Source: a virus. From it: a stretch of 64,000 nucleotides of DNA. This document shows, piece by piece, positions 1-64,000 of this stretch (position 1 is its first letter; the number at the start of each line of letters is the position of its first letter). The stretch is from positions 27,514 to 91,513 of the IMG/VR virus record IMGVR_UViG_3300036768_001501, one strand, 5' to 3'. The translations under genes and the position numbers were made by a program. The notes beneath the pieces were generated by a model, which was not told the origin of the DNA, did no database searches, and worked only from the letters and a program-made list of their open reading frames with translations.

Positions 1-16
1 CTATTTTGTTGCTGAG

Positions 17-769
17 ATGATTAATGGCGCTGCGCAGACGTATGTCGATTCTACTCCTGATAGTGATTTGGATATTTCTCGTTCCCCAGTTACTGCTACT
101 GGTGGCACGTTCTTTTATCCACTGTCGGAGCATTTCCCCAGCGCCCAAATTAAGGTTTTCATGCACTCGCATAGCCGGACGCTGATTGGTGCACGTGGTA
201 CGTGGACTCTCGACGCAGAGGCTGGCCGGGCTATGCCAATGCGTTGGGACATTAATGGTCTATATAACCCAGCGGTTGCTGAGGCCAATCCATCGATTGG
301 CGTACTGAATCCTGGAATTCCGTTTATTTTCCGCAACGCAGTTCTTACTCTTGCTAAGACTACTCGTGGAAAGACATCTGGTAGCGGTGCGACGATTACG
401 GCGATTGTGAAGTCCATTTCGATTACCCCAGGTACTCCGCTGGATAATAGACGTGATGCTTCTACGTCTACTGGCCTTAAGGAAATTGGTATTCATCGCC
501 GGTTCGACCCTCGGTTTGAGGTGGTTTTCGAGGTTGATCGCAGTTTCGCATTTGATGCGGTTGAAGAGTACAATAGCATGACTCTGTTCTCTGCGGTTTT
601 GAAAGTCGGGTCTGGTCCTGTTGTCCGGTTCCATTTCCCGAACATGCAGATCATGGATGCTCCAGCGCTTGTGAATCAAGACGGCGGCATTCTCTGCTGG
701 CGAGTCGCATTTCGACCGCGTCCTTATCAACGAGACGATTTCATGAAGATTTCGTTCCTGCCTAGCTAA
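17..769 (+). CDS. Phage major tail (tube) protein, C-terminal part; probably starts upstream of the window
   Basis: The frame is open from base 2. Beta-rich sequence, located directly before chaperone and tape-measure genes, followed by an intrinsic terminator. Confidence 0.65.
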   Translation: MINGAAQTYVDSTPDSDLDISRSPVTATGGTFFYPLSEHFPSAQIKVFMHSHSRTLIGARGTWTLDAEAGRAMPMRWDINGLYNPAVAEANPSIGVLNPGIPFIFRNAVLTLAKTTRGKTSGSGATITAIVKSISITPGTPLDNRRDASTSTGLKEIGIHRRFDPRFEVVFEVDRSFAFDAVEEYNSMTLFSAVLKVGSGPVVRFHFPNMQIMDAPALVNQDGGILCWRVAFRPRPYQRDDFMKISFLPS

Positions 770-795
770 TTTGGTTGCGTCCACTCCCCTGGTAG

Positions 796-839
796 CGGTG
801 CCGCAGGCTGGATTTATCTGGTCTGCGGCACTGTTTTTT
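796..839 (+). terminator. Rho-independent terminator
   Basis: GTGCCGCAG (798-806) / CTGCGGCAC (823-831) stem followed by a T tract, right after the stop at 769. Confidence 0.8.
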
Positions 840-840
840 G

Positions 841-869
841 TTGACTTGTATCTCGTTTGATGCTATGAA
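841..869 (+). promoter_or_regulatory. Putative sigma70-type promoter
   Basis: TTGACT-N17-TATGAA with a TGn extension; SD GGAGG at 878-882 precedes ATG 888. Confidence 0.45.
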
Positions 870-887
870 GATGGCGCGGAGGTTCAG

Positions 888-1472
888 ATGGGAAAACTAG
901 CAAGCACTATCGAGAAATATGTTAACCAGTCAGCGCGGCCAGTACGAAGCGTGGAAATTATCGATATGTCACGTATCGACCCGGACCTGAAGCGTAAGGT
1001 TTGCGCTGTTGTGCGGTACGTGGATCAAATGGAGTACCGCGCTGACGAAACGCAGATGTCCGACCCGGATTTCCGAAAGCAGTTTGCTAGTGAGGCTCTG
1101 CTTGCAATTTATGATGACGGGTTTTTGCCCTTCCCAGCGGATAAGGTGACAGAACGCGCGGTTGCTGGCTGGAGGGGCGCGCTTGGCGAACTAGCTCTCA
1201 AGGTACTCTGTCCGAAAATTTTTGAAGCCGATCTTGGCGATGCCGGTAATCAATCTGGCGCTGAGCGTGTTTTCGAGATTTCAGATAACGACGACCTCCT
1301 GGCGATTACGAAGCTCATGGACAGTGCCTTTTTCACTGCAATGTATTTTGGCGCTATTTCCTTGAGGGAGTTTGTCGTCAAGGAGGTTGATCGCGTAAAA
1401 AACTCATCACAGCCTACGTCCACTTCGCCCACGCAATCAACACCCCAAGATTCTGTCGTGGAAAAGGCGTAG
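888..1472 (+). CDS. Tail assembly chaperone (gpG-like)
   Basis: Lies between tail tube and tape measure; in-frame slippery heptamer A AAA AAC at 1397-1403. Confidence 0.75.
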   Translation: MGKLASTIEKYVNQSARPVRSVEIIDMSRIDPDLKRKVCAVVRYVDQMEYRADETQMSDPDFRKQFASEALLAIYDDGFLPFPADKVTERAVAGWRGALGELALKVLCPKIFEADLGDAGNQSGAERVFEISDNDDLLAITKLMDSAFFTAMYFGAISLREFVVKEVDRVKNSSQPTSTSPTQSTPQDSVVEKA

Positions 1473-1816
1473 GCTGTTCCGAGAAGGCGTTTCATACTTG
1501 TCGGTGCTGCGAACACTCCGTGTTTCGCGGATGGGATCGCAGCCTATGTGAGGAGAAGTGCGTTTTCGACAACTTCCCTCCAATTGTTAGGGCGGTTGTC
1601 GATCTGGTAGGCTCTTGCCTGCATGTGCAGGCAGGCGACAGCGGCGTACTGTTTGTTGACCTGAACGACCTGCGCTATGACCGGATGCTTAAGGCGCATG
1701 GCGTTCAGCCAAGGCTCGAATTAGAGGAGCTTGTGCTGCATACCCTTGCCGTGTTCCGCGAAGTCATCGGCAAGGAGGGTATCATGTTCACGAAGGAAAT
1801 GCTTGACGTATCTTAA
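888..1816 (+). CDS. Tail assembly chaperone gpGT-like fusion made by a -1 programmed frameshift
   Basis: After A AAA AAC (1397-1403) the -1 frame is stop-free (KLITAYVHFAHAINTPRFCRGKGVGC...) and runs into ORF 1520..1816. Confidence 0.75.
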
Positions 1817-1903
1817 AATTCTTAATATAGTTAGTTACCTGTCAAGCAATTAAGTACTTGATTTTTTGTTGTTTTCTCGCGCTGCGTACTGTATCATATA
1901 GGC

Positions 1904-4900
1904 GTGGCAAAGCGCGAGGATATTAGCGTCGAGTTAGACGTATCGGTTACAGAGGAGCTTAATAAGCAAGCTACCAGTGTAACCAAAATCTCCAGCGCCA
2001 TATCGTCTATCAAGTCTGGCGCTCAGGAGGCTGCCGGTCCGATTAAGCAAATCGCGACCGACATGAAGTCTATTGCTACGAGCTCTTCTGATTTTGTCAA
2101 AAGCTTCGGCGATCTGCGCAAGGCTTTTGACGAGCTGAAAAAGCTCAATGTTAGTGCCGCCACGGAGAAGCTCAAAAAGGGACAGGAGAAGATTGAGGAG
2201 TTCACATCCAAGGTACGCGGCGCTGCGAGTGAGCTTGCCGATCTAACAAATAAGATCAGCAGCGCCACGTCAGGTATTGTATCTGCGTCTGAAGGAATCA
2301 AGTCTGTATCAACTGCTGTTTCTTCTCTTTCTACATCTATCGAGCGGGCCAATGCTGTTATCGATGCGTTTGCTTCGCGCGCTCGCCAATTGAGCGAGGC
2401 TGTTCAGTCAGTTGCTAATTCAGTAGCAAGAATCAGTGAATTAGAAGCCAAGACGCAGAGCGCCGAGACGCGGGCAAAGACTGAAACCGCAAAGCGGCGC
2501 GCTGCTCGTCGGCGGCAGCCAGAACCAGAGCCAGAGCCGACGCCAGAGCCTTCTCGTGGTGGCAGGAGAATTGTTAGTCGCATATCAGCCGTCGGTCAAT
2601 ATGTTCGTACCGAGCCCGAGCCTCCTCCTCGACCGCGTCGTGGCGGTGCGCGCGCTTCTGCTGTGCAGCAATATTGGCATACCGCGCCAATGGTTACAAA
2701 TGTATTACCGTCTGATGGCAATGAAAAGCCAGAGCCACCTCCTCGATCGCGTCGTGGAGGTTCGCATGCGCATACATATGTTGTGCGGCAATATGGGTAC
2801 ACAGCGCCAATGGCTACAAATGTAGCCCCGTCTTATAAGCGTACAAAGCAACATGGTGCTCATGAGTCAACTATTGGGCCTGGGCATTATGTCCATGTGC
2901 CGGCTGTTATTTATCCATCAGAAAAGGAGCCTCCGCGAGGGTACAGATACGGTTTTGGGTTTGGCGAAGACCCAACAAAGTTGTATCCGATTATGTCCGA
3001 GTATGCCACAGAGATTATGAGTCATGGTTTGCGCAGGCGTATTGGATTTCAGCCTGGTGGAAGCGAGTTTGTTGTAAGAGAAGATGCACCGTTGCAGATG
3101 AAGCAGCGACTTGCTTCGCCAAAATATAGGGCTCAGCTTGCTCAATTTCTGAGTCGTCTTGAATCTGGGCGTGCTCCGAGCGCAGCCAGCGGAACTAGAC
3201 TTTATCCGACAGCATCGGCTAGCTTATCAACCCCTATCAGCATGCAAGCTGCTAGCTTATCAACCCCTATCAGCATGCAAGCTGGCGGTGTGTATGCCGG
3301 ACCTAGTGATAGTGGCAGTGGCGGCGGGACCATTATGGGTCATGCGTCTGTGATCACGACCGAAACCCCGCGTCGCCGTCGTGGCGGTCGTCGCCCAAGC
3401 CTCTATCGTTGGATGGATGTTCGTGAGGCAAAACGTCGTTTTGCTGATTTGTCGGATCGACCGCTTGATGAGATTCTTGATCTTCTAAAAACAAAAGAAG
3501 AACGCGAAGCTCTGAAGAAGAAAACGCAGGCCGTTCAGACGGGGCAGTTCCGTATTCTTGACTTAACGAATGAGGTAGAGGATTTCTTTAGGGCTAAGCG
3601 CGAAGAGGAGCTTAAGAAGCTACCTAAGAAGGAACGTGAGTTTCGTTCGCCTTTCTATATCCCTGAGGAAATTGACATCACTGAAGACCCAGTGATGCAC
3701 GCGATGCTCAAGGTTTATAAGGACCTTAAGAAAGTGCCCGAAGCTATGCACTTCGTTGCGACTAGGGCACGTGAGAAGTTGTCCGGTGAGCGCGTACGGC
3801 AGTTCCGCGAGGTACTTAGTCAAGCTGGATTTAGCGAAGAGGACATAGAAAAGGGCCGGTTCCATGTGCCCTTTGTTCCTTTGTCGCTTGCTGCCGATAT
3901 GTCCGATCGTGCTGCGTTGGCTAATATTATGCTCGGCGGCGGCGGCAGAAAGCAGGCTGTAATTAGCTATGCGTTGAAGCATGCTCCGCATGCTCTTACG
4001 CCAGCAGGTTCGGCGTTCACTACTGCCATTTTTGAGCGTGGTTTAGGTTCCGAGCTGTTTAGTGAAGCATATTTGCAGGCGTTTGCGCAGGCAAGGCCAG
4101 AGACTCAGACTTATATTATGAAGCGTCTTAGCTCATTGCCGCGCTCTAAGGAGTATCAGTACGCCCAGAGGATGCGCTTATTCTTTGCAGATTTGTACAA
4201 GCGCAGCCCAGAGCCGGCAGTAAAATTGATGCGTGAGCTTGGCCCAGCAGTTGAATCGCTGTCTTTTAGTCCGCAAGATATTGTTTCGCTTTGGAGGGGG
4301 ATACGCTCTGCTGTTCCTGGCGGGCTGGAGAAAGTTAGGACGTTTACGGATTTCTTGAAATTCGTTGCTCCAGCGCAGCAGAAGGTTTGGTCTGGTACAT
4401 TTGTCGGTAGAACATTAGTGCTTTCATCTGCTATCCGCGATTTAAAGGAACAGTACGAGAAAGGTGAGCTCTCGAAAGGTAATATTGAGGACCTGAAAAG
4501 CCTGGCGGCTTCTGTTCGGCTTCTAAGTCGGTCATTTAGAACGCCAAAAGAGCGCCAACTTTCGCAGCTTGAGGTTGGGAAGAGAATCAATGATTTGATT
4601 GGCAAAATTACAGGCAGCAAATTCTACAAAGTGCTGCCAGCGAATGTGCAGCGAGACATTGATCACCTGATTAGCAATACTGTTGCGCCAATGCTTGGAG
4701 AGCCTGAGCATGCGGATATTCAGCAGCTATTTGATGTGGCTAGTGATATAAGGATCAAGTTGTTTGGCAGGCAGGCAGAAACTGTTGGCCAAATGCTCAG
4801 GCGATTATCAGATCATGCCAGGAAGGTTCTGCCGAAAGGTGAATTCAGGGCTTTTGAGAAGACTCTTGAGGAATACAGGCCAGCTAAGGGGCAGAAAGTT

Positions 4901-7900
4901 TCGTCTGATGTTGTCTTTAAGAAGATTTATCAAGATGTCATGTATGGCAGGTTCGGCAGTGAAGAGCTTTCCCAAAAGGTTCGTGGAGTTATGTCATCTG
5001 AATGGCACCGTGTGCGCACTGCGCATGATCCATTCGAGCATGCAAGGAAACACACTGGGGCCGATATTGTTGGTGACGAATTGAAGGATGCATATATCAA
5101 GCAACGGTCATTGCATGCAATGACTCAGGATATATTCGACATCCTTCCTGGCCCAAGCCCGTACAAGTACTATGGAGTGCGTGCACCTCTATTTGTGAGT
5201 GCTGAGCCGTACGAAGAGCAAGCAAAGATTGCTCTAGTGACTCGGGCCAAGATGAAATATTTGCCAGCTTTCAAGGATAAGAATTTTATATCCGGCATTG
5301 CCCGCTTGTACGAGATTTTCGGTGGCGTAAATCCGGCAAAGCTGATTGAAAAGGCAGAAAGCGGCAATGCGATCGCTGCGCTTGAGGCCAAGATGCTCTT
5401 GCCGAAGAAGGGCGAGGATTGGTTGCAGCACCTTGGCAAACTTATTCTTTCCCATCGCGTTGGAACATCGTTGGATATATTCGGTCGCAACATCAATGAA
5501 GCCATTCGGCGCCAACGCGAGGAGGCGCGTGCGATGCGCCGACGCATGCGCATGATGAAGAAGATTGAACAGGAAGCCAGGCGCAATGATCCATTCGCAG
5601 ATAAAAAGCTAGAGGCTGCTCTAGAGGCAGAAGAGCCGTTGAAGCGTGTTTTCTCGACAATGTATGGGCGCGCTGGCGTTAAGCTTCAAGAAAAGCAGCT
5701 AGAAAGACTTGTTGACCTGACCCTTGGTAGCGATTTCTGGGCTGCGCTACGTTACCAAGACGCGCTGGAAGTTCAGAAGAAACCAGAGCGTTTTGTTATG
5801 ACCATGATGGAATTGCTCGGGTTTCCCAGCGCCTCCGTTGTTGGCATGGGTAAGCTGCCTTCGTACGAGCAGCTTGTTGAGAGCTTGGCCAAGCATGGTG
5901 ATGCTTTCGTTTCTAATGCAATCGGGATTAGCAGAGATGTTGAGCGCGAGCTTCAAATGCTTGGTCTCGGTAATATTATTGCAAATGAGGTCTCTAAGGC
6001 TTCCGGCACGGAAGAGGCGGCTAAGAAGGATCGAAGCCGCAAGAAGGAAGTTGGCGCTGCGGAACTTACGCCGTCTGAGAGTGATGCCAGCAAGATTAAG
6101 AGAGCTCTGCGCAACAAGGGTACAAAGCTTAGTAAAAAGACTGCAAACATTCCGCTCACTGCCCAAGAGCTTATCGAGATGGCAGCTAATCTTGGTAAGG
6201 GGCGGCGGTCTATCCCTGAAGGCGTAGATATTGAGTCTGCATTTGAACAAAGGAAAAAGAATATCGCTGAGTTTGCGTCCTTGCTTGGTATTGATCCTAA
6301 GTCCCAAGCCGGTCAGAAGCGCTTGAAGGGCTGGGAGGAGTACCTTGAGAAGCTGAAGGAATCTGGCAACATATCTCAGCTAGTATTTCCGAACGTCGCT
6401 GAATGGCTTTTAGCAAGCGGTGTACGCGGAAGGCCGACGCCAGAAGTGGAGGAAATGAATCTGCGCATTGCCTCCTGGCTTCATGAGCACGGTCTGCTGG
6501 CTGGTACAAGCAATACGATTCTCAGGTGGCGGAAATTTTTTGAAGAGCAAGGTGGCCAGGTCACCAATGCTATTGCAAGCCAGATGATTAAGCCTAGCAA
6601 GCCAAGCGGCCCGCAGGCGTCTGCTGTATTTACGCCAATGATGGCCGGCGGCATGTATTCTGGAATGCCGAGTGGCGGCATGTCAATGGTTGGCGAAGGT
6701 ACTTATTCGACTGGCCCGACGATGCAGTTTGGGCAATATAGCTTTACTCCGTACGCCGAGTCCGGAAGTCCGCGAGCTATGGCTGCAGGTGGTGGCGGTG
6801 GCAAGGGCGGCGGTGGCAAGGGCGGCGGAAAGAAAGGTGGTGGCTTCTTTGGATTTTTTGGTGGCGGCGGCGGCGATGACGATGGTGGAGACGATGAGGA
6901 AGAAAAGGAGCCACCTAAGAAGCAAAAGCGCGGACGCAAGAAGAAATCGAGTGAAGAAGAGATAGATTGGACTGCTCCGCGTAGCGCGACTGGCGATAAG
7001 ACCATTGATTTTATTGTCGATCGCGTCACCAAGATGGTCAGCGCAATTCGTAAGCCAGAGCTTACGATGCCAGGATCGCAGGAGTCGTTTTTCCGTGAAA
7101 TTGTGATGCCTGCGATCGAGGTGCTGAACGCACTTGGTGTTTCAGGGAAGCCTGTTTCCGGCCCATTGAAAGGTCGTGCTGGCAAGAAGCTGAAGAACCA
7201 GCTCAAGCAGATGGGGATCGATGTCGAGAAGATGAGTGACATCGATTTGGGCATTATTGCCGGCATGCCCAAAGATTTGTTTGATTATCTCAAGTATCTT
7301 TTCAAGACTACGCCAGCAACGCCACGCCAACGGTCTCGTGCCAGCGAGTCGTTGGAGCATATTACCGAGACTGCGATTTTGCAGGGCAAAGTTGCTGGTG
7401 GCGAGGTAGACCTGTACCCGTGGCAAATGCAGACCATCAAGCGCCTTGCGTCTTTGCTTGGCCCAGAGGTTGGGCAATTTGCGTACGGTCTGTTCCAGAT
7501 GGGCAACATGTTCAAGACGCTGACGCAGGCAAGCCAGTTGGCTGCATCGAGCCCGTCGCCATACCTGTACGAAAAGCGCGTTACGACAGGCCCAGCTAAG
7601 CAAACTTATATAAAGGCTCGGCGCGGGAAGGCGATGGCTTCGGCTGCAGATTTGATTGCCAAGGCGGAGTCTCAGGCCGAAGCATTCAGAATGATTTCAG
7701 AAGGTGCGTCACTGCTGCCGCCTAAAGACCTAGCAAAGGCCATAGAAACATACATGAAGACAGGTGATGAGGAGGTCTTCAAGCAGACAGTCGATTCCAT
7801 GTTACGTCGTGAATCGGCTAAGACGCAGTACGAGCAGAAGATTCTACAGAAGCGCAATGTTGTTGATGAGCTTAAGCGAATCGAATTGACCAAAAAGGCT

Positions 7901-10900
7901 GTAGAGATGATTCGCAGCGGCAAAACCAAGCTGCGCGATGTTGATGATGTTGTGAAATATCTAGAAATCAAAGAGGAGTACGGAAAAGAGGTTGGGAAGC
8001 AGTTCTACGATGAATTAGTGAAACAACAGGAAGCACTAGATGCCCTTACCAAGGAGCGCAAGCAGCGCCTTGAGGCGCAGAAAAAGGTAGATGAACAGAA
8101 GCGCAAGACTAAGGAAGCAATCGAGAAGGCTAAGCGTGCGCGCGAAGAGGAAATCCTACCATCCGAGGCGGCTCGTCAATGGCAAGAGCTGGCTCAGTTT
8201 GGGAAGCCTCTTTATTTCGGTCGCCGTAGATTTACTCGGCAGTACTTCGAGCGCGAGTTTGGCGTAGATTTTGCTCGGTTTATCCCAACTGAAGAACACA
8301 TTGATGCGCTTGTGCGATTGCGCAAGTTGCAGGCCGAGGCCGGATCTGTTGCTGCTGCTCGGGAGGCGGAGAAGACATTCAGTGCTCTTTTTGCCACGCA
8401 GCGGCAGCGCGAAATGATGGTTGATTGGAAACGGCGTCGGCGCGAAATTGAGCGTGAGCAGCTTGAGGCGGATCGCTTGCAGCGGGAGATGGAAATCAAC
8501 CGGCAAGCAATGGAAAACATCCGCCTCCGCAAGACTCCGCTAAAAGATTTGCGCCTAGAGACGCAAGCTGTGCGCATCGAGATGGCTGCAAGGCGTGCCG
8601 GCTATTCTGAGGAAGAAGTGCGTCAGAGAGGCGCAAGTTTTCGCCAGACAGCTATTCAGTACGAGCGTGAGCAAACGCACTTCCGTCGCTTGAAAATCTC
8701 TTGGGAAGAATTGCTCCGGTACATGGGCCGCGTGTTTATTGGCTTGCAAGCATTCGACATGCTCCGTCGGGCCATCGATGTGGCAACAAACGTAACATTT
8801 GGATTTGCGCGGCAAATGCAAGATTTGCGCATTGGTGTTGTTAGTTCAGTTACTGCACTGAATAGATTTACAGTCGGCGGTCGCGGTGCCGAATTCGGTA
8901 TGCGCGAACAGGTGCAGCTAGCAGCCAGCGAAACGCAGGGAACTATCATGTTAATGAAGCAATATGCTTTGAAGTTCGGCGTACCGCTGGATCAATTGCT
9001 TGAGGGCTACCAAACGGCAGCCGGCGTGGCAAGGCAAGCTGGGTTCACTGGCCCAAATGTGGTCAAGGCTATCAGCTCCTTGGTTGCGTTCTCCCAAGCG
9101 ATGAACATCAGTATGAGCACGTTGGCCCGCACGATCGATAACGTGTTCACTGGCCAGCGTGTTGCTCAGGTAACGCTTGGTCGCATGCTCGGCTTGTCCG
9201 AGAGGAAAGTGCGCGAGCTTGTCGCCAAGGGCACTTTCCGTGAAGAACTTATGCGCCGCTTGGAGCCGGTAGCAGAAGCTGTTCAGCAGATGGGTGATAC
9301 GAGCATTCGTGTGCAATCTGCTCGTACGCTGTCTGCTATGATGATTTACTTCAATCAATTTACTCAGCCGGTTATGGATGTGGTTGCGCGTGGTATTGGC
9401 ATTGCCGGTGCGCCGTTCAAGAGCCTTGCTAATGAGATGATTCTGAAGGAGGCGCTATATCCTGATCGTAGTTTCTTGTCGAAATCGTTTGACTACGGGC
9501 GGGATTTCATGCTCCCGATGGGAGCTACGATTGGTAGCATTGTGATTTCGCGCGTTATTACCCACGCCATGCGCAATGCCGCTATGGAGGCCGCAAAGCA
9601 GGTTGGTGGAGCAGCAACTGGCGGCTTGATGTCTAGGCTTATAGCTTATGTACTTGGCGCCGGTGCTGGTGCTGCTGGTGGTGGTATTTTGCGAAGCGCG
9701 ATGGCGCGCATTGCTGGGTTCTCTTTGACTAGATTTATTGCTTCAAGGCCGCTGTTGGCGCTGCTTAGTGGAGCACTAACCAGTGGTGGCGTTCTTATGC
9801 CGCAGATTCTGTTAACGATGCTGCTTACCGGCGGGACGCTCGGGTTGACGTACTTGCTATCAAGGTCGCGATCGCAGAAACTGAGCGGTGAAAATTTGGC
9901 TGAAGCTGTATCGATTGCTCTGAATGAGGAAGCCCGTAAGGCCGTGTTGGAGAATCGCGGGATGGACGTTGTTCGGAGCAAGATGGGCATTTACGGCCCC
10001 ACTCAGGGTGCGCCCGAAGCTCGGCCTTCGTCTTCTGCCCTATATGGGCTTTTGCCGCTCCCTGGGCCTGGGTATTTGCACCCGTCGCCGACGCCTACCC
10101 CAACTCCCGCCATTACAGCTACCAGTACTCCTACTGTTACCCCTACTGCTACCCCTACTGTTACGCCGACGTCGCCACCTGGTGGTACTGCGGTTGATTT
10201 GTCAGCCGAGGGCGGTGAACCAAGCAAAGAAGTAAAGTCTGTGTCGCAACTGCTCGATAGCGCGGGGAAGATTAAAGAGAAGCTTGAAGGAGACAGGGAG
10301 CAGTACGAGCAATCTGTTTTACGTGGGCTAGCGATACCTGTTGAAGTTATGAAGGTAACGCAGCAACATATTCAGGAGGGTCAGAATAAACTTGCTGCAT
10401 TGAATGCCCTCTTGGAGCGCTTGCGGGAAAGCAGTGATGCAAATGCCCAGGCTACTGCGAACAAGCTAGAAGGAATTGTTGGCAGCCTGTCTACAGCGCT
10501 TTCGCAGTTCAGCGATACGATCTATGACGCTGAGGAGCTGGTTAAGCTTGAAACAGAGGCTCTTAGGTCTAGAGCCGCTGCCGCTAAGGCGCGTGGGCAG
10601 CTTGCCATTGCTCGTGCTCAGTACAAGGCACAGCGCGGGTTTGCTGTTAGCCCAGAGGAGTGGAGACAGGCAATTGAAACAGGCCGTCTGGCTGAAATTC
10701 CTCTTGTGGAAGAGGAGTTGAGGCGTACGCTTGAGGCTCTGCCTGATGAATTCAAGTCACTTAGCGCGCCTCCGTCTATGGAGCAGATGAGAGATTACAT
10801 TCAGAGGAGAGAAGAAGCAAAAAAAGCTGCCCAGGCCGGCGGCAATCTCTCTCGTGAATATATCGATCGAGAGGCAAGGAGGCTGTATAGTCAATATCTG

Positions 10901-13627
10901 AAGGCGTACGAATTGAAGCAAGATATTGAGGCCAGCAGGGGTAGTGCGTCTCTTGAAGCAGAGAGGGTTATTCTAGAGTCAGATATTGCAAGAAGGCGCC
11001 AGATGCTTGCGTACACTTCTGAGTCTAAAAAGAACCTTGCCCAGCTATCTGGTGACCTGTTGAGCGCAGTGTTGGGCGTGCAGCGCCCTGGTGATTTGCC
11101 TGGTGGGATAAAGAGATTTCGCGAGCTGCTTTTTGGTCTAGCCGGTGAAAGGCTAGAGCATGAAATGGCTTTGATTAGCAGCCAGTACGAGAGCCGGCTT
11201 ATGGAAGCCGAGCTTATGCCTGGGATGGCCGACGCCATTAAGCAATCAGCAGAATCTTTTCTTTTGAGCGCCGAAACGCAGGCTCGTTTATCGGCAATCG
11301 GGACTCTAGGAGGGATTGCTACTAGGCAAGCTGACGAAGCTAGCAGGCGCATTGCTGTTCGTCTTGAAAAATCTCAGTCTGAGGCACGTTTGGGCGCAAG
11401 CGCTTTGACGCTGGTCAATCCACTTAGCGAGACGACAGATGTAGCGGCTCGTATCTACGGTTCGATGTTGTCGCGTAGTGCCATTCAGGAGGCCGTTGCG
11501 TCTTTGGATCAGCAAATTAGTGAGTATGACGCTACTGCTCAAGAGGTGCGCAAGAGAATTCAAAGCATTGCCAGTACAGATGCAGAGCGCATTGCTGCAC
11601 GTGCAGAGTTGCAACGAATTGAAGAAAAGCGCAATGAGCTTGAGCGGCAACGAATTAATTTGCTCGCAGAAGGCAATGAGCGCTTAATTGAAGAGATTCA
11701 GCTTCGCATGGAGCTGTACCGTCGATCGTTTGCTGGCAGCATATTGTCAGGCCTCATTTCCGGTGGCCCGTTTGGGATGCTTCAGCCTCTTGCGCAGCGC
11801 GGTGAAGAGGCTTTGAATAAAGCCTTTGCTAGGCTTCTTGGTTACATTCCTGGCCCGCGCCGTGGAGTACAAGAACAGCGGGTAGAGGCCGAAAAGGTGC
11901 AGATCAATGTTTCTGGCGGCGATAGAAGGTACTCAATTGGCGGGCAGTTGATGGAAGATTTTAAGAACCTGCTTTCGCAGAATGTTGAGGAATCGAAAGC
12001 CGCTGAGGCAACTGGAAAGCAAGTTACTCAGGATGCCAAATCTCTTGGGAAAATGATCGCTGAAAAGCTTGGCATTTCTGACGCAGTTACCGCTTCTGTT
12101 GGTGCTTCTTATCAGGCATTTCGCATTATATCTGGTACTATTGAGACAGTGGATGAGATTCAAGATCGTATTCGCGCCCTGCGTAACCAGGTCGGCTGGA
12201 CGCTGAACCCAGATAAGTACGCGCAGCGTGCTATGGCCGAAGTGTTGAGGCCGTTTGGGCTGGGTGGTTTTGGCAAGATTATTGGCATGAGTAATTTGGG
12301 CAAGGGCCTTTCCGCCGCAGGACTAACTGGAGTTGGAGCTGGTGTTGGCTTTTTGGTTGGTGGACCAGTTGGAGCTGCTATCGGGGCAGGGCTTGGAGCT
12401 CTCTTAGGCGCGTTTGGGGCATCTGGGTTTGGCTTGTTTAGGCCGCCAACTCCAGCTTCGCGTTTGCGTCGCGGATTGCAGCGTGTTTTCGATGAGCTTG
12501 GCATTCCGCGTGATGCTCGTGGCGGACGTGGAATTTCGTTTATGCCGACGGAGTACAGCGAGATTACCGGAGAAGTTGGCGCAGCCACTGGTTTGTACTT
12601 GCGCAAGCGTTATCCTGGGCTTGGCGACTTGGGCCTTTTGCCGATTCGTATGATCTATGCAACCGCACAGGCCGGCAAGGCTCTTGGGTTGGCGCGTGAA
12701 GATACTGAGTACTTGGCCCGCTCTGTATCGAAGAAGCTCGTTCCATCGCTTGAGGCCGCTGCTATGGCGCTCGCTTCTCTCTATCGGAAGGGCGCTATCG
12801 GGCAGAAAGATTTCCTAAATGGCGCTGCTGGTATTGCTAGGATTTTTGGTGAGCTTCCGCCAGCGATTAATGCAGCCGCATTAGCTGTGAATGCATTTGC
12901 CCGCGACGGAAGCATTAGCTTCGAGCGCCTGAAACGTACAATCCAGGATGCGCAACAGGTTGTCTCTCGTGGCATTGCTGACGCCGTACGGCTCGGTGTT
13001 GAGTCAGGTGGAAGCGTTGCGCTGACTGGGCAGGCGATCGGTGACGCATTTTCTGATGCTTTCTTGCAGCGCGTGACCGAGCGCCTGATGCAGCGAAAGG
13101 ACATTGGTGACGCTTTGACGCGGGCTGTAGCTGAGGCTGAATCTGCTGCCGAGCTGCTTGCCGAGGGGCGTACTCAGGAATACGCAGTTCAGATTCAGAA
13201 AGTTATGTCCTTAATAGCCGAGTCGCAAACAAAAGTGGCTCAGATCATTTCTCCAGTGACGCAAGCACTCTATAGTGTTCGCACGACTCTTGGCATCGGT
13301 GCTCCAGGCGTTTATGCCCAGATTGGGTTCGGTGCATACAACTCCCAGTATATTGCCAATCAGCCCGCTAGGTACTTGTACAAAGATACTGGAGAAAGCG
13401 CTACTGCGTATGCGCCAAGGGCCTTCAGGCATGAAGACATTGAGAAAATGGGCCAGGTGATTGCTGGTGCTGTAGCAACAGCAATTGAACGTAGCAGTAG
13501 CGGCCAAAGGGTTACGATTAATGTCGATGGTGGAGAGTTCGGTACCGCTGTCAGCGGTGTTATGTACAAGCAGTCAAAGACTAGGGGAATTCAAGTTTCT
13601 ACACCACAGATGTTTGGGTTGGAGTAA
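1904..13627 (+). CDS. Tape measure protein, 3907 aa
   Basis: Very long and mostly helical/coiled-coil, Ala/Gly-rich hydrophobic segments (e.g. GAGVGFLVGGPVGAAIGAGLGALLG), a typical ...VTINVDGGEFG C-terminus, and position after G/GT. Confidence 0.85.
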   Translation: MAKREDISVELDVSVTEELNKQATSVTKISSAISSIKSGAQEAAGPIKQIATDMKSIATSSSDFVKSFGDLRKAFDELKKLNVSAATEKLKKGQEKIEEFTSKVRGAASELADLTNKISSATSGIVSASEGIKSVSTAVSSLSTSIERANAVIDAFASRARQLSEAVQSVANSVARISELEAKTQSAETRAKTETAKRRAARRRQPEPEPEPTPEPSRGGRRIVSRISAVGQYVRTEPEPPPRPRRGGARASAVQQYWHTAPMVTNVLPSDGNEKPEPPPRSRRGGSHAHTYVVRQYGYTAPMATNVAPSYKRTKQHGAHESTIGPGHYVHVPAVIYPSEKEPPRGYRYGFGFGEDPTKLYPIMSEYATEIMSHGLRRRIGFQPGGSEFVVREDAPLQMKQRLASPKYRAQLAQFLSRLESGRAPSAASGTRLYPTASASLSTPISMQAASLSTPISMQAGGVYAGPSDSGSGGGTIMGHASVITTETPRRRRGGRRPSLYRWMDVREAKRRFADLSDRPLDEILDLLKTKEEREALKKKTQAVQTGQFRILDLTNEVEDFFRAKREEELKKLPKKEREFRSPFYIPEEIDITEDPVMHAMLKVYKDLKKVPEAMHFVATRAREKLSGERVRQFREVLSQAGFSEEDIEKGRFHVPFVPLSLAADMSDRAALANIMLGGGGRKQAVISYALKHAPHALTPAGSAFTTAIFERGLGSELFSEAYLQAFAQARPETQTYIMKRLSSLPRSKEYQYAQRMRLFFADLYKRSPEPAVKLMRELGPAVESLSFSPQDIVSLWRGIRSAVPGGLEKVRTFTDFLKFVAPAQQKVWSGTFVGRTLVLSSAIRDLKEQYEKGELSKGNIEDLKSLAASVRLLSRSFRTPKERQLSQLEVGKRINDLIGKITGSKFYKVLPANVQRDIDHLISNTVAPMLGEPEHADIQQLFDVASDIRIKLFGRQAETVGQMLRRLSDHARKVLPKGEFRAFEKTLEEYRPAKGQKVSSDVVFKKIYQDVMYGRFGSEELSQKVRGVMSSEWHRVRTAHDPFEHARKHTGADIVGDELKDAYIKQRSLHAMTQDIFDILPGPSPYKYYGVRAPLFVSAEPYEEQAKIALVTRAKMKYLPAFKDKNFISGIARLYEIFGGVNPAKLIEKAESGNAIAALEAKMLLPKKGEDWLQHLGKLILSHRVGTSLDIFGRNINEAIRRQREEARAMRRRMRMMKKIEQEARRNDPFADKKLEAALEAEEPLKRVFSTMYGRAGVKLQEKQLERLVDLTLGSDFWAALRYQDALEVQKKPERFVMTMMELLGFPSASVVGMGKLPSYEQLVESLAKHGDAFVSNAIGISRDVERELQMLGLGNIIANEVSKASGTEEAAKKDRSRKKEVGAAELTPSESDASKIKRALRNKGTKLSKKTANIPLTAQELIEMAANLGKGRRSIPEGVDIESAFEQRKKNIAEFASLLGIDPKSQAGQKRLKGWEEYLEKLKESGNISQLVFPNVAEWLLASGVRGRPTPEVEEMNLRIASWLHEHGLLAGTSNTILRWRKFFEEQGGQVTNAIASQMIKPSKPSGPQASAVFTPMMAGGMYSGMPSGGMSMVGEGTYSTGPTMQFGQYSFTPYAESGSPRAMAAGGGGGKGGGGKGGGKKGGGFFGFFGGGGGDDDGGDDEEEKEPPKKQKRGRKKKSSEEEIDWTAPRSATGDKTIDFIVDRVTKMVSAIRKPELTMPGSQESFFREIVMPAIEVLNALGVSGKPVSGPLKGRAGKKLKNQLKQMGIDVEKMSDIDLGIIAGMPKDLFDYLKYLFKTTPATPRQRSRASESLEHITETAILQGKVAGGEVDLYPWQMQTIKRLASLLGPEVGQFAYGLFQMGNMFKTLTQASQLAASSPSPYLYEKRVTTGPAKQTYIKARRGKAMASAADLIAKAESQAEAFRMISEGASLLPPKDLAKAIETYMKTGDEEVFKQTVDSMLRRESAKTQYEQKILQKRNVVDELKRIELTKKAVEMIRSGKTKLRDVDDVVKYLEIKEEYGKEVGKQFYDELVKQQEALDALTKERKQRLEAQKKVDEQKRKTKEAIEKAKRAREEEILPSEAARQWQELAQFGKPLYFGRRRFTRQYFEREFGVDFARFIPTEEHIDALVRLRKLQAEAGSVAAAREAEKTFSALFATQRQREMMVDWKRRRREIEREQLEADRLQREMEINRQAMENIRLRKTPLKDLRLETQAVRIEMAARRAGYSEEEVRQRGASFRQTAIQYEREQTHFRRLKISWEELLRYMGRVFIGLQAFDMLRRAIDVATNVTFGFARQMQDLRIGVVSSVTALNRFTVGGRGAEFGMREQVQLAASETQGTIMLMKQYALKFGVPLDQLLEGYQTAAGVARQAGFTGPNVVKAISSLVAFSQAMNISMSTLARTIDNVFTGQRVAQVTLGRMLGLSERKVRELVAKGTFREELMRRLEPVAEAVQQMGDTSIRVQSARTLSAMMIYFNQFTQPVMDVVARGIGIAGAPFKSLANEMILKEALYPDRSFLSKSFDYGRDFMLPMGATIGSIVISRVITHAMRNAAMEAAKQVGGAATGGLMSRLIAYVLGAGAGAAGGGILRSAMARIAGFSLTRFIASRPLLALLSGALTSGGVLMPQILLTMLLTGGTLGLTYLLSRSRSQKLSGENLAEAVSIALNEEARKAVLENRGMDVVRSKMGIYGPTQGAPEARPSSSALYGLLPLPGPGYLHPSPTPTPTPAITATSTPTVTPTATPTVTPTSPPGGTAVDLSAEGGEPSKEVKSVSQLLDSAGKIKEKLEGDREQYEQSVLRGLAIPVEVMKVTQQHIQEGQNKLAALNALLERLRESSDANAQATANKLEGIVGSLSTALSQFSDTIYDAEELVKLETEALRSRAAAAKARGQLAIARAQYKAQRGFAVSPEEWRQAIETGRLAEIPLVEEELRRTLEALPDEFKSLSAPPSMEQMRDYIQRREEAKKAAQAGGNLSREYIDREARRLYSQYLKAYELKQDIEASRGSASLEAERVILESDIARRRQMLAYTSESKKNLAQLSGDLLSAVLGVQRPGDLPGGIKRFRELLFGLAGERLEHEMALISSQYESRLMEAELMPGMADAIKQSAESFLLSAETQARLSAIGTLGGIATRQADEASRRIAVRLEKSQSEARLGASALTLVNPLSETTDVAARIYGSMLSRSAIQEAVASLDQQISEYDATAQEVRKRIQSIASTDAERIAARAELQRIEEKRNELERQRINLLAEGNERLIEEIQLRMELYRRSFAGSILSGLISGGPFGMLQPLAQRGEEALNKAFARLLGYIPGPRRGVQEQRVEAEKVQINVSGGDRRYSIGGQLMEDFKNLLSQNVEESKAAEATGKQVTQDAKSLGKMIAEKLGISDAVTASVGASYQAFRIISGTIETVDEIQDRIRALRNQVGWTLNPDKYAQRAMAEVLRPFGLGGFGKIIGMSNLGKGLSAAGLTGVGAGVGFLVGGPVGAAIGAGLGALLGAFGASGFGLFRPPTPASRLRRGLQRVFDELGIPRDARGGRGISFMPTEYSEITGEVGAATGLYLRKRYPGLGDLGLLPIRMIYATAQAGKALGLAREDTEYLARSVSKKLVPSLEAAAMALASLYRKGAIGQKDFLNGAAGIARIFGELPPAINAAALAVNAFARDGSISFERLKRTIQDAQQVVSRGIADAVRLGVESGGSVALTGQAIGDAFSDAFLQRVTERLMQRKDIGDALTRAVAEAESAAELLAEGRTQEYAVQIQKVMSLIAESQTKVAQIISPVTQALYSVRTTLGIGAPGVYAQIGFGAYNSQYIANQPARYLYKDTGESATAYAPRAFRHEDIEKMGQVIAGAVATAIERSSSGQRVTINVDGGEFGTAVSGVMYKQSKTRGIQVSTPQMFGLE
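3218..3283 (+). repeat. Perfect 33-bp tandem duplication in the tape measure gene (ASLSTPISMQA x2)
   Basis: gctagcttatcaacccctatcagcatgcaagct at 3218-3250 and 3251-3283. Confidence 0.95.
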
Positions 13628-13630
13628 GGA

Positions 13631-16600
13631 ATGAAAACGATTCGTGCAGGCAGTGCTGGGTCAACAGAGATTATTGTTGTAACGAACGAGCTTGAGCCGT
13701 CGTCTATTTCTTTCGGCTCAAACCAGTCCGGCGACGGACTGCGCGTGATGCGCGTTCGTGGATCAAGCACGAATCTCGGGCGGTCGTGGCTAAGGGCGTA
13801 CGGCAAGTTGTCCGGCATGAACATTACGCCGCAGTCGGTCACCATCGATGTTTCTGGTAGCTCATCTGTTGTTCAATCAGGAAAGATTCCGACAATCGAT
13901 ACTATTATCAAAATGGTTAACCTTATCATGCAGGGCGATGATACATTTACAATTTCAGATGTTATAAAGCTGGTTAATGCCGCCCTAACTGATACGCCAA
14001 TGGATATGATGCACGGCGATACTGACAATATGCAGTCCCAGTTGGCATATCCTGTCTGGTACGCTGTGCGCGGCGGTACGCGCTATGGTGTTAGCCGTAG
14101 CTTTGCTGATCCATCTTTTGTTGGTCTGAATGACTTTTTCCCCAGCTCGGTGACGGCCCGCCAGCCTGGGTGCATTAATGATGTAAACGGCGGAAACAAA
14201 TGGACTATTAAATGCTTGGATATGATTCGCTGGAACGATCATATTTTCGTTGCTGTTGGGGCGGTGTACGGGCCATCGTCTGGCGGCAATAGCAACGATA
14301 CATGCGCCGTGATGGTTTATGATGTTGACATTAAGCGTGGTTCACCTATGGCATTGATTGGTGGTGTGTATGATGTATATCGGTACTTGTTCCCATCAAA
14401 TTATTCCCGCTCTGGGACAAGGACAGCATCTCTGATTGATGTTTCATTGGCTGTAGTTGATGGCGTCATCTATGTTGGTGTGCTTGGTCAGCTACAGCAG
14501 GGTACAAATGATGAGAGATTTGCAAATATCTTTTCATTGCCAGTCGCTCTGTATCCTGTGCTGTGTAAGTCCAGCCAATTTCAGGTTGGGTCTGATGGTG
14601 TTATTACATTTACGGTTGATGTTCCGATTTTCAAGAATGTAATTAGTGGAGACGAGGTATGTATTACTCGCGGTGCTTTGTCATCTTACCAGAGCGCAAC
14701 TGGTGTGTTTGTTGTCCAGAGTCGTCTTTCTGATTATAGTGTTACGCTTGTAGCAAAGGATAAGAGCGGCACATTTTTTGGCGGTAGTAGCGCTACGCCA
14801 AGGGAGACACTTACCAGCGCAAATAGCTCTAGTTTTTCATGTTATGTTGCAATTTCTAAGATGTTGAATCCGTCCAGGCCGCGTGGCCATGCTAGGCGGT
14901 CCGAGCTCTTCGCCGGCTGCCCGAATGTTATTGATATTGCTGACAACCAGTCTGGCGGTTTGATTATAGCTCATGATTCAAGAGAGACGTTTAATATTTT
15001 TGGATACTCTAATACGCGCACTTACACTTATGTCTTGCAGGCCAATGATCATGACAGCATTGGCAGAAAGATTCGCTTTGTATTGCCGCCGACGTATTCT
15101 GGCGTTGAGGATATAAGTGGACTTGGGAAAGCCATTTACCTCAAGAAGATTTCCGGTCTTTCGCTTCCTGGAGTACTGCCAGGGTCGTCCATTCGTATCT
15201 TGAGCGGTATTAGCAATGCCCCAAAGACATTTATGATTCAATCGCGCTATCAGTACGGGGATAGTGCGAATGAGAACAAGAGCTATTATGTCATCGGAAA
15301 TACTAGCGACTTGGACGCAACGTCAAACGCAGTCTTTAGCCAATATGTCGAAGTTGAGGTTGAGGTTCCGGTAGCTAATGCTCTATCTGGACATGTTGCG
15401 GCAAACATTGATTTGAAAAACGGCGAAACAATTACAGCTATGCATGTTCCGTTTACGTGGAGTGCATATCCGATCAAGTCTGAGAAAGTAATTTATGTTG
15501 GTACAAATATGGGTCGTATTTTCCGTACGATTGATGGCGGGGCGTCGTGGGATGAAATATATTCACCGCTTTATGGGCAGAATAACCGCGCGGGGAAGAA
15601 TTTCCCTGTTTTGTCAATCTTTTGTTTTCATATGGATGATCCGCGCGATATTACATTTTCGTCTATTCAGCGTGTTGGTGCTGCCGGATCAAGGCAGTAT
15701 AAACTTAGCGTGTCTGGCACAGGGAAAATATATTGGTGGCCGTACCAAGCGTTTGAGCTGCGGATTGGGTCTGCTCGGTTAGTTTGTGTGCGCTCCGAGC
15801 TGATAAAGGGGAAGAGCGGAACATTTCAAATTTCTAATGGTTCGCAGGAATTTGATTTTATTGTTAGCAATGAGTCGGATACTACTGTTCTTGATGGTTA
15901 CGTTGGTCAGACAAATAAAACATTTACATTTGTTCCTTTGCCAGATGTAATTGCTACCAGCAGAAACGGCATTGTTGTGCGGGCGCATCACTATGACCTG
16001 AAGAATGGTTTTATGGTTCTTTCTGCGCCTGCGCAAAGCGGCAGTAATCCTGCCGTTCCGGCTGATTTTAATGTTGAAGATAAGGACCCTGATTATGGCC
16101 AAAAAGTAATGCTTGATACATCAGTTGATTTGATTGATCAGTCTTGGGACGTTCTCGGGCCGATTGGTAGCGGGAATGCCCCGATGACCAACAATGGCGG
16201 TGTTTACAATTCAACGCAAATTGCCGGCTGTATCGTCGAGTCCGGTGGAACAGTCCGTTATGTTACCGGTGGATCAACTCATGTTAGTTGGCCTAGGTTG
16301 AATTTTACGAATAGCAACAATGAGCCTATTTCTAGCGTTTCTGTTTGCCGTGCAGTGTATGGTAGTTCTGACTCTAGCAATAAAGTTATGATAATATTTG
16401 GTGGCGGTGGAAAGTTTTCTGGCTATGTCGGGACCAATCAAACTACAATCAATGTTTCATGGAATTATGTCGGAATTGGTGCCATTGGCAGCACGGTGTC
16501 AGTTAAAGATACAGTTGCGACAAACAATGTGAATCTCTCATCGGCTGTATCTGAGACTGTTCCTGGATTGAATGCTGGCTCTACCATTACTGCCACAGGC

Positions 16601-18718
16601 GGACTTTATATTGCTGAAGTGAATGAGAATTCAACGAATGTTCAGTACGGTATGGCGTTCTTTATGGCCGACTCACAAGGCAATGTTTATGCCTGCTCCC
16701 CTATGGTTAGCAACTTTGAGGCGCAGGCCCTGAAGTTCAATTACGTGACCAGTGTGCCCGGATCAATCAATGCAATTGATGTCTCTTTTGATGATGCGAA
16801 CGGTACGTTAAAGACGAATCTGTTTCTCGCCGGAGTTGCGCGCGACGGTACGCCTACAGTATGGTTGCTGACCTGGACCGGAAATGACCCAATAAATGCT
16901 TGGCCTTATGCAGTAAGACAGATTGATAATAATAACATAAAGGAGGCCGCTCGTTCTCCAAAAGATGTGATCCAGGCAGCATTGCCGGATGTACCAAAGG
17001 AGATCGTTGCGTCACCTCGTATATTAGTTGCAGGCCAGAATCATCTTATGATTGCGCGGCAGGGGATTTTTTCTGGAGTTCAACTATCAAAGCCATGCCT
17101 ACTGAGCTTGTCTGGTGGCTCTCTTTTGTTGGCCGTTGTGAATGAAACAGGCAGGGCAATTGATATTTACTCCGCGAGTGCTCCTGGGCTTGTATTTTCA
17201 TTGATCAGTTCATATAAGCCGTCAAAGACTTCATTCGCATCTTGGGCTGATGCGCCAAGGCCGCGCTTAATGGAGACTGAGTTTGGCGAGATTATCTTGT
17301 TCTTTGATAATGATATTCGCGTCAGCGTTGACGGCGGGCGGAGCTGGCATACTGGTTTGTCGGACAAGATTCCGCTGCCTGTCAGCTTTAGTAAACCGAG
17401 CGATCAGCACGCAACTGATCCTGCAGCAGTGCTTGCGCCGGTCTTTGGTACCGTTGGATATTTATACAAGAAGAATACAAGTACCGATGCTGCTTTTAGG
17501 TTTGCCAGATCAATGACCGACAGTGCTGCAGATGCGGTTGGTTGTCCGGCTATTCCGAACAAGGAGCTGCTGGTCGGGCTTAAAAATCTAGTGATCAGTT
17601 TCTCCGGTGAGCCACAGGGAGGCGATAGGTTCTCCATTGACCTGGACTATGCAAATGGCGCAAGCCTTCTCGGTGCCAAGTCTCCGTCTGTGGCATTGGA
17701 GGTTGATATTTCTAGTTCCGATGCGGAGCTCGTATGGGACAGAATGTCTCAAAAGTATGATAGCAACAGAAAAATATGGAATGTTGATGCCATTGGTCTG
17801 TTTGGGATTAACTTTTCAAAGGCGGAGATTAAATTAAGCAAAGCAAGTGACTTGGGCAGTAACCCGACTTTTTATTCTGCTACACTGCACTCGTTTGTTA
17901 TGCCGGACGGGTCTTTCGCCGATGGATATTCAGATGGCTACTCAATTAGTGGATGTAAGGCTTTTGCGGACATGATCTATGTGCCTAGCGCTACGCTTAA
18001 TCATGGCGTATTTCGGCCTGGGAGAAGGCAATACTATGTGGTTGTAATTACCAGCGGACCTAATTCTCAAACTTATGTAGCAAAGATTCTAGATAACACA
18101 AAGAATACCCTTGTTGTTGAGTACGGCAGTAATCCTAATTTTAGTAGCGCTACTAATGTTCAGATCAAGATTTTTTCTGACAGGATGTTTTCTGTTCTGA
18201 AAAATGTCGAAGGTCATGATTACACGAAGGATGTTGATGGAGATTATCCTTATCGGTACTGCCGGTTTGTGAGGGTTAGGGTTCCCAGCGTCGCAACATC
18301 TGGCCAATATGTTTATGGCTCAAAAGCGCGCATTGGTGTCGTTGCCCACGGTGTTGCAACGCCGTACGGCAATCTAACGTACCGAGGTGAATCTAAACAT
18401 AAATTCTCGCGTGGCTTCAGTTACCGCGAGCGCCACTTCCGCACTGTCCGTGAAACGGAGACAGGGCAGGTGAGTGTTGTTGAGCTCAGCTCCAAGCCGC
18501 GCCTTGAGCTGACGCTGGAGTATGACGACGCGCTCTGGGAAGACCGTGATATGACAATGGCCTCCATGCTGCCTGCGCTTAAGAAGCCCGTGATCCTTGT
18601 GCTGGACTCCAATGATCCGCAATCAGCCGAGTGGATGGAGCTCGCAGAAGAGCCGGTTGTTAAAAATACATTTGCCGACCGGTACACATGGGAAGTCACT
18701 TGGCGTGAGGTCGTATAG
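13631..18718 (+). CDS. Large tail-tip/distal tail protein with Asp-box (BNR) motifs
   Basis: Follows the tape measure; beta-rich; Asp-box-like RTIDGGASW and VSVDGGRSW; Dit-like C-terminus. Confidence 0.6.
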   Translation: MKTIRAGSAGSTEIIVVTNELEPSSISFGSNQSGDGLRVMRVRGSSTNLGRSWLRAYGKLSGMNITPQSVTIDVSGSSSVVQSGKIPTIDTIIKMVNLIMQGDDTFTISDVIKLVNAALTDTPMDMMHGDTDNMQSQLAYPVWYAVRGGTRYGVSRSFADPSFVGLNDFFPSSVTARQPGCINDVNGGNKWTIKCLDMIRWNDHIFVAVGAVYGPSSGGNSNDTCAVMVYDVDIKRGSPMALIGGVYDVYRYLFPSNYSRSGTRTASLIDVSLAVVDGVIYVGVLGQLQQGTNDERFANIFSLPVALYPVLCKSSQFQVGSDGVITFTVDVPIFKNVISGDEVCITRGALSSYQSATGVFVVQSRLSDYSVTLVAKDKSGTFFGGSSATPRETLTSANSSSFSCYVAISKMLNPSRPRGHARRSELFAGCPNVIDIADNQSGGLIIAHDSRETFNIFGYSNTRTYTYVLQANDHDSIGRKIRFVLPPTYSGVEDISGLGKAIYLKKISGLSLPGVLPGSSIRILSGISNAPKTFMIQSRYQYGDSANENKSYYVIGNTSDLDATSNAVFSQYVEVEVEVPVANALSGHVAANIDLKNGETITAMHVPFTWSAYPIKSEKVIYVGTNMGRIFRTIDGGASWDEIYSPLYGQNNRAGKNFPVLSIFCFHMDDPRDITFSSIQRVGAAGSRQYKLSVSGTGKIYWWPYQAFELRIGSARLVCVRSELIKGKSGTFQISNGSQEFDFIVSNESDTTVLDGYVGQTNKTFTFVPLPDVIATSRNGIVVRAHHYDLKNGFMVLSAPAQSGSNPAVPADFNVEDKDPDYGQKVMLDTSVDLIDQSWDVLGPIGSGNAPMTNNGGVYNSTQIAGCIVESGGTVRYVTGGSTHVSWPRLNFTNSNNEPISSVSVCRAVYGSSDSSNKVMIIFGGGGKFSGYVGTNQTTINVSWNYVGIGAIGSTVSVKDTVATNNVNLSSAVSETVPGLNAGSTITATGGLYIAEVNENSTNVQYGMAFFMADSQGNVYACSPMVSNFEAQALKFNYVTSVPGSINAIDVSFDDANGTLKTNLFLAGVARDGTPTVWLLTWTGNDPINAWPYAVRQIDNNNIKEAARSPKDVIQAALPDVPKEIVASPRILVAGQNHLMIARQGIFSGVQLSKPCLLSLSGGSLLLAVVNETGRAIDIYSASAPGLVFSLISSYKPSKTSFASWADAPRPRLMETEFGEIILFFDNDIRVSVDGGRSWHTGLSDKIPLPVSFSKPSDQHATDPAAVLAPVFGTVGYLYKKNTSTDAAFRFARSMTDSAADAVGCPAIPNKELLVGLKNLVISFSGEPQGGDRFSIDLDYANGASLLGAKSPSVALEVDISSSDAELVWDRMSQKYDSNRKIWNVDAIGLFGINFSKAEIKLSKASDLGSNPTFYSATLHSFVMPDGSFADGYSDGYSISGCKAFADMIYVPSATLNHGVFRPGRRQYYVVVITSGPNSQTYVAKILDNTKNTLVVEYGSNPNFSSATNVQIKIFSDRMFSVLKNVEGHDYTKDVDGDYPYRYCRFVRVRVPSVATSGQYVYGSKARIGVVAHGVATPYGNLTYRGESKHKFSRGFSYRERHFRTVRETETGQVSVVELSSKPRLELTLEYDDALWEDRDMTMASMLPALKKPVILVLDSNDPQSAEWMELAEEPVVKNTFADRYTWEVTWREVV

Positions 18719-18720
18719 TT

Positions 18721-20235
18721 ATGCAGTTTGTGGTTTCCCTGTACTCCAGCCGAGCGATCGCTATGCCCGCAATGCGGGCGTATGAGGATATTGAGACGTA
18801 TGGCACCGTCCTGGCTGGGGTATCCCCAGGGAAACTGAAGACCGGCGAGCCAGTGCTTCCAATTCTAGCCGCGAATCCGGTCATTGTGCGTGAGATTAGT
18901 GTTTCAAGAAGGCAATCAATTGATGCCTCTGTGTCTATAGACATCTATCACACTGGGCTTGAGATTATAGATAAAGCGCGCGATGACTATCTACGTGTGC
19001 GCATCTATGCTGCCAAGTATGATGGGACAGACGTTACGCTCCTAGACCCAGTTTTTGATGGGAGCGTTATCAATATAGCATCATCTAGGGGGCGCGGAAT
19101 CATCACAATCGATGCCTCCGAGTACGATGACCGCATCGGCTCTATGTTCCCGCCAGAGCTGATTACTCGTGCCGACTTCCCCGACGCCCCAGACCTTGTT
19201 GCTGGAACCCTGAATAGGCAGATTGTGATCGGCCCGTTCCAGTACCCGATACCGGCAAGGCAAGTGGATCGCGATGGGCGTGTATTCTACATTTGCGACC
19301 CGCCGCTTTCTACTCCGCCTGCAATTGTATACGCCGACGGTAGGCTTGTGCCATCTAACAGTTACAGCTTTTTCGCTGGTCGGATGCAGAACAGCGGACT
19401 TGAGTACACTGGTCTGTTGTTCTCTCGCCCAGTGTCCGAAGTTGTTGGCAAGCCAGTGCAGTACGTGACCGTTTCGCATGGGCAAGGTATGCGCGCATCT
19501 AACGCGATTGAAGCACTGGCGCGCGTCTCTGGTATTGGTATTACGAGGCGGTTGACTGCGCTTGCGAAGGATATGGAAAGCGATTTTCCGATGTCCATCC
19601 TTCTCAATAAGCGCGATAATGCCTTCTCGATTCTCACCAAGCGCATTCTTCCGCAAACTCCATACATTACGCGCATGTACCTGGGCCTAGTTGATATTGT
19701 AGATGCGAATTTCAACAACTCACCAGTGGCTGAAATTCAGCCAGGAAATGGTTGGATTTCAGGACAGATTGGCGTTAGCCGCGCTGGTTTCGGCGATGTT
19801 GTCAATAACCTGCAGGTGAACGTTGGTATGACGCATCATGGCGGTCCGGCTCTGAGAAGGCCGCTCATGCAGATTGTCCGCAATGCGACAAACGGACCGT
19901 ACAATTTGCGCTCCATTGCAAGCCGCTCTCAATCAATCTACGGCCCGCGCGCACTCACAATTGATGCTGGTGATCTCATAGTGTACTGGGGACCTAATGG
20001 GCAGCCAATCAGTCCATCGGGGGAGCGACTGGCGAATTATATCATTCAGCACAGCGCCTTTGAGGGCGTGCGGTACACATACGCATGTTCAGATGATGCC
20101 CTTACAGTACTTAGTCTCGGTGACGTAGTGGAGTTAACAGACCCGCTGGTTGCCGAATCGACCGTGCGGGCCATAGTTGTAAGACAGGAGTTCAGCAGTG
20201 CTCCGACGATTACTTTTGAGCATATTTTTGCTTAG
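18721..20235 (+). CDS. Tail hub/baseplate-type protein
   Basis: Gene order plus hub-like motifs (VFDGSVINI...ITIDAS; LSLGDVVELTD near the C-terminus). Confidence 0.55.
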   Translation: MQFVVSLYSSRAIAMPAMRAYEDIETYGTVLAGVSPGKLKTGEPVLPILAANPVIVREISVSRRQSIDASVSIDIYHTGLEIIDKARDDYLRVRIYAAKYDGTDVTLLDPVFDGSVINIASSRGRGIITIDASEYDDRIGSMFPPELITRADFPDAPDLVAGTLNRQIVIGPFQYPIPARQVDRDGRVFYICDPPLSTPPAIVYADGRLVPSNSYSFFAGRMQNSGLEYTGLLFSRPVSEVVGKPVQYVTVSHGQGMRASNAIEALARVSGIGITRRLTALAKDMESDFPMSILLNKRDNAFSILTKRILPQTPYITRMYLGLVDIVDANFNNSPVAEIQPGNGWISGQIGVSRAGFGDVVNNLQVNVGMTHHGGPALRRPLMQIVRNATNGPYNLRSIASRSQSIYGPRALTIDAGDLIVYWGPNGQPISPSGERLANYIIQHSAFEGVRYTYACSDDALTVLSLGDVVELTDPLVAESTVRAIVVRQEFSSAPTITFEHIFA

Positions 20236-20584
20236 TTTGCCGGCGCACGCGCAGGTCAAGCCGCCAGCTATTGGCGACATTATGATGTCGTCGCCGGATG
20301 TCAGGAATTTGACAGAATCCTGCGTGCTGGCATTTTCCAAGCAAAAGAGGCAGTTTATCTGCGCGATCCGGATAGATGTTCAACTTTCTCCAGGGCGTGA
20401 AACACTTGTGTTCAATCCTTATGTTACTCAAGATAAGAAAGTCCTATGCGGTTGTGCGTACGGCTGTAACCCACAGGGTATGGTGCTCGGGTACTATTCG
20501 GTGTCCAATGTAGATAATGGCGGATTCAAAATTGACCACGCCTATGCAATTGGGAACGAAAAGATTAGTTGTATTGTGTATTAG
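20198..20584 (+). CDS. Small secreted Cys-containing protein
   Basis: Signal peptide MLRRLLLSIFLLSLPAHA-Q; ends in CIVY, like the 23976 and 33156 proteins. Confidence 0.6.
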   Translation: MLRRLLLSIFLLSLPAHAQVKPPAIGDIMMSSPDVRNLTESCVLAFSKQKRQFICAIRIDVQLSPGRETLVFNPYVTQDKKVLCGCAYGCNPQGMVLGYYSVSNVDNGGFKIDHAYAIGNEKISCIVY

Positions 20585-20623
20585 CAGCATGGTAAAATAG
20601 CGGCACTAAGAGAGAGGTAATCG

Positions 20624-20932
20624 ATGGCACCCGAAACCCGCGACGCAATTGCTATCGCAATTATCTGGTTGCTGATGCAGCTTCTTAAGGTTGCCAAGCG
20701 AAAGTTTGGGGATCGTGTGCCTGTCCTGAAGGGCATTGATGAGGATCAGCTTAAGAAGTTAATTCCTATTCTCTCCCTACTTTTGGCTGGTGGTGGGTAC
20801 GCGGCTGGCGCACTAGACGACCCACAGAGTGCAGTGGCTGTTGGTGGTTTGGCTGTAGCGGCCAACGAGGTTGGCAAGGCGACGGGTCGTCTAGTGCGCT
20901 CTATTGCTGGGAAGCCAAATGACCAACAATGA
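20624..20932 (+). CDS. Putative holin
   Basis: 102 aa with 2-3 hydrophobic segments, SD GAGGT, overlapping the endolysin start. Confidence 0.65.
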   Translation: MAPETRDAIAIAIIWLLMQLLKVAKRKFGDRVPVLKGIDEDQLKKLIPILSLLLAGGGYAAGALDDPQSAVAVGGLAVAANEVGKATGRLVRSIAGKPNDQQ

Positions 20933-21365
20933 ATACCTGCTCCTTCTCACCCTTGATGAGCTTGCTTTACTGCGCGGCCTTATCGCTGGCGAGGCCGAGG
21001 GGGAGCCGTACGTCGGCCAGGTGGCTGTGGCGTACGTCGCAAAAAACCGTGTCAAATATTCAAAGCAGGCCCTGGTTCCCTGGTGGCCCAGGAGCCTTAA
21101 GCAAGTCATTCTCCAGAAGCACCAGTTTTCCTGTTTTTGGGAAGACTGGGACAAAAGACGCAAAATCATTCTTGAGGCCATTCATTCGCCGGAGAAGTAC
21201 CAGAGGATCGATATGGCCGCGAAGGATGCTTACTATGAGCGGCTTCCTGACCCGACCCTGGGGGCGGATCATTACTTTTCCATCAATATTAAGCTGCCAA
21301 AGTGGGTAAAGTCAATGACGAAAACAGTGAGAATTGGGCGCCATGAATTCTACAAGTCAATCTAG
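20919..21365 (+). CDS. Endolysin, SleB/Hydrolase_2 cell-wall hydrolase family
   Basis: GEAEGE...GQVAVAYV.KNRV...QFSC...GADHYF...IGRHEFYK motifs. Confidence 0.88.
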   Translation: MTNNEYLLLLTLDELALLRGLIAGEAEGEPYVGQVAVAYVAKNRVKYSKQALVPWWPRSLKQVILQKHQFSCFWEDWDKRRKIILEAIHSPEKYQRIDMAAKDAYYERLPDPTLGADHYFSINIKLPKWVKSMTKTVRIGRHEFYKSI

Positions 21366-21753
21366 TGGTACTAAGACAAGGAAGAGGGGAAACGGCAGGT
21401 CCTGCGCCGAGATTGAGGTGCTAGCTAACCGCCTTGACATGCTAGAGAAGACTGTTGAGGGGCTGGCGCACTTGTCTCAGCAGATTGCCGAGATGTCGGC
21501 ACAGATGAACGGCATCAAGGCGGATTTGTCGCGGCTGATTCTCCATGTGGAGAATCCAGCAAGCGCTGATCGTTCTCTGATTGTTCGGATCAAGAGCGTG
21601 GAAGATAAACTGTCATCTATTGAAGATACCATTGGGAAAGCTAGTGATTTTGCTCGTCAGGTTGGCGTTAGACTGCTTGTGTACTTTATTGCTGGCATGG
21701 TGAGCGGCGGGGCTACGATTGCTGCCGTCCTGAAAGTACTTGCGGAGCACTGA
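21343..21753 (+). CDS. Coiled-coil protein with a C-terminal TM helix (lysis-associated, XhlA-like architecture)
   Basis: Heptad pattern plus LLVYFIAGMVSGGATIAAVL; adjacent to the endolysin. Confidence 0.55.
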   Translation: MNSTSQSSGTKTRKRGNGRSCAEIEVLANRLDMLEKTVEGLAHLSQQIAEMSAQMNGIKADLSRLILHVENPASADRSLIVRIKSVEDKLSSIEDTIGKASDFARQVGVRLLVYFIAGMVSGGATIAAVLKVLAEH

Positions 21754-21755
21754 GC

Positions 21756-22571
21756 ATGAGGAGAATCCTGGGATTAGCTCTAGGCGTATTTCTTTTGCTT
21801 ACCACGCGGGTGGCAAGTGCGCAGATTTATTATTTGATGCCTGGGGACTTGGTTCCTGCTTCTAGTGTTGCGCCAATTAATTTTCAAATTGTTGATCCAA
21901 CATTCAATGGCGTAACGGTGAATGGGCGGAGTCGTTGGCCGTATGCGCAAACAGGGTTTATGGCAAATGCATATCAGTCTGGATCGCCGAATTTTGATGA
22001 CGCGACCAACTACGATTACGGTGTTATGTTCGTGGTGCATCCTGAATTTGTTGGTCGTGATGATTCTTCAACCTTCCCGACAGTCGTGATTAAAGAAAGA
22101 GTGGTTTTCTTTTCGCTGGGAAACGCTGCAAGCTCATTTTCCCCACAGTATGTGTGTTTTAAGTTTCGCTACCAATGGATCAATGACGGCTCCTCTATTA
22201 ATGAAGCAAACAACTTTCGACCTGCGTCTGGATGGGGAGATAGCACTAATTGCGTGGATATAACAAATAAGCCTGCGCGTGAAATGATTAAAAGCGTGGT
22301 GACTATTCCAACTACAGTGATTGATGCAGCAACCAGTGGCAGTTGTACGCCTGGTACTACGCGGTGTCCACGCGGGACGTTAATCGGACACATTTATCGT
22401 ATACGCGCTAACGACATGTGTGGAGGTTCTGGTACACCATTTACCTGTTGCACTGGCAATGGCACTGGAAACTGTTGCGATGGGCCATCTAACAGCGCAA
22501 CAGCATGTAACATTCAACAAGAAAGCGTGCCAATCTGGGGCGTGAAGCTAGTTGTTGATGGTGGCCTATGA
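21756..22571 (+). CDS. Secreted Cys-rich beta protein
   Basis: Signal peptide ending ASA-Q; CGGSGTPFTCCTGNGTGNC motif. Confidence 0.7.
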   Translation: MRRILGLALGVFLLLTTRVASAQIYYLMPGDLVPASSVAPINFQIVDPTFNGVTVNGRSRWPYAQTGFMANAYQSGSPNFDDATNYDYGVMFVVHPEFVGRDDSSTFPTVVIKERVVFFSLGNAASSFSPQYVCFKFRYQWINDGSSINEANNFRPASGWGDSTNCVDITNKPAREMIKSVVTIPTTVIDAATSGSCTPGTTRCPRGTLIGHIYRIRANDMCGGSGTPFTCCTGNGTGNCCDGPSNSATACNIQQESVPIWGVKLVVDGGL

Positions 22572-23257
22572 CTACGGTGCGTGCTTTTGCAATTTTACTT
22601 TGTATATTTCTGTTGCCAGCCGGAGTTAATGCGCAGCTTGCTTACGGCAAGGGCTTCGTGCCGGCGACTGCTCTTTTCCCCTCTTCCGGAACATCGTGTA
22701 CTCTACAGAGTTCCATTGGGGACAATACGGTTAAGAACAGAACATACTGGTGGAGCTGCACTGTCGGTAGCTCAACCACGGCGCGGTTCTCCTTTGTATC
22801 ACCAGCGCTTGGGGCGACTTATGGGCAAGCTGCCGTTGCTGTGCGGATTATGAACTCCAACACGGCAGCGAAGGACATTTGCGCGGTTTTTTCTAGCCAT
22901 GCCTACTTTTCGGCTGGCGCATTGCAAGTGAACCAGACGGGTTCAAACTGGCGTAATACCGCATGGACCGGCGGCTCATTGGGGAACGCCCAACAGGTAA
23001 CAATTTCTGCAAACACAACTCCGTGGTTGCTAATGGCAGCGCCGTCTGCGTCTGCCGCTGGCCCATCAATCATTGATGTTATGAACGCTTCCCCATCCCC
23101 AGCTTCGTCGGCAAATGAAATTGTTGTTCGTGAGGTAATCATTGGTGGGTGCAGCAACTTTTGTAGCGGGACAACACCGCCTACATGCTGTAACCCTAGT
23201 AGTTGCTCTTCAGACTATTCAGGTACGGTGAGAATCTATGGGGTTCATTTTTACTAA
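22568..23257 (+). CDS. Secreted Cys-rich beta protein
   Basis: Signal peptide ending VNA-Q; C-terminal GC..C...CC...C......VR.YGV pattern shared with neighbouring genes. Confidence 0.7.
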   Translation: MTTVRAFAILLCIFLLPAGVNAQLAYGKGFVPATALFPSSGTSCTLQSSIGDNTVKNRTYWWSCTVGSSTTARFSFVSPALGATYGQAAVAVRIMNSNTAAKDICAVFSSHAYFSAGALQVNQTGSNWRNTAWTGGSLGNAQQVTISANTTPWLLMAAPSASAAGPSIIDVMNASPSPASSANEIVVREVIIGGCSNFCSGTTPPTCCNPSSCSSDYSGTVRIYGVHFY

Positions 23258-23957
23258 TGCAGTTGCGTTGCTGTTTTTGGCCAGCGTGGCTCAGGCCATC
23301 AGCTATACGTACACTTATGGCCCACAGTCTCTGATTGTGCAGCCAATGCTGGACGGCTCTACGGACGCTCCGAGTGATTGCGTATTGATCAATGACACTT
23401 TAGTTGCTGGCACGACCAGCCCTCATGCGCGCGTTCTGTACTGTAGGAATAATGAGGACCAGAACAATGAAGGTGTTTTTGGCATTCATGGGATTGTGCC
23501 AGTAGGGGCTACGCGCTTTGATATTATCGTTGATGTATACTCAGAGAGTGCTTCTAGTGGAAATCTTTGCGCTGTGGTGAACAATACGGTCATTGCGCAG
23601 TGGGCTTTTACCGACGCTGGTATAAAGCAGGGGGTGCGATACGATAGTGGGCCGGATGACTCTTTTGTGTCTGGCCTTTCTGGTGTTCTTGGCCCAGTTG
23701 CGGTGTCTGGAGCCAAAAGGCGCGTAAAGTTGAGCGCTAATAATGTGCAGTTGGCTTACATTGATAGTATTGGCAATCGCCAATACTGCGGTGGTACGAT
23801 ATGCAATGAGCAGTACTTCCGCATGGAAGTGTACATTCAGGGATGCCAGAGGCTTTGTTCGTTTGTATCCCCGCAATTTTCATGTTGCGGCACTAGCTCA
23901 TGTACCGATATTGGCAAAGTAAAAGTCCTTGGCGTGACCCTGAATTTACATGACTAA
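23238..23957 (+). CDS. Secreted Cys-rich beta protein
   Basis: Signal peptide ending AQA-I; C-terminus GCQRLC...CC...C...VKVLGV resembles the previous gene. Confidence 0.7.
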   Translation: MGFIFTNAVALLFLASVAQAISYTYTYGPQSLIVQPMLDGSTDAPSDCVLINDTLVAGTTSPHARVLYCRNNEDQNNEGVFGIHGIVPVGATRFDIIVDVYSESASSGNLCAVVNNTVIAQWAFTDAGIKQGVRYDSGPDDSFVSGLSGVLGPVAVSGAKRRVKLSANNVQLAYIDSIGNRQYCGGTICNEQYFRMEVYIQGCQRLCSFVSPQFSCCGTSSCTDIGKVKVLGVTLNLHD

Positions 23958-23975
23958 GGTTTACGGGGATGCGGT

Positions 23976-26900
23976 TTGTGGCTTGGTGTAGCAACACTAT
24001 TGGCGATTTTCTCGTTGGCAACCAGTGCGCTTGCGCAGCAAGCGCAAACTGCCGTTCAATTATCTGGGGGTCCAAACACTCAATCTTATATTGAACTTCC
24101 TGGTAGCGTCACCTACCATAGCAGTACAGGGATTTCGCTTTCCGCCTGGATCAAGTGGGATGGGAAGCGCTATTCTGGAGCTAGCGAGGCCGACTGGATG
24201 TCGGTCATATTCAAGGGGAATTTTAGCTCCGGTGCTTATGGTATTCTAATTAGCCGCTCCGACAGCAATAGCTCCAACGAGATTCGCTGTTACTACGGCT
24301 CTGGTGCTTATGTATCTTACGCTGTAACAAGTGGTCTTGATACTAACTGGCACCATATCGCGTGTACCATTGCGCCAAGTCCTAGTAATAACGTCAAGAT
24401 ATACCTAGACGGCTCTGTTGTTGCGAACCAGGCCGTTACTTTTTCCATTACTGACAATACTGCTTGGCCACTCCGCATTGGTGGTCATAACGGTTCACAG
24501 TACTATTATTTCGGCGGCCTGATTGATGATGTACGTATCCACAGTTCTGCTGTAGCGTCGACCGAGATTTCCGGCTTTTACAATAGCGGCAATGGTACGT
24601 GCCAAAATACAGGCGCTTTGTCTTTCTATTATCCTCTGGACGGTCATGGCACGAACATGGTTGGGACAAGCGGGGATTATACAAATATTGTCAATGCGTC
24701 CTGGTCACCGAGCGGGAAACTTGATTGTCGTGGCGGTAAGTTCGGTCGCGATTCGGCTGGCACAGAGACAACAACATACTTGGAGTTAGCCGATTCCACT
24801 TCGCTTGACCCGTCCACGACCATGACCGTTGAGGCGTGGTTCAAGTGGGACGGCGCTACGGCAGGTGCGCCAAACGACTGGATGTCGATTGTCTCCAAGG
24901 GGACATATAGCAGCGGCGAGTATGTCATTCTCATGAACCGCGCATCTAATACGTCTCAGCGCGAGCTGCGTTGTTATTTCACCAACAGCTATGTAAGTAC
25001 TTATGTTCCTGTTGATCTGCTGACGAGCTGGAACTACGTTGCCTGCACTCGCAACTCCTCCCAGATGAAGATTTATCTAAACGGGCAGCTTATGAGCACA
25101 GTGACGGCCCCGGCCTCGCAAGCAAACAATACGTCGCCATTGCGTATTGGCGTCCAGTCCGATGGCGGGTATCGGTTTGTCGGCCTGATTGACGATGTGC
25201 GCGTTTATAATTCCGAGCTCAGTGCTTATGATATTTACCGTAGGTACAACATGGGTGGTGGTCCATGCGACGTATCTACGTCAGCAAATCCGTTCTTTGT
25301 TGCCACGCTAAATGGCGGGCGTAGAGTAGCGGTTGGTACTAGTGGCACGCCGACGCTTGCAACTCTGTCTTCAACATCACCGCTTTGGGATACTGGTATT
25401 GTGCCGTGCGCCGATATTCCAGACCAGATTGCTGGCGGGCAGGAGATTCAGTTTACCCCAACGCCGACCAGAACACCAACGAACACGCATACACCTAGCC
25501 GTACTCCAACCAATACCCCCACGAACACACCAACTAACACCCCGACATTTACACCAACGAGAACCAATACTCCGACAAACACACCAACTAGTACTCCAAC
25601 CCCAACCGTAACTCCACTCGGCGGCGGTCAGGAAGTGCAATTCACTAGCACGCCAACTAGGACCCCGACTAACACACCGACTAACACGCCTACATTCACG
25701 CACACGCATACACCAACCAACACCCCTACGAATACACCAACTAATACTCACACAAATACACCAACTAATACTCCCACAAGGACGCCGACGAACACACCTA
25801 CGAACACGCCAACAAGCACTCCTACTCCCACGGTGACTCCACTTGGTGGTGGACAAGAGGTTCAATTCACTAGTACCCCGACAAGAACACCAACTAATAC
25901 GTCCACTCAAACACCAACTAACACGCCCACTCGCACGCCAACCCACACGCCAACTAACACACCAACATTTACATTTACAAATACTCCAACCAGAACACCA
26001 ACGAATACACCTACGAACACTCCGACAAACACACCAACTAGTACTCCAACCCCAACCGTAACTCCACTCGGCGGCGGTCAGGAAGTGCAATTCACTAGCA
26101 CGCCAACTAGGACCCCGACTAACACACCGACTCGCACGCCGACTAACACGCCAACTAGGACATCAACAAGCACTCCAACCAATACTCCAACCAGCACGCC
26201 GACTTCAACCTCAACGCGAACTTATACCCCGACTAACACGCCGACCAGTACGCCGACCCCTACGGTTACCCCGCTCGGCGGCGGGCAGGAGGTTCAGTTC
26301 ACAGCTACTCCCACACGTACCCCGACCGGGACGCCGACTAACACGCCGACCGGTACACCGACTTACACCCCAACGCGGACGCCCACAAACACGCCAACAA
26401 ATACTCCAACAAATACGCCCACCCAGACATCGACGCAGACACCAACGCCGACCGTAACCCCACTAGGTGGCGGGCAGGAGATTCAGTTCACAGCTACCCC
26501 TACCAGGACTTATACCAGAACCCAGACCATGACGCCGACCGTGACTAATACCGTAACTCCAACCAGGACCAGTACGCCAACCATTACGCCAACTAGTACT
26601 CCAACCCCAACCGTAACCCCACTCGGTGGTGGTCAGGAAGTGCAGTTCACCAGCACCCCGACAAGGACCCCGACAAATACGCCCACTCGAACACCAACAA
26701 ACACTAGCACCGTTACACCGACACGAACGCCTACCCCAACATCAAGCCCAACTACTACGGTAACCAGTACTAGTACGCCAACAGTTACCCCGACGCCAAC
26801 GGCGACTCCACTAGGTGGTGGTCAGGAAATTCAGTTTACCGCTACGCCTACGCGCACTTTCACCCCAAGCATTACACCTACCGGAACCATTCCGCCCTCA

Positions 26901-27800
26901 AGCACACCAACCAGGACACAAACACCGAGCAATACTCCAACGGTAACACCTACGCCCACCCAAACACCGCTCGGTGGCGGGCAGGAGATTCAGTTCACAG
27001 CTACCCCTACCAGGACTTATACGTTTACTCCAAGCCCATCTCACACTGCTACATTTACCCCGACAGATACTCCAACTGGTCAACCCACAAGTACGCCCAC
27101 ACGCACGCCAACGTCGACTGTTACCGGACTGCCAACGAATACACCAACTGCAACTCCAACTCCGACAGTTACGCCGCTCGGCGGTGGGCAAGAGGTGCAG
27201 TTTACCCCAACTCGTACAGCAACTGGCACACCTACGCCTACATCTACGCTAACGCCGACTGGCACTCCAACTGATACGGCAACGCCAACGCCCACCCCGC
27301 TTTATTCTTATACACCTACGCCGCTCGCTACCCCAACACCATCGCCTTTAGGTGGCGGTCAAGAGGTGCAGTTTACGCCAACCAGAACCGTTACGCCCAC
27401 GCCTACAATGACCAACACAATGACCCCAACCCCAACGAATGTGCCGACCAGGACTCCGACTCCGACATTGCCTGGCACTTATACACCTACGCCCATCACG
27501 ACGCCGACCCCGAAGCGCGAAGAGAAGGTCACCACGCACAGGCTGTTTGCGGACTGCGCTGACTTCACTACTCAGACCGGAGCCTGGGTGACTAGATATT
27601 TGACTTTCTCAAGACAGCCGTACGACGGTAGCGTTGCGTACTGCTGGCTACCTGGTGGCGGTGGTAGGATTATGTCAATGGATACCCGAATTACTTCCGC
27701 GCATGCATTCCTAACTATCGGAATTTACGCAACTAGGCCAGGCAATCCGCGATTACGGGCTTGCTGTCTGATTTACAGTTCCGAGCAGAGGTTTGAATGA
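23976..27800 (+). CDS. Secreted protein: two LamG/ConA-like domains, a ~700-aa Pro/Thr stalk and a Cys C-terminal domain
   Basis: Signal peptide ending ALA-Q. Two copies of the LamG pattern (AW.KWDG...W..IAC...KIYL.G...FGGLIDDVR). Eleven GGQE(V/I)QFT-punctuated TPT repeats. Confidence 0.85.
25569..26132 (+). repeat. Exact 114-bp direct repeat inside the Pro/Thr stalk
   Basis: 25569-25682 is identical to 26019-26132 (offset 450 bp). Confidence 0.9.
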
Positions 27801-27845
27801 TTTTGGTTGCCTTTATGATATAATCAAATGCAACAGGAGAGTACC

Positions 27846-28916
27846 ATGAAGAGAGCAATTTTGGCCCTAGCTCTTATGTTTGTAGCTTCTATTTCTCGTG
27901 CTGCCTGGCGCGAGGAGGTGAACGGCATCAATGGCGTGCCGATGCCGTCGCGCATGACGCAGTTTGACGTAGATGACAATGGTGATATTTATGTAGCCCA
28001 AACGTCGTTTACCGCTGACCGGCACGGCCTTGCTGTTGTGAGGCGCATCCACAACCGTATCTCCGACGTTGTGTTTGCCTATGAAACCAGGGCAACGGGA
28101 ATTGGTTGCACCGTGTTACTGGATATTCGGAACGGCCATAAGCTTGTCTATTTCATGTGCAGTAGCAGCGAACGTGGGGTTTACGACATTGACGCAGGTA
28201 CGACTAACCCAGTTCCGTACCTGAATCAGCCAATGCGCATGCTGGCACTGAACGACGGACTGTATTTTTCGCCATACGCCCAGCTTGTGAAGTTGGCGGA
28301 CGGAACGTTGTCAACAGTGTTTGGTAGCGGGACTCGGTTCGCTTGCGATTCCTCCGGTACCGATGCTCCACTCATCAGCTCTATGGCCTATCTAAATAAG
28401 TGGTATTTTGCTGAAACTGCTTGTTATGGGATCGGATCGCTTTGGCGCCTGAACGGCAGGGGCGCGGAGCGGATTACCAGCTTTACCGGCGCACAACCAA
28501 GTGTTGGACAAAGTATAATCGGAAGCAAAGTGCAGTCACCCGCTCTTGATGGTCGCGGCAATCTCTTGGCCGTACTGGATCGCGCTACGTCAACAGTTTA
28601 TCTTTTGGGCGAAGACCTGGTTGTGACAGGAGCCGTTGACTCTGTGCCGGTTTCTTCTGGTTCGTTTGCGCGCGTAATTCTCGGGCCACGTCGTGTGTAC
28701 GTGCTGGACGTGCAGCGGGAGACTATCTATTCGGAACAGATTCCTGGCATGCCGGAGCCGACCAACACGCCTGAGGTTCCTACGGCCACGCCGACAAGTC
28801 CACCGGTTCCAACGAACACGCCAGAGCCAACCGCGACAGTGCCTGCACCTGTGTGTCCGGCTGCGGTTTGTGATGCACTAAGATCAGCCGCAACGCTTTG
28901 CGGGTGTAACTTGTAA
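27846..28916 (+). CDS. Secreted NHL/beta-propeller-like protein with a Pro/Thr tail
   Basis: SD AGGAG; signal peptide MKRAILALALMFVASISRA; FDVDDNGDIYVA blade-like motif; PT linker. Confidence 0.65.
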   Translation: MKRAILALALMFVASISRAAWREEVNGINGVPMPSRMTQFDVDDNGDIYVAQTSFTADRHGLAVVRRIHNRISDVVFAYETRATGIGCTVLLDIRNGHKLVYFMCSSSERGVYDIDAGTTNPVPYLNQPMRMLALNDGLYFSPYAQLVKLADGTLSTVFGSGTRFACDSSGTDAPLISSMAYLNKWYFAETACYGIGSLWRLNGRGAERITSFTGAQPSVGQSIIGSKVQSPALDGRGNLLAVLDRATSTVYLLGEDLVVTGAVDSVPVSSGSFARVILGPRRVYVLDVQRETIYSEQIPGMPEPTNTPEVPTATPTSPPVPTNTPEPTATVPAPVCPAAVCDALRSAATLCGCNL

Positions 28917-28935
28917 GTCAAGAAGGAGCTCAGGC

Positions 28936-29427
28936 ATGGTGTACGTGCTTCTCGTGTGTTCGTGGCTGTTCACTAGCGTTGCTTATGCACAAGCAGATCG
29001 TGGCCTCGGGATTCAGACAGCGGCTACGCCAACCGCCGTGATTGATGCGCATTGTTATAACTATAACGGGGAACAAAGGTGCGCTGACAAGATTATTGAT
29101 TCCCCACGCTGGAACCGCATCTACCAAGGCCCATTTGTAGGCGGTACTCCTGGTACGCCTACACCGGCGATACCACCAACACCGACGGTTGGGGCTGGTA
29201 CGCCAACGCCTATTCCTGCTTCCTGGTGCTACTGTTGCGCTAGGGGTCCGACACCTAATACGGGGCGAGTCTTGGTGTCCGTTGGTCCACAACCGTGGGG
29301 TGGCCCTGGTATTTATTTATCGGACTCGGATTGCGTGCGCTATCCCGCTCCGGCAACAGGTGATTGTTCCAACTTGTACGTAACCAGGCAGAACGTAGGA
29401 GACTACGTACGATGCGACATGCAGTAA
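28936..29427 (+). CDS. Secreted Cys-rich protein with a PT linker
   Basis: SD AGGAG; signal peptide ending AYA-Q. Confidence 0.65.
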   Translation: MVYVLLVCSWLFTSVAYAQADRGLGIQTAATPTAVIDAHCYNYNGEQRCADKIIDSPRWNRIYQGPFVGGTPGTPTPAIPPTPTVGAGTPTPIPASWCYCCARGPTPNTGRVLVSVGPQPWGGPGIYLSDSDCVRYPAPATGDCSNLYVTRQNVGDYVRCDMQ

Positions 29428-32400
29428 TCTCAATTGGGCTTGTCGGCCTAATGTGCGCGCTTGTTGTCAACGCGCAGCCGCGCGTAGATGATGCCTACTC
29501 AGATAGCGAAGCACGCAGATCGATTCAGGCCTCTCCACCACTATCTTATGATTCTTCCACTGGCACAATGTCATTACCGCAAACCGTATGGCCGCTTACT
29601 TGGGGCGGCACGAATAACGGGGCACTTACAGATAGCCCAACTGGACAGGTTCTGCGTGTAGTTGGCGGCCAGGTCGTTAATGCACCAGTTCCGCAAGCTG
29701 ATATTGCGAGTGCGTTCGCCCTGTATGTTGACCCAGCCGGTACCGATGGCCCCGAGTGTGGCCCAATCAACAAACCGTGTAAAACGATTACAGGGCCGCA
29801 GGGTGTGCATGCGCGGATTCTGGCGAATAATGACAATGGGGCTTTTACATGTTCTAACGACAATGCCAAAAGTTGCATGCGCTGTGCTGGCGGTACGAAT
29901 TCAGGGGCGACATGCAACGAGCATCGCGATTGTACCGGAGGCGGTGTGTGTTCAACGCTTGTGTGCAGTGGTACGGATACACCATGCATGAAATACTGTT
30001 CAACGAGCGATATTGGCTGCTCAATTGACAATGATTGCCCATCGAATGAAACATGTTCCCGTACTCATCCGTCGTCACCGTGTGCAGCGGCATCATGTGT
30101 CAATGGCCCCAGGAGTTGGTGCGGTGGTGGTGCATGTAATATATTCGCAACTAAGACCTATGCGATTAACTTAGCTGTAGGCCAGTACAATGAATGGATT
30201 GGCTTTGCGTGCCAAGGAAATCAGAATATCCAATGCCACACCGATGCGGACTGCGGAGCGAACGGTCCATGTATTGATACAACAGTAAAATCTATTCCAT
30301 CCCCTGGCTGGCTTACGTACATTGGGCCAGATCGGCAATCGGCGGCAATTATTTCTGGATCAAGCATTGCAACGATGTATGTTTCCAACAGGCTTACCCT
30401 CGCGTTTCGGCGTTTGCAAATAATAAATGTCGGCAACGGAAACGCGTTATGGTTTGCTGGTGATGTGTGGGGCGCGGGCGTAACACATAGCGGGCTAGTT
30501 CACTGGGGTGACGGATACGATGCCATTATTTCTGGCCCAGGCAATGTTACAGTAGGTTTTGACGATATTTGGACGTACGGTTTTAGCTCAAATGCTTCAT
30601 TTCGCTCTATTCGCATTGAGCACGACAGCGCACTGGTATGTGCTAATAACACGCAATTTTCATGTTTGTCCGATGCTGATTGTCCGGGGTCATCGTGTGT
30701 TAAGAATAGGCGTTTTGGGTCAAGCGGCGCGATCCAATCTGTTATATCTCCACGTGCATCCGGTGGATCTGGTGACTCTATAATTGATTTTGCATTTATT
30801 CAGGGAGGATCTAAAGTAACAGCAGATTATCAAGGGCAAGTTGAGTTTGTGTTTAATCGTTGTGCTAGTGGCTTTAACACTGGCATTGTGCGCAGCTTGA
30901 TTAATGGATTCTCGTTCCCATCGCCGTACAAACATGCCGCTTTGGTAGCTATTCGTGGTCCATGCCAGTCAAACAATGCTTTCATATCTGGAGGTATATC
31001 CCAGGTGTCAGTACGAGATACAACTTTTGCGAAGTTGCGTTCGATTCCAGATAGGTCGCCGTTGTACGATATGATTATTGGTGACAAAGTTGATATGCTC
31101 TATGCTGGCAACGTCGCGTATAATGCCTGCCGTCGGCGCTTCGAGGGCACGGGCACGATTAGATATATTGACCCGAACGCCAGGACCACTGATCTTGGCC
31201 AGCGCTGGGGAGGCAATGCTGGCGGTTATCTTGGGGTGCTTGACTGTGACCAACCGCAGACCACAACGCTTGCTTCGCCGACAGTGACACTCTCGCAAAC
31301 TACGGGCGGTACACTTAGCAATGGGACTTACTGTTATCGCGCGACCGCTGTGAGCGAGTTCGGGGAAACTGTCGCCGGCGATGCTGCATGTATCACGCTT
31401 AGCGGCTGCAGTTCGAATTGCGCCGTGGCAATTACGGTGAACCAGGTTCATGGTGCCACTGGGTGGAAGATTTACGGACGACCGACTACATCCGGAGGCA
31501 CGTTCGGGCTTTTGCAGACGCTCTCTAGCTGGTCGTCGAATACATGGACGGATACTGGTGGTGGCACACCTGGCGCTGCACCGCCTAGTACAGATAGCTC
31601 TGCGCAACCGAATCCTATCGATGGCGAACTGTGGATGTCCAAGGTTGGCACGCGATATATCCCACGTTACCGTTCCGGTGGCACAACTTATTCGATTCCA
31701 ATCGGGCAAACCGGTGATGGGACTAACAACGGCGGTACGGTTGGATTTTTTACGCCTGACGGAACGCAGTTCGCGTCAATTTTAGACGTACCAGCTTTTT
31801 CCTTTACGCTATATCAAACTAATCGCGCCACTGTAGGTATTGGTATTAATGGCACCGGCCTGCTGTCATGTAGTACTTTTGATAGTAACAGATGCTCAGT
31901 TCCCAATGCCCCAATCTCGGCGAACCATATAGCCAACAAGTCGTATGTGGATACGAGCAAGCGTACGCTCCTGCTTTCGCCGATGGCATTCACTGCTGCT
32001 ACGGCCTGCACGCAGGATGTTGTCGCACCAAGTGGGAATACCCCAGGATATAGTTATCTTTCCTGCCCTGATGCCGCCGGGTCGGAATTCTCGGTCGTTT
32101 TTTCCATGCCAGACGGATGGTCAGGGTCAGCGCTTGCAGTAGCGCCTGTTGCGTTACATCGCGATTCCGCGAGCAACACGCTTGCGATTGATTGGAGTTG
32201 TAAGTGTGTTTCCTCGGGGTCTGCGATTACCGCTGCCTATGGCACGACGGCTACGACGTCGCAAACGGCATCGAGTGCAGATACTGTGACGCAGGCCACG
32301 TTCACTAATATTACCTGTGCGGGTACATGTAGTGGCACGTCAACTGTGGCGTTGCGTGGAGTTGTGAATACTACCAGCAGTAGCTGGACCAACGATCCGC

Positions 32401-32450
32401 GCATTCTCGGGGTAGAGGTGCGGTATGATCGGTCGGCGCATTCTGACTAG
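29412..32450 (+). CDS. Tail fibre/tailspike-like protein with an N-terminal signal peptide and Cys-rich inserts
   Basis: Signal peptide ending VNA-Q. Fibre-type motifs PPLSYDSSTGTMSL, PLTWGGTN and HIANKSYVD. YVDPAGTD..CG...PCKTI (DUF1565-like beta-helix cap). GGTLSNGTYCYRATAV FN3-like module. Several C-x(n)-DxDC-x(n)-C modules. Confidence 0.65.
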   Translation: MRHAVISIGLVGLMCALVVNAQPRVDDAYSDSEARRSIQASPPLSYDSSTGTMSLPQTVWPLTWGGTNNGALTDSPTGQVLRVVGGQVVNAPVPQADIASAFALYVDPAGTDGPECGPINKPCKTITGPQGVHARILANNDNGAFTCSNDNAKSCMRCAGGTNSGATCNEHRDCTGGGVCSTLVCSGTDTPCMKYCSTSDIGCSIDNDCPSNETCSRTHPSSPCAAASCVNGPRSWCGGGACNIFATKTYAINLAVGQYNEWIGFACQGNQNIQCHTDADCGANGPCIDTTVKSIPSPGWLTYIGPDRQSAAIISGSSIATMYVSNRLTLAFRRLQIINVGNGNALWFAGDVWGAGVTHSGLVHWGDGYDAIISGPGNVTVGFDDIWTYGFSSNASFRSIRIEHDSALVCANNTQFSCLSDADCPGSSCVKNRRFGSSGAIQSVISPRASGGSGDSIIDFAFIQGGSKVTADYQGQVEFVFNRCASGFNTGIVRSLINGFSFPSPYKHAALVAIRGPCQSNNAFISGGISQVSVRDTTFAKLRSIPDRSPLYDMIIGDKVDMLYAGNVAYNACRRRFEGTGTIRYIDPNARTTDLGQRWGGNAGGYLGVLDCDQPQTTTLASPTVTLSQTTGGTLSNGTYCYRATAVSEFGETVAGDAACITLSGCSSNCAVAITVNQVHGATGWKIYGRPTTSGGTFGLLQTLSSWSSNTWTDTGGGTPGAAPPSTDSSAQPNPIDGELWMSKVGTRYIPRYRSGGTTYSIPIGQTGDGTNNGGTVGFFTPDGTQFASILDVPAFSFTLYQTNRATVGIGINGTGLLSCSTFDSNRCSVPNAPISANHIANKSYVDTSKRTLLLSPMAFTAATACTQDVVAPSGNTPGYSYLSCPDAAGSEFSVVFSMPDGWSGSALAVAPVALHRDSASNTLAIDWSCKCVSSGSAITAAYGTTATTSQTASSADTVTQATFTNITCAGTCSGTSTVALRGVVNTTSSSWTNDPRILGVEVRYDRSAHSD

Positions 32451-33144
32451 TGTTGCGTGCCTGTCACTCGTGTCCAGCGAGGCACTAGCCTACACGTACT
32501 TGCAGGTCTGCAACGCCGGAAGCACAACCTTTACTACGTCCATAAGTTGTAGTGGCAATGTTCCCGGCATGGGGGCGGTCGTTGTTGCTCATTCTTCTGA
32601 TAATACCTCCGGATACAGTATTACATCATCATGGGCAAGCGCCAGCCCCTTGAGTAGTACACTTGAGGTCAACAATGGCGCTAATCTTGATGGAGTTGGG
32701 CGAACATTCAGTGTGCCGTCTGCAGCAACTGGAGCAGCATGGTCAGGTTCTTTTACGGATAGTGTACGTGTCAAAAACATATGCGTTGCGCATATAGCAC
32801 ACACGAGGGTTTTCAATCTGACTCAAACACAAACAGCGACTGGTAGCGGCACGACTGTCTCTGTGCCTGCAGCCACTACGAGCTGCCCTTCTGGCTATAC
32901 TATGGCAACGATTGTGTCTGTAATGACATACTCTGGCTCTGCGCCGACCTTATCGGGCACTGGGACGCAACTCTGCGGCATAGATAACTTTGTCTCCTCG
33001 ACGCATCGCGCCACATTCCAGCACGGGTACGATGGCAGCAATGCATTCAGTGGCACGCTGTCGGTATCTGCAACGTGGGTGGCGATAGCTTATCGTTTTT
33101 GCCCGAAACGCAACATAGCGGGGTGGATTGGGACAACTGACTGA
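32425..33144 (+). CDS. Secreted Ser/Thr-rich beta protein
   Basis: Signal peptide-like N-terminus ending ALA-Y. Confidence 0.6.
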   Translation: MIGRRILTSVACLSLVSSEALAYTYLQVCNAGSTTFTTSISCSGNVPGMGAVVVAHSSDNTSGYSITSSWASASPLSSTLEVNNGANLDGVGRTFSVPSAATGAAWSGSFTDSVRVKNICVAHIAHTRVFNLTQTQTATGSGTTVSVPAATTSCPSGYTMATIVSVMTYSGSAPTLSGTGTQLCGIDNFVSSTHRATFQHGYDGSNAFSGTLSVSATWVAIAYRFCPKRNIAGWIGTTD

Positions 33145-33155
33145 GGAGCAGATGA

Positions 33156-34238
33156 TTGAAGCGGGCGGTCGGGATACCGATTTGTGTCGTTGTGGCGCTA
33201 GCGATTTATGTTATTGCTACGCGCCCAAGCAAAGTTGGCGCTTATCCTCGTCCATTTTGGTTCGGTGCACCGACAAGTACGCCTACCCCTACCAATACCC
33301 CTACACATACCCCTACGGATACGCCAACGAACACCCCAACGAACACGCCCACCAGCACGCCAACGAACACCTCGACCCATACGCCCACCTTGCCCCCCAC
33401 AAGCACCCCAACCAATACTCCGACAAGCACGCCAACTTCAACACCAACGCGAACTTATACCCCGACCAGCACGCCGACTAATACGCCGACGAGTATCCCT
33501 ACAGAGACACCGACTAACACGCCAACAAATACGCCAACACCTACGTCTACGCCGATTGGCGGCGGACAAGAAGTACAGTTTACCGCTACACCGACAAGGA
33601 CACCGACGAGTACAAGCACCAGTACGTCTACAGGAACTCCAACATATTCACCAACGCCTACAGCATCTCCGACATATACTTTTACGCCTACCGCTACCCC
33701 AACAGCCACGCCAACACTCGGGCCGAACGACTGCTGTGAGTGGCTTGAGTCCGGCACATGGCAGGCCTGCGCAATTCCAGTGGCCGGCATTTGTCCTACA
33801 GGGGCAACTGGCGTGTACGGTGCCAGGTGCGTTGACGGCGTATGTTCAACAACGCCAATTGGGAACTGTCCACCGACGCCAACGCGCACACCGACACCAA
33901 CGGAGACACCAATTGAGGTTGGCGGCGGATCAACGTTCGGCAATACATATCCGCGTGAGGAGATTGTTACAACGTATCGGCTGCAGAACGGCTGCATAAA
34001 TATAACAGTAAGCGGTTCGTCTACGGCTGTGTTCTACGTTCCGCCCAACGTCCCTGTTCCAAATTTGTCATCTTATGTAGTACACTGTAGTGTGTCTGGC
34101 AATCAGTATCTAAGCGTTGACGAGATTGCGATGGTAACCGACAGTTACGCAGTGGTTTGGGTTTCGAACGCATCGGCCTCGATGCAGGGAGGACAACTAT
34201 GTTGTCTCTTCTACAATCAATCGCAGTTATATCCTTAA
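33156..34238 (+). CDS. Exported/anchored Pro/Thr-stalk protein, partial paralogue of 23976..27800
   Basis: N-terminal hydrophobic helix, a [13 protein letters not shown] unit, a GPNDCC Cys module, and the shared REE.VTT.RL...C...CCL.Y C-terminal domain. Confidence 0.75.
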
Positions 34239-34621
34239 TGCTTCTTGCCTCCTGCCGCGCTATTGAGTTCAACGATAGCAGCAGGAACGTAGTCTACGAG
34301 AAGTTCGGTGGTTTTGTCCCCTGCCTGCTTGACCAGGATGCGGACAATCTCAGATGGTGCGAGATGGACATGATTGGTGCTGTCGGGTTTCATGTCCTGA
34401 TGGACCCAAGCGGGAACTCCGTGCTCTCCGCAACTGATACTTATAAGATCGAGTACGCGCCAAATCCATCCGAAGGGCGTGCGCCACTTTGTCTTGGCAA
34501 GCCGTTATCGTGGAAGAATCGTTATATAATTCCTGCCGGGTACGTATTCTCTATTGGCAGCAAGGTTTTTGTGCCGTGTAGCATCGGCGGTACGCAGCTA
34601 TATGGGAAAATTGTGGATTAG
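34199..34621 (+). CDS. Putative lipoprotein
   Basis: SD GGAGG at 34188; lipobox-like LLASC. Confidence 0.55.
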
Positions 34622-34637
34622 CAATTCTTAGTGAGCC

Positions 34638-34958
34638 ATGAAAAAGGCCGCTGAGTATGTTGTTTGGCTCCTTAAGCTCGCGGCCATGATCATTCTGCTA
34701 GTGCCTGGAATTTGCCTTGTCTATGTAGGCAAGCAACTTTGCGAAGCCGCTAGATGGCTTGGCAAGGGCAACACAAAACAGATCACCGGCAAGCATGTAA
34801 CTAGAACTGTCAAAAAAATATGTACAAAATGCGCAGGATACGGTTACTACGGACAGGAAACGTGCTATAAGTGTGACGGGACCGGCGAAATCTGGACTTC
34901 AGTCAGTTGGTACGTGGTTAACGGGTACGTTGACGATGCTGAGCGCGTTGACATCTAG
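34638..34958 (+). CDS. Membrane protein with a DnaJ-type zinc finger
   Basis: N-terminal TM helix; CTKCAGYG and CYKCDGTG (two CxxCxGxG). Confidence 0.6.
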   Translation: MKKAAEYVVWLLKLAAMIILLVPGICLVYVGKQLCEAARWLGKGNTKQITGKHVTRTVKKICTKCAGYGYYGQETCYKCDGTGEIWTSVSWYVVNGYVDDAERVDI

Positions 34959-34969
34959 GTTGTGAAGCC

Positions 34970-35230
34970 ATGTTTGGTATGACAAGAATTAGGCTTGCTG
35001 TTGGAGAGCCAAGTCAGGATAAGCGCTATCTAGTTAACGTCGTCTGGCAACATGACGACGTCATAGCGTTAAAGTCTAACAGCACAGCCTACTGTATTGA
35101 TGCCGCTTCAGAATATGCCATGAAGATTATGGAGAAAAACTGCGATGTGGAGCACGGCAAGCACTACTGGCAATGGAGCATTGAGATTAACAGTAAGCTC
35201 ATTGTTCACTCATTGCCTGAGCCCTGGTAG
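34970..35230 (+). CDS. Hypothetical protein
   Basis: Tightly packed ORF that ends the + strand block. Confidence 0.5.
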   Translation: MFGMTRIRLAVGEPSQDKRYLVNVVWQHDDVIALKSNSTAYCIDAASEYAMKIMEKNCDVEHGKHYWQWSIEINSKLIVHSLPEPW

Positions 35231-35233
35231 AGC

Positions 35234-35704
35234 TCAAGAAATCTCTACCAAGCGCACGGAACCATCGTTGCTCATGATCAGCATGCAGTCGTGGTCCTCG
35301 TCGATCCACACGAGCTCCTCGGCGTCTTCTCCGACTTCGATGGGGTTGCCGAACAGCCGTGTAAGTGTCTTTAGTTTTGGGTCGAACAGCCCGAAGCGAA
35401 CCAAGCGAATAATTTCGTAGTCCAATGCCCGGCCAACGAGCGCACAGCCACGCAAGAACAAAAGCTCGAAAGCGAACTCTGCAATTAGCCCAGAATCCAG
35501 GTTCTCCAGCAGCGCAATCGTAATTTGTTTGCGTTCCATTTCGTTAATGAGCGCGCCGGCTTCGGCCTGTAGCATCGGGAACCATACATTATATGCGCGG
35601 TCCTGATCATCTACGGCCCATTTGCAGGCTGCGTCGGCATCTTCCATGCTTGCAAGCGCGCGACGGGCAACAATTCCTGCTAATAATTCGTTTGGATTGT
35701 TCAT
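35234..35704 (-). CDS. Hypothetical protein
   Basis: SD GGAGG; TTGACC...TATAAA upstream on the minus strand. Confidence 0.65.
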   Translation of the reverse strand: MNNPNELLAGIVARRALASMEDADAACKWAVDDQDRAYNVWFPMLQAEAGALINEMERKQITIALLENLDSGLIAEFAFELLFLRGCALVGRALDYEIIRLVRFGLFDPKLKTLTRLFGNPIEVGEDAEELVWIDEDHDCMLIMSNDGSVRLVEIS

Positions 35705-35852
35705 ATAGCCTCCCTACGTCATGTTGATTATGTTTATATAGCGCTACTAGCGCCTGGTCAAGTAGATTGCTGCTTGTGAGGGCAACTATCTTGTAAGACG
35801 GCTAGCAGCTCACGGTAGGCTCGTTCTCTTGCCGATTGGCTATCCAGAACGG

Positions 35853-36083
35853 CTACTGCGCAGATTGCTTCGTCGTTGCAGTGGATGCACTTGATTTCTG
35901 GCTTATCTTGCTGAACCTGCATAATGTTGGCACCCCGACATCATCTTGGTCGCATACGGAAAAGAACTTCGCATGCTCATTACATACATAAAAGATGGTG
36001 TATCCGGCAAAGTTCTTGATTCTCTTCTTGGCGAGCCTGCTGCACTGGACTACGACAAGTTCACCATCGGCATGACGAGGCAT
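35853..36083 (-). CDS. Small Cys-containing hypothetical protein
   Basis: Overlaps the clamp stop; VCNEHA motif. Confidence 0.35.
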   Translation of the reverse strand: MPRHADGELVVVQCSRLAKKRIKNFAGYTIFYVCNEHAKFFSVCDQDDVGVPTLCRFSKISQKSSASTATTKQSAQ

Positions 36084-37228
36084 GTCTCGTTGGGGCTAAG
36101 CTTGAATACAATCGGCGCGAAGCCGATTTTCTCTGGATTAAAACAAATCTGGCAATTTTCGACAGCCGAGCTAGCAGCCCACGCAAAGTAAACTGCATTG
36201 ACGAGAAAGCGCACGTCGGTGCTGTTATCATTGTTTACCGACACATCAAGGTGCTCGGTTGAATCCCCTAGATATGACGACTTACTTTCCAGAATCATGG
36301 CACTGTCCTTGATAGATACAGCAATCTGCTTGATTTTCTCGATACTCGCCGTCTCAGCTAACAATGAAACCCGCTGGATTGCATTGGATAGCGCCTTTGC
36401 TGGCACGCTAATGCTATGCGTTGAGCCGGCGATGATTGCGTCAATCCCTAGCTCTGGCTTATGAAACACTGAGTTCGGGCATTGTACCGAAATGCGTGGA
36501 GTAACAATCTTGGTATGATTCTTGGTTGCAACGATGGTTGGTGAAATATACTGCGCAGCGCCGGTCAGCAAATGAATTATTGCGTCGGCGCAGTCTGGGT
36601 TGATCACGAACTCGATATTACCAGACGCGTCCCCAATGTCTTGCTCGACCAGGAGCAGACGGTACCGGTCTGTGGTCATGATCTGCAGCTTTGAATTTTT
36701 GACTGAGCAGAACAAAGCATAGAGCCCGCCCAGTTCTTCGGGCTTTGCTGTCGCCGAATTGAGCAGGGAGATCGACTTCTTGATAGCCTTCGCGAGATCG
36801 AATCCGCTTGGTGCAACAAATTCTACTTGCCCATCCGCATCGTTCGCGATACGCTTGCGCGACTCGAGTACAGACATTAAGGCATATTCCTGGTCCTGGA
36901 TTATATGTAATCTGCTACGGTTGCTGCCTGCATCTATCGTAATAGACTTCTCGTTGAATTTCAGCTCGACGTTTTCGACGGAGCTAAGTTTTAGGAGCTT
37001 ACTAAGAACTTCGGCTTCTACGGCTCCTGCGCGTGAGTCTGCCGATTCGTTGCCAGGCTCGACCTCGATAGATGCATACACAGTAGCATCAATGTTGTCG
37101 CCGCCAACTTGCAGTGACCTTTGTTCGCGGTCAAATGTAAGAGCCACGACGGCTGGACTGTGCGCAGCTTTGGGCGACCGAATGATGGTCTCGACGGCGG
37201 TAGCCAACTTCTCACGATTAACGAGCAT
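36050..37228 (-). CDS. dnaN: DNA polymerase III beta sliding clamp homologue
   Basis: 392 aa with a three-domain pattern; TTDRYRL (cf. ATDGHRL), ALSNAIQRVSLLA, VN..YF and C-terminal LVMPM; SD AGGAGG. Confidence 0.88.
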   Translation of the reverse strand: MLVNREKLATAVETIIRSPKAAHSPAVVALTFDREQRSLQVGGDNIDATVYASIEVEPGNESADSRAGAVEAEVLSKLLKLSSVENVELKFNEKSITIDAGSNRSRLHIIQDQEYALMSVLESRKRIANDADGQVEFVAPSGFDLAKAIKKSISLLNSATAKPEELGGLYALFCSVKNSKLQIMTTDRYRLLLVEQDIGDASGNIEFVINPDCADAIIHLLTGAAQYISPTIVATKNHTKIVTPRISVQCPNSVFHKPELGIDAIIAGSTHSISVPAKALSNAIQRVSLLAETASIEKIKQIAVSIKDSAMILESKSSYLGDSTEHLDVSVNNDNSTDVRFLVNAVYFAWAASSAVENCQICFNPEKIGFAPIVFKLSPNETCLVMPMVNLS

Positions 37229-37240
37229 CTTTTCCTCCTT

Positions 37241-37432
37241 TTATCCCACGTAGACAACCAATTCGCCGTTAGGTAGCCGCCTAATTACATAGAAGCAACC
37301 TTCCGACTCAACTTCCCATAGCGGAATTTCTCCATTGCGCTTTGGGGTTCCGAGCATTGTAGTTAGCTCACTTTCACTTGCATGCTTCAGCGAGCCTGCA
37401 TCGATTCTTCTTACAATTTCTAGTTTGTCCAT
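37241..37432 (-). CDS. Small hypothetical protein (leaderless start MDKLE...)
   Basis: TTGCAT-N17-TATGGT-N7-ATG on the minus strand. Confidence 0.55.
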   Translation of the reverse strand: MDKLEIVRRIDAGSLKHASESELTTMLGTPKRNGEIPLWEVESEGCFYVIRRLPNGELVVYVG

Positions 37433-37508
37433 GTGCCAAACCATAAATTACGTCGTTGGACGATGCAACCTATTGATTTGCTTTATACTTATGTTGTATG
37501 TTTGCTGC

Positions 37509-37913
37509 GTGTGGTTGATCGAAAAGCTCATGCGCTTAGTCTTCTGGCTCTCGAAGCGCATGAGGAAGCGCGAGCTGGAAGTAGAGCCGTGGTGGCCACT
37601 GACTGATGTAAATCCGACTAGAAGCGAAATTCACGGACTGACGCTTAGTGTTGCAGACGATCGTTGGCAAGAGGGGGATTATCGTGGGTACGGCAATATG
37701 TTCATTGAAAACGCCGGCATAGGGAGACATAGCTTTGATGAGATGGTCGAGCATGCTGCTATGCATTTGATATATTTGCACGCCGGTCGCAGAGACGATG
37801 CTAACAGGAGTGCGTACGCCCATCTTGGGGCTGTTTTAGTGGCGATGGAGATTCTTTGTTATTATGCACAGGAGAAACCACATGTCTTCAGATGTGTACA
37901 AAAAACTTCGTGA
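37509..37913 (+). CDS. DUF5664-like (dATP/dGTP diphosphohydrolase-type) protein
   Basis: HAAMHL....G..D......HLGAV...EIL resembles the family AA.RHL...G...D...HLAHA pattern; the start codon is inferred. Confidence 0.45.
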   Translation: MWLIEKLMRLVFWLSKRMRKRELEVEPWWPLTDVNPTRSEIHGLTLSVADDRWQEGDYRGYGNMFIENAGIGRHSFDEMVEHAAMHLIYLHAGRRDDANRSAYAHLGAVLVAMEILCYYAQEKPHVFRCVQKTS

Positions 37914-38121
37914 AGCCCTGCCGATCAAGTACCCAAAGAGTGTTTGCCCCGTATGCGCGCTTGGGGACCATGAGTTGATTAAAGCCGTTGATAGGCTTTG
38001 GCAAGAAGGGTTTCGCGGTGCAGCAATCGCCGCATCTTTGGCGACAATTGGCGTTCGCAATATCACAAAGCACGCCGTTGAGAGGCATGGGAAAGCGTGT
38101 CTGAAAGAGAAAAAACGCTGA
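37882..38121 (+). CDS. Small zinc-binding HTH-like phage protein
   Basis: CPVC...ERHGKAC; SD AGGAG; this type commonly precedes phage metallophosphoesterases. Confidence 0.6.
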   Translation: MSSDVYKKLREALPIKYPKSVCPVCALGDHELIKAVDRLWQEGFRGAAIAASLATIGVRNITKHAVERHGKACLKEKKR

Positions 38122-39167
38122 GGGAGATTGCCAAGCTAAAGGCACGGGAAGAGCGCCTTGAGCGAACGATTGCAAACCTCCTTCAGCGACTTGAAGAAGA
38201 AAAGAAGCGCAGAAAGGATTTGGCGTCAGCAATTTATAATGCTGCGCGCCAGGGCATTGACGCTTTGGAATTCCAGCCTATCGAACCGCCTCAAGTTTCT
38301 ACGGTTCCGGATCGTACGCCGCAGGTTGCGATAGCTGTTCTGAGCGATTGGCAGCTTGGCAAAGTTACCCATACGTACTCAACGAAAGTCTGCGAGCAGC
38401 GCATTGAGCTGTACGGGGATAAGCTCCTGTCGATTACGTCGATGCACAGACAGGCAGCTCCAGTCAACGAGCTGCGTGTTTATTTGTTAGGCGACATCAT
38501 TGAAGGCGAGTTGGTTTTCCCTGGGCAGGCTCACCAGATAGACGCTTCGCTCTACAAGCAAGTTACGTTGGACGGGCCAAGAATACTTGGCAACTTCCTC
38601 AGAAAGATGCTTGCAAATTTCGAGCGAATTACTGTTGTGGTTGTTTACGGCAACCACGGGGCGCTTGGTGGTAGGCAACGTAGGGAGTACCACCCAGAAA
38701 CTAATGCCGACCTGATGCTGTATAGGATTGTATCTTACATGTTCCACAATGAGCCTAGGATCAAGTTCGCTTTCCCTAAAAAGCACCAGGCATGGTACAA
38801 TGTAGATAAGATTGGGAAAAGCTCGTTTCTCCTGTTCCACGGTGACCAGATGAAAGGCGGCGGCTTTGCAGGCCTGCCGTTCTATGCGTTTGCCAGGGCT
38901 ATTCACTCTTGGTCCAGTGGAGCGATTCCGGAGAAGTTCGATTACGCCGTGTGTGGCCACTGGCACCAGGGGGCCAGCCTGCCGTTCAACTTTCGCATTC
39001 TCTGGGTGAACGGCAGCGTGGAGAGCTACAATACGTACGCCCAGGAACAGCTTAAATCAATGAGTGCTCCACACCAATGGCTATTGTTCTGCCACCCAGA
39101 TCATGGCGTGACTGCAGAGTATAGAATCTGGCTAAGTAGTGCGCCGTACGGCAAGAAGATTCAGTGA
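38097..39167 (+). CDS. Calcineurin-like metallophosphoesterase/nuclease
   Basis: SDWQ, LGDIIEG, GNHG, FHGD and GHWH motifs; N-terminal coiled coil. Confidence 0.88.
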   Translation: MSEREKTLREIAKLKAREERLERTIANLLQRLEEEKKRRKDLASAIYNAARQGIDALEFQPIEPPQVSTVPDRTPQVAIAVLSDWQLGKVTHTYSTKVCEQRIELYGDKLLSITSMHRQAAPVNELRVYLLGDIIEGELVFPGQAHQIDASLYKQVTLDGPRILGNFLRKMLANFERITVVVVYGNHGALGGRQRREYHPETNADLMLYRIVSYMFHNEPRIKFAFPKKHQAWYNVDKIGKSSFLLFHGDQMKGGGFAGLPFYAFARAIHSWSSGAIPEKFDYAVCGHWHQGASLPFNFRILWVNGSVESYNTYAQEQLKSMSAPHQWLLFCHPDHGVTAEYRIWLSSAPYGKKIQ

Positions 39168-39499
39168 CTGATTCTTTTGATGCATGCGTTGGCAAGCTCT
39201 TTTGCCGATGCAACGCCTTTCTGGCAATCTCGCAGCATCATGTGCGTTACTGGCAGGTTATTGGGGTCGGCGCATTCCGGAATGTAGTCCTTGATTAGAA
39301 TCAGGACTTTTCCTGCGCTAGTAATGAAGTCCAAATTGATTGTCGATGATGTTGGGCAGACAGCGACTGCAGATGCGGAATGCAATACATATTCAAGTCC
39401 GCACGTAAGCAGCTTTTTGCATAGCTTGAATATTTGATCATCTGCATGTGCTTGCGTGGCCAGGAGCAGTGTTGCTGCTACTACGAATCTTTTCAGCAT
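39161..39499 (-). CDS. Small secreted Cys-containing protein
   Basis: Signal peptide ending AHA-D; SD GGAGG. Confidence 0.65.
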   Translation of the reverse strand: MLKRFVVAATLLLATQAHADDQIFKLCKKLLTCGLEYVLHSASAVAVCPTSSTINLDFITSAGKVLILIKDYIPECADPNNLPVTHMMLRDCQKGVASAKELANACIKRISH

Positions 39500-39611
39500 A
39501 GCATTACCTCCATTGGGGTTGTTAATCTATACGCCCGGCCTTGGTTGCAAGAAAGAAGAGGCAGAAGCGCTTTGTTTTTTGTTAGCCACAACACAAAGGC
39601 CGGGCGTATCT

Positions 39612-40454
39612 TCAGGTTCTGATTTTCACCCACAGGCTTTCTACCCGTGTGGGCTTGGAGCCGGGGGAAAGAACACGCTGGTCTCTCCCTTCAAGCTGGC
39701 TGCATTTCAATGTCGTCTTTCGTGGGATGTCGATGCGCTGAAAGCCGTTAGATTCTAGCTTATTGTATATGTCGTGCTTATAGCCTGAAACGACGGCGCT
39801 GCCTTTCAGATTTAGAAGAGTCTCGATCAGTTGCTCGTGCAACTGGATATTCATTTCGTGGTTGTATAGCTCTGATTTCTTGTCTTTGATGTACGGTGGG
39901 TCGATATAGAAGAATACCTTTGCGTGGTCGTAGTACTTGATGCACTCGATGCCGTCCATTTGGTCAATGATGCAGTGCTTAAGCCTGAATACGTACGCAT
40001 CGATCAGAGCCTGGCGCATGAGCCAGGAGTTCACGCGAATATTGACGCCATTGCGCGTATCGAATCCGCGTGAGAATTGCGCCCCCATGCCATTGACAGA
40101 CATGAGGCTTGTAACCATTGTGGCCCAGGCGCGTTCTACTTGGGTTATGTTGTCCTTACAAATCATGAGTTGTTTTGCGCGCTCAAATTCAGCCTTGGCG
40201 TACGGTGTATACTGGACCATGTGCCTGAGTTCGTTTGCCAGGTCTTTCGATTTCAGCACGCGGAACAGGTTGACGATGTCTCCGTCAATATCGTTGATGA
40301 CTTCAGTTGGATGCGGGTCTTTGGCAAAGAGGACAGCGCACGAGCCAGCGTACGGTTCGCAATATACCATCGTATCCTGTGGAATATAGGCAATAATCCT
40401 CTTAGCCATAGCTCCCTTGGAGCCAGGGTACATCAGCGGCGGTCGAATGCCCAT
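39612..40454 (-). CDS. DNA adenine methyltransferase (D12/Dam class)
   Basis: YPGSK, EPYAGS, EVINDID and DPPY motifs. Confidence 0.92.
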   Translation of the reverse strand: MGIRPPLMYPGSKGAMAKRIIAYIPQDTMVYCEPYAGSCAVLFAKDPHPTEVINDIDGDIVNLFRVLKSKDLANELRHMVQYTPYAKAEFERAKQLMICKDNITQVERAWATMVTSLMSVNGMGAQFSRGFDTRNGVNIRVNSWLMRQALIDAYVFRLKHCIIDQMDGIECIKYYDHAKVFFYIDPPYIKDKKSELYNHEMNIQLHEQLIETLLNLKGSAVVSGYKHDIYNKLESNGFQRIDIPRKTTLKCSQLEGRDQRVLSPGSKPTRVESLWVKIRT

Positions 40455-40464
40455 AGAATGTAAC

Positions 40465-40881
40465 TTACGAGTTAGCTTTTAGCTGATTCTGTTTTGCTTC
40501 TAGGCCAGTCAAGCAGCCGTCAACGGCTGACTTGATGATTGCAGCAAGGACATCAACATCGTCACTCTTGACTTTTTCATCAAGCAGTGACGCTGCAGTG
40601 TGGTATGCGTACCACACCCAATCGGTGGCCTGGTTACCAGCGATTTCCTTTGCCTTGTTACCGACAACCAGCTCCGGCCCAAGAGCCGAAAGCTTGGCCA
40701 GGGTTACTTTCGTGGCAGCTAGCTTGTCAGCGTCAAGATTGATGTTACGGCACTGGTTCATCGCTAGCGAGCGGGCCACTCCAACAACCAGCGGCGATAC
40801 TGTTTTGAGCTTCTGATTCACGCTTGCGCAGCCAAGCGCGGTGGCAAGAAACGCCAAGATGGTCAACTTTTTCATTGGCAA
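40465..40881 (-). CDS. Lipoprotein
   Basis: MKKLTILAFLATALG-C lipobox; SD GGAGGT. Confidence 0.75.
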   Translation of the reverse strand: MPMKKLTILAFLATALGCASVNQKLKTVSPLVVGVARSLAMNQCRNINLDADKLAATKVTLAKLSALGPELVVGNKAKEIAGNQATDWVWYAYHTAASLLDEKVKSDDVDVLAAIIKSAVDGCLTGLEAKQNQLKANS

Positions 40882-40901
40882 CCTCCTATGGGATCGAGGT
40901 C

Positions 40902-40930
40902 ATTGTACTATAATGCTAGGTATAAGGCAA
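40902..40930 (-). promoter_or_regulatory. Sigma70-type promoter
   Basis: TTGCCT-N17-TACAAT on the minus strand. Confidence 0.65.
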
Positions 40931-41506
40931 TTACTCCATCAGGAGCGCTAGATACAGCCCAATTAGATAGATTATTTCGGTGCGAGCGTTTTTATCTTTA
41001 GACATTAGGCATGCGCATATGGCATTTTCTTTTCGCCTTAACTGCTCTGACCACTCTGCGGCTACAACTAGTACTGGGTCTTTGCGGTTAGCCGAAACAC
41101 AAAGAACGCAGTTTTCGTTATGGGCTTTCTTGAAAATATTGTACAACCGCGTGGATGTAATCGTGCCGCCGAATGGCCATTCGAGAGTTTTGGCAAGAGC
41201 TTCGTCGTTCTTGCACTCGAATCCGACAATACTCTTCTCGCCAGCACGCCCAAAATGCCAATTGACAATGTCGATTGCTTTCTGGCTTTTTAATAATACA
41301 TCTACGCCTGGCTGCGACATGCGGCGTATGAGTATGTCCCCGTCCGGCTCGGAAACATACTCAGCGCCGTTGCGATTGCCAGGCTTGGTTGGCGGAGACG
41401 CCATAATCGTCAGCCCGAAGCTGTACGATAGCATCTCCGCCACTTCTTGCTGCAAGGCCCGACCCTTAGCCTTCTTGGACGCTGTACGCATACTACGCTT
41501 GCCCAT
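40931..41506 (-). CDS. Holliday junction resolvase-like PD-(D/E)XK nuclease
   Basis: SKKAKGR.LQ.EV, GVDV and FECKN motifs. Confidence 0.75.
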   Translation of the reverse strand: MGKRSMRTASKKAKGRALQQEVAEMLSYSFGLTIMASPPTKPGNRNGAEYVSEPDGDILIRRMSQPGVDVLLKSQKAIDIVNWHFGRAGEKSIVGFECKNDEALAKTLEWPFGGTITSTRLYNIFKKAHNENCVLCVSANRKDPVLVVAAEWSEQLRRKENAICACLMSKDKNARTEIIYLIGLYLALLME

Positions 41507-41708
41507 TTGATTTTGGCCTCCTGATGCGCATCACGGCGCAGCGTACAATGGATTCGTCAAGATTGCCAGCTCTGATGGCCCTTAGCAGGTTTGCGGTGCT
41601 CTGTTTCATAAACGTAGACACGCGCAAAGATTCCTGCTCTGCCATGATTTGAATTGACTGGTACTGCTCTGGCGTAAGTGTAACAGCGACTGCTTTCTGC
41701 CTAGTCAT
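41493..41708 (-). CDS. Ribbon-helix-helix-type DNA-binding protein
   Basis: AVAVTLTPEQY..I...AEQE...VSTFM strand-helix-helix pattern. Confidence 0.6.
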   Translation of the reverse strand: MTRQKAVAVTLTPEQYQSIQIMAEQESLRVSTFMKQSTANLLRAIRAGNLDESIVRCAVMRIRRPKSNGQA

Positions 41709-41911
41709 TGGCTTACCTCCACTTGAGCATTTTGGCTTGTCTGTTCTTGGATTGCTACCGAATCAACGATGTCACCGAGCAGCTTGTGTGCTTTATACAA
41801 AGCGGCTGCGCGGACAATGGCGGCATGGGGGATGCCATGCTTCCGCGATAGTTCGTCGATTTCGGCGAACATTTCTGGTTGAAACTGCACTACGACAACT
41901 TTGTTTCGCAT
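41705..41911 (-). CDS. Ribbon-helix-helix-type DNA-binding protein
   Basis: VVVQFQPEMFAEIDELSRKHGIPHAAIVRAA; SD GGAGGT. Confidence 0.65.
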   Translation of the reverse strand: MRNKVVVVQFQPEMFAEIDELSRKHGIPHAAIVRAAALYKAHKLLGDIVDSVAIQEQTSQNAQVEVSQ

Positions 41912-41934
41912 CTTCTACTACCTCCTAAGTAGTT

Positions 41935-42564
41935 TTATGCTTCTGGCTGCTGATACAGCCGTAAGCATTCTTCCTTTACCTTACAACTACCGCATGGCCA
42001 TGTCGGCTGGCGGTAAACTATATTGCCTGTGTCCATGTCATACGCATGCGTGAAAGCCCAGGGTGGGTCGGGCAGCTTGTGAGAACTGGTTTGAGCTAAC
42101 AAGGTTTCTACTTCTTTTTCGTATTCGCCTGGCTCCAAATGGTCCAGGCGAACATCGAACGTTTCCCTGCAAACCCAGAGCGCCGATGCGCCAATGCCAA
42201 ATGCGACGCTCAGAATCTTCAGGCTGCGCACGACGTGCGGGAATGCATGCAGTGGCTTAGAGAAATTGAACCGAGGTGCTGGGATAATGACGCCAACGCG
42301 GTTATCGCTACCGGTGTCGCTCAGAAAAACAATGTCTGGCTTAATGAGGACACCATTGATTGTAATCGCGTCATCGTCTGTTCCAGGGCGAAACTTAAAG
42401 TAGGTCTGCATGTATTCGCTTTCCGCAATCGCCTTGCGGAACGCCGCATTGAGGGCAAACGCACGCGCAGTTTTTGCGGGTAGCGGCCTCGTTAGGTCTG
42501 TTCCCAGACGCGCTTCTAGATTGACAGCGCGAACACAGGTTGCAACTCTGAAATATTCTACCAT
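41935..42564 (-). CDS. Cas4-like (PD-(D/E)XK, Fe-S) nuclease homologue with a degenerate active site
   Basis: N-terminal CVR, KPDIV and C-terminal WPCGSCKVKEEC; no ExK motif visible. Confidence 0.6.
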   Translation of the reverse strand: MVEYFRVATCVRAVNLEARLGTDLTRPLPAKTARAFALNAAFRKAIAESEYMQTYFKFRPGTDDDAITINGVLIKPDIVFLSDTGSDNRVGVIIPAPRFNFSKPLHAFPHVVRSLKILSVAFGIGASALWVCRETFDVRLDHLEPGEYEKEVETLLAQTSSHKLPDPPWAFTHAYDMDTGNIVYRQPTWPCGSCKVKEECLRLYQQPEA

Positions 42565-42581
42565 CTTTTCCTCCTTTCTGT

Positions 42582-42944
42582 TTATACAAGGCTCATTTCA
42601 GCGCGCTTCAGCGCTAGCTTTGATCTTAACATATCAATATAAGTTCGCAAGCTCTCGTATCTAACTCTTGCAACGTTTGCTTTCTTTGCCGCTGCGTTCA
42701 TGCCTGTAATATGCTCGATGTACTCCGGCGAAGCCAATGCTTCTGCCTCGCGCTGGGCATCGGACTTGGCGGAGCTTTGCTGCTTGAGTCGTGCAACAAG
42801 CACTTTCTTGGTCTCATACAAAAGCTCATACGCAGCTTGCGCTTCGGCCCATTCAAGTCCGGCATCAAGCAGCTCTTTATATAGCTTTTGTGGGTCAAAG
42901 TCTGTTTCATTGATTTCTGCTTTTGCCTCTTCAATCCAGCTCAT
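42582..42944 (-). CDS. Helical phage protein, UvsY-like recombination mediator
   Basis: All-helical, 120 aa, EAEALASPEY...RS..A..RAEM; lies between helicase and nuclease. Confidence 0.5.
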   Translation of the reverse strand: MSWIEEAKAEINETDFDPQKLYKELLDAGLEWAEAQAAYELLYETKKVLVARLKQQSSAKSDAQREAEALASPEYIEHITGMNAAAKKANVARVRYESLRTYIDMLRSKLALKRAEMSLV

Positions 42945-44800
42945 AAAAGGGTTGCCTCCCCGCTAACAAAATCTTGCAAGATAGCACGCACTTCGGACTG
43001 CTGATCAACCCCGTCGAAACTGAATGACGCCTCTGTATCTCCGGTTGCCTTGGACAAATCAGATGCGCGATCGATTACCCGCCGCGCAATGCGTTCGTCA
43101 ATCGTATCAGCAGCGACAATATACTGGCACAGCACGTTCTTCTTTTGGCCAATACGGTACAGCCGGTCTTCGGCCTGAACGATGGTCGATGGTAGCCAGT
43201 CCATTTCTAGAAAGAGCGCAACTTGCGCTTCTGGAATGTCGATCCCGACACCGCACGACGACATCGTTAGGACAATCATATGAGGTTGATCCGGGTCCGC
43301 GATGATAGAATCACGGAACTGCTGGATTACTTGTAAGCGAGCTTTATGATCCAGCTCTCCATGCACAACGGGGCAGCGGTACAGCTTCCCGACGTATTCG
43401 GCTACGGCCCGATGGTAGCAGAAGGCAACAATCTGTCCGCAATTGTCTGAAATATCTTGTACGTAATCTTTAATTGCCTCTGCTTTCATCATGGCAGTCT
43501 TGCGTCGCGCTTCAGCCAATTCTGCCATGCGCGATGCAAACTGCTTACGCGCTGCTGCGTCCTTGGCAATAATCGCCTGGTATGCCTGTTTTGCTAGACG
43601 CTTTTCCAGCTCCGCCTGGGCAATAAGCTGCTCGGATTTCGGCAGCACAACAATTTCACGCATCTTTTCCGGCAGCTCGTTCAGCACGTCCTGCTTGCTG
43701 CGGCGAATCATGATATGCATGCGTAGGCGGTTGGCCAGCTCTGTAAGTAGCTCATCTTTCTCGCGCTTGCTCATTTCGCGCTCTTCGTACGCCATGCGCT
43801 GGCCATAGCGTGTGTACACTACGCCAAGCTGCATGCCACAGTAGCGCTGAACGATCTCGCTCCTGCGGAATTCCTGCGGGGCCAGCGCATTTGCAAGATT
43901 GCAAATATCTACAACGGCAGCAGTTCCAGGTGTGCCGGTCATCATGAGTATAGACCGATAGTTAATCTTCGGCGGGACGAACTTTTTGCCTTTATAAAAA
44001 CCAAGAATCACCTTGGTCCTTTGCGCCGACGGATTCTTAACATAATGGGCCTCGTCAAGAACAATTAGGTCGAAGTTAATGTTCTTGAATGCATCCTGCA
44101 GCTTGGTCACCAATTCGTAATTCATAATCATCACGAATTGGGTGATATAGCCACGGTTCATGGCGGTCAGAAACTCAAGCTGTCGCCTCTTGGTCATTGT
44201 GGCGTTGCTCACAGGGATAATGCGCATATCCCTACGCGACAGCCATTCGTTCAACTTGTCTGCGAACTTAGTTACCATGATCGAGGGGCAAACAATCAAT
44301 ACCCGCTCGATCTCTGGCAAGCTGTCGATAACGCCAATTGCCTGGATTGTTTTGCCGACACCCATATCATCGGCGAGAAGCACGCCACGCTTGACTTTCT
44401 CTTCGCCCGACAAAATACGTCGAATCTCTGTGGCGATGCTTGAAATGGATCTTTTTTGAAAGCTCATATATTCGCCGCCACGTGGGGTAGGCACAATGAC
44501 GCCGTCATGCAGGTGCACATACTCCAATGGTGTGGCGAAACTGGCAGAGAACAGGTCCATAGCTTTCTTTACAGGCAGCAGATGCTCTGGATGCAGATGC
44601 ATCGCGCGCATAATTTCCATGGCCTCTGTAACTAGATATGTAGACCCCAGATGACCGGAATGCTCCAGCCGAAGCTGAACCTTCCCTGATTCAATCAGCT
44701 TGCGCGCAGGCGAGCGCAAGATATACGGCATGAAGAAGGTCCAACGACCGTCTCTATATTGAATGGACCGTTCTGCTGATGCGCATTGATAGCATGTCAT
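42941..44800 (-). CDS. SNF2-family (HARP-like) helicase
   Basis: LADDMGVGKT, DEAH, MTGTP, MIRRSK and QAEDRLYRIGQ motifs. Confidence 0.93.
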   Translation of the reverse strand: MTCYQCASAERSIQYRDGRWTFFMPYILRSPARKLIESGKVQLRLEHSGHLGSTYLVTEAMEIMRAMHLHPEHLLPVKKAMDLFSASFATPLEYVHLHDGVIVPTPRGGEYMSFQKRSISSIATEIRRILSGEEKVKRGVLLADDMGVGKTIQAIGVIDSLPEIERVLIVCPSIMVTKFADKLNEWLSRRDMRIIPVSNATMTKRRQLEFLTAMNRGYITQFVMIMNYELVTKLQDAFKNINFDLIVLDEAHYVKNPSAQRTKVILGFYKGKKFVPPKINYRSILMMTGTPGTAAVVDICNLANALAPQEFRRSEIVQRYCGMQLGVVYTRYGQRMAYEEREMSKREKDELLTELANRLRMHIMIRRSKQDVLNELPEKMREIVVLPKSEQLIAQAELEKRLAKQAYQAIIAKDAAARKQFASRMAELAEARRKTAMMKAEAIKDYVQDISDNCGQIVAFCYHRAVAEYVGKLYRCPVVHGELDHKARLQVIQQFRDSIIADPDQPHMIVLTMSSCGVGIDIPEAQVALFLEMDWLPSTIVQAEDRLYRIGQKKNVLCQYIVAADTIDERIARRVIDRASDLSKATGDTEASFSFDGVDQQSEVRAILQDFVSGEATLL

Positions 44801-44842
44801 GGGACTAATATAGCCAGCGCGGCTACCTATGCAATGTTATAT

Positions 44843-45433
44843 TCAAACTTTAAAGATAACTGGATCGAGCGCGCCATGCGTTGCGTATATTTCCCTGGTC
44901 ATATCGATGCAGCGCGGAAGCGTGACAAAGTCGAACCGGACAACGTCATCGTGTCCAAGGTGGTAAATGCCATAAGCGCACATGGCTCGATTGATGAAGT
45001 CGAACTGCCTGTCCATGATCAGCTCGTAGATAATTGCCGAAGTAATTAGCGGATCTTCGTCTGGGATATAGACATCTACTGCATGCCCATGAATATGCTG
45101 CCTGCAGTTAGTCTGATCCTTGGCAGGAAAAGCAGGCTCTGGGATATAGCCAGTTACTACATAGACCGGAGAATCCAGAACGGATGCCAGCATAATAATG
45201 TCGCGCGATAGGCTTAGATGCTGAACGTTCGGGTCGAGCCTTGCTGGCTCGATTTTCTCAGTTCCAGGAAAGCTCCATACGCGCGGCAGAATCGTTCGCC
45301 TGGCTAACTCCAGGAACGAATGTTCGATCTGCATTGCCACTTCGCGAAACTGGAATCCCATGTATCTCTCAATTTTTGGATGGATAAATGTATTTGATTT
45401 GTATGTCTCCATTGCAAGCCTCATGTTGCTCAA
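44843..45433 (-). CDS. Peptidase M15-like protein, probably degenerate
   Basis: VVTGY...QHIHGHAVDV (HxxxxxxD); the third-ligand HxD motif appears as RFD. Confidence 0.5.
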   Translation of the reverse strand: MSNMRLAMETYKSNTFIHPKIERYMGFQFREVAMQIEHSFLELARRTILPRVWSFPGTEKIEPARLDPNVQHLSLSRDIIMLASVLDSPVYVVTGYIPEPAFPAKDQTNCRQHIHGHAVDVYIPDEDPLITSAIIYELIMDRQFDFINRAMCAYGIYHLGHDDVVRFDFVTLPRCIDMTREIYATHGALDPVIFKV

Positions 45434-45827
45434 CGAATTCTTTGACTTTATGGCGTAATGCTGGGTCTATAAACCACAACTCTTGGCCTACATTACATTG
45501 GTCGCAATCGATCTTTATTTTTAGCTTCCTACGTGCATGCAGCACCTCTTGATAGGTGCGGACTATGCGCATAAGTCTGCTAACTTTGACGGCGCGAGAA
45601 TATTGTCGCTTTGGGCGTAGCATTGCGCGCTTTTGCTCTACGTGCCTGATGTAGTGCAAAGCGCACCGACCACCACGTACGGCAGGTCGATTGCACAGGT
45701 AGCACTCAAGAAGCGCCCTCTTGAACCGCCTCTCGCGCCTCTTGAGTAGCCGCTGTCTCTCCTTGCGACTTTCCGGCACCGAGCCTGATGAAAGTGAGTC
45801 CGGTTGCGTTGGCTCGTTCTTCTCCAT
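45369..45827 (-). CDS. Basic zinc-finger hypothetical protein
   Basis: CYLC...CALH and CDQC...HEAC; start uncertain. Confidence 0.5.
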   Translation of the reverse strand: MEKNEPTQPDSLSSGSVPESRKERQRLLKRRERRFKRALLECYLCNRPAVRGGRCALHYIRHVEQKRAMLRPKRQYSRAVKVSRLMRIVRTYQEVLHARRKLKIKIDCDQCNVGQELWFIDPALRHKVKEFVEQHEACNGDIQIKYIYPSKN

Positions 45828-46287
45828 CGCTGCCTGGCTTAATATATACTACCGTGTTGTCACGGTAGTCAACCACCATGCCAACAGATAGCTGCCGGCC
45901 TTTTACGCGAAAGACTGCCAAGTCTCCAGCTTCTGGAAACTGCGTCGAGAACTGGTGCGTATTGGCCCACATAATTAGTGCCGCACTCGATTGCGTTGGG
46001 GCTGATTCGCCAACCAGCAGCTCAGTCATGCTGCTTGGGGTGAGCAGCTTACTATTAAGCATGGCTGTGAAGAAAAGGGTGAGACGCTCTGAATCTTTAA
46101 TCATGTTGAATACGTGCCCGTCTCCGGCCCACCTGTGTGCCAGCTTGGCATATAGCATGGCGTCTGGAGAATCTTTTGGCAAAGAAAGCACAGAACACAA
46201 CTCGCGCCGAAGCGCTGGCAAGTTCTTGACGTATCTGAAGAATCTTGCCGAATCTTTTGTTAGCTCAAGCACTTCCTCCGGCCTCAT
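45706..46287 (-). CDS. Hypothetical protein with a CHAP-like C-terminal pattern lacking the catalytic His
   Basis: PEAGDLAVF....LSVGMVV versus the CHAP pattern P.PGDIVVF...GHVGIV. Confidence 0.45.
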   Translation of the reverse strand: MRPEEVLELTKDSARFFRYVKNLPALRRELCSVLSLPKDSPDAMLYAKLAHRWAGDGHVFNMIKDSERLTLFFTAMLNSKLLTPSSMTELLVGESAPTQSSAALIMWANTHQFSTQFPEAGDLAVFRVKGRQLSVGMVVDYRDNTVVYIKPGSDGEERANATGLTFIRLGAGKSQGETAATQEAREAVQEGAS

Positions 46288-46455
46288 AGGGCTGTCCTTT
46301 TGTTGTCCCTGGTGGTTGTTTTTCCAGCAACTGCTTTCTTGATGTCCTCAACCAGATTGCGCAGGCTTTGCACTTCCTGGCGCAACTCTTGAAGCTCTTT
46401 AATCAATTCATCTTTGGTCTTTTTGCTGTCCGGCATGCATTCCTCCTTTTATCTG

Positions 46456-47697
46456 TCAGTGCGAATATGTTTGCTGCTTGGCAAAACCGCTTTCGCCAAG
46501 CTCTGAATGACAAGCGCTCAGAGTTTCTACAGAAACAATCGGCCTGGTGCGTGCACGTGGGGCAATGGATGTAGCCAGGGATTCGGCCATCGCCTTGGCG
46601 AGAAAGACAGTTTCTGACGCCGACTTACGAATAGTGAGCAAGACATTCTGCCCGTACGTTCTGCCCTTCGCATGGACGGGACAAAAGCTATCTTTCATTG
46701 TGGTTCCACGCTTAAAAGTAAGCACCTGAACTAGCGGTGCATTGCATACATCGCACGCGCCCTCCAACGCAAGAATCTTTTTCGGCTTTTTGGGGGCGAA
46801 TACAAAGCTCTTGGCGATTGCCGATGCCGATTTGAGCAGGGTTCGTTCGTCTGGCGCAGAAATCTCGGCAATACCACAATCGCCGTCTGGGTCTTGAGCG
46901 TAAATCTGCGGCGCGCCTCCACAAGTAATACATAGGTCGTCGGCTGGCCAATAACTAATAATCGTGCCAACTTTGCGATTCTCTGTATTCATGCCAGAAC
47001 TGGCGGTATATAGGTCATCCGGCTTGGCTGGGATGTTCTTGCAATTATAGACAATGATTCTTGCCTTAAGCTGCTTGCACTTTGTGCAGCGCAGGCTGTT
47101 TTCGGCAGCCATAACGCCGATCTGGGCAAAGAGAGATTGGTACATGCCTGCTCCATGAACCAGGTGGAAAAACAAACCGTGTTTTAGCGCCCTATGCAAT
47201 AATTCCATGATTTCACTCATAGTTTTCTCATCATTCATACTTTCAATAAAAGATACGCCAGTCGGGCATGGCGCAAGACGATCAACTACATGTGGAACGC
47301 TAAAGTCACGGTGGTCTTGTGTCCACGTGAATGTAGATGGCAAAGATATAGAACACGATGGGCATACGTTGCAGATGTATGGGGAAACGAAGTAGTCGAG
47401 ACAGATCTGGCATGTCTTGACCAGGTCCTTAATAGATTTGGCACTCTCTAGGGCTTCCCTAGCTGCCATTATAACCGGTTTTATCGCCTTGGCGGAGAAA
47501 TTAATTCCCACAATGGCAATCGTATGTTGGTTGCAATAATCCCACACGTCGGGTATTAATGCGGGACAACCTACATTGTGAGAAAAAACAGTGTTGTTGA
47601 GTTTCCGATCGTGCAGAAAAGTTCCGCACGTTTCCTCCGCGCGATTTCGGTCGAAACCGCAGCGACATTCGATTGTTGGTAACATTGGGTAGATCAT
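46456..47697 (-). CDS. Multi-zinc-finger hypothetical protein
   Basis: Several CxxC pairs; upstream TTGCCA-N16-TATAGT-N7-ATG. Confidence 0.7.
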   Translation of the reverse strand: MIYPMLPTIECRCGFDRNRAEETCGTFLHDRKLNNTVFSHNVGCPALIPDVWDYCNQHTIAIVGINFSAKAIKPVIMAAREALESAKSIKDLVKTCQICLDYFVSPYICNVCPSCSISLPSTFTWTQDHRDFSVPHVVDRLAPCPTGVSFIESMNDEKTMSEIMELLHRALKHGLFFHLVHGAGMYQSLFAQIGVMAAENSLRCTKCKQLKARIIVYNCKNIPAKPDDLYTASSGMNTENRKVGTIISYWPADDLCITCGGAPQIYAQDPDGDCGIAEISAPDERTLLKSASAIAKSFVFAPKKPKKILALEGACDVCNAPLVQVLTFKRGTTMKDSFCPVHAKGRTYGQNVLLTIRKSASETVFLAKAMAESLATSIAPRARTRPIVSVETLSACHSELGESGFAKQQTYSH

Positions 47698-47735
47698 GAC
47701 CCCAACTATATCACGGAAAGACCGGTTGGCAAGCC

Positions 47736-48008
47736 ATGAAGAAGCTATCTAGTTATATTAGATTATCCGACATCATTACAAATCAGGAAGAAGCCAACAT
47801 GGTCCTTCGCGGAGTCCGGCTGAATAAGCTATGGATATATGACGTTACCGGTAGGCGGGTTGACTATGTCGAGGCTCGGGCTAGGCTTGGCAATGATCCG
47901 AATCTTATTGTTCCAGGGGCGTCTTTGCGCGGATTTCGGGTCAAGAAAACCAAAATTAAGTATAAAAGCCCGAAATCCAGGGGCAGTATACGCGGCAGGA
48001 CTGGATAA
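47736..48008 (+). CDS. Small basic hypothetical protein
   Basis: 90-aa ORF divergent from 47697; its 3' end overlaps the first 41-bp repeat. Confidence 0.45.
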   Translation: MKKLSSYIRLSDIITNQEEANMVLRGVRLNKLWIYDVTGRRVDYVEARARLGNDPNLIVPGASLRGFRVKKTKIKYKSPKSRGSIRGRTG

Positions 48009-48079
48009 CCTTGAAATATTGTGGCAGTATACGCGCCAAGGCAAAGGGGCAGCGAAATTCCAGAGCAGTATACGCGGCA
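47971..48079 (+). repeat. Three direct repeats, core GCAGTATACGCG, exact 41-bp period (iteron/operator-like)
   Basis: Cores start at 47983, 48024 and 48065; each is preceded by GAAAT. Confidence 0.85.
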
Positions 48080-48161
48080 AGAAATATGATCTAAGAAGAT
48101 AGGCAGAGACCTGGATGCTTAGATATTATACCCCGGGCAACTTGACAGTGTGCTTTTGTAA

Positions 48162-48205
48162 AATGTCGGTCTTTTCGTCCACGATCAGAAAATTCCAGCT
48201 ATGCT
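48162..48205 (+). promoter_or_regulatory. Putative promoter/operator of the RT operon
   Basis: AATGTCGGTCTTTTCG (48162-48177) is identical to 54610-54625, followed by AAAATTC and a -10-like TATGCT (48200-48205). Confidence 0.55.
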
Positions 48206-48211
48206 TTGGTT

Positions 48212-48615
48212 CGCCTTGGCTTTGGTGCCAGAGCCAGCCAAGCGGCGTACGACAAATTGCGCAATTTTGCCGTACGCATGCGCGATAGCGGCGGTATTGT
48301 TACGCGCGATGTACTCGTCGCGGCAACCTGTATGACGTCGGGGGCAGGACCGACTTGCCCCCTCGCGCTACCGTGTACATAACAACATGCTTAGCTGCGG
48401 GTTACACCAGAACCACGCGCGATGTATTCGTCGCGGCAACCTGCGTTCCGTCACCGAGGCGTACTCGCGAAGACTCGGCTCAACTCCGCCACGGCACTTC
48501 GCTTCGCGAAGTGCGCTCCGCTACGTTGGGGCCTCGTCTTCGCTCCGTGCGCTCGCTTCGCGCAGCTAAGCATGCGCGCCCCGGTACGCGGCTAACTGCC
48601 CCGTACCGGGGCAAA
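48212..48615 (+). ncRNA. Structured retron-like ncRNA (msr/msd-like, internally duplicated)
   Basis: Perfect 14-bp inverted repeat 48386-48399 / 48561-48574 encloses two small hairpins and a ~100-nt interrupted hairpin (48455-48555). A 29-bp direct repeat sits at 48302-48330 / 48415-48443. Extra hairpins at 48246-48277, 48341-48361 and 48578-48612. Directly upstream of the RT genes. Confidence 0.75.
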
Positions 48616-48659
48616 ATCTTATATAACGCAACACAACAGAAAGGAGGAACAGTACATAT

Positions 48660-49697
48660 ATGCGAACAATCAATTTTGGGTACTGGAAAGAGGAAAATGG
48701 CCAGCGCGTGTTCGTTACCACAAGCGAGCATGCGCTTGAAGTGCAACATCAAGTAGCAGAGCGGCTGGCACTGATTGCGTACCTGCTACAGCGCTGCGGG
48801 TGCGGAATCGTAAGCGCCGTTAACTTACCAGAGCTTGGCGTGTCGGCGTACCAGATAGCATCAGAAATTGCCGTACGCGCCTGGCGCCTAAGCAAGAAGG
48901 TGGACAAACAAGACATAGTGGTTGCGCACTACAAGATGCATAACATGTACGACCAGCTCGATCTTGCAAGTGTGTACGCTACGTTAGAATTTACGGCTAA
49001 CTATTGCACGTTTGGCATAGGTATCACGAAAGATTCGCACGTTGTCGCGAAGCCGTTCAGCGACCGCAAACGCATGGAGCCATTGTGCCAGTACGTGGAC
49101 ATGCTGTACGGGATATTACGAAGGATGAATGCCAATGATCGTTGGCATGGCATTGCCTCTCAGGGCAATGAGGCTCAGTACATCATGCCGTACGATCCAC
49201 TGCGCGAGCGTTTTGTCGTTGCCGCTGGACTGCCTACGTCTCCGTACATAGCTGGCTTGTATTTTGCGTACAAAGCTTACAGCAACTTAGCGCAGTTCGC
49301 GAACGACGCTATCAATAAATCTGGAATCTTATACAATGCCGTGCACGTGCCTGGCGTGTCTGTACCAAGGAGACTTGGGTACGCGCAACGCGCATGGACG
49401 TGCGGTGACTATGGCAAAACGTACTGGAGCGAAATTTCGCAGATGCATTTCTTTCACTACGGCCAAGAGGCTGTACTGATTCATACGCGCGATAGCTGCT
49501 ACCTGCCGTTCTTCAAAGACAGTACGCTCAACTATAGGGTTAACGGGTACTTATACGGTGATTCGTTCTCGTTCTACGGAAACGAAATCACCGTAGGCAA
49601 TCCAGAAGTACGTGGCGACAATTCGCCTGTGCCAGCGTCTGCACACGTGGAGAAAGCAAAAACAGTGCTACGTACATTTGCAGTGATGGGAGATTAA
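48660..49697 (+). CDS. Catalytically inactive reverse-transcriptase paralogue (pseudo-RT)
   Basis: Colinear with the next ORF: RVFVTTSEHA/RIFVTTSEYA, YKMHNMYDQL/IDIKDCFNSL, AAGLPTSPYIA/GQGPCTSPHFA, FFHYGQEAVLI/YSRYADDILIT, RVNGY/NVCGF, KAKTVLRT/KAARVLKT. Strong SD AAGGAGG; intact ORF. Confidence 0.8.
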   Translation: MRTINFGYWKEENGQRVFVTTSEHALEVQHQVAERLALIAYLLQRCGCGIVSAVNLPELGVSAYQIASEIAVRAWRLSKKVDKQDIVVAHYKMHNMYDQLDLASVYATLEFTANYCTFGIGITKDSHVVAKPFSDRKRMEPLCQYVDMLYGILRRMNANDRWHGIASQGNEAQYIMPYDPLRERFVVAAGLPTSPYIAGLYFAYKAYSNLAQFANDAINKSGILYNAVHVPGVSVPRRLGYAQRAWTCGDYGKTYWSEISQMHFFHYGQEAVLIHTRDSCYLPFFKDSTLNYRVNGYLYGDSFSFYGNEITVGNPEVRGDNSPVPASAHVEKAKTVLRTFAVMGD

Positions 49698-49698
49698 T

Positions 49699-50796
49699 AT
49701 GCAGGATGTTGGGCACTGGACAACGATTCCCGTCGGTCGCAAGCAGCGCCGCATCTTTGTTACGACATCGGAGTACGCGCGCAAGATACAGCGCGATTTA
49801 GCATGGCGCTTGGCCGCATGGTCGTACTTCTTCAGGCACTGTTCGTGTGGCTTGTTCCGGCCTATCACCGCATATGCGCCAAAAAGCAGCGTACACGATC
49901 ACGTGCGCTTGCATATGGAATGCGCAGCGCGATGGCTCGATGCAGTCACGTACAAGATAGACATAAAGGATTGCTTCAATTCCCTGATGCCTATTGCTTT
50001 CAGGTCGTACGTGCGAGCTGTATACAGAACATTGCTCGGGTACGACTACGGACTTTCTATAAGCCAGGCAAGCGTAGTCGCACTTGGAAGTAGAAGCCTG
50101 TACGGCGGCGACAAGCTGCGTGATGCAATCTGGAGCACAATCATGAACAAGCACCATAGATTCTGGCTCAATTTCGAGTCCATCGTGAACAAGTACGGCG
50201 AGATCGAGAACAGAAAGGTTCAGGCGCTCTTCCCGTACTGCGATGACAAGCGCTTACATGTTGTTGGACAAGGCCCATGTACATCTCCGCACTTTGCTAA
50301 TATAATGCTGCTATCACTCGATTGTACCCTCATGCACAAGATACTTGACCACAAATATTCTGCCGAAGGATCCGTACATGAGATTGGGCTGTTCGGGCAA
50401 TGCGCCCACAAAAAGGCACAATTGCCTTTTGCGTACTCGCGGTACGCAGACGACATTTTAATCACCACGAGTATTGCAACGGACAAGGTGCTTGAAGCTA
50501 TCGAGTTTGCGCTTGCGCTTCACGGCCTGAAAGCCAAGTACGTCGAGCAGTACAAGCAGACAGACCGCATTAACGTCTGCGGGTTTACGTGGACGGTTGG
50601 CGAAGAAGACATCCGCCCGACGCGGCGCGTACGTAGGAGGCTACGCGCGTTGCGTCATATTCATAAAAAGTACAATGACACGAAAGGAGGGCAATTGCAA
50701 TGCTTTGAGCAATGGGCAGATGTGTACAGCGAGTCAAGGCTAGGCAGCTCGAAAGCTGCTCGGGTGCTAAAGACAATTATTGCAGCAAATGCGTAA
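49699..50796 (+). CDS. Retron-type reverse transcriptase
   Basis: Motif A KIDIKDCFNS, motif B QGPCTSPHFAN, motif C YSRYADD. Region-X-like AYAPKSSVHDHVRLH and region-Y-like VCG (cf. VTG). 365 aa with no maturase or nuclease domain. Confidence 0.9.
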   Translation: MQDVGHWTTIPVGRKQRRIFVTTSEYARKIQRDLAWRLAAWSYFFRHCSCGLFRPITAYAPKSSVHDHVRLHMECAARWLDAVTYKIDIKDCFNSLMPIAFRSYVRAVYRTLLGYDYGLSISQASVVALGSRSLYGGDKLRDAIWSTIMNKHHRFWLNFESIVNKYGEIENRKVQALFPYCDDKRLHVVGQGPCTSPHFANIMLLSLDCTLMHKILDHKYSAEGSVHEIGLFGQCAHKKAQLPFAYSRYADDILITTSIATDKVLEAIEFALALHGLKAKYVEQYKQTDRINVCGFTWTVGEEDIRPTRRVRRRLRALRHIHKKYNDTKGGQLQCFEQWADVYSESRLGSSKAARVLKTIIAANA

Positions 50797-50815
50797 GATG
50801 GAGGATACGTACGCT

Positions 50816-51949
50816 ATGCATGACCCAATGAAGGTTCTTCTTGAAGAAGCACGCAGCGGCGCGCGCGTACTGCTCGCTGGCCCACCGGCTACGGGCAAAA
50901 CTGCGCGCATTCGCGCGATTGCGAAAGAACTCGGGTACGAGTTCATTTGTACGCCGCTCCATTTGCAGGAGCGCGTTGACTTAAGCGGCGCAATTGTACC
51001 TGCTGGCGATGTTGCACGACAATTGCCGCTAGAGCTGATTGCGCGCTTGCGCAACGCCAAAAAGCCGGTACTCTGGCTGATCGACGACCTAGGAAAAGCG
51101 CCGATCGATATACAAGGCGCCCTCAAGTCGCTGATCACGCGCGCCGGCGAAGGCATGTCGCTGCCTGAACCCGTACTCGTGTGGGGCGCGACAAACCGAC
51201 CAGAAGATGCGGCTGGCGTACGCGGCCTCGATGAAGCGCTGCGAAGCGAATATGATGCCGCGTACGAAATCCAAGCGCCTATTGCGGTCGTACAAGGCGG
51301 CCAGGTGGTGGACGTTAAAATTCCCGTCCCGACCGAGCGCGGTACCGTGCCACTTGCGCCGTGGGAAGATGAAGTGGAAAACTGGTGCATGTGGGCACTA
51401 GATTATGCACGCCAGCTCGAAACAACCGATCCGCAGCGTGCGTACTGGGCCGCGCAAGTCGTGGCATTCCACCGTGTAACACGCGGCGAATGGTTGTACC
51501 GCTGGCATCACGTGCAGAATCCCGCAGAACGGTTCCCTGATTTCCGCTCGTGGCATGCTGTTATGAAGCTTCCGGAGCCGCTGCAGAAGTACGAGCCGAT
51601 TGCTGCCCGCATTGGCCATCCGGCAACTGCTGCATTCATTTCGGTACGCGAAGACATCACCAGCATGCCAACGCTAGACGAAATTCTCGCATCGCCGCAA
51701 ACAGCGCCTGTTCCAGGCGAAGGAAGTACTGCGGCAATGTACTTGCTCGCAACGCTAATTGCGATTTGGGCATCTCTCGATAACTTGCGTCACTTGATTC
51801 CGTACGTTGAGCGATTGCCGCGACAATTTGCTGCGCTTGCTGCCAAAGGCATCGCGCGCAAGTTTAAGGATAACGTTGACAAGCTTGTTGCGGTCGAACG
51901 ATGGAACAAGTTTGTTGACCGCAACAGCGACCTGTTCGACATCGAGTAG
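50816..51949 (+). CDS. MoxR/dynein-related AAA+ ATPase
   Basis: Walker A GPPATGKT, Walker B WLIDD, sensor GATNR; SD GGAGGA at 50800. Confidence 0.88.
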   Translation: MHDPMKVLLEEARSGARVLLAGPPATGKTARIRAIAKELGYEFICTPLHLQERVDLSGAIVPAGDVARQLPLELIARLRNAKKPVLWLIDDLGKAPIDIQGALKSLITRAGEGMSLPEPVLVWGATNRPEDAAGVRGLDEALRSEYDAAYEIQAPIAVVQGGQVVDVKIPVPTERGTVPLAPWEDEVENWCMWALDYARQLETTDPQRAYWAAQVVAFHRVTRGEWLYRWHHVQNPAERFPDFRSWHAVMKLPEPLQKYEPIAARIGHPATAAFISVREDITSMPTLDEILASPQTAPVPGEGSTAAMYLLATLIAIWASLDNLRHLIPYVERLPRQFAALAAKGIARKFKDNVDKLVAVERWNKFVDRNSDLFDIE

Positions 51950-51977
51950 CGTACAAACCGTTAGGGAGGTTATCTAT

Positions 51978-52727
51978 ATGGCACTAGAAGCAAAAAACTT
52001 CGTACTCGCGCGACCGCACGTTACCGTGTGGAACCCGATGGTCACCGACCACGAGCTAACGCGCGTCATCACGGAAACCACAACGATCCCGAACCAAGAG
52101 CGCGTACGCGCAATGCGCTCGTTGCGACAAATCGATTCGCACAAAAAGCTCATTGCGCTGCGTACGGAAGCCTTCACCAAATTTAACACGCGCACGTGGC
52201 CATGCGAATTCCGTGGGTTCCGCATCGCCAACGTAGTGGTTGTACCAGAATTGCGCGACATCATTGCTGACATACAACCGCGATTCCAAACAGCGCTCGA
52301 TGCGTTCTTGCAGGAGTACGAGGGCGCACGCCGACGTGGCGTCATCTCGCCAATCTGGCCGAGCGCAAACGCAGTACGCGACAAATTCTATTGCGAAGCG
52401 CAATTCTTGCCGATTCCGGCTGATAGGGAATGGCAAACGTGGTTCATGAACATGCGCGCAATGCATCTGGAGTACTTCCGGCAGCGCATTCTAGAGGCGC
52501 TTGATGATGCCGTACGCCGCTTGACGGTCAAAGGCGGCAAGCGCAAGACGGTTGCGCGCGTACTTGCAAGCGCGCTTAAGATGGCGGCGGATATTGAGCT
52601 ACCGCCAGAGCTAAGCAAGCTCGTACAAGAGCTAGATACCGTGGCCGACGCGGCCAAGAGCGCACCAGAACAGCAGCTATCTAAGATTGACATGCTCGCG
52701 GCACGAGTACGTGCAATCGCAGGATAA
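51978..52727 (+). CDS. DUF3150-like protein
   Basis: VTVW...TD, TWP...GFR, F...Y...WPS...VRDKF...LPIP pattern; SD GGAGGT; usual neighbour of phage AAA/vWA genes. Confidence 0.6.
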   Translation: MALEAKNFVLARPHVTVWNPMVTDHELTRVITETTTIPNQERVRAMRSLRQIDSHKKLIALRTEAFTKFNTRTWPCEFRGFRIANVVVVPELRDIIADIQPRFQTALDAFLQEYEGARRRGVISPIWPSANAVRDKFYCEAQFLPIPADREWQTWFMNMRAMHLEYFRQRILEALDDAVRRLTVKGGKRKTVARVLASALKMAADIELPPELSKLVQELDTVADAAKSAPEQQLSKIDMLAARVRAIAG

Positions 52728-52751
52728 CATTCTAACTAGTTAGGGGAAATC

Positions 52752-54476
52752 ATGCGTAAGCCAAACAAGCAAGAGTCGCGCCGCTTAGAGCGCGTTCTCT
52801 TCAAGCTATTATCGCATCCACGTACGGCAGCGATCGTTGGTTCTGTCGCTGGCGAATTACGTACGCGTCCATCCAATAAAGCCGATGGTTCGCGTGCATT
52901 CGAGTACTATGTCGTTGATGTCGGTATGGACAAGTTTATCGCTTCCGCTGACGAGAATTTTCGTATCGTACTCGGCTCGGAGTTCCTCCAGAAGGCTAGC
53001 ATCGAAGAATTGAAGTACGTGCTCGTGCACGAATGCACGCACATTGCAATGGGTCACTTGTGGCGTCTCTGGAAACATGCTCAAATTGATGAGCGCGCCT
53101 TCTTTATCGCAGTTGATTATGAAGTTTACCGGGTACTCAAGCCGCTGCATGACCAAGGTGTGATTCGCGAACCGGACGGAACGTGCGTACCGAAAGCGCT
53201 CGAAACTCCAGATTGGGCCTGGAATTTGTCCGCTGAAGAAATCTGGCGACGCTTACGCAAGCAAGCGCAAACGCCAAGCCCGCTGCAAGTACTTGCGCAT
53301 TCGAGCGGCCAAAGCAGAGACGAAAAGCAAGGCTTTGGCGATCACGAGAATGAAGATTCTGAAGTACCCGTAGACGAAGCGGGCGAGTACGGGCAACACG
53401 ATTGCGATAGCGAGGGCAATGTTTCTAAGGGTGACCCGCGTCGCAATCGTACCAGTACGCCAGGCGGCAGGACGCCAAGCGAACAAGCCAAGAGCGGCAA
53501 AGGCAATAACAACAATGAATGCGACGACGTTGCAAGTACGCCAGGTGGAAAAGACCCACAAAAGCAATCAAACCAAGCCGCAGATGGGTACGGAGATGAT
53601 GGCAACGGCGAAGAAGACGGCGACAATCAAAGTGGCGGCGCGTCCGAAGACTTGCTTGACGAGCTTGCGAAAATTGCACGCAGGCTTGGCCTGCAGCCGT
53701 GTACGTCACAGCAGAGCGCTGAAAATATGCGCCAGTTTGTTGAAGGCGCATTACAGCGCCATGCAATCTTAATCAAGATCGCAGAAGATAAGTCAGGCCA
53801 AGCGCAAGGGCCAAACGGCGGCAACGTACAAGATTTCTTGCAGCTCAATGTACGTGCGCCGGTTCATAACTGGCAAGATGAGCTGCGCGAATTCGTACAG
53901 ACGAACATTATTCGCCGCCCAGACTGGATGCGCCCAGCTAAGCAAACATGGGCAACGGGCGTGTACACGCCACGGCGTCAACGCTACGTACCAGGCACGC
54001 TTGTGATTTGCCGTGATACTTCCGGTTCTATGCAAGTGAAAGAGTTCGATCATATTGCAAGCGAGCTGAAAGATATTTTCGATATAGCTGCATGCGAAAA
54101 CATACAGCTATTGGCAATCGACGGCGACACGCGCGTTACGCAGACATTTATTATCGATAGCGCAAGCGTACTTGAGCAATGGCTGCGTGCACCAAAAGGA
54201 CGTGGCGGCACTGAATACGACCAGTTCATGGAGTACGTAAAGCAATTGCGTAACGGCGACGTTGAAGAATCCGCCATGCTGGAGGGCGATATATGCGGTA
54301 TGATTCTTTGTACCGACTTGGAAGTGTCACAACGCACAATCGATGCGCTTGAACCGCCGGAAGACATTCCGCTGATCTTCATGTACGTCGGTCACCGGAA
54401 AGAAATTCCAGTGGACGTTACGGCAAAAGGCAAGCTCATTAATGTTACTGCAGCGGTACGCGCTAAGAATGCTTAG
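52752..54476 (+). CDS. DUF2201-type metallopeptidase (HExxH) + vWA domain protein
   Basis: LVHECTH, an acidic/Gly-rich linker, MIDAS DTSGS, GRGGT and CTD. Confidence 0.88.
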   Translation: MRKPNKQESRRLERVLFKLLSHPRTAAIVGSVAGELRTRPSNKADGSRAFEYYVVDVGMDKFIASADENFRIVLGSEFLQKASIEELKYVLVHECTHIAMGHLWRLWKHAQIDERAFFIAVDYEVYRVLKPLHDQGVIREPDGTCVPKALETPDWAWNLSAEEIWRRLRKQAQTPSPLQVLAHSSGQSRDEKQGFGDHENEDSEVPVDEAGEYGQHDCDSEGNVSKGDPRRNRTSTPGGRTPSEQAKSGKGNNNNECDDVASTPGGKDPQKQSNQAADGYGDDGNGEEDGDNQSGGASEDLLDELAKIARRLGLQPCTSQQSAENMRQFVEGALQRHAILIKIAEDKSGQAQGPNGGNVQDFLQLNVRAPVHNWQDELREFVQTNIIRRPDWMRPAKQTWATGVYTPRRQRYVPGTLVICRDTSGSMQVKEFDHIASELKDIFDIAACENIQLLAIDGDTRVTQTFIIDSASVLEQWLRAPKGRGGTEYDQFMEYVKQLRNGDVEESAMLEGDICGMILCTDLEVSQRTIDALEPPEDIPLIFMYVGHRKEIPVDVTAKGKLINVTAAVRAKNA

Positions 54477-54478
54477 CG

Positions 54479-54654
54479 CAGTATACATATAAGCCCACGT
54501 ACAGCCGAAACGACAGAACAGTATACATATATTGCGCAGATACGCGTACGGGTACAGGCGCTCCGCGCCTAAAAGTACCCAGGGAGGGCTGGAAATGACG
54601 CGGTGCGTTAATGTCGGTCTTTTCGAGTTTTGACAAAATTCGCGCTGCTACCTT
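54479..54654 (+). promoter_or_regulatory. Regulatory region: two CAGTATACATATA boxes (40 bp apart), the shared 16-mer and a putative extended -10
   Basis: Boxes at 54479-54491 and 54519-54531; AATGTCGGTCTTTTCG at 54610-54625; TGcTACCTT at 54646-54654. Confidence 0.6.
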
Positions 54655-54660
54655 TAGAAG

Positions 54661-54808
54661 CGGCCCATCGGGACCAGCCTCGGCGTACACGCCGGTCGTA
54701 CGCCGAGGACCGTAGGTGGCCGGCAACCGCGGTACGCATACCGCGCGTGCGTACTGCGGGAGGTAATGTGCGCGGAACGCGGGGCGAACGCGGTAAGTCG
54801 CGTTCCGC
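54661..54808 (+). ncRNA. Three-hairpin structured leader or small RNA
   Basis: Stems 54678-54688/54698-54708, 54727-54739/54747-54759 (with G-U pairs) and 54772-54781/54799-54808. Confidence 0.55.
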
Positions 54809-54830
54809 TAGTAGCCCCGAAGGAGGTTAT

Positions 54831-55625
54831 ATGGGTACCAAAACGCGACGTGGTCGACGTGGTGGGCGGCGTGTGCAGGCCGCCCGCGCGCTCGCGGCGT
54901 ACATGGCCGCTGAGCGCGGCGTGAAAAAGGTACCGCCGCTCGTGGTACGCATGCGGGCGGCGGCAATGGAGCTCGCGCGAAGTCGCGCGCTGGAAGTACT
55001 CGGCGAAAAGCCGAGCGTAGATCCGCGCCGCGCGTACGACGCAACGTACGTGCGGCAACAGCGCGCGAAGGCCGCGCGCTGGGAGGCCGCGTACAAAGAA
55101 GCGGTCTCCCGCTTCTACCCACGCGCTCTCGTTGAGATCGAGCGCGATTTGAGCGCCAGCGTGTACGAGGCGCTCAATTACGATCGTGCCCTCCCGCGCG
55201 TCTTCGGCGAGATCGCGTGCGGGATTCGCGCGATGGCGTACGGCATCCGCGCCTTCGCTGACGCGATTGGCGCGGCAGTACGTCGCCAGCGCGAGGCGCG
55301 TCGCATTGCGGCTGCGCGCCGCGTACAGCGGCAGCGCGCTACCGAAAACCGCCTGTGGTGGGAAAGCTACAAGCGGCATATTGGCGTACGGGACGAAGAG
55401 CTTGTGGACAAGCTCTTCGAGGCGCTCGAAAAGACGAGCGCCGATGACGCGCATGAGATGCGTACGCAAGCTCGCGCGGCGTACGCTATCGGCCAAGCGC
55501 TGTTCACGTTGGGCAGCGCGCTTGGCATGACGGCCAAGCGTCGCGTGTTCAACGCGAAGGCCGCGCTCGAAGTACTCGATCGTTACGCGCAGCTCCCCGG
55601 CGCGTACGTGATGGGCGACGAGTAA
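54831..55625 (+). CDS. Arg/Ala-rich helical protein with an N-terminal arginine-rich motif
   Basis: SD AGGAGG at 54821; MGTKTRRGRRGGRRVQAAR. Confidence 0.8.
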   Translation: MGTKTRRGRRGGRRVQAARALAAYMAAERGVKKVPPLVVRMRAAAMELARSRALEVLGEKPSVDPRRAYDATYVRQQRAKAARWEAAYKEAVSRFYPRALVEIERDLSASVYEALNYDRALPRVFGEIACGIRAMAYGIRAFADAIGAAVRRQREARRIAAARRVQRQRATENRLWWESYKRHIGVRDEELVDKLFEALEKTSADDAHEMRTQARAAYAIGQALFTLGSALGMTAKRRVFNAKAALEVLDRYAQLPGAYVMGDE

Positions 55626-55665
55626 CGCCCGTCACGTCGCGCTACGTAGTTGCGCGCCATGTCAT

Positions 55666-55698
55666 AAGCCCCACGGCGCCCGCCGTGGGGCTTTTTTT
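55666..55698 (+). terminator. Rho-independent terminator
   Basis: AAGCCCCACGGCG / CGCCGTGGGGCTT followed by T7. Confidence 0.9.
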
Positions 55699-55709
55699 GG
55701 CGTACAGGT

Positions 55710-56051
55710 ATGCGTACAAGGTCGTTCTACTCAGTCGCGCTCGATGAGCGCGAATTGTTCGCCGCGTACGTCGGCGACCGCGTCGCATTCGGCAAGCTAC
55801 AGGCTTGCGATGGCGGCACGGGTCCGAAGTACGCGGCCCGCGTATTCGCCATTCCTGGCGGGCGATTCAAGGCGCGCCCGTTGGACGGCGAAGTACGCAA
55901 GCTCCTGGAAGGGCTGCGTCTCGTGGTAGACCGCCGCGACCAGGAGACGCTACGCGACGGGTGTCGCGTACAGATCACCGGCTATTCGCGTGTCGTGAAT
56001 AGCGTGGTGTTTGTACGTGTACACCACGACGCGGATTGCAAACACGCATAG
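55710..56051 (+). CDS. Hypothetical protein
   Basis: First ORF of a tightly packed small-gene operon. Confidence 0.6.
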   Translation: MRTRSFYSVALDERELFAAYVGDRVAFGKLQACDGGTGPKYAARVFAIPGGRFKARPLDGEVRKLLEGLRLVVDRRDQETLRDGCRVQITGYSRVVNSVVFVRVHHDADCKHA

Positions 56052-56062
56052 GAGGACGCTAT

Positions 56063-56362
56063 ATGCGTACATATATCCTCAACGCCCTCCCCGTAGTGGG
56101 CGAGGGTACGCTACGAGTCACGCGCGCCACGTTACGTGAGCTGCGCGAAGCGTACGCCCAAGGCGCAACGTCGCTCATTGGGCATGAGGCCACAGCCGCA
56201 GTACTCGGCGTGGCCTACAACCGCGCAATGCTGGACACGTTTCAAGTAGGGGACGTGTACTACATTGCGCGACTCAAAGTCCGCCTGCCGGCTGACGTAC
56301 GCGACTTGCCGGCTATCGGCGAAAGCGACCTGGACGTGTACCGCGTCGAGGTCATCGCGTAA
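56063..56362 (+). CDS. DUF1874 (STIV B116/YddF) family protein, putative AcrIII-1-type cA4 ring nuclease
   Basis: 99 aa with YILNA, SLIGHEATA, YNR, GD and RLP motifs in family order; SD GGAGG. Confidence 0.8.
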   Translation: MRTYILNALPVVGEGTLRVTRATLRELREAYAQGATSLIGHEATAAVLGVAYNRAMLDTFQVGDVYYIARLKVRLPADVRDLPAIGESDLDVYRVEVIA

Positions 56363-56364
56363 TC

Positions 56365-56655
56365 ATGGCGGACGCGGCAAAGCGCGAGTACGCGCTTAAC
56401 GTGGCGGACCTCACGCACTTTCCGCCACACATTGCACCATTCCTGCTTCCGCAGGACGTGGTGCAAAACCGCGTACTCGTGGACGCGGAGCCAGGTCGCG
56501 TAGATGGCAGCGCCCTCGTACTGGAGACAGACGAGGATCGCGCCATTGCGATCATCCGCCTGCTACGGCATATGGCGTACAAATCGGGGGTCAAGCACCC
56601 GCTGCGCGCCTATGTCCGCAAGGCGGGTACGAAGACCTGGAAGCGGGTACGATAA
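56365..56655 (+). CDS. Hypothetical protein
   Basis: Operonic, translationally coupled ORF. Confidence 0.6.
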   Translation: MADAAKREYALNVADLTHFPPHIAPFLLPQDVVQNRVLVDAEPGRVDGSALVLETDEDRAIAIIRLLRHMAYKSGVKHPLRAYVRKAGTKTWKRVR

Positions 56656-57095
56656 TGTCACGTATCCCGCTCGGCACGAGCTGGTTGTACAAGCTCAATC
56701 CCGCGTTTTCGCGGTTTGAGCTACATCCAGCTTGGATGCGTCCGCACGGTTGTACGTGCGACGACCGCAGTAGTTGGCCGTACGGCGTACTACGCCAACG
56801 GCTAACGTGCGACGTCTGCACGGAATCCGTGCGCAAGTGGGAGCAGGCTGTGCGTACAAAGAATGCGCAAGCGTACTGCTCTATGTGCGGTGAGGCGTGT
56901 ATCGGACACCAGGGGTGTTTCACTTACACGTACTCCCTGGGGTCTGTCGAGCACGCCTGTGACCTGCGCGCGCACTGGTTTGCGTACGACGACCCTGACG
57001 ATGGCGTCGATCCAGTGCGCGTCGCGAAAGAGGGCGGCGAGTACATTTGCGGAAAGTGCATCTTCTCGTACTTGGCCGCCCGTATGAAGCGATAG
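56655..57095 (+). CDS. Cys-rich zinc-finger hypothetical protein
   Basis: CDVC, CSMC and CGKC; TAATG overlap with the previous stop. Confidence 0.65.
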   Translation: MSRIPLGTSWLYKLNPAFSRFELHPAWMRPHGCTCDDRSSWPYGVLRQRLTCDVCTESVRKWEQAVRTKNAQAYCSMCGEACIGHQGCFTYTYSLGSVEHACDLRAHWFAYDDPDDGVDPVRVAKEGGEYICGKCIFSYLAARMKR

Positions 57096-57107
57096 GAGGT
57101 AGCGCAT

Positions 57108-57533
57108 ATGAAACGTACAAAGAAGCGCTATGTTTTCTGTGCCGCTACAGGCAACGAGCCTAGCGGCCTCGCGGAGCATATCCGCGACGAGTACTTCCGC
57201 GCCGACCGTCCGGATGGCGCGACGTACGACGTTATCGCGGTCGCGCAAAGCGATAACGTCGATCGGTCCCGCGTACAATTCGATTGGGACCTCTTCGTGT
57301 ACGGCGAAGAGGCCGTGATCGATTTCGTGCGCGAAGACGTTGCGCGTGAAGAGCGCGATGAGATCGTCGCGTACGTCATCCTTGACGGATGGACAAATCC
57401 GCGACTGCTCATCACGCTCGTACAAGCGATGGAAGCGCGCGGCATCCCGTTTGCTGCGTACGACTTGCGCTGCTTGCCCAACCAGTTCCTCTGGGTGTAC
57501 TGGGGGTTCGAGCCCACGTACAACCCGGAGTGA
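57108..57533 (+). CDS. Hypothetical protein, paralogue pair member 1
   Basis: SD GGAGGT; AYVILDGWT...L..L..A motif. Confidence 0.7.
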   Translation: MKRTKKRYVFCAATGNEPSGLAEHIRDEYFRADRPDGATYDVIAVAQSDNVDRSRVQFDWDLFVYGEEAVIDFVREDVAREERDEIVAYVILDGWTNPRLLITLVQAMEARGIPFAAYDLRCLPNQFLWVYWGFEPTYNPE

Positions 57534-57544
57534 GCGGTACGCGC

Positions 57545-57967
57545 ATGTCGGACATTAAGCGCGATCGCGATCGGCTGACGCTGGTCTTCGTACCGGTACG
57601 TGACGAGCGAGACCAGCGATTCGCAAAGCTGCTACAGCTTTGCGTAGAACCGTTCAACGCCCACGACCACCTATTTGTGGGCGTTGTACAAGGTGCGCGC
57701 AACGACGTTTTGTTGCGCGAGTTCGACGACAACGAGCGCGAGTACCTGGACGTGGTACTCAGCACTGACATGCTCCGCGCGTTCGTATTCGGGCATGTGA
57801 ATAAAAACCCGAAGGGTGAACGCATGGACGCGTACGTGCTCGTGGACAACTGGACGGACGCGTACGCGCTAACCATCCTTCTCCGCGCGCTTGTAGAAAG
57901 CTGCGCGAAGTTCGGTGTGTTCGAGTTCGATGACGGATCGACACACCAGGCTTGGGTACGCCGATGA
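57545..57967 (+). CDS. Hypothetical protein, paralogue pair member 2
   Basis: AYVLVDNWT...L..L..A motif shared with the previous gene. Confidence 0.65.
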   Translation: MSDIKRDRDRLTLVFVPVRDERDQRFAKLLQLCVEPFNAHDHLFVGVVQGARNDVLLREFDDNEREYLDVVLSTDMLRAFVFGHVNKNPKGERMDAYVLVDNWTDAYALTILLRALVESCAKFGVFEFDDGSTHQAWVRR

Positions 57968-58371
57968 ACCACTTCTACCGCGTACTTATCCGCCACGAGG
58001 GGGGCCTGTACTCCCCCCTCGTGGCGTTCGATTCGCCGCTCAGCGTAGCGCACGAGCCACTTAAGTGGGCACGTACGCCGCAAGCGGCAGAAGTGCACGG
58101 TTACTACATTACCGTGTACGAAAACCTGGCGCAAGCGCGCCAGCTCTGGTCGAACCTGACTGCGTACGAGGTTCGACCAGAGTTCATGCAGGCGTACGAG
58201 ATTTGGGCCTGCGAGGCGCGCGGCATTGCGCGCCATCTGCCACCGCCCGTCAACCCGTACGACATCGACAAAGGGTTGATCGGGCCTGCGTACGCGCGCC
58301 CTGGTGCGCCGTACTGGATGGACGGCACGCTAATGGCGCGCGAAGTACGTCCGATAAAGTCCGTGTACTAG
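57964..58371 (+). CDS. Expanded ~140-aa family, copy 1
   Basis: FYRV...W...GY.ITVY...EIW.CEA.G...W.DGTLMA..VR. Confidence 0.75.
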   Translation: MNHFYRVLIRHEGGLYSPLVAFDSPLSVAHEPLKWARTPQAAEVHGYYITVYENLAQARQLWSNLTAYEVRPEFMQAYEIWACEARGIARHLPPPVNPYDIDKGLIGPAYARPGAPYWMDGTLMAREVRPIKSVY

Positions 58372-58383
58372 GAGGGTGTTATT

Positions 58384-58965
58384 GTGAAGTGTTTCACGGC
58401 GTTCACAGATAGCGCGGCTGAAGGCATTGCCGTTCAGCGCGAACCGTACGAGCACGTGTTCTTGGGGTACACGCGACCTAGTCGCAAGCTGGTACGTATC
58501 CCGATCGACATGCGATTGTCGGTACACGTATGCGGTGACGTTGTGTACAACGCTACCGTGTTGCGTGTGGAAAACGGTCCGCTCTTCTTGACCGAAGAGC
58601 AGGATCCGAACGACACGCGCGCACTCGTACTCGTGCGCATTCATGGGAATCGATTTGGAGTGCGGTACGAGCTGCCGCGCGAAAACTGGTTGTACGTGGA
58701 CAAGAAACTGGTCTGGTTCCCGCCAGACGGTACGGAGATGGCGGGGGTGCTACCGTTGGCATCCGCGTACACGGTGCACTATGAAGGCCGCAAGCGCATT
58801 CCGTACGAGACCAAGCTTGTGGTCCTCGAAAAGGACGCACAATTCATTGTGACCCGTCCGTGTACGTCGTGTGGCGCGCTACGTTCGCGCATCGTGACGT
58901 GGGACGGTACGCAAGTGAAAGTGCGTACATGGTCACAATTGCACAAGGAGGAGTGTGGTCAATGA
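58384..58965 (+). CDS. Hypothetical phage protein
   Basis: SD GGAGG, GTG start; interrupts the paralogue array. Confidence 0.7.
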   Translation: MKCFTAFTDSAAEGIAVQREPYEHVFLGYTRPSRKLVRIPIDMRLSVHVCGDVVYNATVLRVENGPLFLTEEQDPNDTRALVLVRIHGNRFGVRYELPRENWLYVDKKLVWFPPDGTEMAGVLPLASAYTVHYEGRKRIPYETKLVVLEKDAQFIVTRPCTSCGALRSRIVTWDGTQVKVRTWSQLHKEECGQ

Positions 58966-59414
58966 ATGACGGCAAATTGTACAAAATTGTACGCAGACTG
59001 CACGCGCTGACTGAAGCGCGCATGTCGCTCATAGTACCCGAGAGCTCACCTATCATAGCGTACTATGAGCCAAATCGGTGGACGAAGGCGAAACCGGAAG
59101 CCCTGCATCGCGGCTACGGGTTGTTCGTGTACCGCGACCTCGACGCCGCGCTCGACTTCATGCGCTTCGTTCTTGACGCGTACAAAGACGCGGAGGCGCG
59201 CTTCCGCGTCAACCGTGAGGCCTCGTACTCAAGATACGAGCTCTGGGAAGTGCTTGGCATGGGTACGTGGCCCACGATCCACGTCAAGCCACTGGACGCA
59301 GAGGCTATTTGCAAAGGCATTCTGCACCCGAAGTACGCAATCGCGGAAGAGTTTCCCGATGCGCCGTACATCCTCATGGCGCAAGCGGTGAAACTCGTAC
59401 GCCGCGTAGTATGA
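58962..59414 (+). CDS. Expanded ~140-aa family, copy 2
   Basis: LYKIVR...YEPNRW...GYGLFVY...ELWEV...LMAQAVKL. Confidence 0.75.
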   Translation: MNDGKLYKIVRRLHALTEARMSLIVPESSPIIAYYEPNRWTKAKPEALHRGYGLFVYRDLDAALDFMRFVLDAYKDAEARFRVNREASYSRYELWEVLGMGTWPTIHVKPLDAEAICKGILHPKYAIAEEFPDAPYILMAQAVKLVRRVV

Positions 59415-59427
59415 AGTAGGAGGTGCC

Positions 59428-59799
59428 GTGAGGTACTATAAGGTTGTTCTACGCTACCCAAACCAGGATTCGCGATACTCCGTGTTCAAGTACCACGGAA
59501 AGCGCGTGGAATACCGTATTCGGCGCGTAACTGTCGCGCCGTACGAAAACCTGTACAAAACGGGTTGCAAGTTGTTCATCTTTGACAACTTGCGTACCGC
59601 ACGCGAGTGGGCGGAAAGATGGCAACGCTGCAAGCCGCTTGTCAGTATGCCAGGAGAAGCGCTAGAAGTGTGGCGTGTACTGGCGGTTGATGTTTGTACT
59701 ATACCGCCTGACATTCAGCAATTCGCGCCATTACATACGCTTATGGCCGGCTATGTAGTACTCCATAAGCGTATTTGCGAAGTACCGCTATTTGTATAA
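59428..59799 (+). CDS. Expanded ~140-aa family, copy 3
   Basis: YYKVV...G.KLFIF...EVWRV...TLMA. Confidence 0.75.
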   Translation: MRYYKVVLRYPNQDSRYSVFKYHGKRVEYRIRRVTVAPYENLYKTGCKLFIFDNLRTAREWAERWQRCKPLVSMPGEALEVWRVLAVDVCTIPPDIQQFAPLHTLMAGYVVLHKRICEVPLFV

Positions 59800-59800
59800 G

Positions 59801-60169
59801 ATGAGCGAGTACTATAAAGTAGTACGCCTGTTCGAGGACGGCGTACGCGGATCGGCCATCGTGGCACGGGATTGCAACCTGTTTCACGAGTACGTGCCAA
59901 GTACATGGGTACACGCGCGCCCAAATGCGCTCAAGTTTGGGCTATTCGTGTTTACGTCATGCAAAGCGGCACTAGAATTCGCCCATACAATGGGCGCGGG
60001 TTCCAACATCGTGTACGAGATTTGGCGCGTGGACGCAGAGGGCGTACGCCCACTGCCAATGGCGGACACGCTATCAGATAACCCAAGTCAGCGCATGGTT
60101 GACGCGCTGATTATGCGTGAGTGCGTTCGCCGCGTACCGCGTGGATACTGCGACAAAACGTTTGTGTAG
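59801..60169 (+). CDS. Expanded ~140-aa family, copy 4
   Basis: YYKVVR...YVP..W...FGLFVF...EIWRV; recent duplicate of copy 5. Confidence 0.75.
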   Translation: MSEYYKVVRLFEDGVRGSAIVARDCNLFHEYVPSTWVHARPNALKFGLFVFTSCKAALEFAHTMGAGSNIVYEIWRVDAEGVRPLPMADTLSDNPSQRMVDALIMRECVRRVPRGYCDKTFV

Positions 60170-60177
60170 GAACGCAC

Positions 60178-60519
60178 ATGTCCGAGTACTTCAAAGTCGT
60201 ACGCCTGTTCGAGGACGGCGTACGCGGGTCTGCTATTACGCCGCGCGAAAGCGCCTTTTTCCACCACTACGTACCAGGCGAATGGGTGCGCGTGCGGCAA
60301 AACCCGTTCAAGTACGGGTTATTTGTCTTCACTAGCTACGACGTGGCGCTGGAGTTCGCCATCGAAATGCGCATGGAACCTGGTACACTGTACGAGATTT
60401 GGCGCGTTGACGTTGAGGACCCGCGTCCGTTGCCAACGGCAGATGAGCTAACGGACAATCCGAGCGTACGCATGGTAGACGCGCTGATTATGCGCGAGTG
60501 CGTTCGCCGCGTACCGTAG
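60178..60519 (+). CDS. Expanded ~140-aa family, copy 5
   Basis: Near-identical N- and C-termini to copy 4. Confidence 0.75.
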   Translation: MSEYFKVVRLFEDGVRGSAITPRESAFFHHYVPGEWVRVRQNPFKYGLFVFTSYDVALEFAIEMRMEPGTLYEIWRVDVEDPRPLPTADELTDNPSVRMVDALIMRECVRRVP

Positions 60520-60527
60520 GAGTTGCA

Positions 60528-60980
60528 ATGGCAAAACAACGTTCTGCGCGCACAGTGTACAAGGTTGTGCGCAAGTACGGAAGCCGCCTGGTGTCGCTGT
60601 ATTTTAATGCGTCCGAAGCGCCAGGCGTGGAGTACGTGCCTAGCGAATGGGCACATGCACCAGATGTTATGCACAAGTACAAGTACGGACTATGCGTGTT
60701 TGGCACGCTTGAAGATGTGTTCCTGTTCACGTTCCGGAAAAGTACCGACAAGTCGCCACGTGACTTGCAAGTTTGGGAATGCGAAGCCCTTGGCGTACGC
60801 AAGCCGCGCGTAAAGCGCTTGTCGATCGGCGACGTAGTCCCAGTTGCTTTGGGTGAGGTACACATATCCAAAGCGATGCAAGACGAGTGGCCGACCGGTA
60901 CGCTGCATGCGGACGCGGTACGCCTCATGAAGCCAATACCGTGGGACAAGGTCAAGAACGAGCATAAGGTGGTGTACTAA
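60528..60980 (+). CDS. Expanded ~140-aa family, copy 6
   Basis: VYKVVR...YGLCVF...QVWECEA.GVR...WPTGTL.A.AVRL. Confidence 0.8.
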   Translation: MAKQRSARTVYKVVRKYGSRLVSLYFNASEAPGVEYVPSEWAHAPDVMHKYKYGLCVFGTLEDVFLFTFRKSTDKSPRDLQVWECEALGVRKPRVKRLSIGDVVPVALGEVHISKAMQDEWPTGTLHADAVRLMKPIPWDKVKNEHKVVY

Positions 60981-60981
60981 A

Positions 60982-61428
60982 ATGAGACAACGCCTAAAAA
61001 CCGTGTACAAGATTGTGCGCACCGACACCGGTGGTAGCGCGCTTGCGTCTATATCGTTCATGTTCTCAGAGCCGGCGTGCACGCGGTACACACCGCAAAA
61101 ATGGGTACGCGCTCCGAAGGTTATGCGTAAGCGCGGATATGACCTATGCGTGTTCGACTCGCTTGAGAGCGTACACGATTTTATCAATTGGGACCAGTAC
61201 CACCCGCCGTGCAGCTGGCAGGTCTGGAAATGCGACGCCATTGGCGTACGCAAGCCGGTCGCAAACCGATTGTTCACGGATTACGTTACTAGCTTCGTAC
61301 TAGGCGAGCTAGGCGCGGAAGAAATTCGATTTCACGCCTGGCCGACCGGTACGCTATTTGCGACGGCTGTTCGACTGATCGAGCCGGTACCGTGGGATAC
61401 GGTCAGGAATGCCGTACGGGGGGAATAA
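60982..61428 (+). CDS. Expanded ~140-aa family, copy 7
   Basis: Same motif set as copy 6. Confidence 0.8.
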   Translation: MRQRLKTVYKIVRTDTGGSALASISFMFSEPACTRYTPQKWVRAPKVMRKRGYDLCVFDSLESVHDFINWDQYHPPCSWQVWKCDAIGVRKPVANRLFTDYVTSFVLGELGAEEIRFHAWPTGTLFATAVRLIEPVPWDTVRNAVRGE

Positions 61429-61429
61429 T

Positions 61430-61879
61430 ATGCGCAAAAAGAATTTAGCGTACAAGGTTGTCAACGTCGAGCGCGGCAAGTTAACGTCGCTGTCGTTCCG
61501 TCTCGGGGACCCAGCGTGCGTTATCTATAAGCCGCAGGAATGGGTACGCGCGCCATTAGCGATGCGCAAGCGCGGGTACTGGTTGTACGTATTCGCAGAC
61601 CTGGCCGACGTACGAAAGTTCTTCCTGATGGACAAGTTCGCCATCGCGAAGGAGGCGTACAACATTGAGCTGTGGGAATGCGAAACGCTCGATTTGTACG
61701 TACCCCTAGCAAGCCGGCTGGACGTGGTAGACGTCAATATGCTTACAGCCGGTACGCTACGCAAGCCGCGCGGCTGGTACCGAAGCTGGCCGGACGGCAC
61801 GCTCATGGCACGTGCTATCCGCCTGACAAAGCCAGTACCATGGGAAACGCTAGATAACCTGCCAGAGGTGGTGTACTGA
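61430..61879 (+). CDS. Expanded ~140-aa family, copy 8
   Basis: Same motif set as copy 6. Confidence 0.8.
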   Translation: MRKKNLAYKVVNVERGKLTSLSFRLGDPACVIYKPQEWVRAPLAMRKRGYWLYVFADLADVRKFFLMDKFAIAKEAYNIELWECETLDLYVPLASRLDVVDVNMLTAGTLRKPRGWYRSWPDGTLMARAIRLTKPVPWETLDNLPEVVY

Positions 61880-61880
61880 A

Positions 61881-62318
61881 ATGAAACACTGTTCTATCCC
61901 AACCCCACTCGTACAGGCGTACAAGATCGTGCGCTACACGCCATTTGGCGAATTTACATCGCTGGCATTACCCATGTTCCGCTATATGCATACCAAGTAC
62001 GTGCTCGGAAAATGGGTGTACGCGCAGCCTCCAATGACCGAACACGGGTACGGGCTGTGCATATTCAGAACGATCCGTCACGCCTGCGAATACCTAGACC
62101 TGACTGTAGGGCCGGTACGCGGCTGGCAGTTATGGCGCTGCGAAGCTATAAACGTACGCGCAGACCTGCCACCACCCCTGTACACAGCACATGACGCCTC
62201 GGGCAACCCAGACTTCAGCCAGATATATGAGTACCCGTGGCCGACAGGAACGTTAATGGCAGACGCTGTACGCCTAATCGAACATATCCCGTGGAAAGAG
62301 GCATTCCGTCATGCGTAA
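61881..62318 (+). CDS. Expanded ~140-aa family, copy 9
   Basis: Same motif set as copy 6. Confidence 0.8.
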   Translation: MKHCSIPTPLVQAYKIVRYTPFGEFTSLALPMFRYMHTKYVLGKWVYAQPPMTEHGYGLCIFRTIRHACEYLDLTVGPVRGWQLWRCEAINVRADLPPPLYTAHDASGNPDFSQIYEYPWPTGTLMADAVRLIEHIPWKEAFRHA

Positions 62319-62742
62319 ACGATCCCCAAAACAATTCTACAAGATCGTACGCCGCTTGAACAACAACGAGCGCGTTTCCCTGTTTGTACCGCTATCCTCC
62401 TACCATTGCGTGATATACGAGCCAGGTAAAATCGCGTACGCTGATCCAGTCATGCGCAAGCGTAAATATGGCTTGTGCATCTTCGAGGATATGGAGCACG
62501 TACGCGAATACCTGTGCTCGATTACCAGACCGGCACTAGAACCGTCTATCGAGGTGTGGCGGTGTACTGCATGGGGCGTGTACAAACGCCTGCCAAGACA
62601 ACTAGATTGGGGCTATGTAGACGCAGGCGTTTTCAACCCGCCCGCGGTACGCATACCGTGGCCAGAAGGCACACGCATGGCGCATGCGGTGCGCCTCGAT
62701 GAGATAGTTGGTACCTACTATAATATAGTGAAGGGGTACTAA
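62311..62742 (+). CDS. Expanded ~140-aa family, copy 10
   Basis: Same motif set as copy 6. Confidence 0.8.
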   Translation: MRKRSPKQFYKIVRRLNNNERVSLFVPLSSYHCVIYEPGKIAYADPVMRKRKYGLCIFEDMEHVREYLCSITRPALEPSIEVWRCTAWGVYKRLPRQLDWGYVDAGVFNPPAVRIPWPEGTRMAHAVRLDEIVGTYYNIVKGY

Positions 62743-62948
62743 GCATGCATCAGCATGTAGATAGCAGCATGCGGCACGTGTGCATAGGTAGCGCGGGCGT
62801 GCGTACAGATAACGGCGGCGCAGGCGTGCGTACGGGCAAGAACAGCAAGCAGGACGGCAAACAACACGGCCAGCATGACGGTGTGCTGATGGGGGGATAC
62901 GGTACCCGTACCTCCCCCGCGTACGCCCCTTATCTTGCATTTTTGCAT
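62739..62948 (-). CDS. Possible small hydrophobic peptide, antisense to the early operon
   Basis: Strong SD AGGAGG-N9-ATG on the minus strand; VMLAVLFAVLLAVLA segment. Confidence 0.35.
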   Translation of the reverse strand: MQKCKIRGVRGGGTGTVSPHQHTVMLAVLFAVLLAVLARTHACAAVICTHARATYAHVPHAAIYMLMHA

Positions 62949-62989
62949 ATAAGGTTCCTCCTGCGCCACGGCCCGCGCCGCGTACAGCG

Positions 62990-63230
62990 TGTGCGTATCC
63001 GGGCTGTGGTTGATGGAGGTAGCGACGTACTGCGTGCTGTGGCTAGTGCTATGGGCGCGTTGCAGATAGCGTACCCGGGCATGGGTAACGCTATAGAGCG
63101 GGCTGTTACGCAGCTATGGCGTACCGGCAGTGCGTATGCCTGGTTCGATAACGGGCTGGTACTGGTGCGTAGCAAGGGCCTGTCGTCCACGCGCAGGTGC
63201 AAGATCAGCGTGCATGTATTGTGCGCGTAG
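62990..63230 (+). CDS. Small hypothetical protein (start uncertain)
   Basis: The stop at 63230 is followed immediately by a terminator. Confidence 0.4.
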
Positions 63231-63235
63231 CATGC

Positions 63236-63271
63236 ATACCGCTGGGGTTTCGGCCCCAGCGGTATTTTTTT
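63236..63271 (+). terminator. Rho-independent terminator
   Basis: ATACCGCTGGGG-tTTCGg-CCCCAGCGGTAT followed by a T tract. Confidence 0.9.
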
Positions 63272-63790
63272 GTCCTCTGGCTGCGTACGCGGTACGCGTA
63301 TGGTATCAAACGATCGGGCAGTATATGCGCGCAAATGACGGTGTACGGCGTACTCGGCGCGGGGCGCATATAAGCAACCAGGGTGTCCGGCTTGTGGCTG
63401 GCTGGTGTGTCTATGCTCTGGTTTGCATAGCGTGTTTGCATAGTGCGTTTGCCTAGCGTGTATGGCCTAGCCGGCCTGCGTACTATATGAGCGGATGGCG
63501 TGGGTAGCGTTTCTTTGCGTACACCAAATTCTGGTTACGGGCCACAAAAGTGGGTGTACGCGGTGTGGCAATTATTCATATAGTACGCGCTTTCTGTCCT
63601 AGTGTCACAAAATTGCCACACCATAGTTGCCTTGACACGTGCTTATGTAGCATGGCTGTCAAAAACCCTGTACGCACAGCGCTGATAAGTCGCAAAAGGT
63701 GGTGTACGCACTTTGGGTGCGTGGCAAGAAAATGACGCTGCGTACATGGTTGATGTGTATCATTTTGGTACACACCGTCTGTCCGGCTGC

Positions 63791-64000
63791 GGCAGTATCG
63801 GCATAGTACTGACGGTTTGCTGCGTACGCGGTACGCAGGCTATGTTTCTGGCAGTATAGGCAAGATCGTGACGGTGTACGGCGTACAAAGGGGCCGGCTG
63901 CGACAGTATGTACGCGGCTAACGACGCGGCAGTATGTACGCGGCGGCGATGATGTACGGCGTACAACCGGCGGGACCCGGCAGTATGTACGCGGCGGCGA
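63791..64000 (+). repeat. Degenerate ~26-bp-period repeat array (CAGTATGTACGCGGC / TGTACGGCGTACAA), cut by the window end
   Basis: CAGTAT at 63793, 63852, 63904, 63930 and 63981; TGTACGGCGTACAA at 63875 and 63953. Confidence 0.75.

Follow-up and report, generated by a model that had tools for sequence, protein, structure and literature searches.

A retron-like reverse-transcriptase locus with a conserved dead paralogue and an N4-type ATPase/vWA module in an uncultured phage

[quoted passage not shown] 2020, PMC7736814). The dual-RT defence system DRT3 combines Drt3a (UG3), Drt3b (UG8) and an ncRNA (PMC13174585), and MoxR-vWA couples form a further point of comparison (Kaur et al. 2020, PMC7159879). 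Here we describe a locus that touches on all three, found in a window of 64,000 nt (the whole stretch of DNA analysed) within a 91.5-kb virus record of an uncultured hot-spring/microbial-mat phage, in agreement with the viral origin given in an earlier note on this DNA. At roughly an even chance, we read the block as a retron-like RT-RNA module that a phage carries and whose RT comes from an orphan lineage.

On the + strand, a folded non-coding leader of ~490 nt (about 48170-48659) is followed by five co-directional genes with intergenic gaps of 1, 19, 28 and 24 nt, in the order dead RT paralogue, YADD RT, AAA+ ATPase, DUF3150-like protein and DUF2201 HExxH/vWA protein. The folded region, the two collinear RT-fold genes 1 nt apart and the three downstream genes are all present as first reported, with small corrections: the ATPase starts at ATG 50816 (50780 in the earlier call) and the middle gene of the downstream three at ATG 51978. 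The features are as follows.

47971..48082, +, three 41-nt-spaced repeats GAAA-N9-CAGTATACGCG upstream of the leader (repeat search)
48163..48178, +, AATGTCGGTCTTTTCG motif, with an exact second copy at 54611
48184..48301, +, 5′ segment of the leader with a pair of local hairpins (fold z = -1.5; poorly conserved)
48302..48362, +, unit 1: H1 hairpin (7-bp stem, loop UACU), conserved 3′ flank and short G+C hairpin 48340-48362
48386..48399, +, left arm (a2-like) of the 14-bp closing stem; unpaired G residues come next (inverted repeat)
48415..48452, +, unit 2: second H1 hairpin (loop UAUU), candidate msr-like RT-recognition site (repeat, fold)
48455..48555, +, long imperfect hairpin of ~100 nt, candidate msd-like template (fold z = -4.4)
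48561..48574, +, right arm of the closing stem (a1-like; inverted repeat)
48578..48612, +, very stable 14-bp G+C hairpin between cassette and first gene (fold; not called as a terminator)
48660..49697, +, catalytically dead RT paralogue, 345 aa (BLASTP, hhalign, motif comparison)
49699..50796, +, active-type RT, 365 aa, orphan retron-like lineage (motifs, profiles, tree)
50816..51949, +, AAA+ ATPase, N4 gp24-like (Pfam; phrog_1297, E = 6e-32)
51978..52727, +, DUF3150-like phage protein, 249 aa (protein atlas)
52752..54476, +, HExxH metallopeptidase-like and vWA protein, N4 gp25-like (DUF2201_N and DUF2201; phrog_1314, E = 5e-37)
54479..54626, +, second regulatory cassette, two CAGTATAC repeats and AATGTCGGTCTTTTCG, at the right border of the block

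The terminator scan found no terminator between the five genes, the first clean + strand terminator lying at 55666-55693, and terminator-like sites are not enriched (11 seen, 11.5 expected). The earlier picture of a single-strand array with gaps under 30 nt and no evident terminator is borne out. The Shine-Dalgarno sequence of the active RT sits within the final codons of the dead RT gene, and the two genes are predicted to be translationally coupled. The GAAA-N9-CAGTATACGCG motif, with 5 matches against 0.48 expected, recurs as a pair at 54479/54519 with a similar spacing of 40-41 nt; the upstream copies are presumed to be operator- or promoter-associated sites. At both of its places, AATGTCGGTCTTTTCG lies ~95 nt downstream of the final CAGTATAC repeat and is presumably a promoter or transcript-start element of the unit. 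These identical regulatory cassettes bracket exactly the leader-to-vWA block, which is syntenic as a whole in relatives. Leader and genes apparently form one operon.

The active RT has intact catalytic motifs (DIKDCF, QGPCTSP and YSRYADD). It has strong matches in only three relatives among 1.84 billion representative proteins, and its lineage is absent from isolated phages and from 185,579 species genomes. The eight best PADLOC models are retron RTs, led by RT_III-A (E = 2e-14), with models of acquisition-associated CRISPR RTs and DRTs trailing at E = 4e-7 or weaker; in NCBIfam, retron_St85 comes first (E = 8e-12) and group II next (E = 4e-6). Its PDB profile matches are Ec83, Eco8 and Kva2, which, like Ec86, are retrons of solved structure. 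Region Y reads VCG (P0002, P0006) or CTG (P0005) where 9n69 and Ec83 have VTG, and in region X HVxxH aligns to NALLH. The residues retained are just G and H, the most conserved ones. The RT scores 45 bits on NCBIfam retron_St85_RT, below the cut-off of 235, and 51 bits on its best PADLOC retron model, against 140-620 bits for ten control retron RTs, which reach these values even on models of other retron types. In a tree without outgroup, its family groups by itself (SH-aLRT 86), facing a clade of 20 retron RTs (SH-aLRT 95). A structure model of low quality (pLDDT 52) is matched equally by DRT9, DRT2 and retron RTs. Because the RT fails all retron thresholds and stands in its own clade, we call it retron-like and not a retron; of the retron-like system first proposed, an RT behind a structured RNA laid out like an msr/msd cassette is supported. 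By profile and tree, the RT is a member of an orphan lineage whose nearest known kin are retron RTs.

Two other RT classes were rejected. For a group II intron, there is no Rfam match at 46000-56000 (E <= 1), and the score on TIGR04416 is 26 bits, far from its cut-off of 300. For a diversity-generating retroelement, no part of 47700-48660 has a second copy in the 91.5-kb genome, except motifs of at most 16 nt.

The gene in front of the active RT encodes its collinear paralogue (BLASTP E = 3e-9; hhalign 94%, E = 1.3e-7 over 276 columns). The motif A aspartate is replaced (YKMHNMY), as is YADD (HYGQE). Orthologues at 90% and 68% identity all have 345 aa with HYGQE invariant, and the N-terminus, GLPTSPYIAGL and the C-terminus are nearly invariant among relatives. 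The first gene was rightly called a dead RT, its catalytic acids being absent and the gene being maintained in relatives; since its full length is conserved, it is not a decaying pseudogene. Both RT-fold genes co-occur on the same four contigs. As in DRT3 (PMC13174585), two RT-fold proteins accompany an ncRNA and are proposed to cooperate as subunits. In DRT3, however, neither RT is inactive and the pair draws on two different UG classes within a bacterial defence system, whereas the RTs here are paralogues, one without catalytic acids, in a phage gene set. DRT3 itself was rejected as an assignment: Drt3a reaches 20 bits (E = 7.5e-5), and Drt3b does not occur among the matches listed (25 of 31 PADLOC families).

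Downstream, the pairing of an AAA+ ATPase with a DUF2201_N/DUF2201 protein is that of phage N4 gp24 and gp25. The ATPase had been called a MoxR AAA+ protein; AAA+ stands, and MoxR is only weakly supported (PF00004, 32.7 bits; AAA_5, 19.3; AAA_3, 17.7). Homologues occur in 42 phage records, those listed being ~70-76-kb N4-like genomes, one of them annotated 'N4 gp24-like'. The HExxH-vWA assignment of the last gene is upheld by Pfam cut-offs passed for DUF2201_N (45.6 bits, cut-off 23.2) and DUF2201 (33.4 bits, cut-off 26.4), and the protein is collinear with the gp25-like protein of Ab09 (E = 2e-6). The 249-aa protein between them has no Pfam match to DUF3150 (PF11348) even at E <= 10; in the protein atlas its neighbours (feature score 0.94, TM 0.75) are clusters, mostly of Uroviricota, with PF11348 annotated in 15-40% of their members. 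The label 'DUF3150-like', also used in the earlier note, is kept as a lead from these atlas features. In PADLOC, the dead RT and the DUF3150-like and vWA proteins match no defence protein, and the ATPase reaches nothing but IetA at <=18 bits, a weak score. By homology, the three genes are an N4 gp24/gp25-type module, whose ATPase/protease pair is common in phages.

This module raises the possibility, which we consider real if less than probable, that two independent modules sit side by side and share a promoter: the RT pair with its RNA as an accessory, and the ATPase/DUF3150/vWA-peptidase trio with its own function. In the N4-like phage Ab09, homologous ATPase and vWA-peptidase genes keep this order around a small ORF (gp24-like, small ORF, gp25-like). 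In Ab09, Atu_ph07 and the sampled Bacillota, the pair has neither an RT nor a structured RNA beside it, whereas here the module follows the RT pair after 19 nt. No RT was found beside the module in Schitoviridae (Ab09 examined) or Atu_ph07, nor within 10 kb of any of 29 Bacillota DUF2201 loci, 26 of which have the ATPase adjoining. The RTs of phages LY01 and L018 lack the ATPase/vWA pair among their neighbours, and relatives tolerate a 991-nt insertion within the trio. The proposal that the trio belongs to one retron system is on this evidence only possible, as the module lives without an RT in Schitoviridae, Atu_ph07 and all 29 Bacillota loci. Against two unconnected modules stand the tight spacing, the lack of an internal terminator and the identical cassettes around exactly this block. 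A further counter-argument is the metagenomic operon L006/L007, unrelated to the locus and fetched solely by RT similarity, which independently joins a retron-type RT to a MoxR-like ATPase and DUF2201; such a neighbour is estimated for ~2e-4 of random loci (28 of 401 genomes). Its overlapping genes encode a retron-type RT, an N6/N4 methylase, an unknown protein, a MoxR-like AAA protein and DUF2201, and like our locus it has hairpins upstream of the RT. Unlike ours, its RT is a bona fide retron-type enzyme (226 bits, RT_XIII) fused to a 700-aa N-terminal part, and the operon has neither a dead paralogue nor a DUF3150-like gene and follows a different gene order.

The retron-like reading rests further on the leader. 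Region 48200-48660 has a folding energy of -205.7 kcal/mol; shuffled versions give -171.4 +/- 5.6 (z = -6.2), and none of 100 does as well. Sub-element 48380-48580 (z = -5.0), the long hairpin 48455-48560 (z = -4.4; 0 of 200 shuffles as good) and the hairpin 48575-48615 (-31.2 kcal/mol, z = -5.95) stand out individually, and unit 1 by itself is not significantly structured (z = -1.1). A perfect 14-nt inverted repeat (48386-48399 / 48561-48574), of a kind expected by chance at an estimated ~7e-4 per 1 kb, forms a stem around H1 and the ~100-nt hairpin, 86 nt upstream of the first gene. The unpaired G residues after its left arm include a putative priming G for 2'-5' branched msDNA. By this predicted fold, the leader holds a retron-style cassette laid out as msr/msd. 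The very stable hairpin beyond it is possibly a processing or stabilising element, because no U-tract follows.

In three hot-spring relatives, the cassette is collinear at ~90% identity, and 48184-48267 does not align at >=80%. Small ORFs across the leader are disrupted in relatives by 1-nt and 2-nt indels at 48401, 48403, 48408/48410 and 48574; all four related runs share the 2-nt deletion at 48574, the final base of the right arm, and no further indel falls in that arm among the matches listed. Judged by these broken frames and the fold, the leader is non-coding, and the structured non-coding region that had been noticed upstream of the RT genes is substantiated. The H1 units belong to a 38-nt direct repeat at 48302 and 48415, with 29 nt matching at one mismatch, which is located in the loop. 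Relatives have three H1 units against two here, and the idea that two RNA units match two RT paralogues was rejected on that count.

An unlikely alternative is that the folded region is a regulatory or DNA-level element (a 5′ UTR acting on translation or stability, protein-binding hairpins or an origin-like site) and no RT template, in which case the RT would use another substrate or no template. A DNA-level element is conceivable because the minus strand folds nearly as well as the plus strand (z = -5.0). Consistent with this are the position of the leader at a divergent junction beside repeated protein-binding-like sites, the variable number of H1 units, the lack of any family match in the Rfam scan (46000-56000, E <= 1) and the untemplated and protein-primed RTs known among DRTs. 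However, a perfect 14-bp long-range stem enclosing a small and a long hairpin, directly ahead of a retron-like RT, is how retrons are laid out (PMC7736814). The U-G wobble in the H1 stem pairs only in + strand RNA, the other strand having an A-C mismatch; H1 occurs nowhere in the 91.5-kb genome beyond 48302 and 48415, and the cumulative GC skew makes no turn at the leader.

With retrons, the locus shares a small RT of ~350 aa with YSRYADD, candidate VTG-like and NAxxH-like motifs that each keep their most conserved residue, and, ahead of the RT, an RNA in which a long-range stem closes around one small and one long hairpin (PMC7736814). It differs in RT scores that real retron RTs exceed by a factor of 3-10, a dead RT paralogue in the operon, a hairpin unit repeated 2-3 times, a viral setting in a lineage without bacterial relatives, and the lack of a recognisable toxin. 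None of the retron types is partnered by AAA+, DUF3150 and DUF2201 proteins (PMC7736814). The composition is new among retron types, as the earlier note had supposed: 'vWA' and 'MoxR' are absent from that classification, and a literature search found no link of DUF2201 or MoxR with retrons. That the block is a classical abortive-infection retron against rival phages, in which the toxic effector would be either the dead RT or the peptidase, is very doubtful: temperate phages (P2-like, Klebsiella phages) do carry retron-type RTs and retron RTs are the strongest sequence matches, but the lineage is missing from the species genomes and isolated phages searched, PADLOC recognises no toxin domain in the dead RT, DUF3150-like or vWA protein, and the RT is very far from bacterial retron RTs, a distance that speaks against recent capture.

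Returning to the retron-like RT-RNA module, a transcript from near 48170 would carry the structured leader, in which the stem 48386-99 / 48561-74 would close a cassette of H1 and the ~100-nt hairpin. The active RT (49699-50796) would bind this RNA and copy the long hairpin into single-stranded DNA, possibly primed in retron style from the G right after the left arm. The dead paralogue, which appears to retain finger, template-grip and thumb-like motifs with all catalytic acids lost, is probably a non-catalytic RNA/DNA-binding partner of the RT, comparable to HIV p51 or the second RT of DRT3. The RT module is probably co-transcribed with the gp24/gp25-type ATPase, the DUF3150-like protein and the Zn-peptidase/vWA protein, which may have the RT-nucleic-acid complex as target or partner; the coupling of RT and trio is the weakest link of the explanation. 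The role of the module may be counter-defence, the exclusion of other phages or a replication step, and the early/anti-host arm of the earlier note is a candidate setting. No described reverse-transcriptase system joins a very rare RT, a conserved dead copy, a retron-style leader and an ATPase/protease pair. On sequence grounds, the locus is a real, undescribed retron-like variant, for which cDNA synthesis is predicted and a functional link with the trio is possible.

The block lies in a linear 91.5-kb IMG/VR record (completeness estimate 90%), of which the window forms the right-hand 64 kb. A divergent junction separates minus-strand genes on the left, including a helicase (phrog_62), from a right arm in which all genes are on the + strand, and the block belongs to this right arm. 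A gene-free stretch is followed by five genes with intergenic gaps of 1, 19, 28 and 24 nt:

48660-49697, + strand: dead reverse transcriptase (RT) paralogue
49699-50796, + strand: active RT
50816-51949, + strand: AAA+ ATPase
51978-52727, + strand: DUF3150-like protein
52752-54476, + strand: HExxH/vWA DUF2201 protein

This is the layout that the earlier note had described, with a structured non-coding stretch, an RT pair 1 nt apart and a trio of further genes, all joined by gaps of less than 30 nt with no evident terminator. The first clean + strand terminator is at 55666-55693, and terminator-like sites are not enriched. Two putative regulatory cassettes flank exactly this block, whose first element is the leader and whose last is the vWA gene. 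They contain all five copies in the genome of a GAAA-N9-CAGTATAC motif, spaced by 40-41 nt:

47984-48066: three copies of GAAA-N9-CAGTATAC
54479-54519: two copies of GAAA-N9-CAGTATAC

Each cluster is followed after ~95 nt by AATGTCGGTCTTTTCG. As composite units the cassettes span 47971-48178 and 54479-54626, and the exact 16-mer-bearing motif AATGTCGGTCTTTTCG is present in both. A sigma-70 promoter at 48100-48129 was rejected, as only 9/12 positions match and sites of this kind show no enrichment. A 90-aa + strand ORF (47736-48008) overlaps the first CAGTATAC repeat; it has no family match, lies in a stretch aligning without gaps in relatives and might encode a small regulator. Towards the record's right end, GCGGCAGTATGTAC is repeated in tandem (14-nt unit, 3.4 copies; 63900-63944), and a one-mismatch copy of GCAGTATACGCG is found at 63318-63329. 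Because these sites resemble the CAGTATAC sites, one DNA-binding protein may serve both the cassettes and the genome end.

The protein encoded at 49699-50796 contains the full set of RT catalytic motifs. The product of the preceding gene is paralogous to it and collinear (BLASTP E = 3e-9; 94% by hhalign over 276 columns). In this paralogue the motif A aspartate and the YADD box are substituted, but it retains an N-terminal R-FVTTSE motif, GLPTSPYIAGL and a C-terminal G-x-x-TVG motif. Its orthologues (90% and 68% identity) are exactly 345 residues each with an invariant HYGQE, which rules out a decaying pseudogene. Both genes co-occur on the same four contigs, and the ribosome-binding site of the RT sits within the last codons of the dead RT. 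Among the more distant relatives, from JGI, P0016 is 68% identical to the dead RT, with divergence concentrated in residues 100-170, and P0004 is 81% identical to the RT. Should these two proteins belong to a single phage, evolution would be faster in the dead RT. A third protein search with a dead-RT profile returned no distant partner, and the dead RT had no match in the protein atlas. AlphaFold gave models of low quality (pLDDT 52 and 32); in Foldseek the RT model matched almost only RT-type polymerases at TM 0.3-0.4, with DRT9, DRT2 and retron RTs recovered alike, so that RT classes are not discriminated.

Upstream of the dead RT, the region 48200-48660 folds with a z-score of -6.2. We consider this leader non-coding because, among the differences listed, relatives carry 1-nt and 2-nt indels that run across its small ORFs. 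A perfect 14-nt inverted repeat (48386-99 and 48561-74) closes a 189-nt element that contains, besides a tiny hairpin, one with a 7-bp stem (H1) and a longer, imperfect one of ~100 nt, an arrangement that, as predicted from sequence, is the layout of a retron msr/msd. H1 and its 3′ flank are duplicated 113 nt upstream (48302), where a short G+C hairpin follows, and the two copies differ in the loop only. One further element separates the cassette from the first gene:

48578-48612: very stable hairpin

A U-G pair in the H1 stem favors a + strand RNA; the minus strand of the leader also folds well overall. No Rfam family matches the leader region. We weighed whether H1 might represent hairpin promoters for an N4-type virion RNA polymerase (vRNAP). 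The 3907-aa ORF of this phage (1904-13627) has only a weak tape-measure-like match (phrog_167, E = 1e-5), with no Pfam match and no vRNAP match by tblastn, and H1 occurs nowhere in the genome beyond its two leader copies; both results argue against such promoters. Because this ORF is not demonstrably an N4-type vRNAP, we do not call the phage N4-like. The 1695-aa ORF that follows it is matchless in Pfam and phage databases. A CRISPR-like array is dismissed, as the 113-nt spacing is too long.

Relatives of the block were found on contigs from four sequencing runs, three of them from hot springs (two studies) and one more from a microbial mat; their alignment to positions 47000-55000 revealed ~1250 substitutions. 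Hot-spring contigs of 9,244 and 13,296 nt cover most of the block at ~90% identity, with a few short stretches unalignable, and the arrangement is therefore stable in a small phage lineage. In these contigs the first ~85 nt of the leader have diverged past alignment, and three H1 units are present versus two in the window, which argues against a reading of one unit per paralogue. They also carry an insertion of 991-992 nt between the DUF3150-like and vWA genes (window 52720-52751), room for one extra gene.

The RT lineage is rare. A word-indexed search of 5.8 billion proteins returned three relatives, and HMMER, run in full against 1.84 billion representatives, gave 11 matches, of which three were strong: a fragment at 81% identity and the distant relatives P0006 (36%) and P0005 (31-45%). 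There were no RT relatives among 50,697 phage records, and a search of isolated phages was negative for RT and dead RT alike. Scans of IMG/VR with protein patterns (RT family, P0005, P0006 and the ATPase) and with DNA patterns (H1 and the closing stem) also returned no relative. No member of the lineage was found in 185,579 species genomes; that scan, like a metagenome scan, yielded ordinary retron RTs only. Among billions of proteins the lineage has no more than a handful of members, and it seems restricted to uncultured phages.

Retron RTs are the best family matches of the RT at the sequence level (PADLOC, NCBIfam), and its PDB profile matches are a type I-A retron RT, Ec83, Eco8 and Kva2. 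The VCG/CTG of the RT family aligns to the retron VTG, and HVxxH to NAxxH, features typical of retron RTs in which the G and H are the most conserved residues (PMC7736814). On the NCBIfam retron model, whose cut-off is 235 bits, the RT scores 45, and no PADLOC retron model gives it more than 51 bits. As a control, ten RTs that are its nearest non-family neighbors, all true retron RTs, scored 140-620 bits, including on models of other retron types. Since its scores are far below membership level, we do not count the RT as a member of the retron family. A phylogenetic tree groups the four active RTs in a clade of their own, facing a well-supported one that holds 20 retron RTs, and puts the dead paralogues on a very long branch; it lacks an outgroup, so a sister position and an ingroup position are indistinguishable. 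The RT is therefore retron-like and not a retron RT, with retron RTs as its strongest matches, family cut-offs missed and a separate clade in the tree. A group II intron or any other known RNA family was rejected for lack of an Rfam match, and a diversity-generating retroelement (DGR) for lack of a variable-repeat copy. The system is outside every defined retron type, DRT3, DGRs and group II introns. We found no paper on a phage RT with a dead paralogue, or on an RT with MoxR/DUF2201 partners, and the claim that no described retron type has this composition stands.

The ATPase and the DUF2201 protein also occur as a pair elsewhere. Phage relatives of the ATPase number only 42 records; those listed come from genomes of ~70-76 kb, mostly Pseudomonas N4-like phages, one being annotated 'N4 gp24-like'. 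Phage Ab09 has the order gp24-like, small ORF, gp25-like, and the vWA protein of the window aligns to the Ab09 gp25-like protein in its HExxH and vWA parts alike. Agrobacterium phage Atu_ph07 encodes the same pair. The annotations examined give no role for the pair in N4-like phages, and no RT lies beside it in Ab09 or Atu_ph07. As a base rate, DUF2201_N was searched in 401 Bacillota genomes (28 positive), and the resulting 29 loci, each up to 20 kb, were searched with 18 diverse RT queries. A MoxR-like ATPase adjoins the DUF2201_N gene in 26 of the 29 loci, and an RT is present in none. The occurrence of the pair without an RT in Ab09, Atu_ph07 and these loci makes it a self-standing module.

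Approached from the other side, ~18 independent RT loci gathered purely by RT similarity include one related pair of metagenomic contigs, L006 and L007, in which the RT shares an overlapping operon with the ATPase and DUF2201:

L006:902-7728: five-gene overlapping operon
L007:796-7529: five-gene overlapping operon

The first gene encodes a retron-type RT fusion of 993 aa; it is followed by genes for an N6/N4 DNA methylase, a 313-aa unknown protein, an AAA_5/AAA_3 (MoxR-like) ATPase and a DUF2201_N + DUF2201 peptidase/vWA protein, with two long conserved hairpins upstream of the RT. Because DUF2201 is found in ~7% of sampled genomes (chance neighbor ~2e-4 per locus, a rough estimate), one such neighbor in ~18 RT loci is far above chance. 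No ATPase/vWA pair is found near the phage RTs LY01 and L018. The link between RTs and the ATPase/DUF2201 pair is real, yet a minority arrangement, and functional coupling of the RT module and the trio in this window is plausible but somewhat less probable than its absence. The RT of Staphylococcus jumbo phage LY01 (L026:5328-6614) is a 500-aa retron-type enzyme preceded by ~1 kb with one small annotated ORF only, a stretch that may be its template RNA.

On the evidence of its layout, its conservation and the motifs it retains, the block is best read as a retron-like module of RT and RNA: the RT would copy the long hairpin of the leader, and the dead paralogue would act as its nucleic-acid-binding partner. 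A more elaborate proposal, which we regard as unlikely, is a virus-specific machine in which active RT and dead paralogue would form a heterodimer and use tandem retron-like RNA units, one or several, as templates for ssDNA during infection. The product would work with the AAA+/vWA-metallopeptidase pair to disarm host immunity or drive a replication step. This would be a retron-like system for phage attack, not cell defence, and would belong to a broader class, so far undescribed, that combines an RT with a MoxR-like ATPase and DUF2201.

To our knowledge, prokaryotic RT-RNA systems (retrons and DRTs) are almost exclusively bacterial defences, and the RTs known from phages belong either to DGRs or to retrons that temperate elements carry. 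The block differs in its rare lineage, its conserved dead twin and the shared block with an ATPase/protease pair. The conserved dead twin lends itself to testing what RT subunits without catalysis do. Should the RNA prove to be copied into DNA, the system would add a new, compact ssDNA-writing enzyme of warm-habitat origin and would offer a route to the function of gp24/gp25-type modules.

What the first reader, a model, noticed from the sequence alone, without database searches (positions are those of the whole stretch)
48386..48574. msr/msd-like cassette whose long hairpin carries ssDNA-specific structural motifs on the cDNA strand
Seen: CATGCTTAGCTGCG (48386-48399) and CGCAGCTAAGCATG (48561-48574) form a perfect inverted repeat, with unpaired Gs right after the left arm (candidate branch G at 48400/48401). 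Two small hairpins follow (GGTT..AACC; CGCGATG-TATT-CGTCGCG). Then comes a long hairpin: GCGAAGAC 48467-48474 / GTCTTCGC 48536-48543, apex GCACTTCGC-TTC-GCGAAGTGC 48494-48514. On the minus (would-be cDNA) strand there are GCGAAGC (48501-48507, 48555-48561) and GCGGAGC (48515-48521), and the TC/TC bulges become GA/GA. Established: GC-GNA-GC mini-hairpins and tandem sheared G-A pairs are unusually stable in DNA. Inference: this segment is selected to fold as single-stranded DNA. Caveat: two G-T pairs on the + strand become A-C mismatches in the cDNA.
Basis: partly seen in the sequence, partly recalled or inferred. Interest (0 to 1): 0.8.

Follow-up and report, generated by a model that had tools for sequence, protein, structure and literature searches.

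The report
Phage retron-like template RNA cassette
A hot-spring phage carries a retron-shaped non-coding RNA in front of a very divergent retron-type reverse transcriptase and an inactive copy of that enzyme; this is an unusual variant of a known system, and the idea that its hairpin is tuned for single-stranded DNA is plausible but unproven.

Summary
These are the perfect 14-bp inverted repeat (48386-48399 / 48561-48574), a G right after the left arm, small hairpins, a ~110-nt hairpin, and GCGAAGC/GCGGAGC words on the minus strand.

Context supports a retron-like msr/msd RNA:
- The cassette lies 86 nt upstream of a same-strand operon.
- Gene 1 is a conserved, catalytically dead paralogue of gene 2.
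- Gene 2 is an intact reverse transcriptase whose best matches in PADLOC, NCBIfam, PDB and hhalign are retron RTs. All fall far below family cut-offs, and VTG reads VCG.

DNA of relatives could not be fetched. Logan contigs (~89% identical, hot-spring runs) plus a spurious ORF called across a relative's ncRNA gave partial sequence:
- The arms, the apex and G48400 are kept.
- One A-U to G-C compensation occurs in the long stem and one in the following hairpin.
- Two other stem pairs become mismatches on the RNA strand but T.G / A.G on the cDNA strand.

Relatives carry four copies of the 29-nt msr hairpin motif against two here.

The "tuned for ssDNA" reading has modest, post hoc support and mixed comparative evidence. 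I class this as a new variant of a known kind. The scan has noted phage retron-type RTs and tandem retron template arrays on other genomes, but not this element.

The parts
47971..48082 (.). Three direct repeats spaced 41 nt apart (core GCAGTATACGCGGCAAGA) in the divergent intergenic region. They are candidate regulator-binding sites upstream of the ncRNA/RT operon.
   Evidence: family D1
48162..48177 (+). The 16-mer AATGTCGGTCTTTTCG, found exactly once more in the phage at 54610-54625, ahead of the next plus-strand operon. It is a candidate phage promoter element, which would place the transcript start near 48200.
   Evidence: The promoter role is inferred.
48266..48385 (+). Unit 1, a mini-unit with the same topology as the main cassette. 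Closing stems are 48272-77/48373-78 and 48280-85/48363-68. An unpaired TAGC follows, then a copy of the msr hairpin (48305-48322), then a short 9-bp hairpin (48340-48362).
   Evidence: D2; MFE -51.7, z = -2.18. Relatives carry more such units.
48386..48399 (+). a1-type 5' arm of the terminal inverted repeat.
   Evidence: I2. It reads M-L-S-C-G (ATG CTT AGC TGC GG) in the relative's spurious ORF, so it is conserved at all determinable positions.
48400..48400 (+). Candidate priming (branching) G, the first base after the 5' arm and opposite G48560. The alternative candidate is G48394, in the UAGC word shared by units 1 and 2.
   Evidence: G48400 is kept while G48401 is deleted in all three relatives (table 4). 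Branching itself was not tested.
48418..48435 (+). msr-type hairpin (7 bp including one U.G, loop TATT) followed by GCAACCTG. It is the only part duplicated in unit 1 (48302-48330), and relatives have four copies. It is the likely RT / pseudo-RT recognition element.
   Evidence: D2; tables 5, 8; only two copies in the 91.5-kb genome. Protein binding is inferred.
48449..48560 (+). msd-type long hairpin, the presumed template. The cDNA would be the minus strand. Apex at 48494-48514.
   Evidence: In relatives, pair 48473/48537 goes A-U to G-C and 48480/48530 goes U.G to U-A (assuming 48480, a third-codon position not read in the relative, stays U). Pair 48470/48540 goes A-U to U.C, and 48457/48553 goes A-U to A.C or C.C.
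48501..48507 (-). GCGAAGC on the minus strand, exactly at the hairpin apex (a C-GAA-G triloop on the would-be cDNA). Further GCGNAGC words lie at 48515-21 and 48555-61.
   Evidence: Unchanged in relatives. Formation of a mini-hairpin was not tested.
48561..48574 (+). a2-type 3' arm of the terminal inverted repeat.
Evidence: I2.
48578..48612 (+). An 11-bp GC-rich hairpin without a T run, between the cassette and the first gene. It is either a processing or attenuation signal or the 3' boundary of the ncRNA.
   Evidence: I3. Pair 48583/48607 goes G-C to A-T in the relative, which is compensatory.
48660..49697 (+). Catalytically dead paralogue of the RT (345 aa). At the motif A Asp position it reads His, and YADD reads YGQE. 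The region-Y Gly and the following A..H are kept.
   Evidence: (BLASTP E = 3e-9 against the RT), and (these substitutions are conserved in homologues of 90% and 68% identity).
49699..50796 (+). Intact reverse transcriptase (365 aa), with IDIKDCF, QGxxTSP, YADD, and VCG where retron RTs have VTG.
50780..54476 (+). Co-oriented downstream genes: an AAA+ ATPase (50780-51949), a protein of unknown family (51807-52727) and a DUF2201 metallopeptidase/VWA protein (52752-54476). Whether they belong functionally to the RT module is open.

Best explanation
The stretch 48386-48574 is the msr/msd-type non-coding RNA of a phage-borne, highly divergent retron-like system.

Inferred mechanism:
- The RNA is transcribed on the plus strand from a phage promoter near 48160-48200, together with the genes downstream.
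- Its 14-bp terminal arms pair and bring G48400 next to the 3' end of the long hairpin.
- The conserved 7-bp hairpin at 48418-48435 recruits the RT (49699-50796).
- The RT copies the long hairpin (about 48560 down to about 48450) into a single-stranded DNA, which is the minus strand and refolds into a purine-looped hairpin capped by a GAA triloop.

The dead RT paralogue (48660-49697) keeps the RNA-targeting C-terminal region. It probably binds the repeated hairpin of the upstream mini-unit or units, or partners the active RT.

What is shown:
- the RNA topology and its significance;
- that the region is non-coding;
- conservation of the arms, apex and G48400, and partial covariation in relatives;
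- the retron kinship of the RT;
- that the paralogue is dead and conserved.

What is inferred: transcription, 2'-OH priming, the extent of the cDNA, which protein binds which hairpin, and what the system does for the phage.
For: - Topology: terminal 14/14 inverted repeat, short hairpins, and a long hairpin, as Mestre et al. 2020 (PMC7736814) define msr-msd transcripts.
- Fold: z = -4.96.
- Position: 86 nt upstream of, and co-oriented with, the RT operon.
- RT kinship: the best PADLOC hits are all retron RT models (RT_III-A 2.3e-14). The same holds for its only two distant relatives, P0006 and P0003. The best NCBIfam hit is retron_St85_RT. The best PDB hits are retron RTs Ec83, Eco8 and Kva2. 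hhalign against type XIII retron RTs gives 97.6% probability over RT4 to region Y, with VCG aligned to VTG.
- Non-coding: none of seven maximal ORFs across the region is in the protein collection. Relatives also carry a net -1 indel at 48401-48410.
- Relatives about 89% identical: arms, apex hairpin and G48400 are conserved. Pair 48473/48537 goes A-U to G-C, 48480/48530 goes U.G to U-A (if the unread third-codon base 48480 is unchanged), and a new C48466-G48545 pair appears. In the flanking hairpin, 48583/48607 goes G-C to A-T.
- The U.G pair in both copies of the msr hairpin favours the plus strand as the RNA.
Against: - The RT scores far below every curated retron cut-off (45 bits against 235 for NF038233). 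Pfam RVT_1 is also below threshold.
- VTG is VCG, and NAXXH is not recognisable with confidence.
- Two stem pairs become mismatches on the RNA strand in the relative.
- Hairpin 1 (GGTT/AACC) is not kept in relatives.
- No Rfam family matches. Rfam also misses the ncRNAs of the true type XIII retron loci, so this counts for little.
- A dead RT gene sits between the RNA and the RT, and tandem extra units are present. Neither belongs to the classical picture.
- No cDNA, no RNA data and no full sequence of any relative were available.
Confidence: 0.6

Rival explanations
1. It is an RT-associated structured RNA but not a retron. It serves as scaffold and/or template for another mode of cDNA synthesis, as in the DRT class 2 systems (protein-primed, repeat-copying or rolling synthesis). 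The two RT paralogues would work as a pair, as in DRT3.
For: - There are two adjacent RT-fold genes.
- The RT lies outside every curated retron family.
- Weak PADLOC hits to UG26, Drt3a, UG19 and UG29 exist, from 1e-6 to 6e-4.
- DRT2, DRT3, DRT9 and DRT10 all use an ncRNA next to the RT (abstracts).
- The copy number of the hairpin units varies between relatives.
Against: - Retron models beat UG/DRT models by many orders of magnitude for all three family members.
- The second RT here has lost all three catalytic Asp residues, whereas DRT3 needs both RT activities (abstract of 10.64898/2026.05.04.722794).
- A terminal inverted repeat with an adjacent G and a long hairpin is the retron hallmark.
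Confidence: 0.2
2. It is a cis-acting leader RNA of the operon that is never reverse-transcribed. It would act in attenuation, stability or translation control, or as a binding platform that titrates the RT paralogues.
For: - It lies in the 5' untranslated region, with a conserved hairpin just before the first gene that shows a compensatory change.
- The next operon also has a hairpin-rich leader after the same 16-mer.
- The repeated hairpin units look like reiterated protein-binding sites.
Against: - A perfect 14-bp long-range closure around a 110-nt hairpin is not needed for attenuation.
- The association with a retron-type RT is specific.
- The hairpin motif occurs nowhere else in the 91.5-kb genome.
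Confidence: 0.12
3. It is a DNA-level element rather than an RNA gene: a miniature inverted-repeat insertion, or a single-strand initiation or origin-type signal. GCGAAGC mini-hairpins were first noted at phage origins (from memory).
For: - It has terminal inverted repeats.
- Motifs known to be stable in DNA lie on one strand.
- Both strands fold well.
Against: - There is a single copy in the genome.
- No target-site duplication is evident.
- It holds a copy of the hairpin shared with the neighbouring unit, so it is part of the local array and not an insertion.
- It is tightly linked to the RT genes in all relatives.
Confidence: 0.05

Closest known systems
Classical retrons: msr-msd ncRNA + retron RT + effector (types I-XIII of Mestre et al. 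2020, PMC7736814). The nearest cellular RTs found here are type XIII (Mx162-like) retron RTs of Polyangiaceae and Baia soyae (L003, L004).
   Same: - The ncRNA is closed by terminal inverted repeats, with a G beside the 5' arm, short msr hairpins and one long msd hairpin.
- The ncRNA lies just upstream of, and co-oriented with, the RT.
- The RT's region Y aligns with retron RTs.
- The arm length (14 bp) and the spacing to the gene resemble the true type XIII locus L003.
   Different: - The RT is far outside all 13 types: PADLOC gives 2e-14 here against 1e-162 to 1e-179 for L003/L004.
- VTG is VCG.
- A conserved dead RT paralogue lies between the RNA and the RT.
- There are tandem extra mini-units, 2 here and 4 in relatives.
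- It is carried by a 91.5-kb phage, not a bacterial defence island.
- The accessory genes are AAA+/VWA-metallopeptidase rather than known retron effectors.
DRT3 (Drt3a/UG3 + Drt3b/UG8 + ncRNA)
   Same: Two adjacent RT-fold genes plus a structured ncRNA in one operon.
   Different: - Both DRT3 enzymes are active and belong to the UG/Abi lineage.
- Here the second protein has lost the catalytic triad.
- The family scores as retron-like and only marginally as Drt3a (7.5e-5).
Viral retron-like RT clades catalogued from metagenomes (Hlife 2024, PMC13681634: RTC3 and the new RTC5)
   Same: A retron-related RT encoded by a tailed-phage-like contig.
   Different: - That survey is a catalogue of RT genes. 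In the passages I read it describes no ncRNA, no dead paralogue and no mechanism.
- Whether this RT falls in RTC3 or RTC5 was not testable here.
d(GCGAAGC) / GNA-triloop DNA mini-hairpins and tandem sheared G.A pairs in the 5'-Y-GA-R-3' context (structural motifs recalled from memory, Hirao and co-workers and others; not checked in a paper here)
   Same: - The would-be cDNA strand has GCGAAGC exactly at the hairpin apex.
- It has a CGAG/CGAG 2x2 loop.
   Different: - Nothing shows that these motifs form or matter here.
- No paper in the library links such motifs to msDNA.

Membership tests
Retron | ncRNA whose ends are inverted repeats (a1/a2) that pair and enclose the msr and msd structures | tested here: met
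   A 14/14 perfect repeat at 48386-99 / 48561-74. It is conserved in relatives. The definition comes from PMC7736814.
Retron | msr part with one to three hairpins and msd part with one long stable stem-loop | tested here: met
   The MFE and centroid folds show hairpins at 48400-14, 48418-35 and 48436-44, and a long hairpin at 48449-48560. One compensatory pair is seen in the long stem. The first small hairpin is not conserved.
Retron | Conserved priming (branching) G next to the 5' arm, joined 2'-5' to the cDNA | not testable with these tools
   A G is present at 48400 and kept in relatives, while G48401 is lost. The chemistry of priming needs an experiment.
Retron | RT with region Y carrying the VTG triplet (G most conserved) | tested here: inconclusive
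   The hmmsearch and hhalign alignments place V293-C294-G295 on VTG. G295 is invariant in the family, including in the dead paralogue. The Thr is replaced by Cys.
Retron | RT with region X carrying NAXXH between RT2 and RT3 (H most conserved) | tested here: inconclusive
   The active RTs share S-[VI]-x-x-H (H68 invariant) about 20 residues before motif A. hhalign did not align the N-terminal half.
Retron | RT reaches the curated score of a retron RT family model | tested here: not met
   NF038233 scores 45 bits against a cut-off of 235. The best PADLOC hit is 51 bits and partial. True type XIII RTs score 540-594 bits.
Retron | ncRNA adjacent to and co-transcribed with the RT gene | tested here: inconclusive
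   Adjacency and orientation are met. Co-transcription was not shown, because no RNA run was listed. A dead RT gene lies in between.
Retron | Production of msDNA | not testable with these tools
   Only DNA contigs were available.
DRT3 | Two active RTs of the UG3 and UG8 groups | tested here: not met
   Gene 1 lacks all three catalytic Asp residues and hits no PADLOC model. Gene 2 hits Drt3a only at 7.5e-5, below 19 retron models.
Diversity-generating retroelement | Template/variable repeat pair differing at adenines, next to the RT | tested here: not met
   The only repeat pair (48302-39 / 48415-52) differs at C/T and in non-A-specific positions, and both copies are non-coding.
Group II intron | Intron RNA domains, and an RT with a maturase domain | tested here: not met
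   No Rfam match at E <= 1. TIGR04416 scores 26 bits against a cut-off of 300.

The most novel reading that the evidence does not exclude
A lytic-type hot-spring phage uses its own retron-like machine as a weapon or takeover tool. In this reading:
- an active RT plus a conserved pseudo-RT act on an expandable array of template/decoy RNA units;
- the DNA product has been shaped for DNA-only structural motifs, namely a GAA-triloop cap, tandem G.A pairs and purine-rich loops;
- the selected molecule is therefore the folded ssDNA, for example as a nuclease-resistant decoy or sponge against host defences.
Probability: 0.2. Interest if true: 0.8.

Novelty: new variant of a known kind. Interest (0 to 1): 0.6.

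Why it matters
Retrons are understood as bacterial anti-phage systems and are used as genome-editing tools. This locus differs in several ways:
- The whole retron-shaped module sits in a phage.
- Its RT has only a handful of relatives among 1.8 billion representative proteins.
- A maintained inactive RT paralogue is part of the module.
- The number of RNA units differs between close relatives.

If the module makes DNA, it would widen the known range of retron enzymes and templates. It would also give a case in which a virus, not the host, uses msDNA. The ssDNA-motif idea is cheap to test. If it is right, it suggests design rules for more stable editing donors.

Tried and rejected
Searches for DNA of relatives, none successful:
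- The search for related loci with the RT, with an alignment of the family, and with P0006 and P0003, in viral, metagenome and genome collections. Only distant type XIII retron RTs came back.
- blastn against the phage collection: no match.

Results that were uninformative:
- Read laying printed only substitutions that the first run also supports, so the 5' half of the long stem was hidden. I recovered part of it from the spurious ORF P0017, but only at first and second codon positions.
- The AlphaFold model of the RT had mean pLDDT 49.8, so no fold search was run.
- The ESM Atlas says only 'RVT_1-like' for the RT and nothing for the dead paralogue.
- No RNA holder was listed among sequencing runs.
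- Rfam gave no hit. It also misses the ncRNAs of true retron loci, so this is uninformative.
- As a control for 'purine-rich cDNA loops' I folded two true retron loci. Two loci are too few, and the L004 boundaries were uncertain, so I draw no conclusion.
- A literature search for GCGAAGC together with msDNA found nothing relevant.

Readings considered and rejected: DGR, group II intron, CRISPR-associated RT and a small protein gene (see the membership tests).

Full report
**Where the window comes from.** The window is the right-hand 64 kb of a 91.5-kb IMG/VR virus record judged about 90% complete. Near-identical DNA occurs in microbial-mat runs, and relatives of about 89% identity occur in hot-spring runs from two further studies.

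**The observation.**
- The 14-bp arms are perfectly complementary. Only nine inverted repeats in the whole window have arms of 13 nt or more within 300 nt, and this is one of them.
- As RNA, the plus strand of 48380-48580 folds into a closing stem, three small hairpins and a ~110-nt hairpin. The energy is -92.5 kcal/mol, z = -4.96, with 0 of 200 shuffles as good.
- The minus strand folds equally significantly as DNA, z = -4.98.
- Three GCGNAGC words lie on the minus strand against 0.49 expected (P about 0.01). One is exactly the apex, a C-GAA-G loop.
- The CTCG/CTCG internal loop reads CGAG/CGAG on the minus strand.

**Surroundings.**
- The cassette lies in a 960-nt divergent intergenic region.
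- Upstream are three 41-nt-spaced repeats and a 16-mer that recurs exactly once, in front of the next plus-strand operon. I take it for a phage promoter element; this is inference.
- Downstream, after an 11-bp hairpin with no T run, come five co-oriented genes.
- Gene 2 (49699-50796) is an intact reverse transcriptase.
- Gene 1 (48660-49697) had no family hit.
- In gene 1 the motif A Asp is His and YADD is YGQE. Both substitutions are kept in homologues of 90% and 68% identity, while the N- and C-terminal thirds are almost invariant. Gene 1 is therefore a maintained pseudo-enzyme.
- It keeps the Gly that aligns with the G of the retron VTG triplet. This lies in the region that, according to PMC7736814, directs a retron RT to its msr.

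**What kind of RT.**
- The family is tiny. phmmer against 1.84 billion representatives found one close, partial relative (81%), two distant ones (P0006 at 36%; P0003 at 31% by BLASTP) and only weak hits beyond. A fourth, P0001 at 89%, came from the word-indexed search.
- For the window RT and both distant relatives, the best PADLOC, NCBIfam and PDB matches are retron RTs, ahead of UG/DRT, CRISPR-associated and group II intron models.
- hhalign against two bona fide type XIII retron RTs fetched here gives 97.6% probability from motif B through region Y. VCG falls on VTG, and the following R...L..RAL.H helix is shared.
- All scores are far below the curated cut-offs. The enzyme is retron-like, not a member of any established retron type.

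**Comparative evidence.**
- No relative's DNA could be fetched (see Tried and rejected).
- Laying Logan contigs showed that three hot-spring contigs carry the ncRNA region and both RT genes colinearly at about 89% identity. It also showed that they hold four copies of the 29-nt hairpin motif (48302-48331) where the window has two. The region is thus a tandem array of units of 113-133 nt, with variable copy number.
- That table showed only part of the substitutions. A search with the open frame across the ncRNA then found P0017, a spurious ORF called on the 9,244-nt relative contig. Its back-translation, aligned to the window, gives the relative's bases at first and second codon positions.

Combined, the comparison shows:
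- The a1 arm is readable as ATG CTT AGC TGC GG, so it is unchanged. The a2 arm is unchanged.
- The apex hairpin and all three GCGNAGC words are unchanged.
- G48401 is deleted and G48400 is kept.
- Pair 48473/48537 changes from A-U to G-C, a compensatory change.
- Pair 48480/48530 changes from U.G to U-A, assuming that 48480, a third-codon position not read in the relative, is still U.
- A new pair, C48466-G48545, appears.
- The G48529-to-A change can be absorbed by shifting the bulge.
- Pair 48470/48540 changes on both sides, to U.C.
- Pair 48457/48553 becomes A.C (or C.C).
- In the hairpin after the cassette, 48583/48607 changes from G-C to A-T, also compensatory.
- The first small hairpin (GGTT/AACC) shrinks to 2-3 pairs and is probably just a linker.
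- Net frame-shifting indels, and the absence of any called ORF in the window's copy, argue that the region is non-coding.
- Overall divergence in the cassette is about 9% of determinable positions, similar to the genes. Conservation of the 7-nt words is therefore not informative in itself.

**The ssDNA-tuning claim.**

Evidence for it:
- The minus strand of the long hairpin is predicted to be more stable than the plus strand under both parameter sets. The core gives -44.1 against -39.0 as RNA, and -23.2 against -20.9 as DNA.
- 31 of 40 unpaired residues of the long hairpin are pyrimidines on the plus strand (binomial P = 7e-4), against 55-61% in the neighbouring structured parts. The loops of the would-be cDNA are therefore purine-rich.
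- The two uncompensated changes in the relative are A.C and U.C on the RNA strand but T.G and A.G on the cDNA strand.

Evidence against it:
- The window's own two G.U pairs are A.C on the cDNA strand.
- The tests were chosen after seeing the data.
- Two or three events cannot establish a direction.

The simplest reading is that both the RNA and its DNA copy have to fold, as in any retron. I give about 0.3 to specific selection for DNA-only motifs.

**Upstream unit.** Unit 1 (48266-48385) folds into the same topology in miniature: closing stems, an unpaired TAGC, the shared hairpin, and a 9-bp hairpin. The significance is weak, z = -2.2. The relative's version of the short hairpin has a different sequence that is compatible with a compensated stem, but that depends on undetermined third-codon bases. 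I count it as compatible, not shown. Two RT paralogues and a reiterated RT-type recognition hairpin suggest one protein per hairpin; this is inference only.

**Comparison with known systems.** It works like a retron and resembles one in RNA architecture and RT kinship. Three departures stand out:
- It fails the score-based membership test.
- It has VCG for VTG.
- It adds a pseudo-RT, a unit array and a phage setting.

It is not DRT3, a DGR or a group II intron (see the membership tests). Viral retron-like RT clades have been catalogued (PMC13681634), and retron-like RTs are annotated in some jumbo phages. I found no description of their RNAs or of a dead paralogue. Earlier AI notes of this scan report phage retron-type RTs and tandem retron template arrays in other genomes. 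I used these as leads only.

**Verdict.** The retron-like reading is supported (0.6). The ssDNA-specific tuning is unproven. This is a new variant of a known kind, with interest 0.6.

Noticed in passing
L008:5400-5560 and L009:5420-5580 (metagenome contigs FWWM01030253.1, FWPU01009989.1): Long CRISPR arrays with the repeat GTCTCAAACCCCTCTCGGGGAACGTGTGCCTTCGGCC and 190 distinct spacers. Two adjacent spacers come from relatives' copies of the ncRNA hairpin unit: 23/23 identity to 48306-48328, and 15 nt to 48303-17. One more spacer matches the phage at genome position 2824-2854 (87%). Loose ends of contigs at 48437 and 50358 run into the same repeat. This marks the host lineage's CRISPR system. 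It also shows that the ncRNA/RT region is a spacer source.
   Followed up: partly
window 47971-48082 and 54479-54531; 48162-48177 and 54610-54625: Two plus-strand operons share regulatory words: CAGTATAC-containing repeats spaced about 41 nt apart, then the exact 16-mer AATGTCGGTCTTTTCG followed by AAAATTC. This is probably a phage-specific promoter/operator set.
   Followed up: partly
window 20808-20899; 39529-39609; 63478-63588: Three other long-range inverted repeats, with arms of 16, 17 and 13 nt and 47-85 nt between them. They may be further structured RNAs or terminators.
   Followed up: no
window 1904-13627 and 13631-18718: Two giant plus-strand ORFs of 3,907 and 1,695 aa, presumably virion or injected proteins. 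I did not examine them.
   Followed up: no
window 50780-54476: An AAA+ ATPase (phrog_1297), a protein of unknown family (306 aa) and a DUF2201 metallopeptidase/VWA protein (phrog_1314) directly follow the RT on the same strand. Whether they are retron-type effectors or an independent phage module is open.
   Followed up: partly
L003:3797-4033 (Polyangiaceae MAG contig DAORJJ010000434.1): A textbook type XIII retron ncRNA turned up as a by-product. It has 14-bp terminal arms (TTCACGCGCGGCGG and its complement), msr hairpins and a long, nearly perfect msd hairpin ending 59 nt before the RT gene. Rfam has no model for it.
   Followed up: partly
window 42941-44800 (minus strand): An SNF2-family helicase gene lies in the leftward operon that diverges from the ncRNA region.
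   Followed up: no

Follow-up and report, generated by a model that had tools for sequence, protein, structure and literature searches.

Tandem retron-like modules in the leader of a reverse transcriptase operon of a virus from thermal microbial mats

We analyzed a 64,000-nucleotide stretch of DNA (hereafter, the window), the right-hand 64 kb of a 91.5-kb virus genome record, in which a putative structured RNA (ncRNA) locus stands directly upstream of two reverse transcriptase (RT) genes and on the same strand. We propose that the leader of this phage RT operon is a copy-number-variable array of retron modules, all read by one protein, probably the active RT, a reading to which we assign a probability of roughly 0.55. 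As we reconstruct it, the array holds two modules in this phage (one short, one full) and four in ~88–90% identical relatives (three short, one full). Each module would open with a terminal inverted repeat containing TAGCKGCG, followed directly by an unpaired G at the position of the retron branching G, and would continue through an invariant 7-bp hairpin, a GCAAC(C) tail, CGTC and a hairpin at the template position to a 3′ arm.

In the mechanism that we envisage, a single protein would read all hairpin copies sequence-specifically, the likeliest reader being the active retron-type RT acting through its region-Y/arginine-rich C-terminus. The last module would be primed to give a classical msDNA, the short modules would either yield cDNAs of their own or load extra RT on the transcript, and copy number would shift by recombination between the repeated hairpins.

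Anatomy of the two units

At the center of the array is a 29-mer that a reading of the sequence alone (hereafter, the sequence-only reading) had reported as occurring twice with a single mismatch in a loop. Pattern searches and folds bore this out: the two copies (48302–48330 and 48415–48443) are 28/29 identical, and their sole difference, C at 48314 vs T at 48427, lies in the 4-nt loop of a 7-bp hairpin whose stems pair 48305–48311 with 48316–48322 in copy 1 and 48418–48424 with 48429–48435 in copy 2. They are the only copies in the window at up to three mismatches, a tolerance at which 100 shuffles gave a chance expectation of 0 matches, and a search allowing up to five substitutions found no third copy in the whole 91.5-kb genome. 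The leader contains the following features.

48151–48183 (+): conserved leader or promoter-like element, containing the 16-mer 48162–48177
48245–48277 (+): hairpin 0, upstream of the array (fold; inverted repeat I11)
48279–48377 (+): unit 1, short retron-like module (MFE and centroid folds)
48302–48330 (+): 29-mer copy 1; 7-bp hairpin with loop TACT, then the GCAACCTG tail
48340–48362 (+): hairpin B, at the msd (template) position of unit 1; 23 nt, 9 bp, −16.8 kcal/mol, z −4.05, 0/200 shuffles
48386–48574 (+): unit 2, full msr-msd-like module (inverted repeat I4 and fold)
48415–48443 (+): 29-mer copy 2; identical 7-bp hairpin with loop TATT, then the GCAACCTG tail
48449–48560 (+): long hairpin of unit 2, presumed msd template; −51.7 kcal/mol, z −3.4
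48578–48612 (+): GC-rich hairpin between the array and the first gene (inverted repeat I3, fold); it has no U-run and is not called a terminator

Both units present their motifs in the same order (TAGCKGCGG, hairpin, GCAACCTG, CGTC, second hairpin, closing arm), and the elements that the sequence-only reading had assigned to them were all recovered. The 9-mer that it gave as TAGC(G/T)GCGG ahead of both copies lies 5′ of each 29-mer, as TAGCGGCGG at 48286–48294 in unit 1 and TAGCTGCGG at 48392–48400 in unit 2, and has only one further copy in the whole genome; in the folds, the first unpaired G occupies the equivalent place within this shared 9-mer in both units (48294 and 48400). The CGTC and hairpin claimed to follow both copies are likewise present, with CGTC ending at 48339 in unit 1 and 48452 in unit 2, just ahead of the next hairpin. 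The short hairpin foreseen for unit 1 lies at 48340–48362 and has 9 bp, the ~100-nt hairpin foreseen for unit 2 spans 48449–48560, and the closing arms, given as TCGCGC(AGC)TA, are as described (TCGCGCTA at 48363–48370, and 48561–48574).

Apart from the 29-mer and these short motifs, the units cannot be aligned with each other, which argues that selection or very local conversion keeps the 29-mer and that a recent duplication does not by itself explain it. The hairpin stem of the 29-mer is invariant in all copies, and hence gives no covariation. Retron RTs reportedly recognize their RNA at the last msr-type hairpin, and it is this element that is duplicated here. Since stem and tail are identical in all copies and the flanks have diverged beyond alignment, we infer a single protein that reads every copy. 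In a second sequencing run, one contig matches the window exactly over 48188–48380, which rules out an assembly artefact at unit 1 and its junctions.

Unit 1 consists of a closing stem (48279–48293/48364–48377), the unpaired G at 48294, the recognition hairpin, CGTC and the 23-nt hairpin. Its closing stem is imperfect, with 13 bp that include 3 G-U pairs and with 2 interruptions, and the unit folds marginally better than its shuffles (z = −1.9; 7 of 200 fold as well). All described msds are, to our knowledge, much longer than this 23-nt template hairpin. Because the short units keep the priming context, CGTC and the closing arm, they may each make a cDNA of 25–35 nt. Unit 2 lies between the arms of a perfect 14-bp terminal inverted repeat (48386–48399/48561–48574; I4, 100% complementary), within which are an unpaired G at 48400/48401, a small hairpin at 48400–48414, the recognition hairpin with its GCAACCTG tail, CGTC and the long hairpin, and none of 200 shuffles folds as well as this unit (z −5.8). 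The long hairpin is the presumed template for a cDNA of ~105–110 nt. The minus strand folds equally well as the plus strand, and the strand of the array is assigned from context. A search of Rfam 15, which covers few retron types, gave no match at E ≤ 1 over 46000–52000.

Upstream of the array, the element at 48151–48183 shows 0 differences over 33 nt in the relatives, where both of its flanks are replaced. Its 16-mer (48162–48177) recurs in the leader of the next operon, near 54610, and three 41-nt-spaced repeats with a CAGTATACGCG core stand ahead of the leader at 47971–48082; together, these repeats and the element, including its occurrence near 54610, probably represent a shared promoter or operator. 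TGCCGTACG, which comprises bases of the 3′ arm of hairpin 0, also stands ahead of unit 1 of the relatives, as read from a loose end at 48303 in run X2.

Copy number in relatives and traces in CRISPR spacers

The stretch is present in six sequencing runs (X1–X6) from microbial-mat and hot-spring metagenomes of four studies, with no RNA run containing it among the sequencing runs found. Three contigs from hot-spring metagenomes (3 runs, 2 studies) are ~88–90% identical to the window and cover both RT genes colinearly; between the element at 48151–48183 and the first gene they have 256–259 more bases than the window, with the same joints in all three. The layout in these relatives, reconstructed from tables that list aligned pieces of the contigs and not from the contig sequence, has four copies. 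The first piece is an exact copy of 48302–48331 (30/30) with unalignable flanks of 87 and 69 nt; the second and third comprise 69 unaligned bases and then a stretch resembling 48268–48442, in which two further hairpin copies occur along with a longer hairpin B; and the fourth and fifth comprise 21 bases that start a variant of hairpin B and then the sequence beginning at 48350, which includes the fourth copy and the long hairpin. The four hairpin copies are spaced ~133, 125 and 113 nt apart, corresponding to three short units and one long unit. Indels in the leader of the relatives are of 1, 2 and 3 nt, which argues against coding.

The 5′ half of unit 1 in the window matches unit 2 of the relatives and its 3′ half matches their unit 3, suggesting that unit 1 is a fusion of these two units by deletion between hairpin copies, and such a deletion would explain the imperfect closing stem of unit 1. 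Hairpin B of the relatives' unit 3 carries G48344A and C48358T, which are compensatory if the unseen last four bases are Cs. The long hairpin has five substitutions in its 3′ arm in 4 of 4 runs, the 3′ arm being the part compared. Run X2 contains both the two-unit form of the window and a form whose hairpin copy has the upstream flank of the relatives.

A scan of metagenomes with the hairpin pattern returned 34 loci, none of which encodes the RT and 32 of which are chance matches in GC-rich coding DNA. One metagenome contig from the habitats of the relatives (L013:1–14499; also L012) is a CRISPR array throughout, with ~196 repeats of 37 nt, and three of its spacers carry the hairpin (2882–2918, 5449–5483 and 5521–5557). 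Two of these spacers end inside the hairpin, with different upstream flanks and with loops TACT vs CACT, and the flank of one spacer matches the sequence ahead of copy 1 in a relative's contig. The two flanks and two loops are independent evidence for more than one hairpin copy, indicating that related elements contain at least two distinct copies, not necessarily from one genome. Beyond these three spacers, we found no further spacer overlaps that rebuild more of the relative's ncRNA.

In runs X2 and X3, contigs join phage sequence that ends at 48437, and at 50358 within the RT gene, directly to an L013-type repeat. All five spacers from the hairpin and RT locus (L013, X2, X3) have one orientation, and their crRNAs would be complementary to the plus-strand transcript if the repeat ends in an 8-nt type I/III-like handle; a literature search on the sequence of this CRISPR repeat found no paper. 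Another spacer, L013:2294–2330, matches the phage genome outside the window (G000:C1:2824–2854) at 27 of 31 bases, suggesting that spacers of the array are directed at other parts of this phage lineage's genome as well. Within the window, a 99-aa ORF at 56063–56362 (+) has a weak Pfam match to the STIV_B116-like family (E 0.0011, 19.5 bits vs a cut-off of 26), which we take to be the AcrIII-1 ring-nuclease family. This weak match and the orientation of the spacers hint at a host with type III CRISPR.

The reverse transcriptase and its YADD-less paralogue

The two genes that follow the array are listed here.

48660–49697 (+): RT paralogue without the catalytic YADD, 345 aa (BLASTP, hhalign)
49699–50796 (+): retron-type reverse transcriptase with intact YADD, 365 aa (PADLOC, NCBIfam, motif alignment)

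By its best HMM matches and its motifs the second gene appears to be retron-type, with scores far below curated cut-offs. Its best PADLOC match is to retron RT_III-A (2.3e-14) and its best NCBIfam match to retron_St85_RT (8e-12, 45 bits vs a curated cut-off of 235 bits), and its library matches to retron RTs cover mainly residues 243–326; a PADLOC match to Drt3a is marginal (7.5e-5) and covers one short stretch. The AYSRYADD motif is identical to that of genomic retron RTs and is invariant in the RT family. The region X column (NAXXH) reads HVRLH, with only the H kept, and the region Y triplet (VTG) reads VCG, or CTG in the homologue P0003, with the G kept; the H of NAXXH and the G of VTG are the most conserved residues in retron RTs (PMC7736814). 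In an alignment with genomic retron RTs, an arginine-rich helix comes after the VTG-type column.

The first gene was linked to the RT, as a full-length paralogue, by BLASTP (E 3e-9 over 216 aa) and hhalign (94% probability, residues 4–319 vs 9–322), and the two proteins share only ~22–26% identity. The paralogue does not keep YADD, is without the arginine-rich helix that comes after the VTG-type motif in the RT, and had no match in Pfam, PADLOC, PHROG or NCBIfam. Homologues that are 90% and 68% identical to it are likewise intact, with 345 aa, and both RT genes are intact in relatives at 68–90% identity. AlphaFold models of the two proteins were of low confidence and unusable (mean pLDDT 49 and 32).

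The RT family is very rare, with 3 proteins at E < 1e-30 among 1.8 billion representative proteins. Neither the RT itself, nor an RT profile, nor either of two hairpin patterns picked up anything related in viral contigs, GenBank phages gave no DNA or protein match, and in the genome collection only distant ordinary retron RTs matched. The region 3′ of the RT (50780–54476, +) encodes an AAA ATPase (PHROG 1297), then an ORF without a match in any library, and a protein with DUF2201 metallopeptidase-like and VWA domains (PHROG 1314). These genes may act as effectors for the RT system, or they may form a phage module unrelated to it.

Comparison with known systems and readings of the array

Retron ncRNAs are characterized by hybridized terminal repeats, 1–3 msr hairpins, a long msd stem-loop and a conserved branching G (Mestre et al. 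2020, PMC7736814). The locus resembles them in having an ncRNA directly upstream of the RT on the same strand, with a terminal inverted repeat, an unpaired G, 1–2 msr-type hairpins and a long hairpin, and in an RT that has YADD, the H of NAXXH, the G of VTG and an arginine-rich C-terminal helix. It departs from retrons in its 2–4 tandem modules in place of one, in the very short template hairpin of the extra modules, in the YADD-less RT paralogue that separates the ncRNA from the RT, and in its setting, the 91.5-kb genome of a virus from thermal microbial mats. Unit 2 has a long stable stem-loop at the msd position, as retrons do, whereas the 9-bp hairpin of unit 1 falls short of this. In engineered ‘multitrons’, a retron RT uses several tandem msr-msd units on one transcript (10.1101/2023.07.17.549397). 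The proposed array is like these in placing msr-msd units in tandem on a single transcript, with a putative priming site in every unit, and in its single RT; multitrons, however, are synthetic, Eco1-based and built with full-length msds, whereas the units here are natural, unequal and known from sequence alone. DRT3 is reported to combine a Class 1 with a Class 2 RT activity, both from UG/Abi-type enzymes (PMC13174585). The locus is similar in having two adjacent RT-fold genes and a structured ncRNA and differs in that the first paralogue has no YADD and the second scores best as retron-type with PADLOC, and on these grounds we do not assign it to DRT3.

A competing explanation, which we regard as possible although on balance doubtful, is that the short units only bind protein, be it the RT or an RT/paralogue complex, and that the last unit alone is reverse-transcribed; such binding could fix the stoichiometry, assemble an oligomer or let the operon autoregulate its translation. 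Its strengths are that only the hairpin and tail are invariant while hairpin B and the closing arms vary in sequence and length between units and between relatives, that the closing stem of unit 1 is weak, and that a 23-nt template would be unusually short. However, unit 1 keeps the TAGCKGCG-G context, CGTC and the closing 3′ arm, all needless for pure binding sites, and hairpin B seems to be maintained by compensatory change. That repeat-mediated duplication and deletion left the extra units behind as neutral by-products, with no function of their own, strikes us as improbable. A copy number of 2 vs 4 between ~88–90% identical phages fits such turnover, as does a unit 1 that looks like a composite of two units of the relatives and has an imperfect closing stem, but the identity of the 29-mer (28/29 in the window, 30/30 against the relative) amid unalignable flanks needs selection or very local gene conversion, and the extra units persist in all variants seen, in four runs.

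The sequence-only reading had called the two units retron-like and had matched them to the two RT paralogues, with one unit docking the YADD-less protein and the other the active RT as one option, and two msDNAs of different length from one transcript as the other. This second option may still hold, in the form of several cDNAs. That the units are retron-like is supported, given the msr-msd anatomy of both units, the duplicated hairpin and the RT with its YADD-less paralogue; the 2:2 pairing, which agrees with the two units and two paralogues of the window, we consider very unlikely. When copy number is set against the RT genes, the relatives keep both genes with four hairpin copies, so that the extra units persist and the numerical match is not supported. 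Moreover, one hairpin per paralogue is difficult to reconcile with copies identical in stem and 3′ tail and proteins that are only 22–26% identical, and the paralogue is without the arginine-rich segment after the VTG-type motif. Hardly any credence attaches, finally, to a process like that of DRT2, in which concatemeric cDNA with a continuous open reading frame is made, here by template jumping between the 29-mers. Direct repeats do flank a 113-nt interval, but the spacing of copies varies from ~113 to 133 nt among the relatives' copies, the RT appears to be retron-type and not of the UG/Abi class, and six tandem copies of 48302–48414 have stops in all six frames, which excludes such a concatemer as a coding device.

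The reading that we prefer thus remains an array of modules read by one protein, in which the last module would give an msDNA of ~105–110 nt and the short ones may give cDNAs of ~25–35 nt. More tentatively, and at less than even odds, we suggest that the locus is a natural retron array, in which one transcript with 2–4 priming modules, a single RT and a dead-RT partner would produce several distinct msDNAs, including species of ~25–35 nt, and in which the number of modules would evolve quickly by recombination between the invariant hairpins. We know of no described msDNA as short as ~25–35 nt. Our literature search found no description of natural tandem retron ncRNA units; there was one ncRNA per RT, and tandem arrays were engineered only.

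If the proposed array is real, retron RTs would serve several substrates in cis in nature, their recognition element would be reducible to a hairpin of ~20 nt and a tail of 5–6 nt, and the lower size limit of the msd would be measurable on a natural example. The lineage of this RT, extremely rare, associated with thermophiles and accompanied by a catalytically dead paralogue, might yield retron parts that are compact or thermostable. For the phage itself, the possible roles of such a retron include the exclusion of rival phages, anti-defence and replication.

Follow-up and report, generated by a model that had tools for sequence, protein, structure and literature searches.

Clusters of the 4-bp palindrome GATC at oriC and the dnaA promoter of Escherichia coli are methylated by Dam and read by SeqA. 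The phage locus described here resembles them in the local high density of a 4-bp palindromic word (GTAC) and, if that word is methylated and bound as hypothesized below, in a special protein-bound state of one DNA segment. The SeqA clusters span a few hundred base pairs with sites one to three helical turns apart, whereas the GTAC-dense arm covers 16 kb with a site about every 49 bp. Phage genomes normally lose short palindromes, as these are targets of host nucleases, and GTAC is a common target of restriction-modification systems (RsaI, HpyAXII, and PabI). Avoidance of restriction sites and palindromes has been described for phages (e.g., PMC6286503) and in HF1-group haloviruses (PMC7230728), and GTAC is named as the target in a report on HpyAXII (PMC2588503). 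The arm concerns the same class of words with the opposite sign, GTAC being enriched 5.5-fold.

Also close to this pattern are HIP1 (GCGATCGC) and the alternate iterated palindromes of cyanobacteria (PMC4390886), in which, as in the arm, a short palindrome occurs far above expectation in coding and noncoding DNA and in any reading frame. Iterated palindromes have been linked to cognate methyltransferases, and a repair-based model was proposed for HIP1 in a study that mentions neither GTAC nor phages (Elhai 2015, PMC4390886). A link to an orphan methyltransferase is suspected for both HIP1 and the GTAC of the arm. The arm shares with HIP1-type palindromes the many-fold excess, the independence of frame, and the presence in genes and spacers, but its excess is not replicon-wide (20.6 GTAC per kb in the arm versus 3 to 5.4 per kb elsewhere). 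HIP1 is an 8-mer distributed over whole chromosomes at about 1 per kb, whereas the 4-bp core of the arm recurs once per 49 bp with even spacing, stays within a single 16-kb operon block of a phage, and adjoins a depleted flank.

Size, limits, and evenness of the GTAC excess

The window, the whole stretch of DNA analyzed, comprises 64,000 nucleotides of the 91.5-kb contig of an uncultured phage, and the results refer to this one metagenomic lineage. Positions 48241 to 64000, referred to here as the arm (not assigned to a strand), hold 324 copies of GTAC with a mean gap of 49 bp, corresponding to an observed/expected ratio of about 5.4 to 5.5 on base composition and 1.45 under a maximal-order Markov model. 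GTAC is the most overrepresented of all 256 4-mers in the arm, and the runners-up (TACG and CGTA) are words that overlap it. The sequence-only reading of this DNA had reported a regional excess from hand counts, which were reproduced exactly (11 GTAC in 57961 to 58380, 10 in 63781 to 64000, and 2 in 15001 to 15420); the excess is confirmed and is stronger than first reported. In the rest of the contig the observed/expected ratio is 0.8 to 1.4. Counts per 2 kb run from 6 to 15 up to position 44000, fall to 1 to 2 in 44001 to 48000, and reach 31 to 50 from 48001 to 64000, while the other 27.5 kb of the contig beyond the window carry 1 to 10 GTAC per kb. By gene class, the ratio is 0.76 to 0.85 in the replication clusters, 1.40 in the late genes, and 5.47 in the arm.

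The left edge of the arm is sharp, with the last ordinary GTAC at 47140 and the first dense one at 48247. The adjoining GTAC-poor flank (43815 to 48246, likewise without strand) contains 3 sites in about 4.4 kb. Its 3.9-kb part from 43815 to 47700 consists of replication genes purged of GTAC and shows the avoidance usual for phages (observed/expected ratio, 0.20; Poisson P of about 2e-6 at rest-of-genome density, for a region picked after seeing the data), and the 540-bp regulatory gap that follows (47701 to 48240) has zero GTAC. The right edge lies out of view, as the contig stops within repeats at 64000, and the GTAC-dense arm probably extends past this point.

The arm has a GC content of 0.56, versus 0.50 elsewhere, and its codon usage also differs. 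A by-product of codon or amino acid usage is nonetheless ruled out as the source of the excess, which outlives codon-preserving shuffles: synonymous shuffling within genes left about 144 to 145 ± 8 GTAC versus the 300 observed (z, 19.6), and re-encoding with the arm's own codon usage gave 136 ± 9. The excess is also specific to GTAC, every other 4-mer reaching a z of 7.9 or less in the same shuffles. The two findings that could have dissolved the earlier observation, an explanation by usage and a lack of specificity, were thus not obtained. The word is used at 289 of the 435 arm positions where it is synonymously possible (66%), compared with 25% in late genes, and the share of opportunities taken is high in all three frames (0.60/0.63/0.76 in the arm versus 0.13/0.29/0.30 in late genes). 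The possible positions are themselves denser in the arm (29.4 versus 21.2 per kb). Sites fall into the three frames as 104/48/137, with another 35 in intergenic DNA, in agreement with the previously claimed variety of frames and intergenic locations. Noncoding DNA of the arm is equally GTAC-dense (19 to 29 per kb), and some sites depend on lineage-specific residues, i.e., amino acid changes that create GTAC.

The sites are also evenly spaced, a result that adds to the sequence-only reading. The coefficient of variation (CV) of the gaps in the arm is 0.575, versus 0.99 when sites are placed at random (minimum of 0.80 in 2,000 trials) and 0.88 when they are drawn at random from the possible positions (minimum of 0.74), and the largest gap is 180 bp versus about 305 bp expected. 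Evenness holds within each coding sub-block (CV, 0.46 to 0.54), while the other 21 frequent 4-mers of the arm (0.83 to 1.22) and GTAC in the rest of the genome (1.06) have higher values. As a result, for 95% of the bases in the arm the nearest GTAC is no more than 42 bp away, and the regular spacing implies a range of action of roughly 40 to 50 bp for each site. Pair distances hinted at a 6.4/12.8-bp periodicity, which was rejected for lack of significance against gap-shuffled controls (P = 0.13 to 0.79). Helical phasing of the arm sites was not found: a 10.5-bp period is absent, and the strongest period at short range (6.4 bp) did not reach significance (P = 0.13). Frame-independent use, equal noncoding density, site-creating amino acid changes, and even spacing together uphold the earlier proposal that the motif is positively selected. 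They show that selection on the DNA or RNA itself, not codon usage, maintains the GTAC of the arm, and that about one GTAC per 49 bp has been kept in this way over a minimum of 15.8 kb of operons on one strand.

Organization of the arm and form of the word

All features of the arm located here lie on the plus strand. Just upstream, at 47971 to 48082, a promoter- or operator-like motif, (G)GCAGTATACGCGGCA, is present in three tandem copies 41 bp apart (repeat family D11). A noncoding leader follows (48245 to 48612; 8 GTAC in 419 bp), with hairpins at 48245-48256/48266-48277 and 48578-48592/48598-48612. The first operon (48660 to 54476) carries 13 to 19 GTAC per kb in each gene and encodes two paralogous RT-like proteins (48660 to 49697 and 49699 to 50796), an AAA ATPase (50780 to 51949), a 306-amino-acid protein (51807 to 52727), and a DUF2201 metallopeptidase/VWA protein (52752 to 54476). 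In the intergenic stretch downstream (54478 to 54759), two further copies of the motif (GCAGTATAC/ACAGTATAC) at 54478 and 54518 are accompanied by hairpins at 54678/54698 and 54727/54748; these two and the two of the leader are the four hairpins noted at the outset, and all are present with GTAC in both arms. An intrinsic-terminator-like hairpin with a T run lies at 55666 to 55700. The tandem array at 57952 to 62742 (24 GTAC per kb) consists of about 10 diverged paralogues of roughly 125 to 185 amino acids with 25 to 69% identity. The copies retain their number of sites, with some positions conserved (5 of 9 at 71% nucleotide identity) and others turned over. A strong intrinsic-terminator-like hairpin with a T run (63236 to 63272) ends the second operon block. 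Beyond it, a noncoding repeat region (63273 to 64000; families D4 and D13) comprises at least 4 units of GCAGTAT(A/G) followed by a GTACnnnGTAC mini-hairpin; it counts 22 GTAC in 770 bp, includes sites between the terminator and the next promoter-like motif (63285 and 63292), and is where the assembly breaks (joint 64000>63340).

The dense zone begins about 110 to 260 bp downstream of the promoter-like elements, and the operons of the arm are all on the same strand and directed towards the contig end. This orientation does not support the earlier designation of the arm as early, first-injected DNA, as the classical first-injected early regions (T7, T5, and N4) have another operon layout. The suggestion that GTAC seeds the recombination driving the gene array is disfavored: nonarray genes carry 17 to 22 GTAC per kb versus 24 in the array, the paralogues share only 25 to 69% protein identity, and a word of 4 bp does not provide enough length for homology.

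The flanks of GTAC are reverse-complement symmetric, with C at −1 (0.44) matching G at +4 (0.47) and the extended half-sites GCGTAC and GTACGC occurring 83 and 73 times, respectively. CGTACG has 60 copies in the arm, only 12 of the 324 sites have the form AGTACT, and the information content falls to background beyond ±3 nucleotides. An oriented motif of the Chi or KOPS type was rejected because the core is a palindrome and the half-sites are symmetric. Dispersed or tandem repeat elements (REP/MITE-like or recent duplications) were rejected as well, as GTAC does not lie inside longer conserved units; the only repeat families found are the diverged paralogues and a few regulatory units. Purine-pyrimidine alternation of the Z-DNA type fails after masking of GTAC ±2 nucleotides, with ACAC, CACA, GTGT, and TGTG at 0.47 to 0.93 and CGCG and GCGC alone remaining high (2.5 to 3.1).

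Relatives and candidate readers

Searches for relatives included blastn comparisons with 50,697 phage records, in which neither the arm nor the giant gene had a match, and scans of viral contigs with single proteins (the AAA ATPase and a 413-amino-acid protein), which found none; an Atlas look-up of the 413-amino-acid protein returned only matches scoring 0.83 or less. The paralogue family of the array has no relative in the viral contigs. A search with the 16-nucleotide promoter-like motif produced 3 chance-level matches in which GTAC is normal, and CGTACGNNNNNCGTACG, searched as a pattern in the genome of the phage itself, gave no match. Relatives at 55 to 97% identity exist for the AAA and methyltransferase proteins, and those of the terminase reach only 28 to 36%. 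The host is not assignable by RecA because the phage RecA is 62 to 69% identical to the RecA of many phyla. Among the 40 strain differences listed, 2 fall in GTAC versus 3.3 expected, numbers too small for statistical power.

Judged from its sequence, an orphan D12-class N6-adenine DNA methyltransferase (39612 to 40454, minus strand) is the only recognizable candidate for a GTAC-specific enzyme. It scores 61 bits versus a Dam-family cutoff of 115, and its best PDB match has 27 bits; as only a distant D12/Dam-family member its specificity is not readable from sequence, and, being far below the cutoff, its site need not be GATC. The identification of PDB entry 7m6b as the GTWWAC enzyme M.BceJIV was dropped as wrong or unsupported, since the enzyme in the paper belongs to the beta class and 7m6b is not cited there, and the Bas51 methyltransferase, which methylates GATC (PMC12548924), is irrelevant as a parallel. 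Pfam and PHROGs scans of about 60 open reading frames recognized no nuclease, RNase, or DNA-binding family able to read GTAC.

Possible functions of the array

Our preferred reading of the arm is a coverage array of double-stranded DNA sites for a GTAC-specific binding or methylating protein, which would mark the operon block as a separate domain, and we give it a probability of about 40%. Double-stranded GTAC would be read by a specific, probably dimeric, protein: either the phage's orphan adenine methyltransferase with a reader of its mark, or a nonenzymatic binder spreading a short distance from each site. A methyl mark, one of the possibilities raised in the sequence-only reading, has no range by itself, so that even spacing would then need an additional spreading reader. 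The block might in this way enter a chromatin-like state unlike the rest of the genome, for example, for joint switch-off of its operons or for shielding. Reading of the double strand is suggested by the palindrome, the symmetric flanks, and the sites between the terminator and the promoter-like motif, and the sharp switch at 48247 beside the depleted flank (0.2) is a domain boundary that counts for a coverage array. The start of the dense zone downstream of promoter-like elements and the same-strand units fit a role at the RNA level equally well, and DNA- and RNA-level roles can be told apart inside the arm only on the roughly 100 bp that are probably untranscribed.

At the RNA level, GUAC would serve as an endoribonuclease cleavage site giving mRNAs a short programmed life, much as T4 RegB cleaves early mRNAs at GGAG, or as a binding or structural element coating long transcripts. 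Every site in the same-strand operons is also a GUAC on mRNA, and GTAC density does vary by gene class. Folding is also more stable for the arm than for dinucleotide-shuffled sequences (mean z of −1.66 versus −0.48 in late genes), with 48% of the paired GTAC bases in predicted folds pairing with another GTAC, but any self-complementary word, when repeated, automatically brings such stability with it. We regard a role in RNA as unlikely, given that an RNA motif does not require symmetric flanks, that sites also lie in terminator-to-promoter spacers, that one site per 49 nucleotides far exceeds the need for inactivating 400-nucleotide cistrons, and that no RNase-like gene was recognized among the scanned open reading frames. 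A mechanical or topological role, in which evenly spaced TA-step hinges would make a bendable segment for spooling the last-packaged DNA or provide gyrase G-segment sites in heavily transcribed operons, would account for the even spacing through a uniform-bending requirement and suits an arm at the contig end. The TA step within GTAC was the single most deformable step in a studied minicircle, at the gyrase G-segment center (PMC13284261), and, in contrast to CTAG and TTAA, GTAC read directly is free of stop codons in every frame of both strands. Enrichment does not, however, extend to other words with flexible TA or CA steps (TATA, 1.1; ATAT, 1.4; CATG, 1.4; TGCA, 1.4; CTAG, 0.5; TTAA, 0.5), helical phasing is absent, and the contig end need not be the physical genome end, which leaves this role quite improbable.

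Nonadaptive origins fare slightly worse. A methylation-linked, very-short-patch-like repair bias converting near-matches to GTAC would follow the repair model of Elhai (2015, PMC4390886), and import from a GTAC-rich donor would agree with the differing GC content and codon usage of the arm. Neither predicts even spacing or an abrupt edge that coincides with an operon boundary and adjoins a depleted flank, and depletion of the one-mutation neighbors of GTAC is no stronger in the arm than outside it (e.g., ATAC/GTAT, 0.81 versus 0.82). The 108 loci examined included neither a GTAC-rich relative nor a GTAC-rich bacterial locus: homologous AAA-X-VWA modules in 28 other phage loci have observed/expected ratios of 0 to 1.24, and in 80 bacterial loci from many phyla the word is underrepresented (median, 0.49; maximum, 0.89). 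The bacterial values are also the available comparison for the earlier idea that GTAC might mimic an iterated palindrome of the host. The background 4-mer signature of the arm, computed without GTA/TAC words, matches the rest of the genome (r = 0.76, versus 0.64 or less with unrelated phage loci). This shared signature also opposes an assembly chimera, in which an arm from a different organism was wrongly joined to the phage contig. The metagenomic origin of the contig, its compositional step at 48.2 kb, and the lack of any public-run contig spanning the junction among the matches listed would allow such an error. Read depth, however, is continuous over 46 to 49 kb and covaries between two runs (about 15 to 19 and then 16 to 18 in X1; about 6 to 10 and then 7 to 12 in X2), copies of the GCAGTATAC motif lie within the arm as well as immediately left of the boundary, and the arm has a typical phage AAA-X-VWA module, so a chimera is highly improbable. 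Because the background signature and the read depth are common to the whole genome and the homologues lack the excess, we infer that the arm evolved in place.

Under the coverage-array reading, GTAC may tentatively be seen as a regional address code, a possibility we hold with considerable doubt, its sites recurring about every five helical turns for at least 16 kb next to a purged buffer zone, so that the block would be silenced, shielded, or timed as a unit. To our knowledge, there is no phage example of a domain marked by site density instead of discrete operators. With GTAC near saturation, at two-thirds of the positions that the proteins permit and in one operon block only, the arm is a clear, measurable signature of a DNA or RNA reader and, with 324 sites in 16 kb, a concrete test bed. 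If such a reader exists, the arm would show a virus setting apart a whole gene block by sequence density, and it could throw light on HIP1 and other iterated palindromes, a puzzle of long standing.

GTAC density and spacing in the arm

The 91,513-bp record is linear, the window being its bases 27514 to 91513. Its completeness is estimated at ∼90% (CheckV), and the assembly falls short of a complete genome at the far end of the arm, the GTAC-dense block at the contig end (window 48241-64000). The contig represents a tailed phage, a single metagenomic lineage from microbial mats, whose DNA is present in two runs from two studies. Minus-strand replication genes (bacterial-type RecA, DnaB-like helicase, and primase; contig 1-10 kb) come first. 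An extended block on the plus strand follows, with primase-polymerase, SbcCD-like nuclease, terminase, portal, and structural genes (among them those for proteins of 3907 and 1695 aa), then a further replication block on the minus strand (sliding clamp, exonuclease, D12 methyltransferase, and SNF2 helicase; window 35.2-47.7 kb), and the arm, whose genes all lie on the plus strand up to the contig end (48.2-64.0 kb). The RecA gene (contig 604-1632, minus strand) is full-length and bacterial-type (Pfam RecA, 445 bits); its product is 62-69% identical to the RecA proteins of Desulfobacterota, Zixibacteria, Acidobacteriota, and Clostridia, among others, and so does not point clearly to a host. A 413-aa protein encoded divergently from the arm (46456-47697, minus strand) matches no family, and its weak likeness (0.83, language-model look-up) to Deltex C-terminal (ADP-ribose-binding) domains falls below the level of evidence.

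The arm contains 324 GTAC in 15.8 kb (20.6 per kb), an observed/expected ratio of 5.47, compared with 1.40 in the plus-strand late block and 0.85 and 0.76 in the two replication blocks. The ratio is 0.20 in the 3.9 kb adjoining the arm, and a 540-bp regulatory gap has no GTAC at all. GTAC ranks first among the 256 4-mers in the arm, followed by the overlapping TACG and CGTA or by CGCG/GCGC, and it is equally frequent in noncoding arm DNA, where the 419-bp leader carries 8 sites and the final 770 bp carry 22. A sequence-only reading had claimed such a regional surplus from three hand counts, which we reproduced exactly, and the hairpins that it named are real. With GTAC masked, CGCG and GCGC remain 2.5- to 3-fold high in the arm (1.2 and 1.9 elsewhere); together with the GC content (0.56) and CpG observed/expected ratio (1.44 versus 1.06), this is a second, milder compositional trait of the arm.

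The core of the motif is GTAC itself, with a weak symmetric bias in its flanks, toward (G)C 5′ and G(C) 3′ of the core (in the arm, 83 copies of GCGTAC, 73 of GTACGC, 60 of CGTACG, and 17 of GCGTACGC). Information content reaches background past ±3 nt, and AGTACT makes up only 12 of the arm sites. General purine-pyrimidine alternation was rejected as the target, as CA/TG-type alternating words are not enriched once GTAC is masked.

The even spacing of GTAC is a new finding of this analysis. Gaps between adjacent arm sites average 48.7 bp with a coefficient of variation (CV) of 0.575, whereas random placement gives 0.99 (minimum of 0.80 across 2000 trials). Close pairs are scarce (47 gaps of <20 bp versus 109 expected), as are long gaps (longest, 180 bp versus ∼305 expected), and a GTAC is no more than 41.5 bp away from 95% of arm bases. 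Random draws of as many sites from the 435 positions at which the encoded protein permits GTAC by synonymous codon choice (possible positions) still give a CV of 0.88 (minimum, 0.74), and saturation is therefore not the cause of the evenness. Of the 22 four-letter words that number at least 120 in the arm, only GTAC is even; the others have a CV of 0.83 to 1.22, with CGCG and GCGC, about as numerous as GTAC, being clustered (1.17 to 1.22). GTAC beyond the arm has a CV of 1.06. The evenness is present in every coding sub-block (0.46 to 0.54) and is weaker in the noncoding tail (0.85), where GTACnnnGTAC mini-hairpins occur. An apparent 6.4/12.8-bp periodicity was not significant.

Codon usage and the level of selection

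Codon usage, which the sequence-only reading had named as a factor to be controlled, does not account for the surplus. When synonymous codons were permuted within each of 24 plus-strand arm genes, 144 ± 8 GTAC were obtained against the 300 observed; shuffling codon order gave 105 ± 8, and re-encoding gave 82 ± 8 with late-gene codon usage and 136 ± 9 with that of the arm. The same shuffles applied to all 4-mers bear out the suggested specificity for GTAC (z = 19.6; CGTA, 7.9; GCGC/CGCG, 6.8). Possible positions are denser in the arm than in late genes (29.4 versus 21.2 per kb), Tyr, Val, and Arg being more frequent there, and GTAC occupies 289 of the 435 (66%) versus 25% in late genes. This holds across reading frames, the used share being 0.60, 0.63, and 0.76 in the arm and 0.13, 0.29, and 0.30 in late genes. 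Of the 18 GTAC in the AAA ATPase gene, most coincide with residue pairs that homologues share (V-L, G-Y, C-T, and L-Y), and 4 or 5 rest on residues unique to this lineage. TAC accounts for 84% of Tyr codons in the arm and GTA for 34% of Val codons. Collectively, the shuffles, the use of all frames, the lineage-specific residues, and the dense noncoding DNA show that selection acts on the nucleic acid, with codon usage (TAC and GTA) dragged along.

Architecture and gene content of the arm

A (G)GCAGTATACGCGGCA motif occurs in spacers, always on the plus strand, with three copies at 47971-48082 spaced 41 bp apart and further copies at 54478, at 54518, and at least six times in 63318-63980. In the form (G)GCAGTATAC/GTACGCGG, the motif recurs at 47971-48082, 54478-54530, and 63309-64000, its units near the contig end being joined to the GTACnnnGTAC mini-hairpin. 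These copies are probably the promoters or operators of the arm; sigma-70-type promoters are not conspicuous (12 versus 10.5 expected). Together with strong terminator-like hairpins at 55666-55700 and 63236-63272, they divide the arm into three or more transcription units on one strand. The third breaks off at the contig end, within its repeat units, and one public-run contig runs on from 64000 back into a copy like that at 63340.

Two adjacent reverse transcriptase (RT)-like paralogues (48660-50796) share 26% identity. The second has weak, below-cut-off matches to RVT_1 and a retron St85 RT model, while for the first there is no family match. Both lie ahead of an AAA/306-aa protein/DUF2201-VWA module that often occurs in phages lacking an RT. 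For the ∼10-copy array of diverged paralogues at 57952-62742, a confident AlphaFold model of the 60982-61428 product (pLDDT, 88.8; pTM, 0.84) weakly matches mostly ADP-ribosyltransferase-fold proteins (Arr, Z of 4.8; MbcT, 4.7; RES, Tre, and ParT toxins, pertussis S1, Scabin, and DarT, 2.6 to 4.2), with uncharacterised BC2332 as the top match (Z of 6.5); Z values below 8 may reflect just a common arrangement. Minus-strand open reading frames of 195 to 274 aa lie over arm genes at 56802-57425, 57412-58236, and 60690-61277, and are probably by-products of the GC-rich, palindrome-rich composition rather than genes.

The arm varies in gene content within the population. In both public runs, contigs reveal strain variants with deletions or replacements inside it: in 55253-59135, one contig skips 3564 bp (55570 to 59135), 628 bp are skipped from 58349 to 58978, and repeat number changes by 26 to 63 bp near 63900 (63902-63966). 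Single-base differences number ∼1500.

Origin and possible role of the surplus

The surplus evolved in place, on several lines of evidence. The AAA/306-aa/DUF2201-VWA trio occurs at 28 viral or metagenomic loci (30 to 57% identity) with GTAC observed/expected ratios of 0 to 1.24, and no substitute over-represented word was seen there. The arm shares its 4-mer signature (GTA- and TAC-containing words excluded) with the rest of the genome (r = 0.76, within the 0.53 to 0.89 found between chunks of that rest) more than with 26 unrelated phage loci (r ≤ 0.64), and read depth is unbroken across the arm boundary in both runs; an assembly chimera is highly improbable. A nonadaptive origin, by repair drive or import, is also improbable. 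Special depletion of one-mutation GTAC neighbours was not seen in the arm, so directed repair drive has left no footprint, and among 80 bacterial loci (1.38 Mb, many phyla) the median GTAC ratio is 0.49, with at most 16 sites per 2 kb versus 31 to 50 in the arm. The closest paralogue pair (71% nucleotide identity) has 5 of 9 GTAC in common versus ∼2.3 expected under neutral decay, and the unshared sites are replaced nearby, which keeps 9 per copy.

Because the flanks are symmetric and some sites lie in spacers that are probably untranscribed, we tentatively favor (probability of about 0.4) a GTAC-specific protein that would read the sites on double-stranded DNA. It is unlikely that GUAC is instead read on the same-strand transcripts: the arm folds more stably than shuffles (z of −1.66 versus −0.48) and GTAC has another GTAC as its pairing partner in 48% of cases, but both are expected from any repeated self-complementary word. 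A mechanical hinge or gyrase-site role is more doubtful, marginally less so than the nonadaptive origin; the TA step in GTAC is described as the most deformable of the minicircle studied (PMC13284261), but other flexible words are not enriched and helical phasing is absent.

Among known phenomena, the closest is HIP1, a highly iterated palindrome, with its alternates, which are tied to orphan methyltransferases and unexplained (PMC4390886). Like the arm GTAC they are frame-independent; unlike it, they are 8-mers spread genome-wide at a density of ∼1 per kb, and neither GTAC nor phages appear in that paper (PMC4390886). Full-text searches of a paper library found no account of evenly spaced 4-mer sites confined to one region of a phage genome. 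As a working analogy for a methylation word that is dense in one place, the GATC clusters to which SeqA responds come closest. For the arm, the sole candidate enzyme would be the orphan D12 methyltransferase, whose low scores (61 bits versus the Dam cut-off of 115; 24 to 27 bits against solved Dam-type enzymes) mean that neither GATC specificity can be assumed nor GTAC specificity claimed.

Even spacing with few close pairs and no long gaps is the pattern that selection for coverage yields: each GTAC has to have a range of some tens of base pairs, so that a second nearby site adds little and an uncovered stretch is costly. Under reading on double-stranded DNA, the GTAC-purged flank would look like a boundary.
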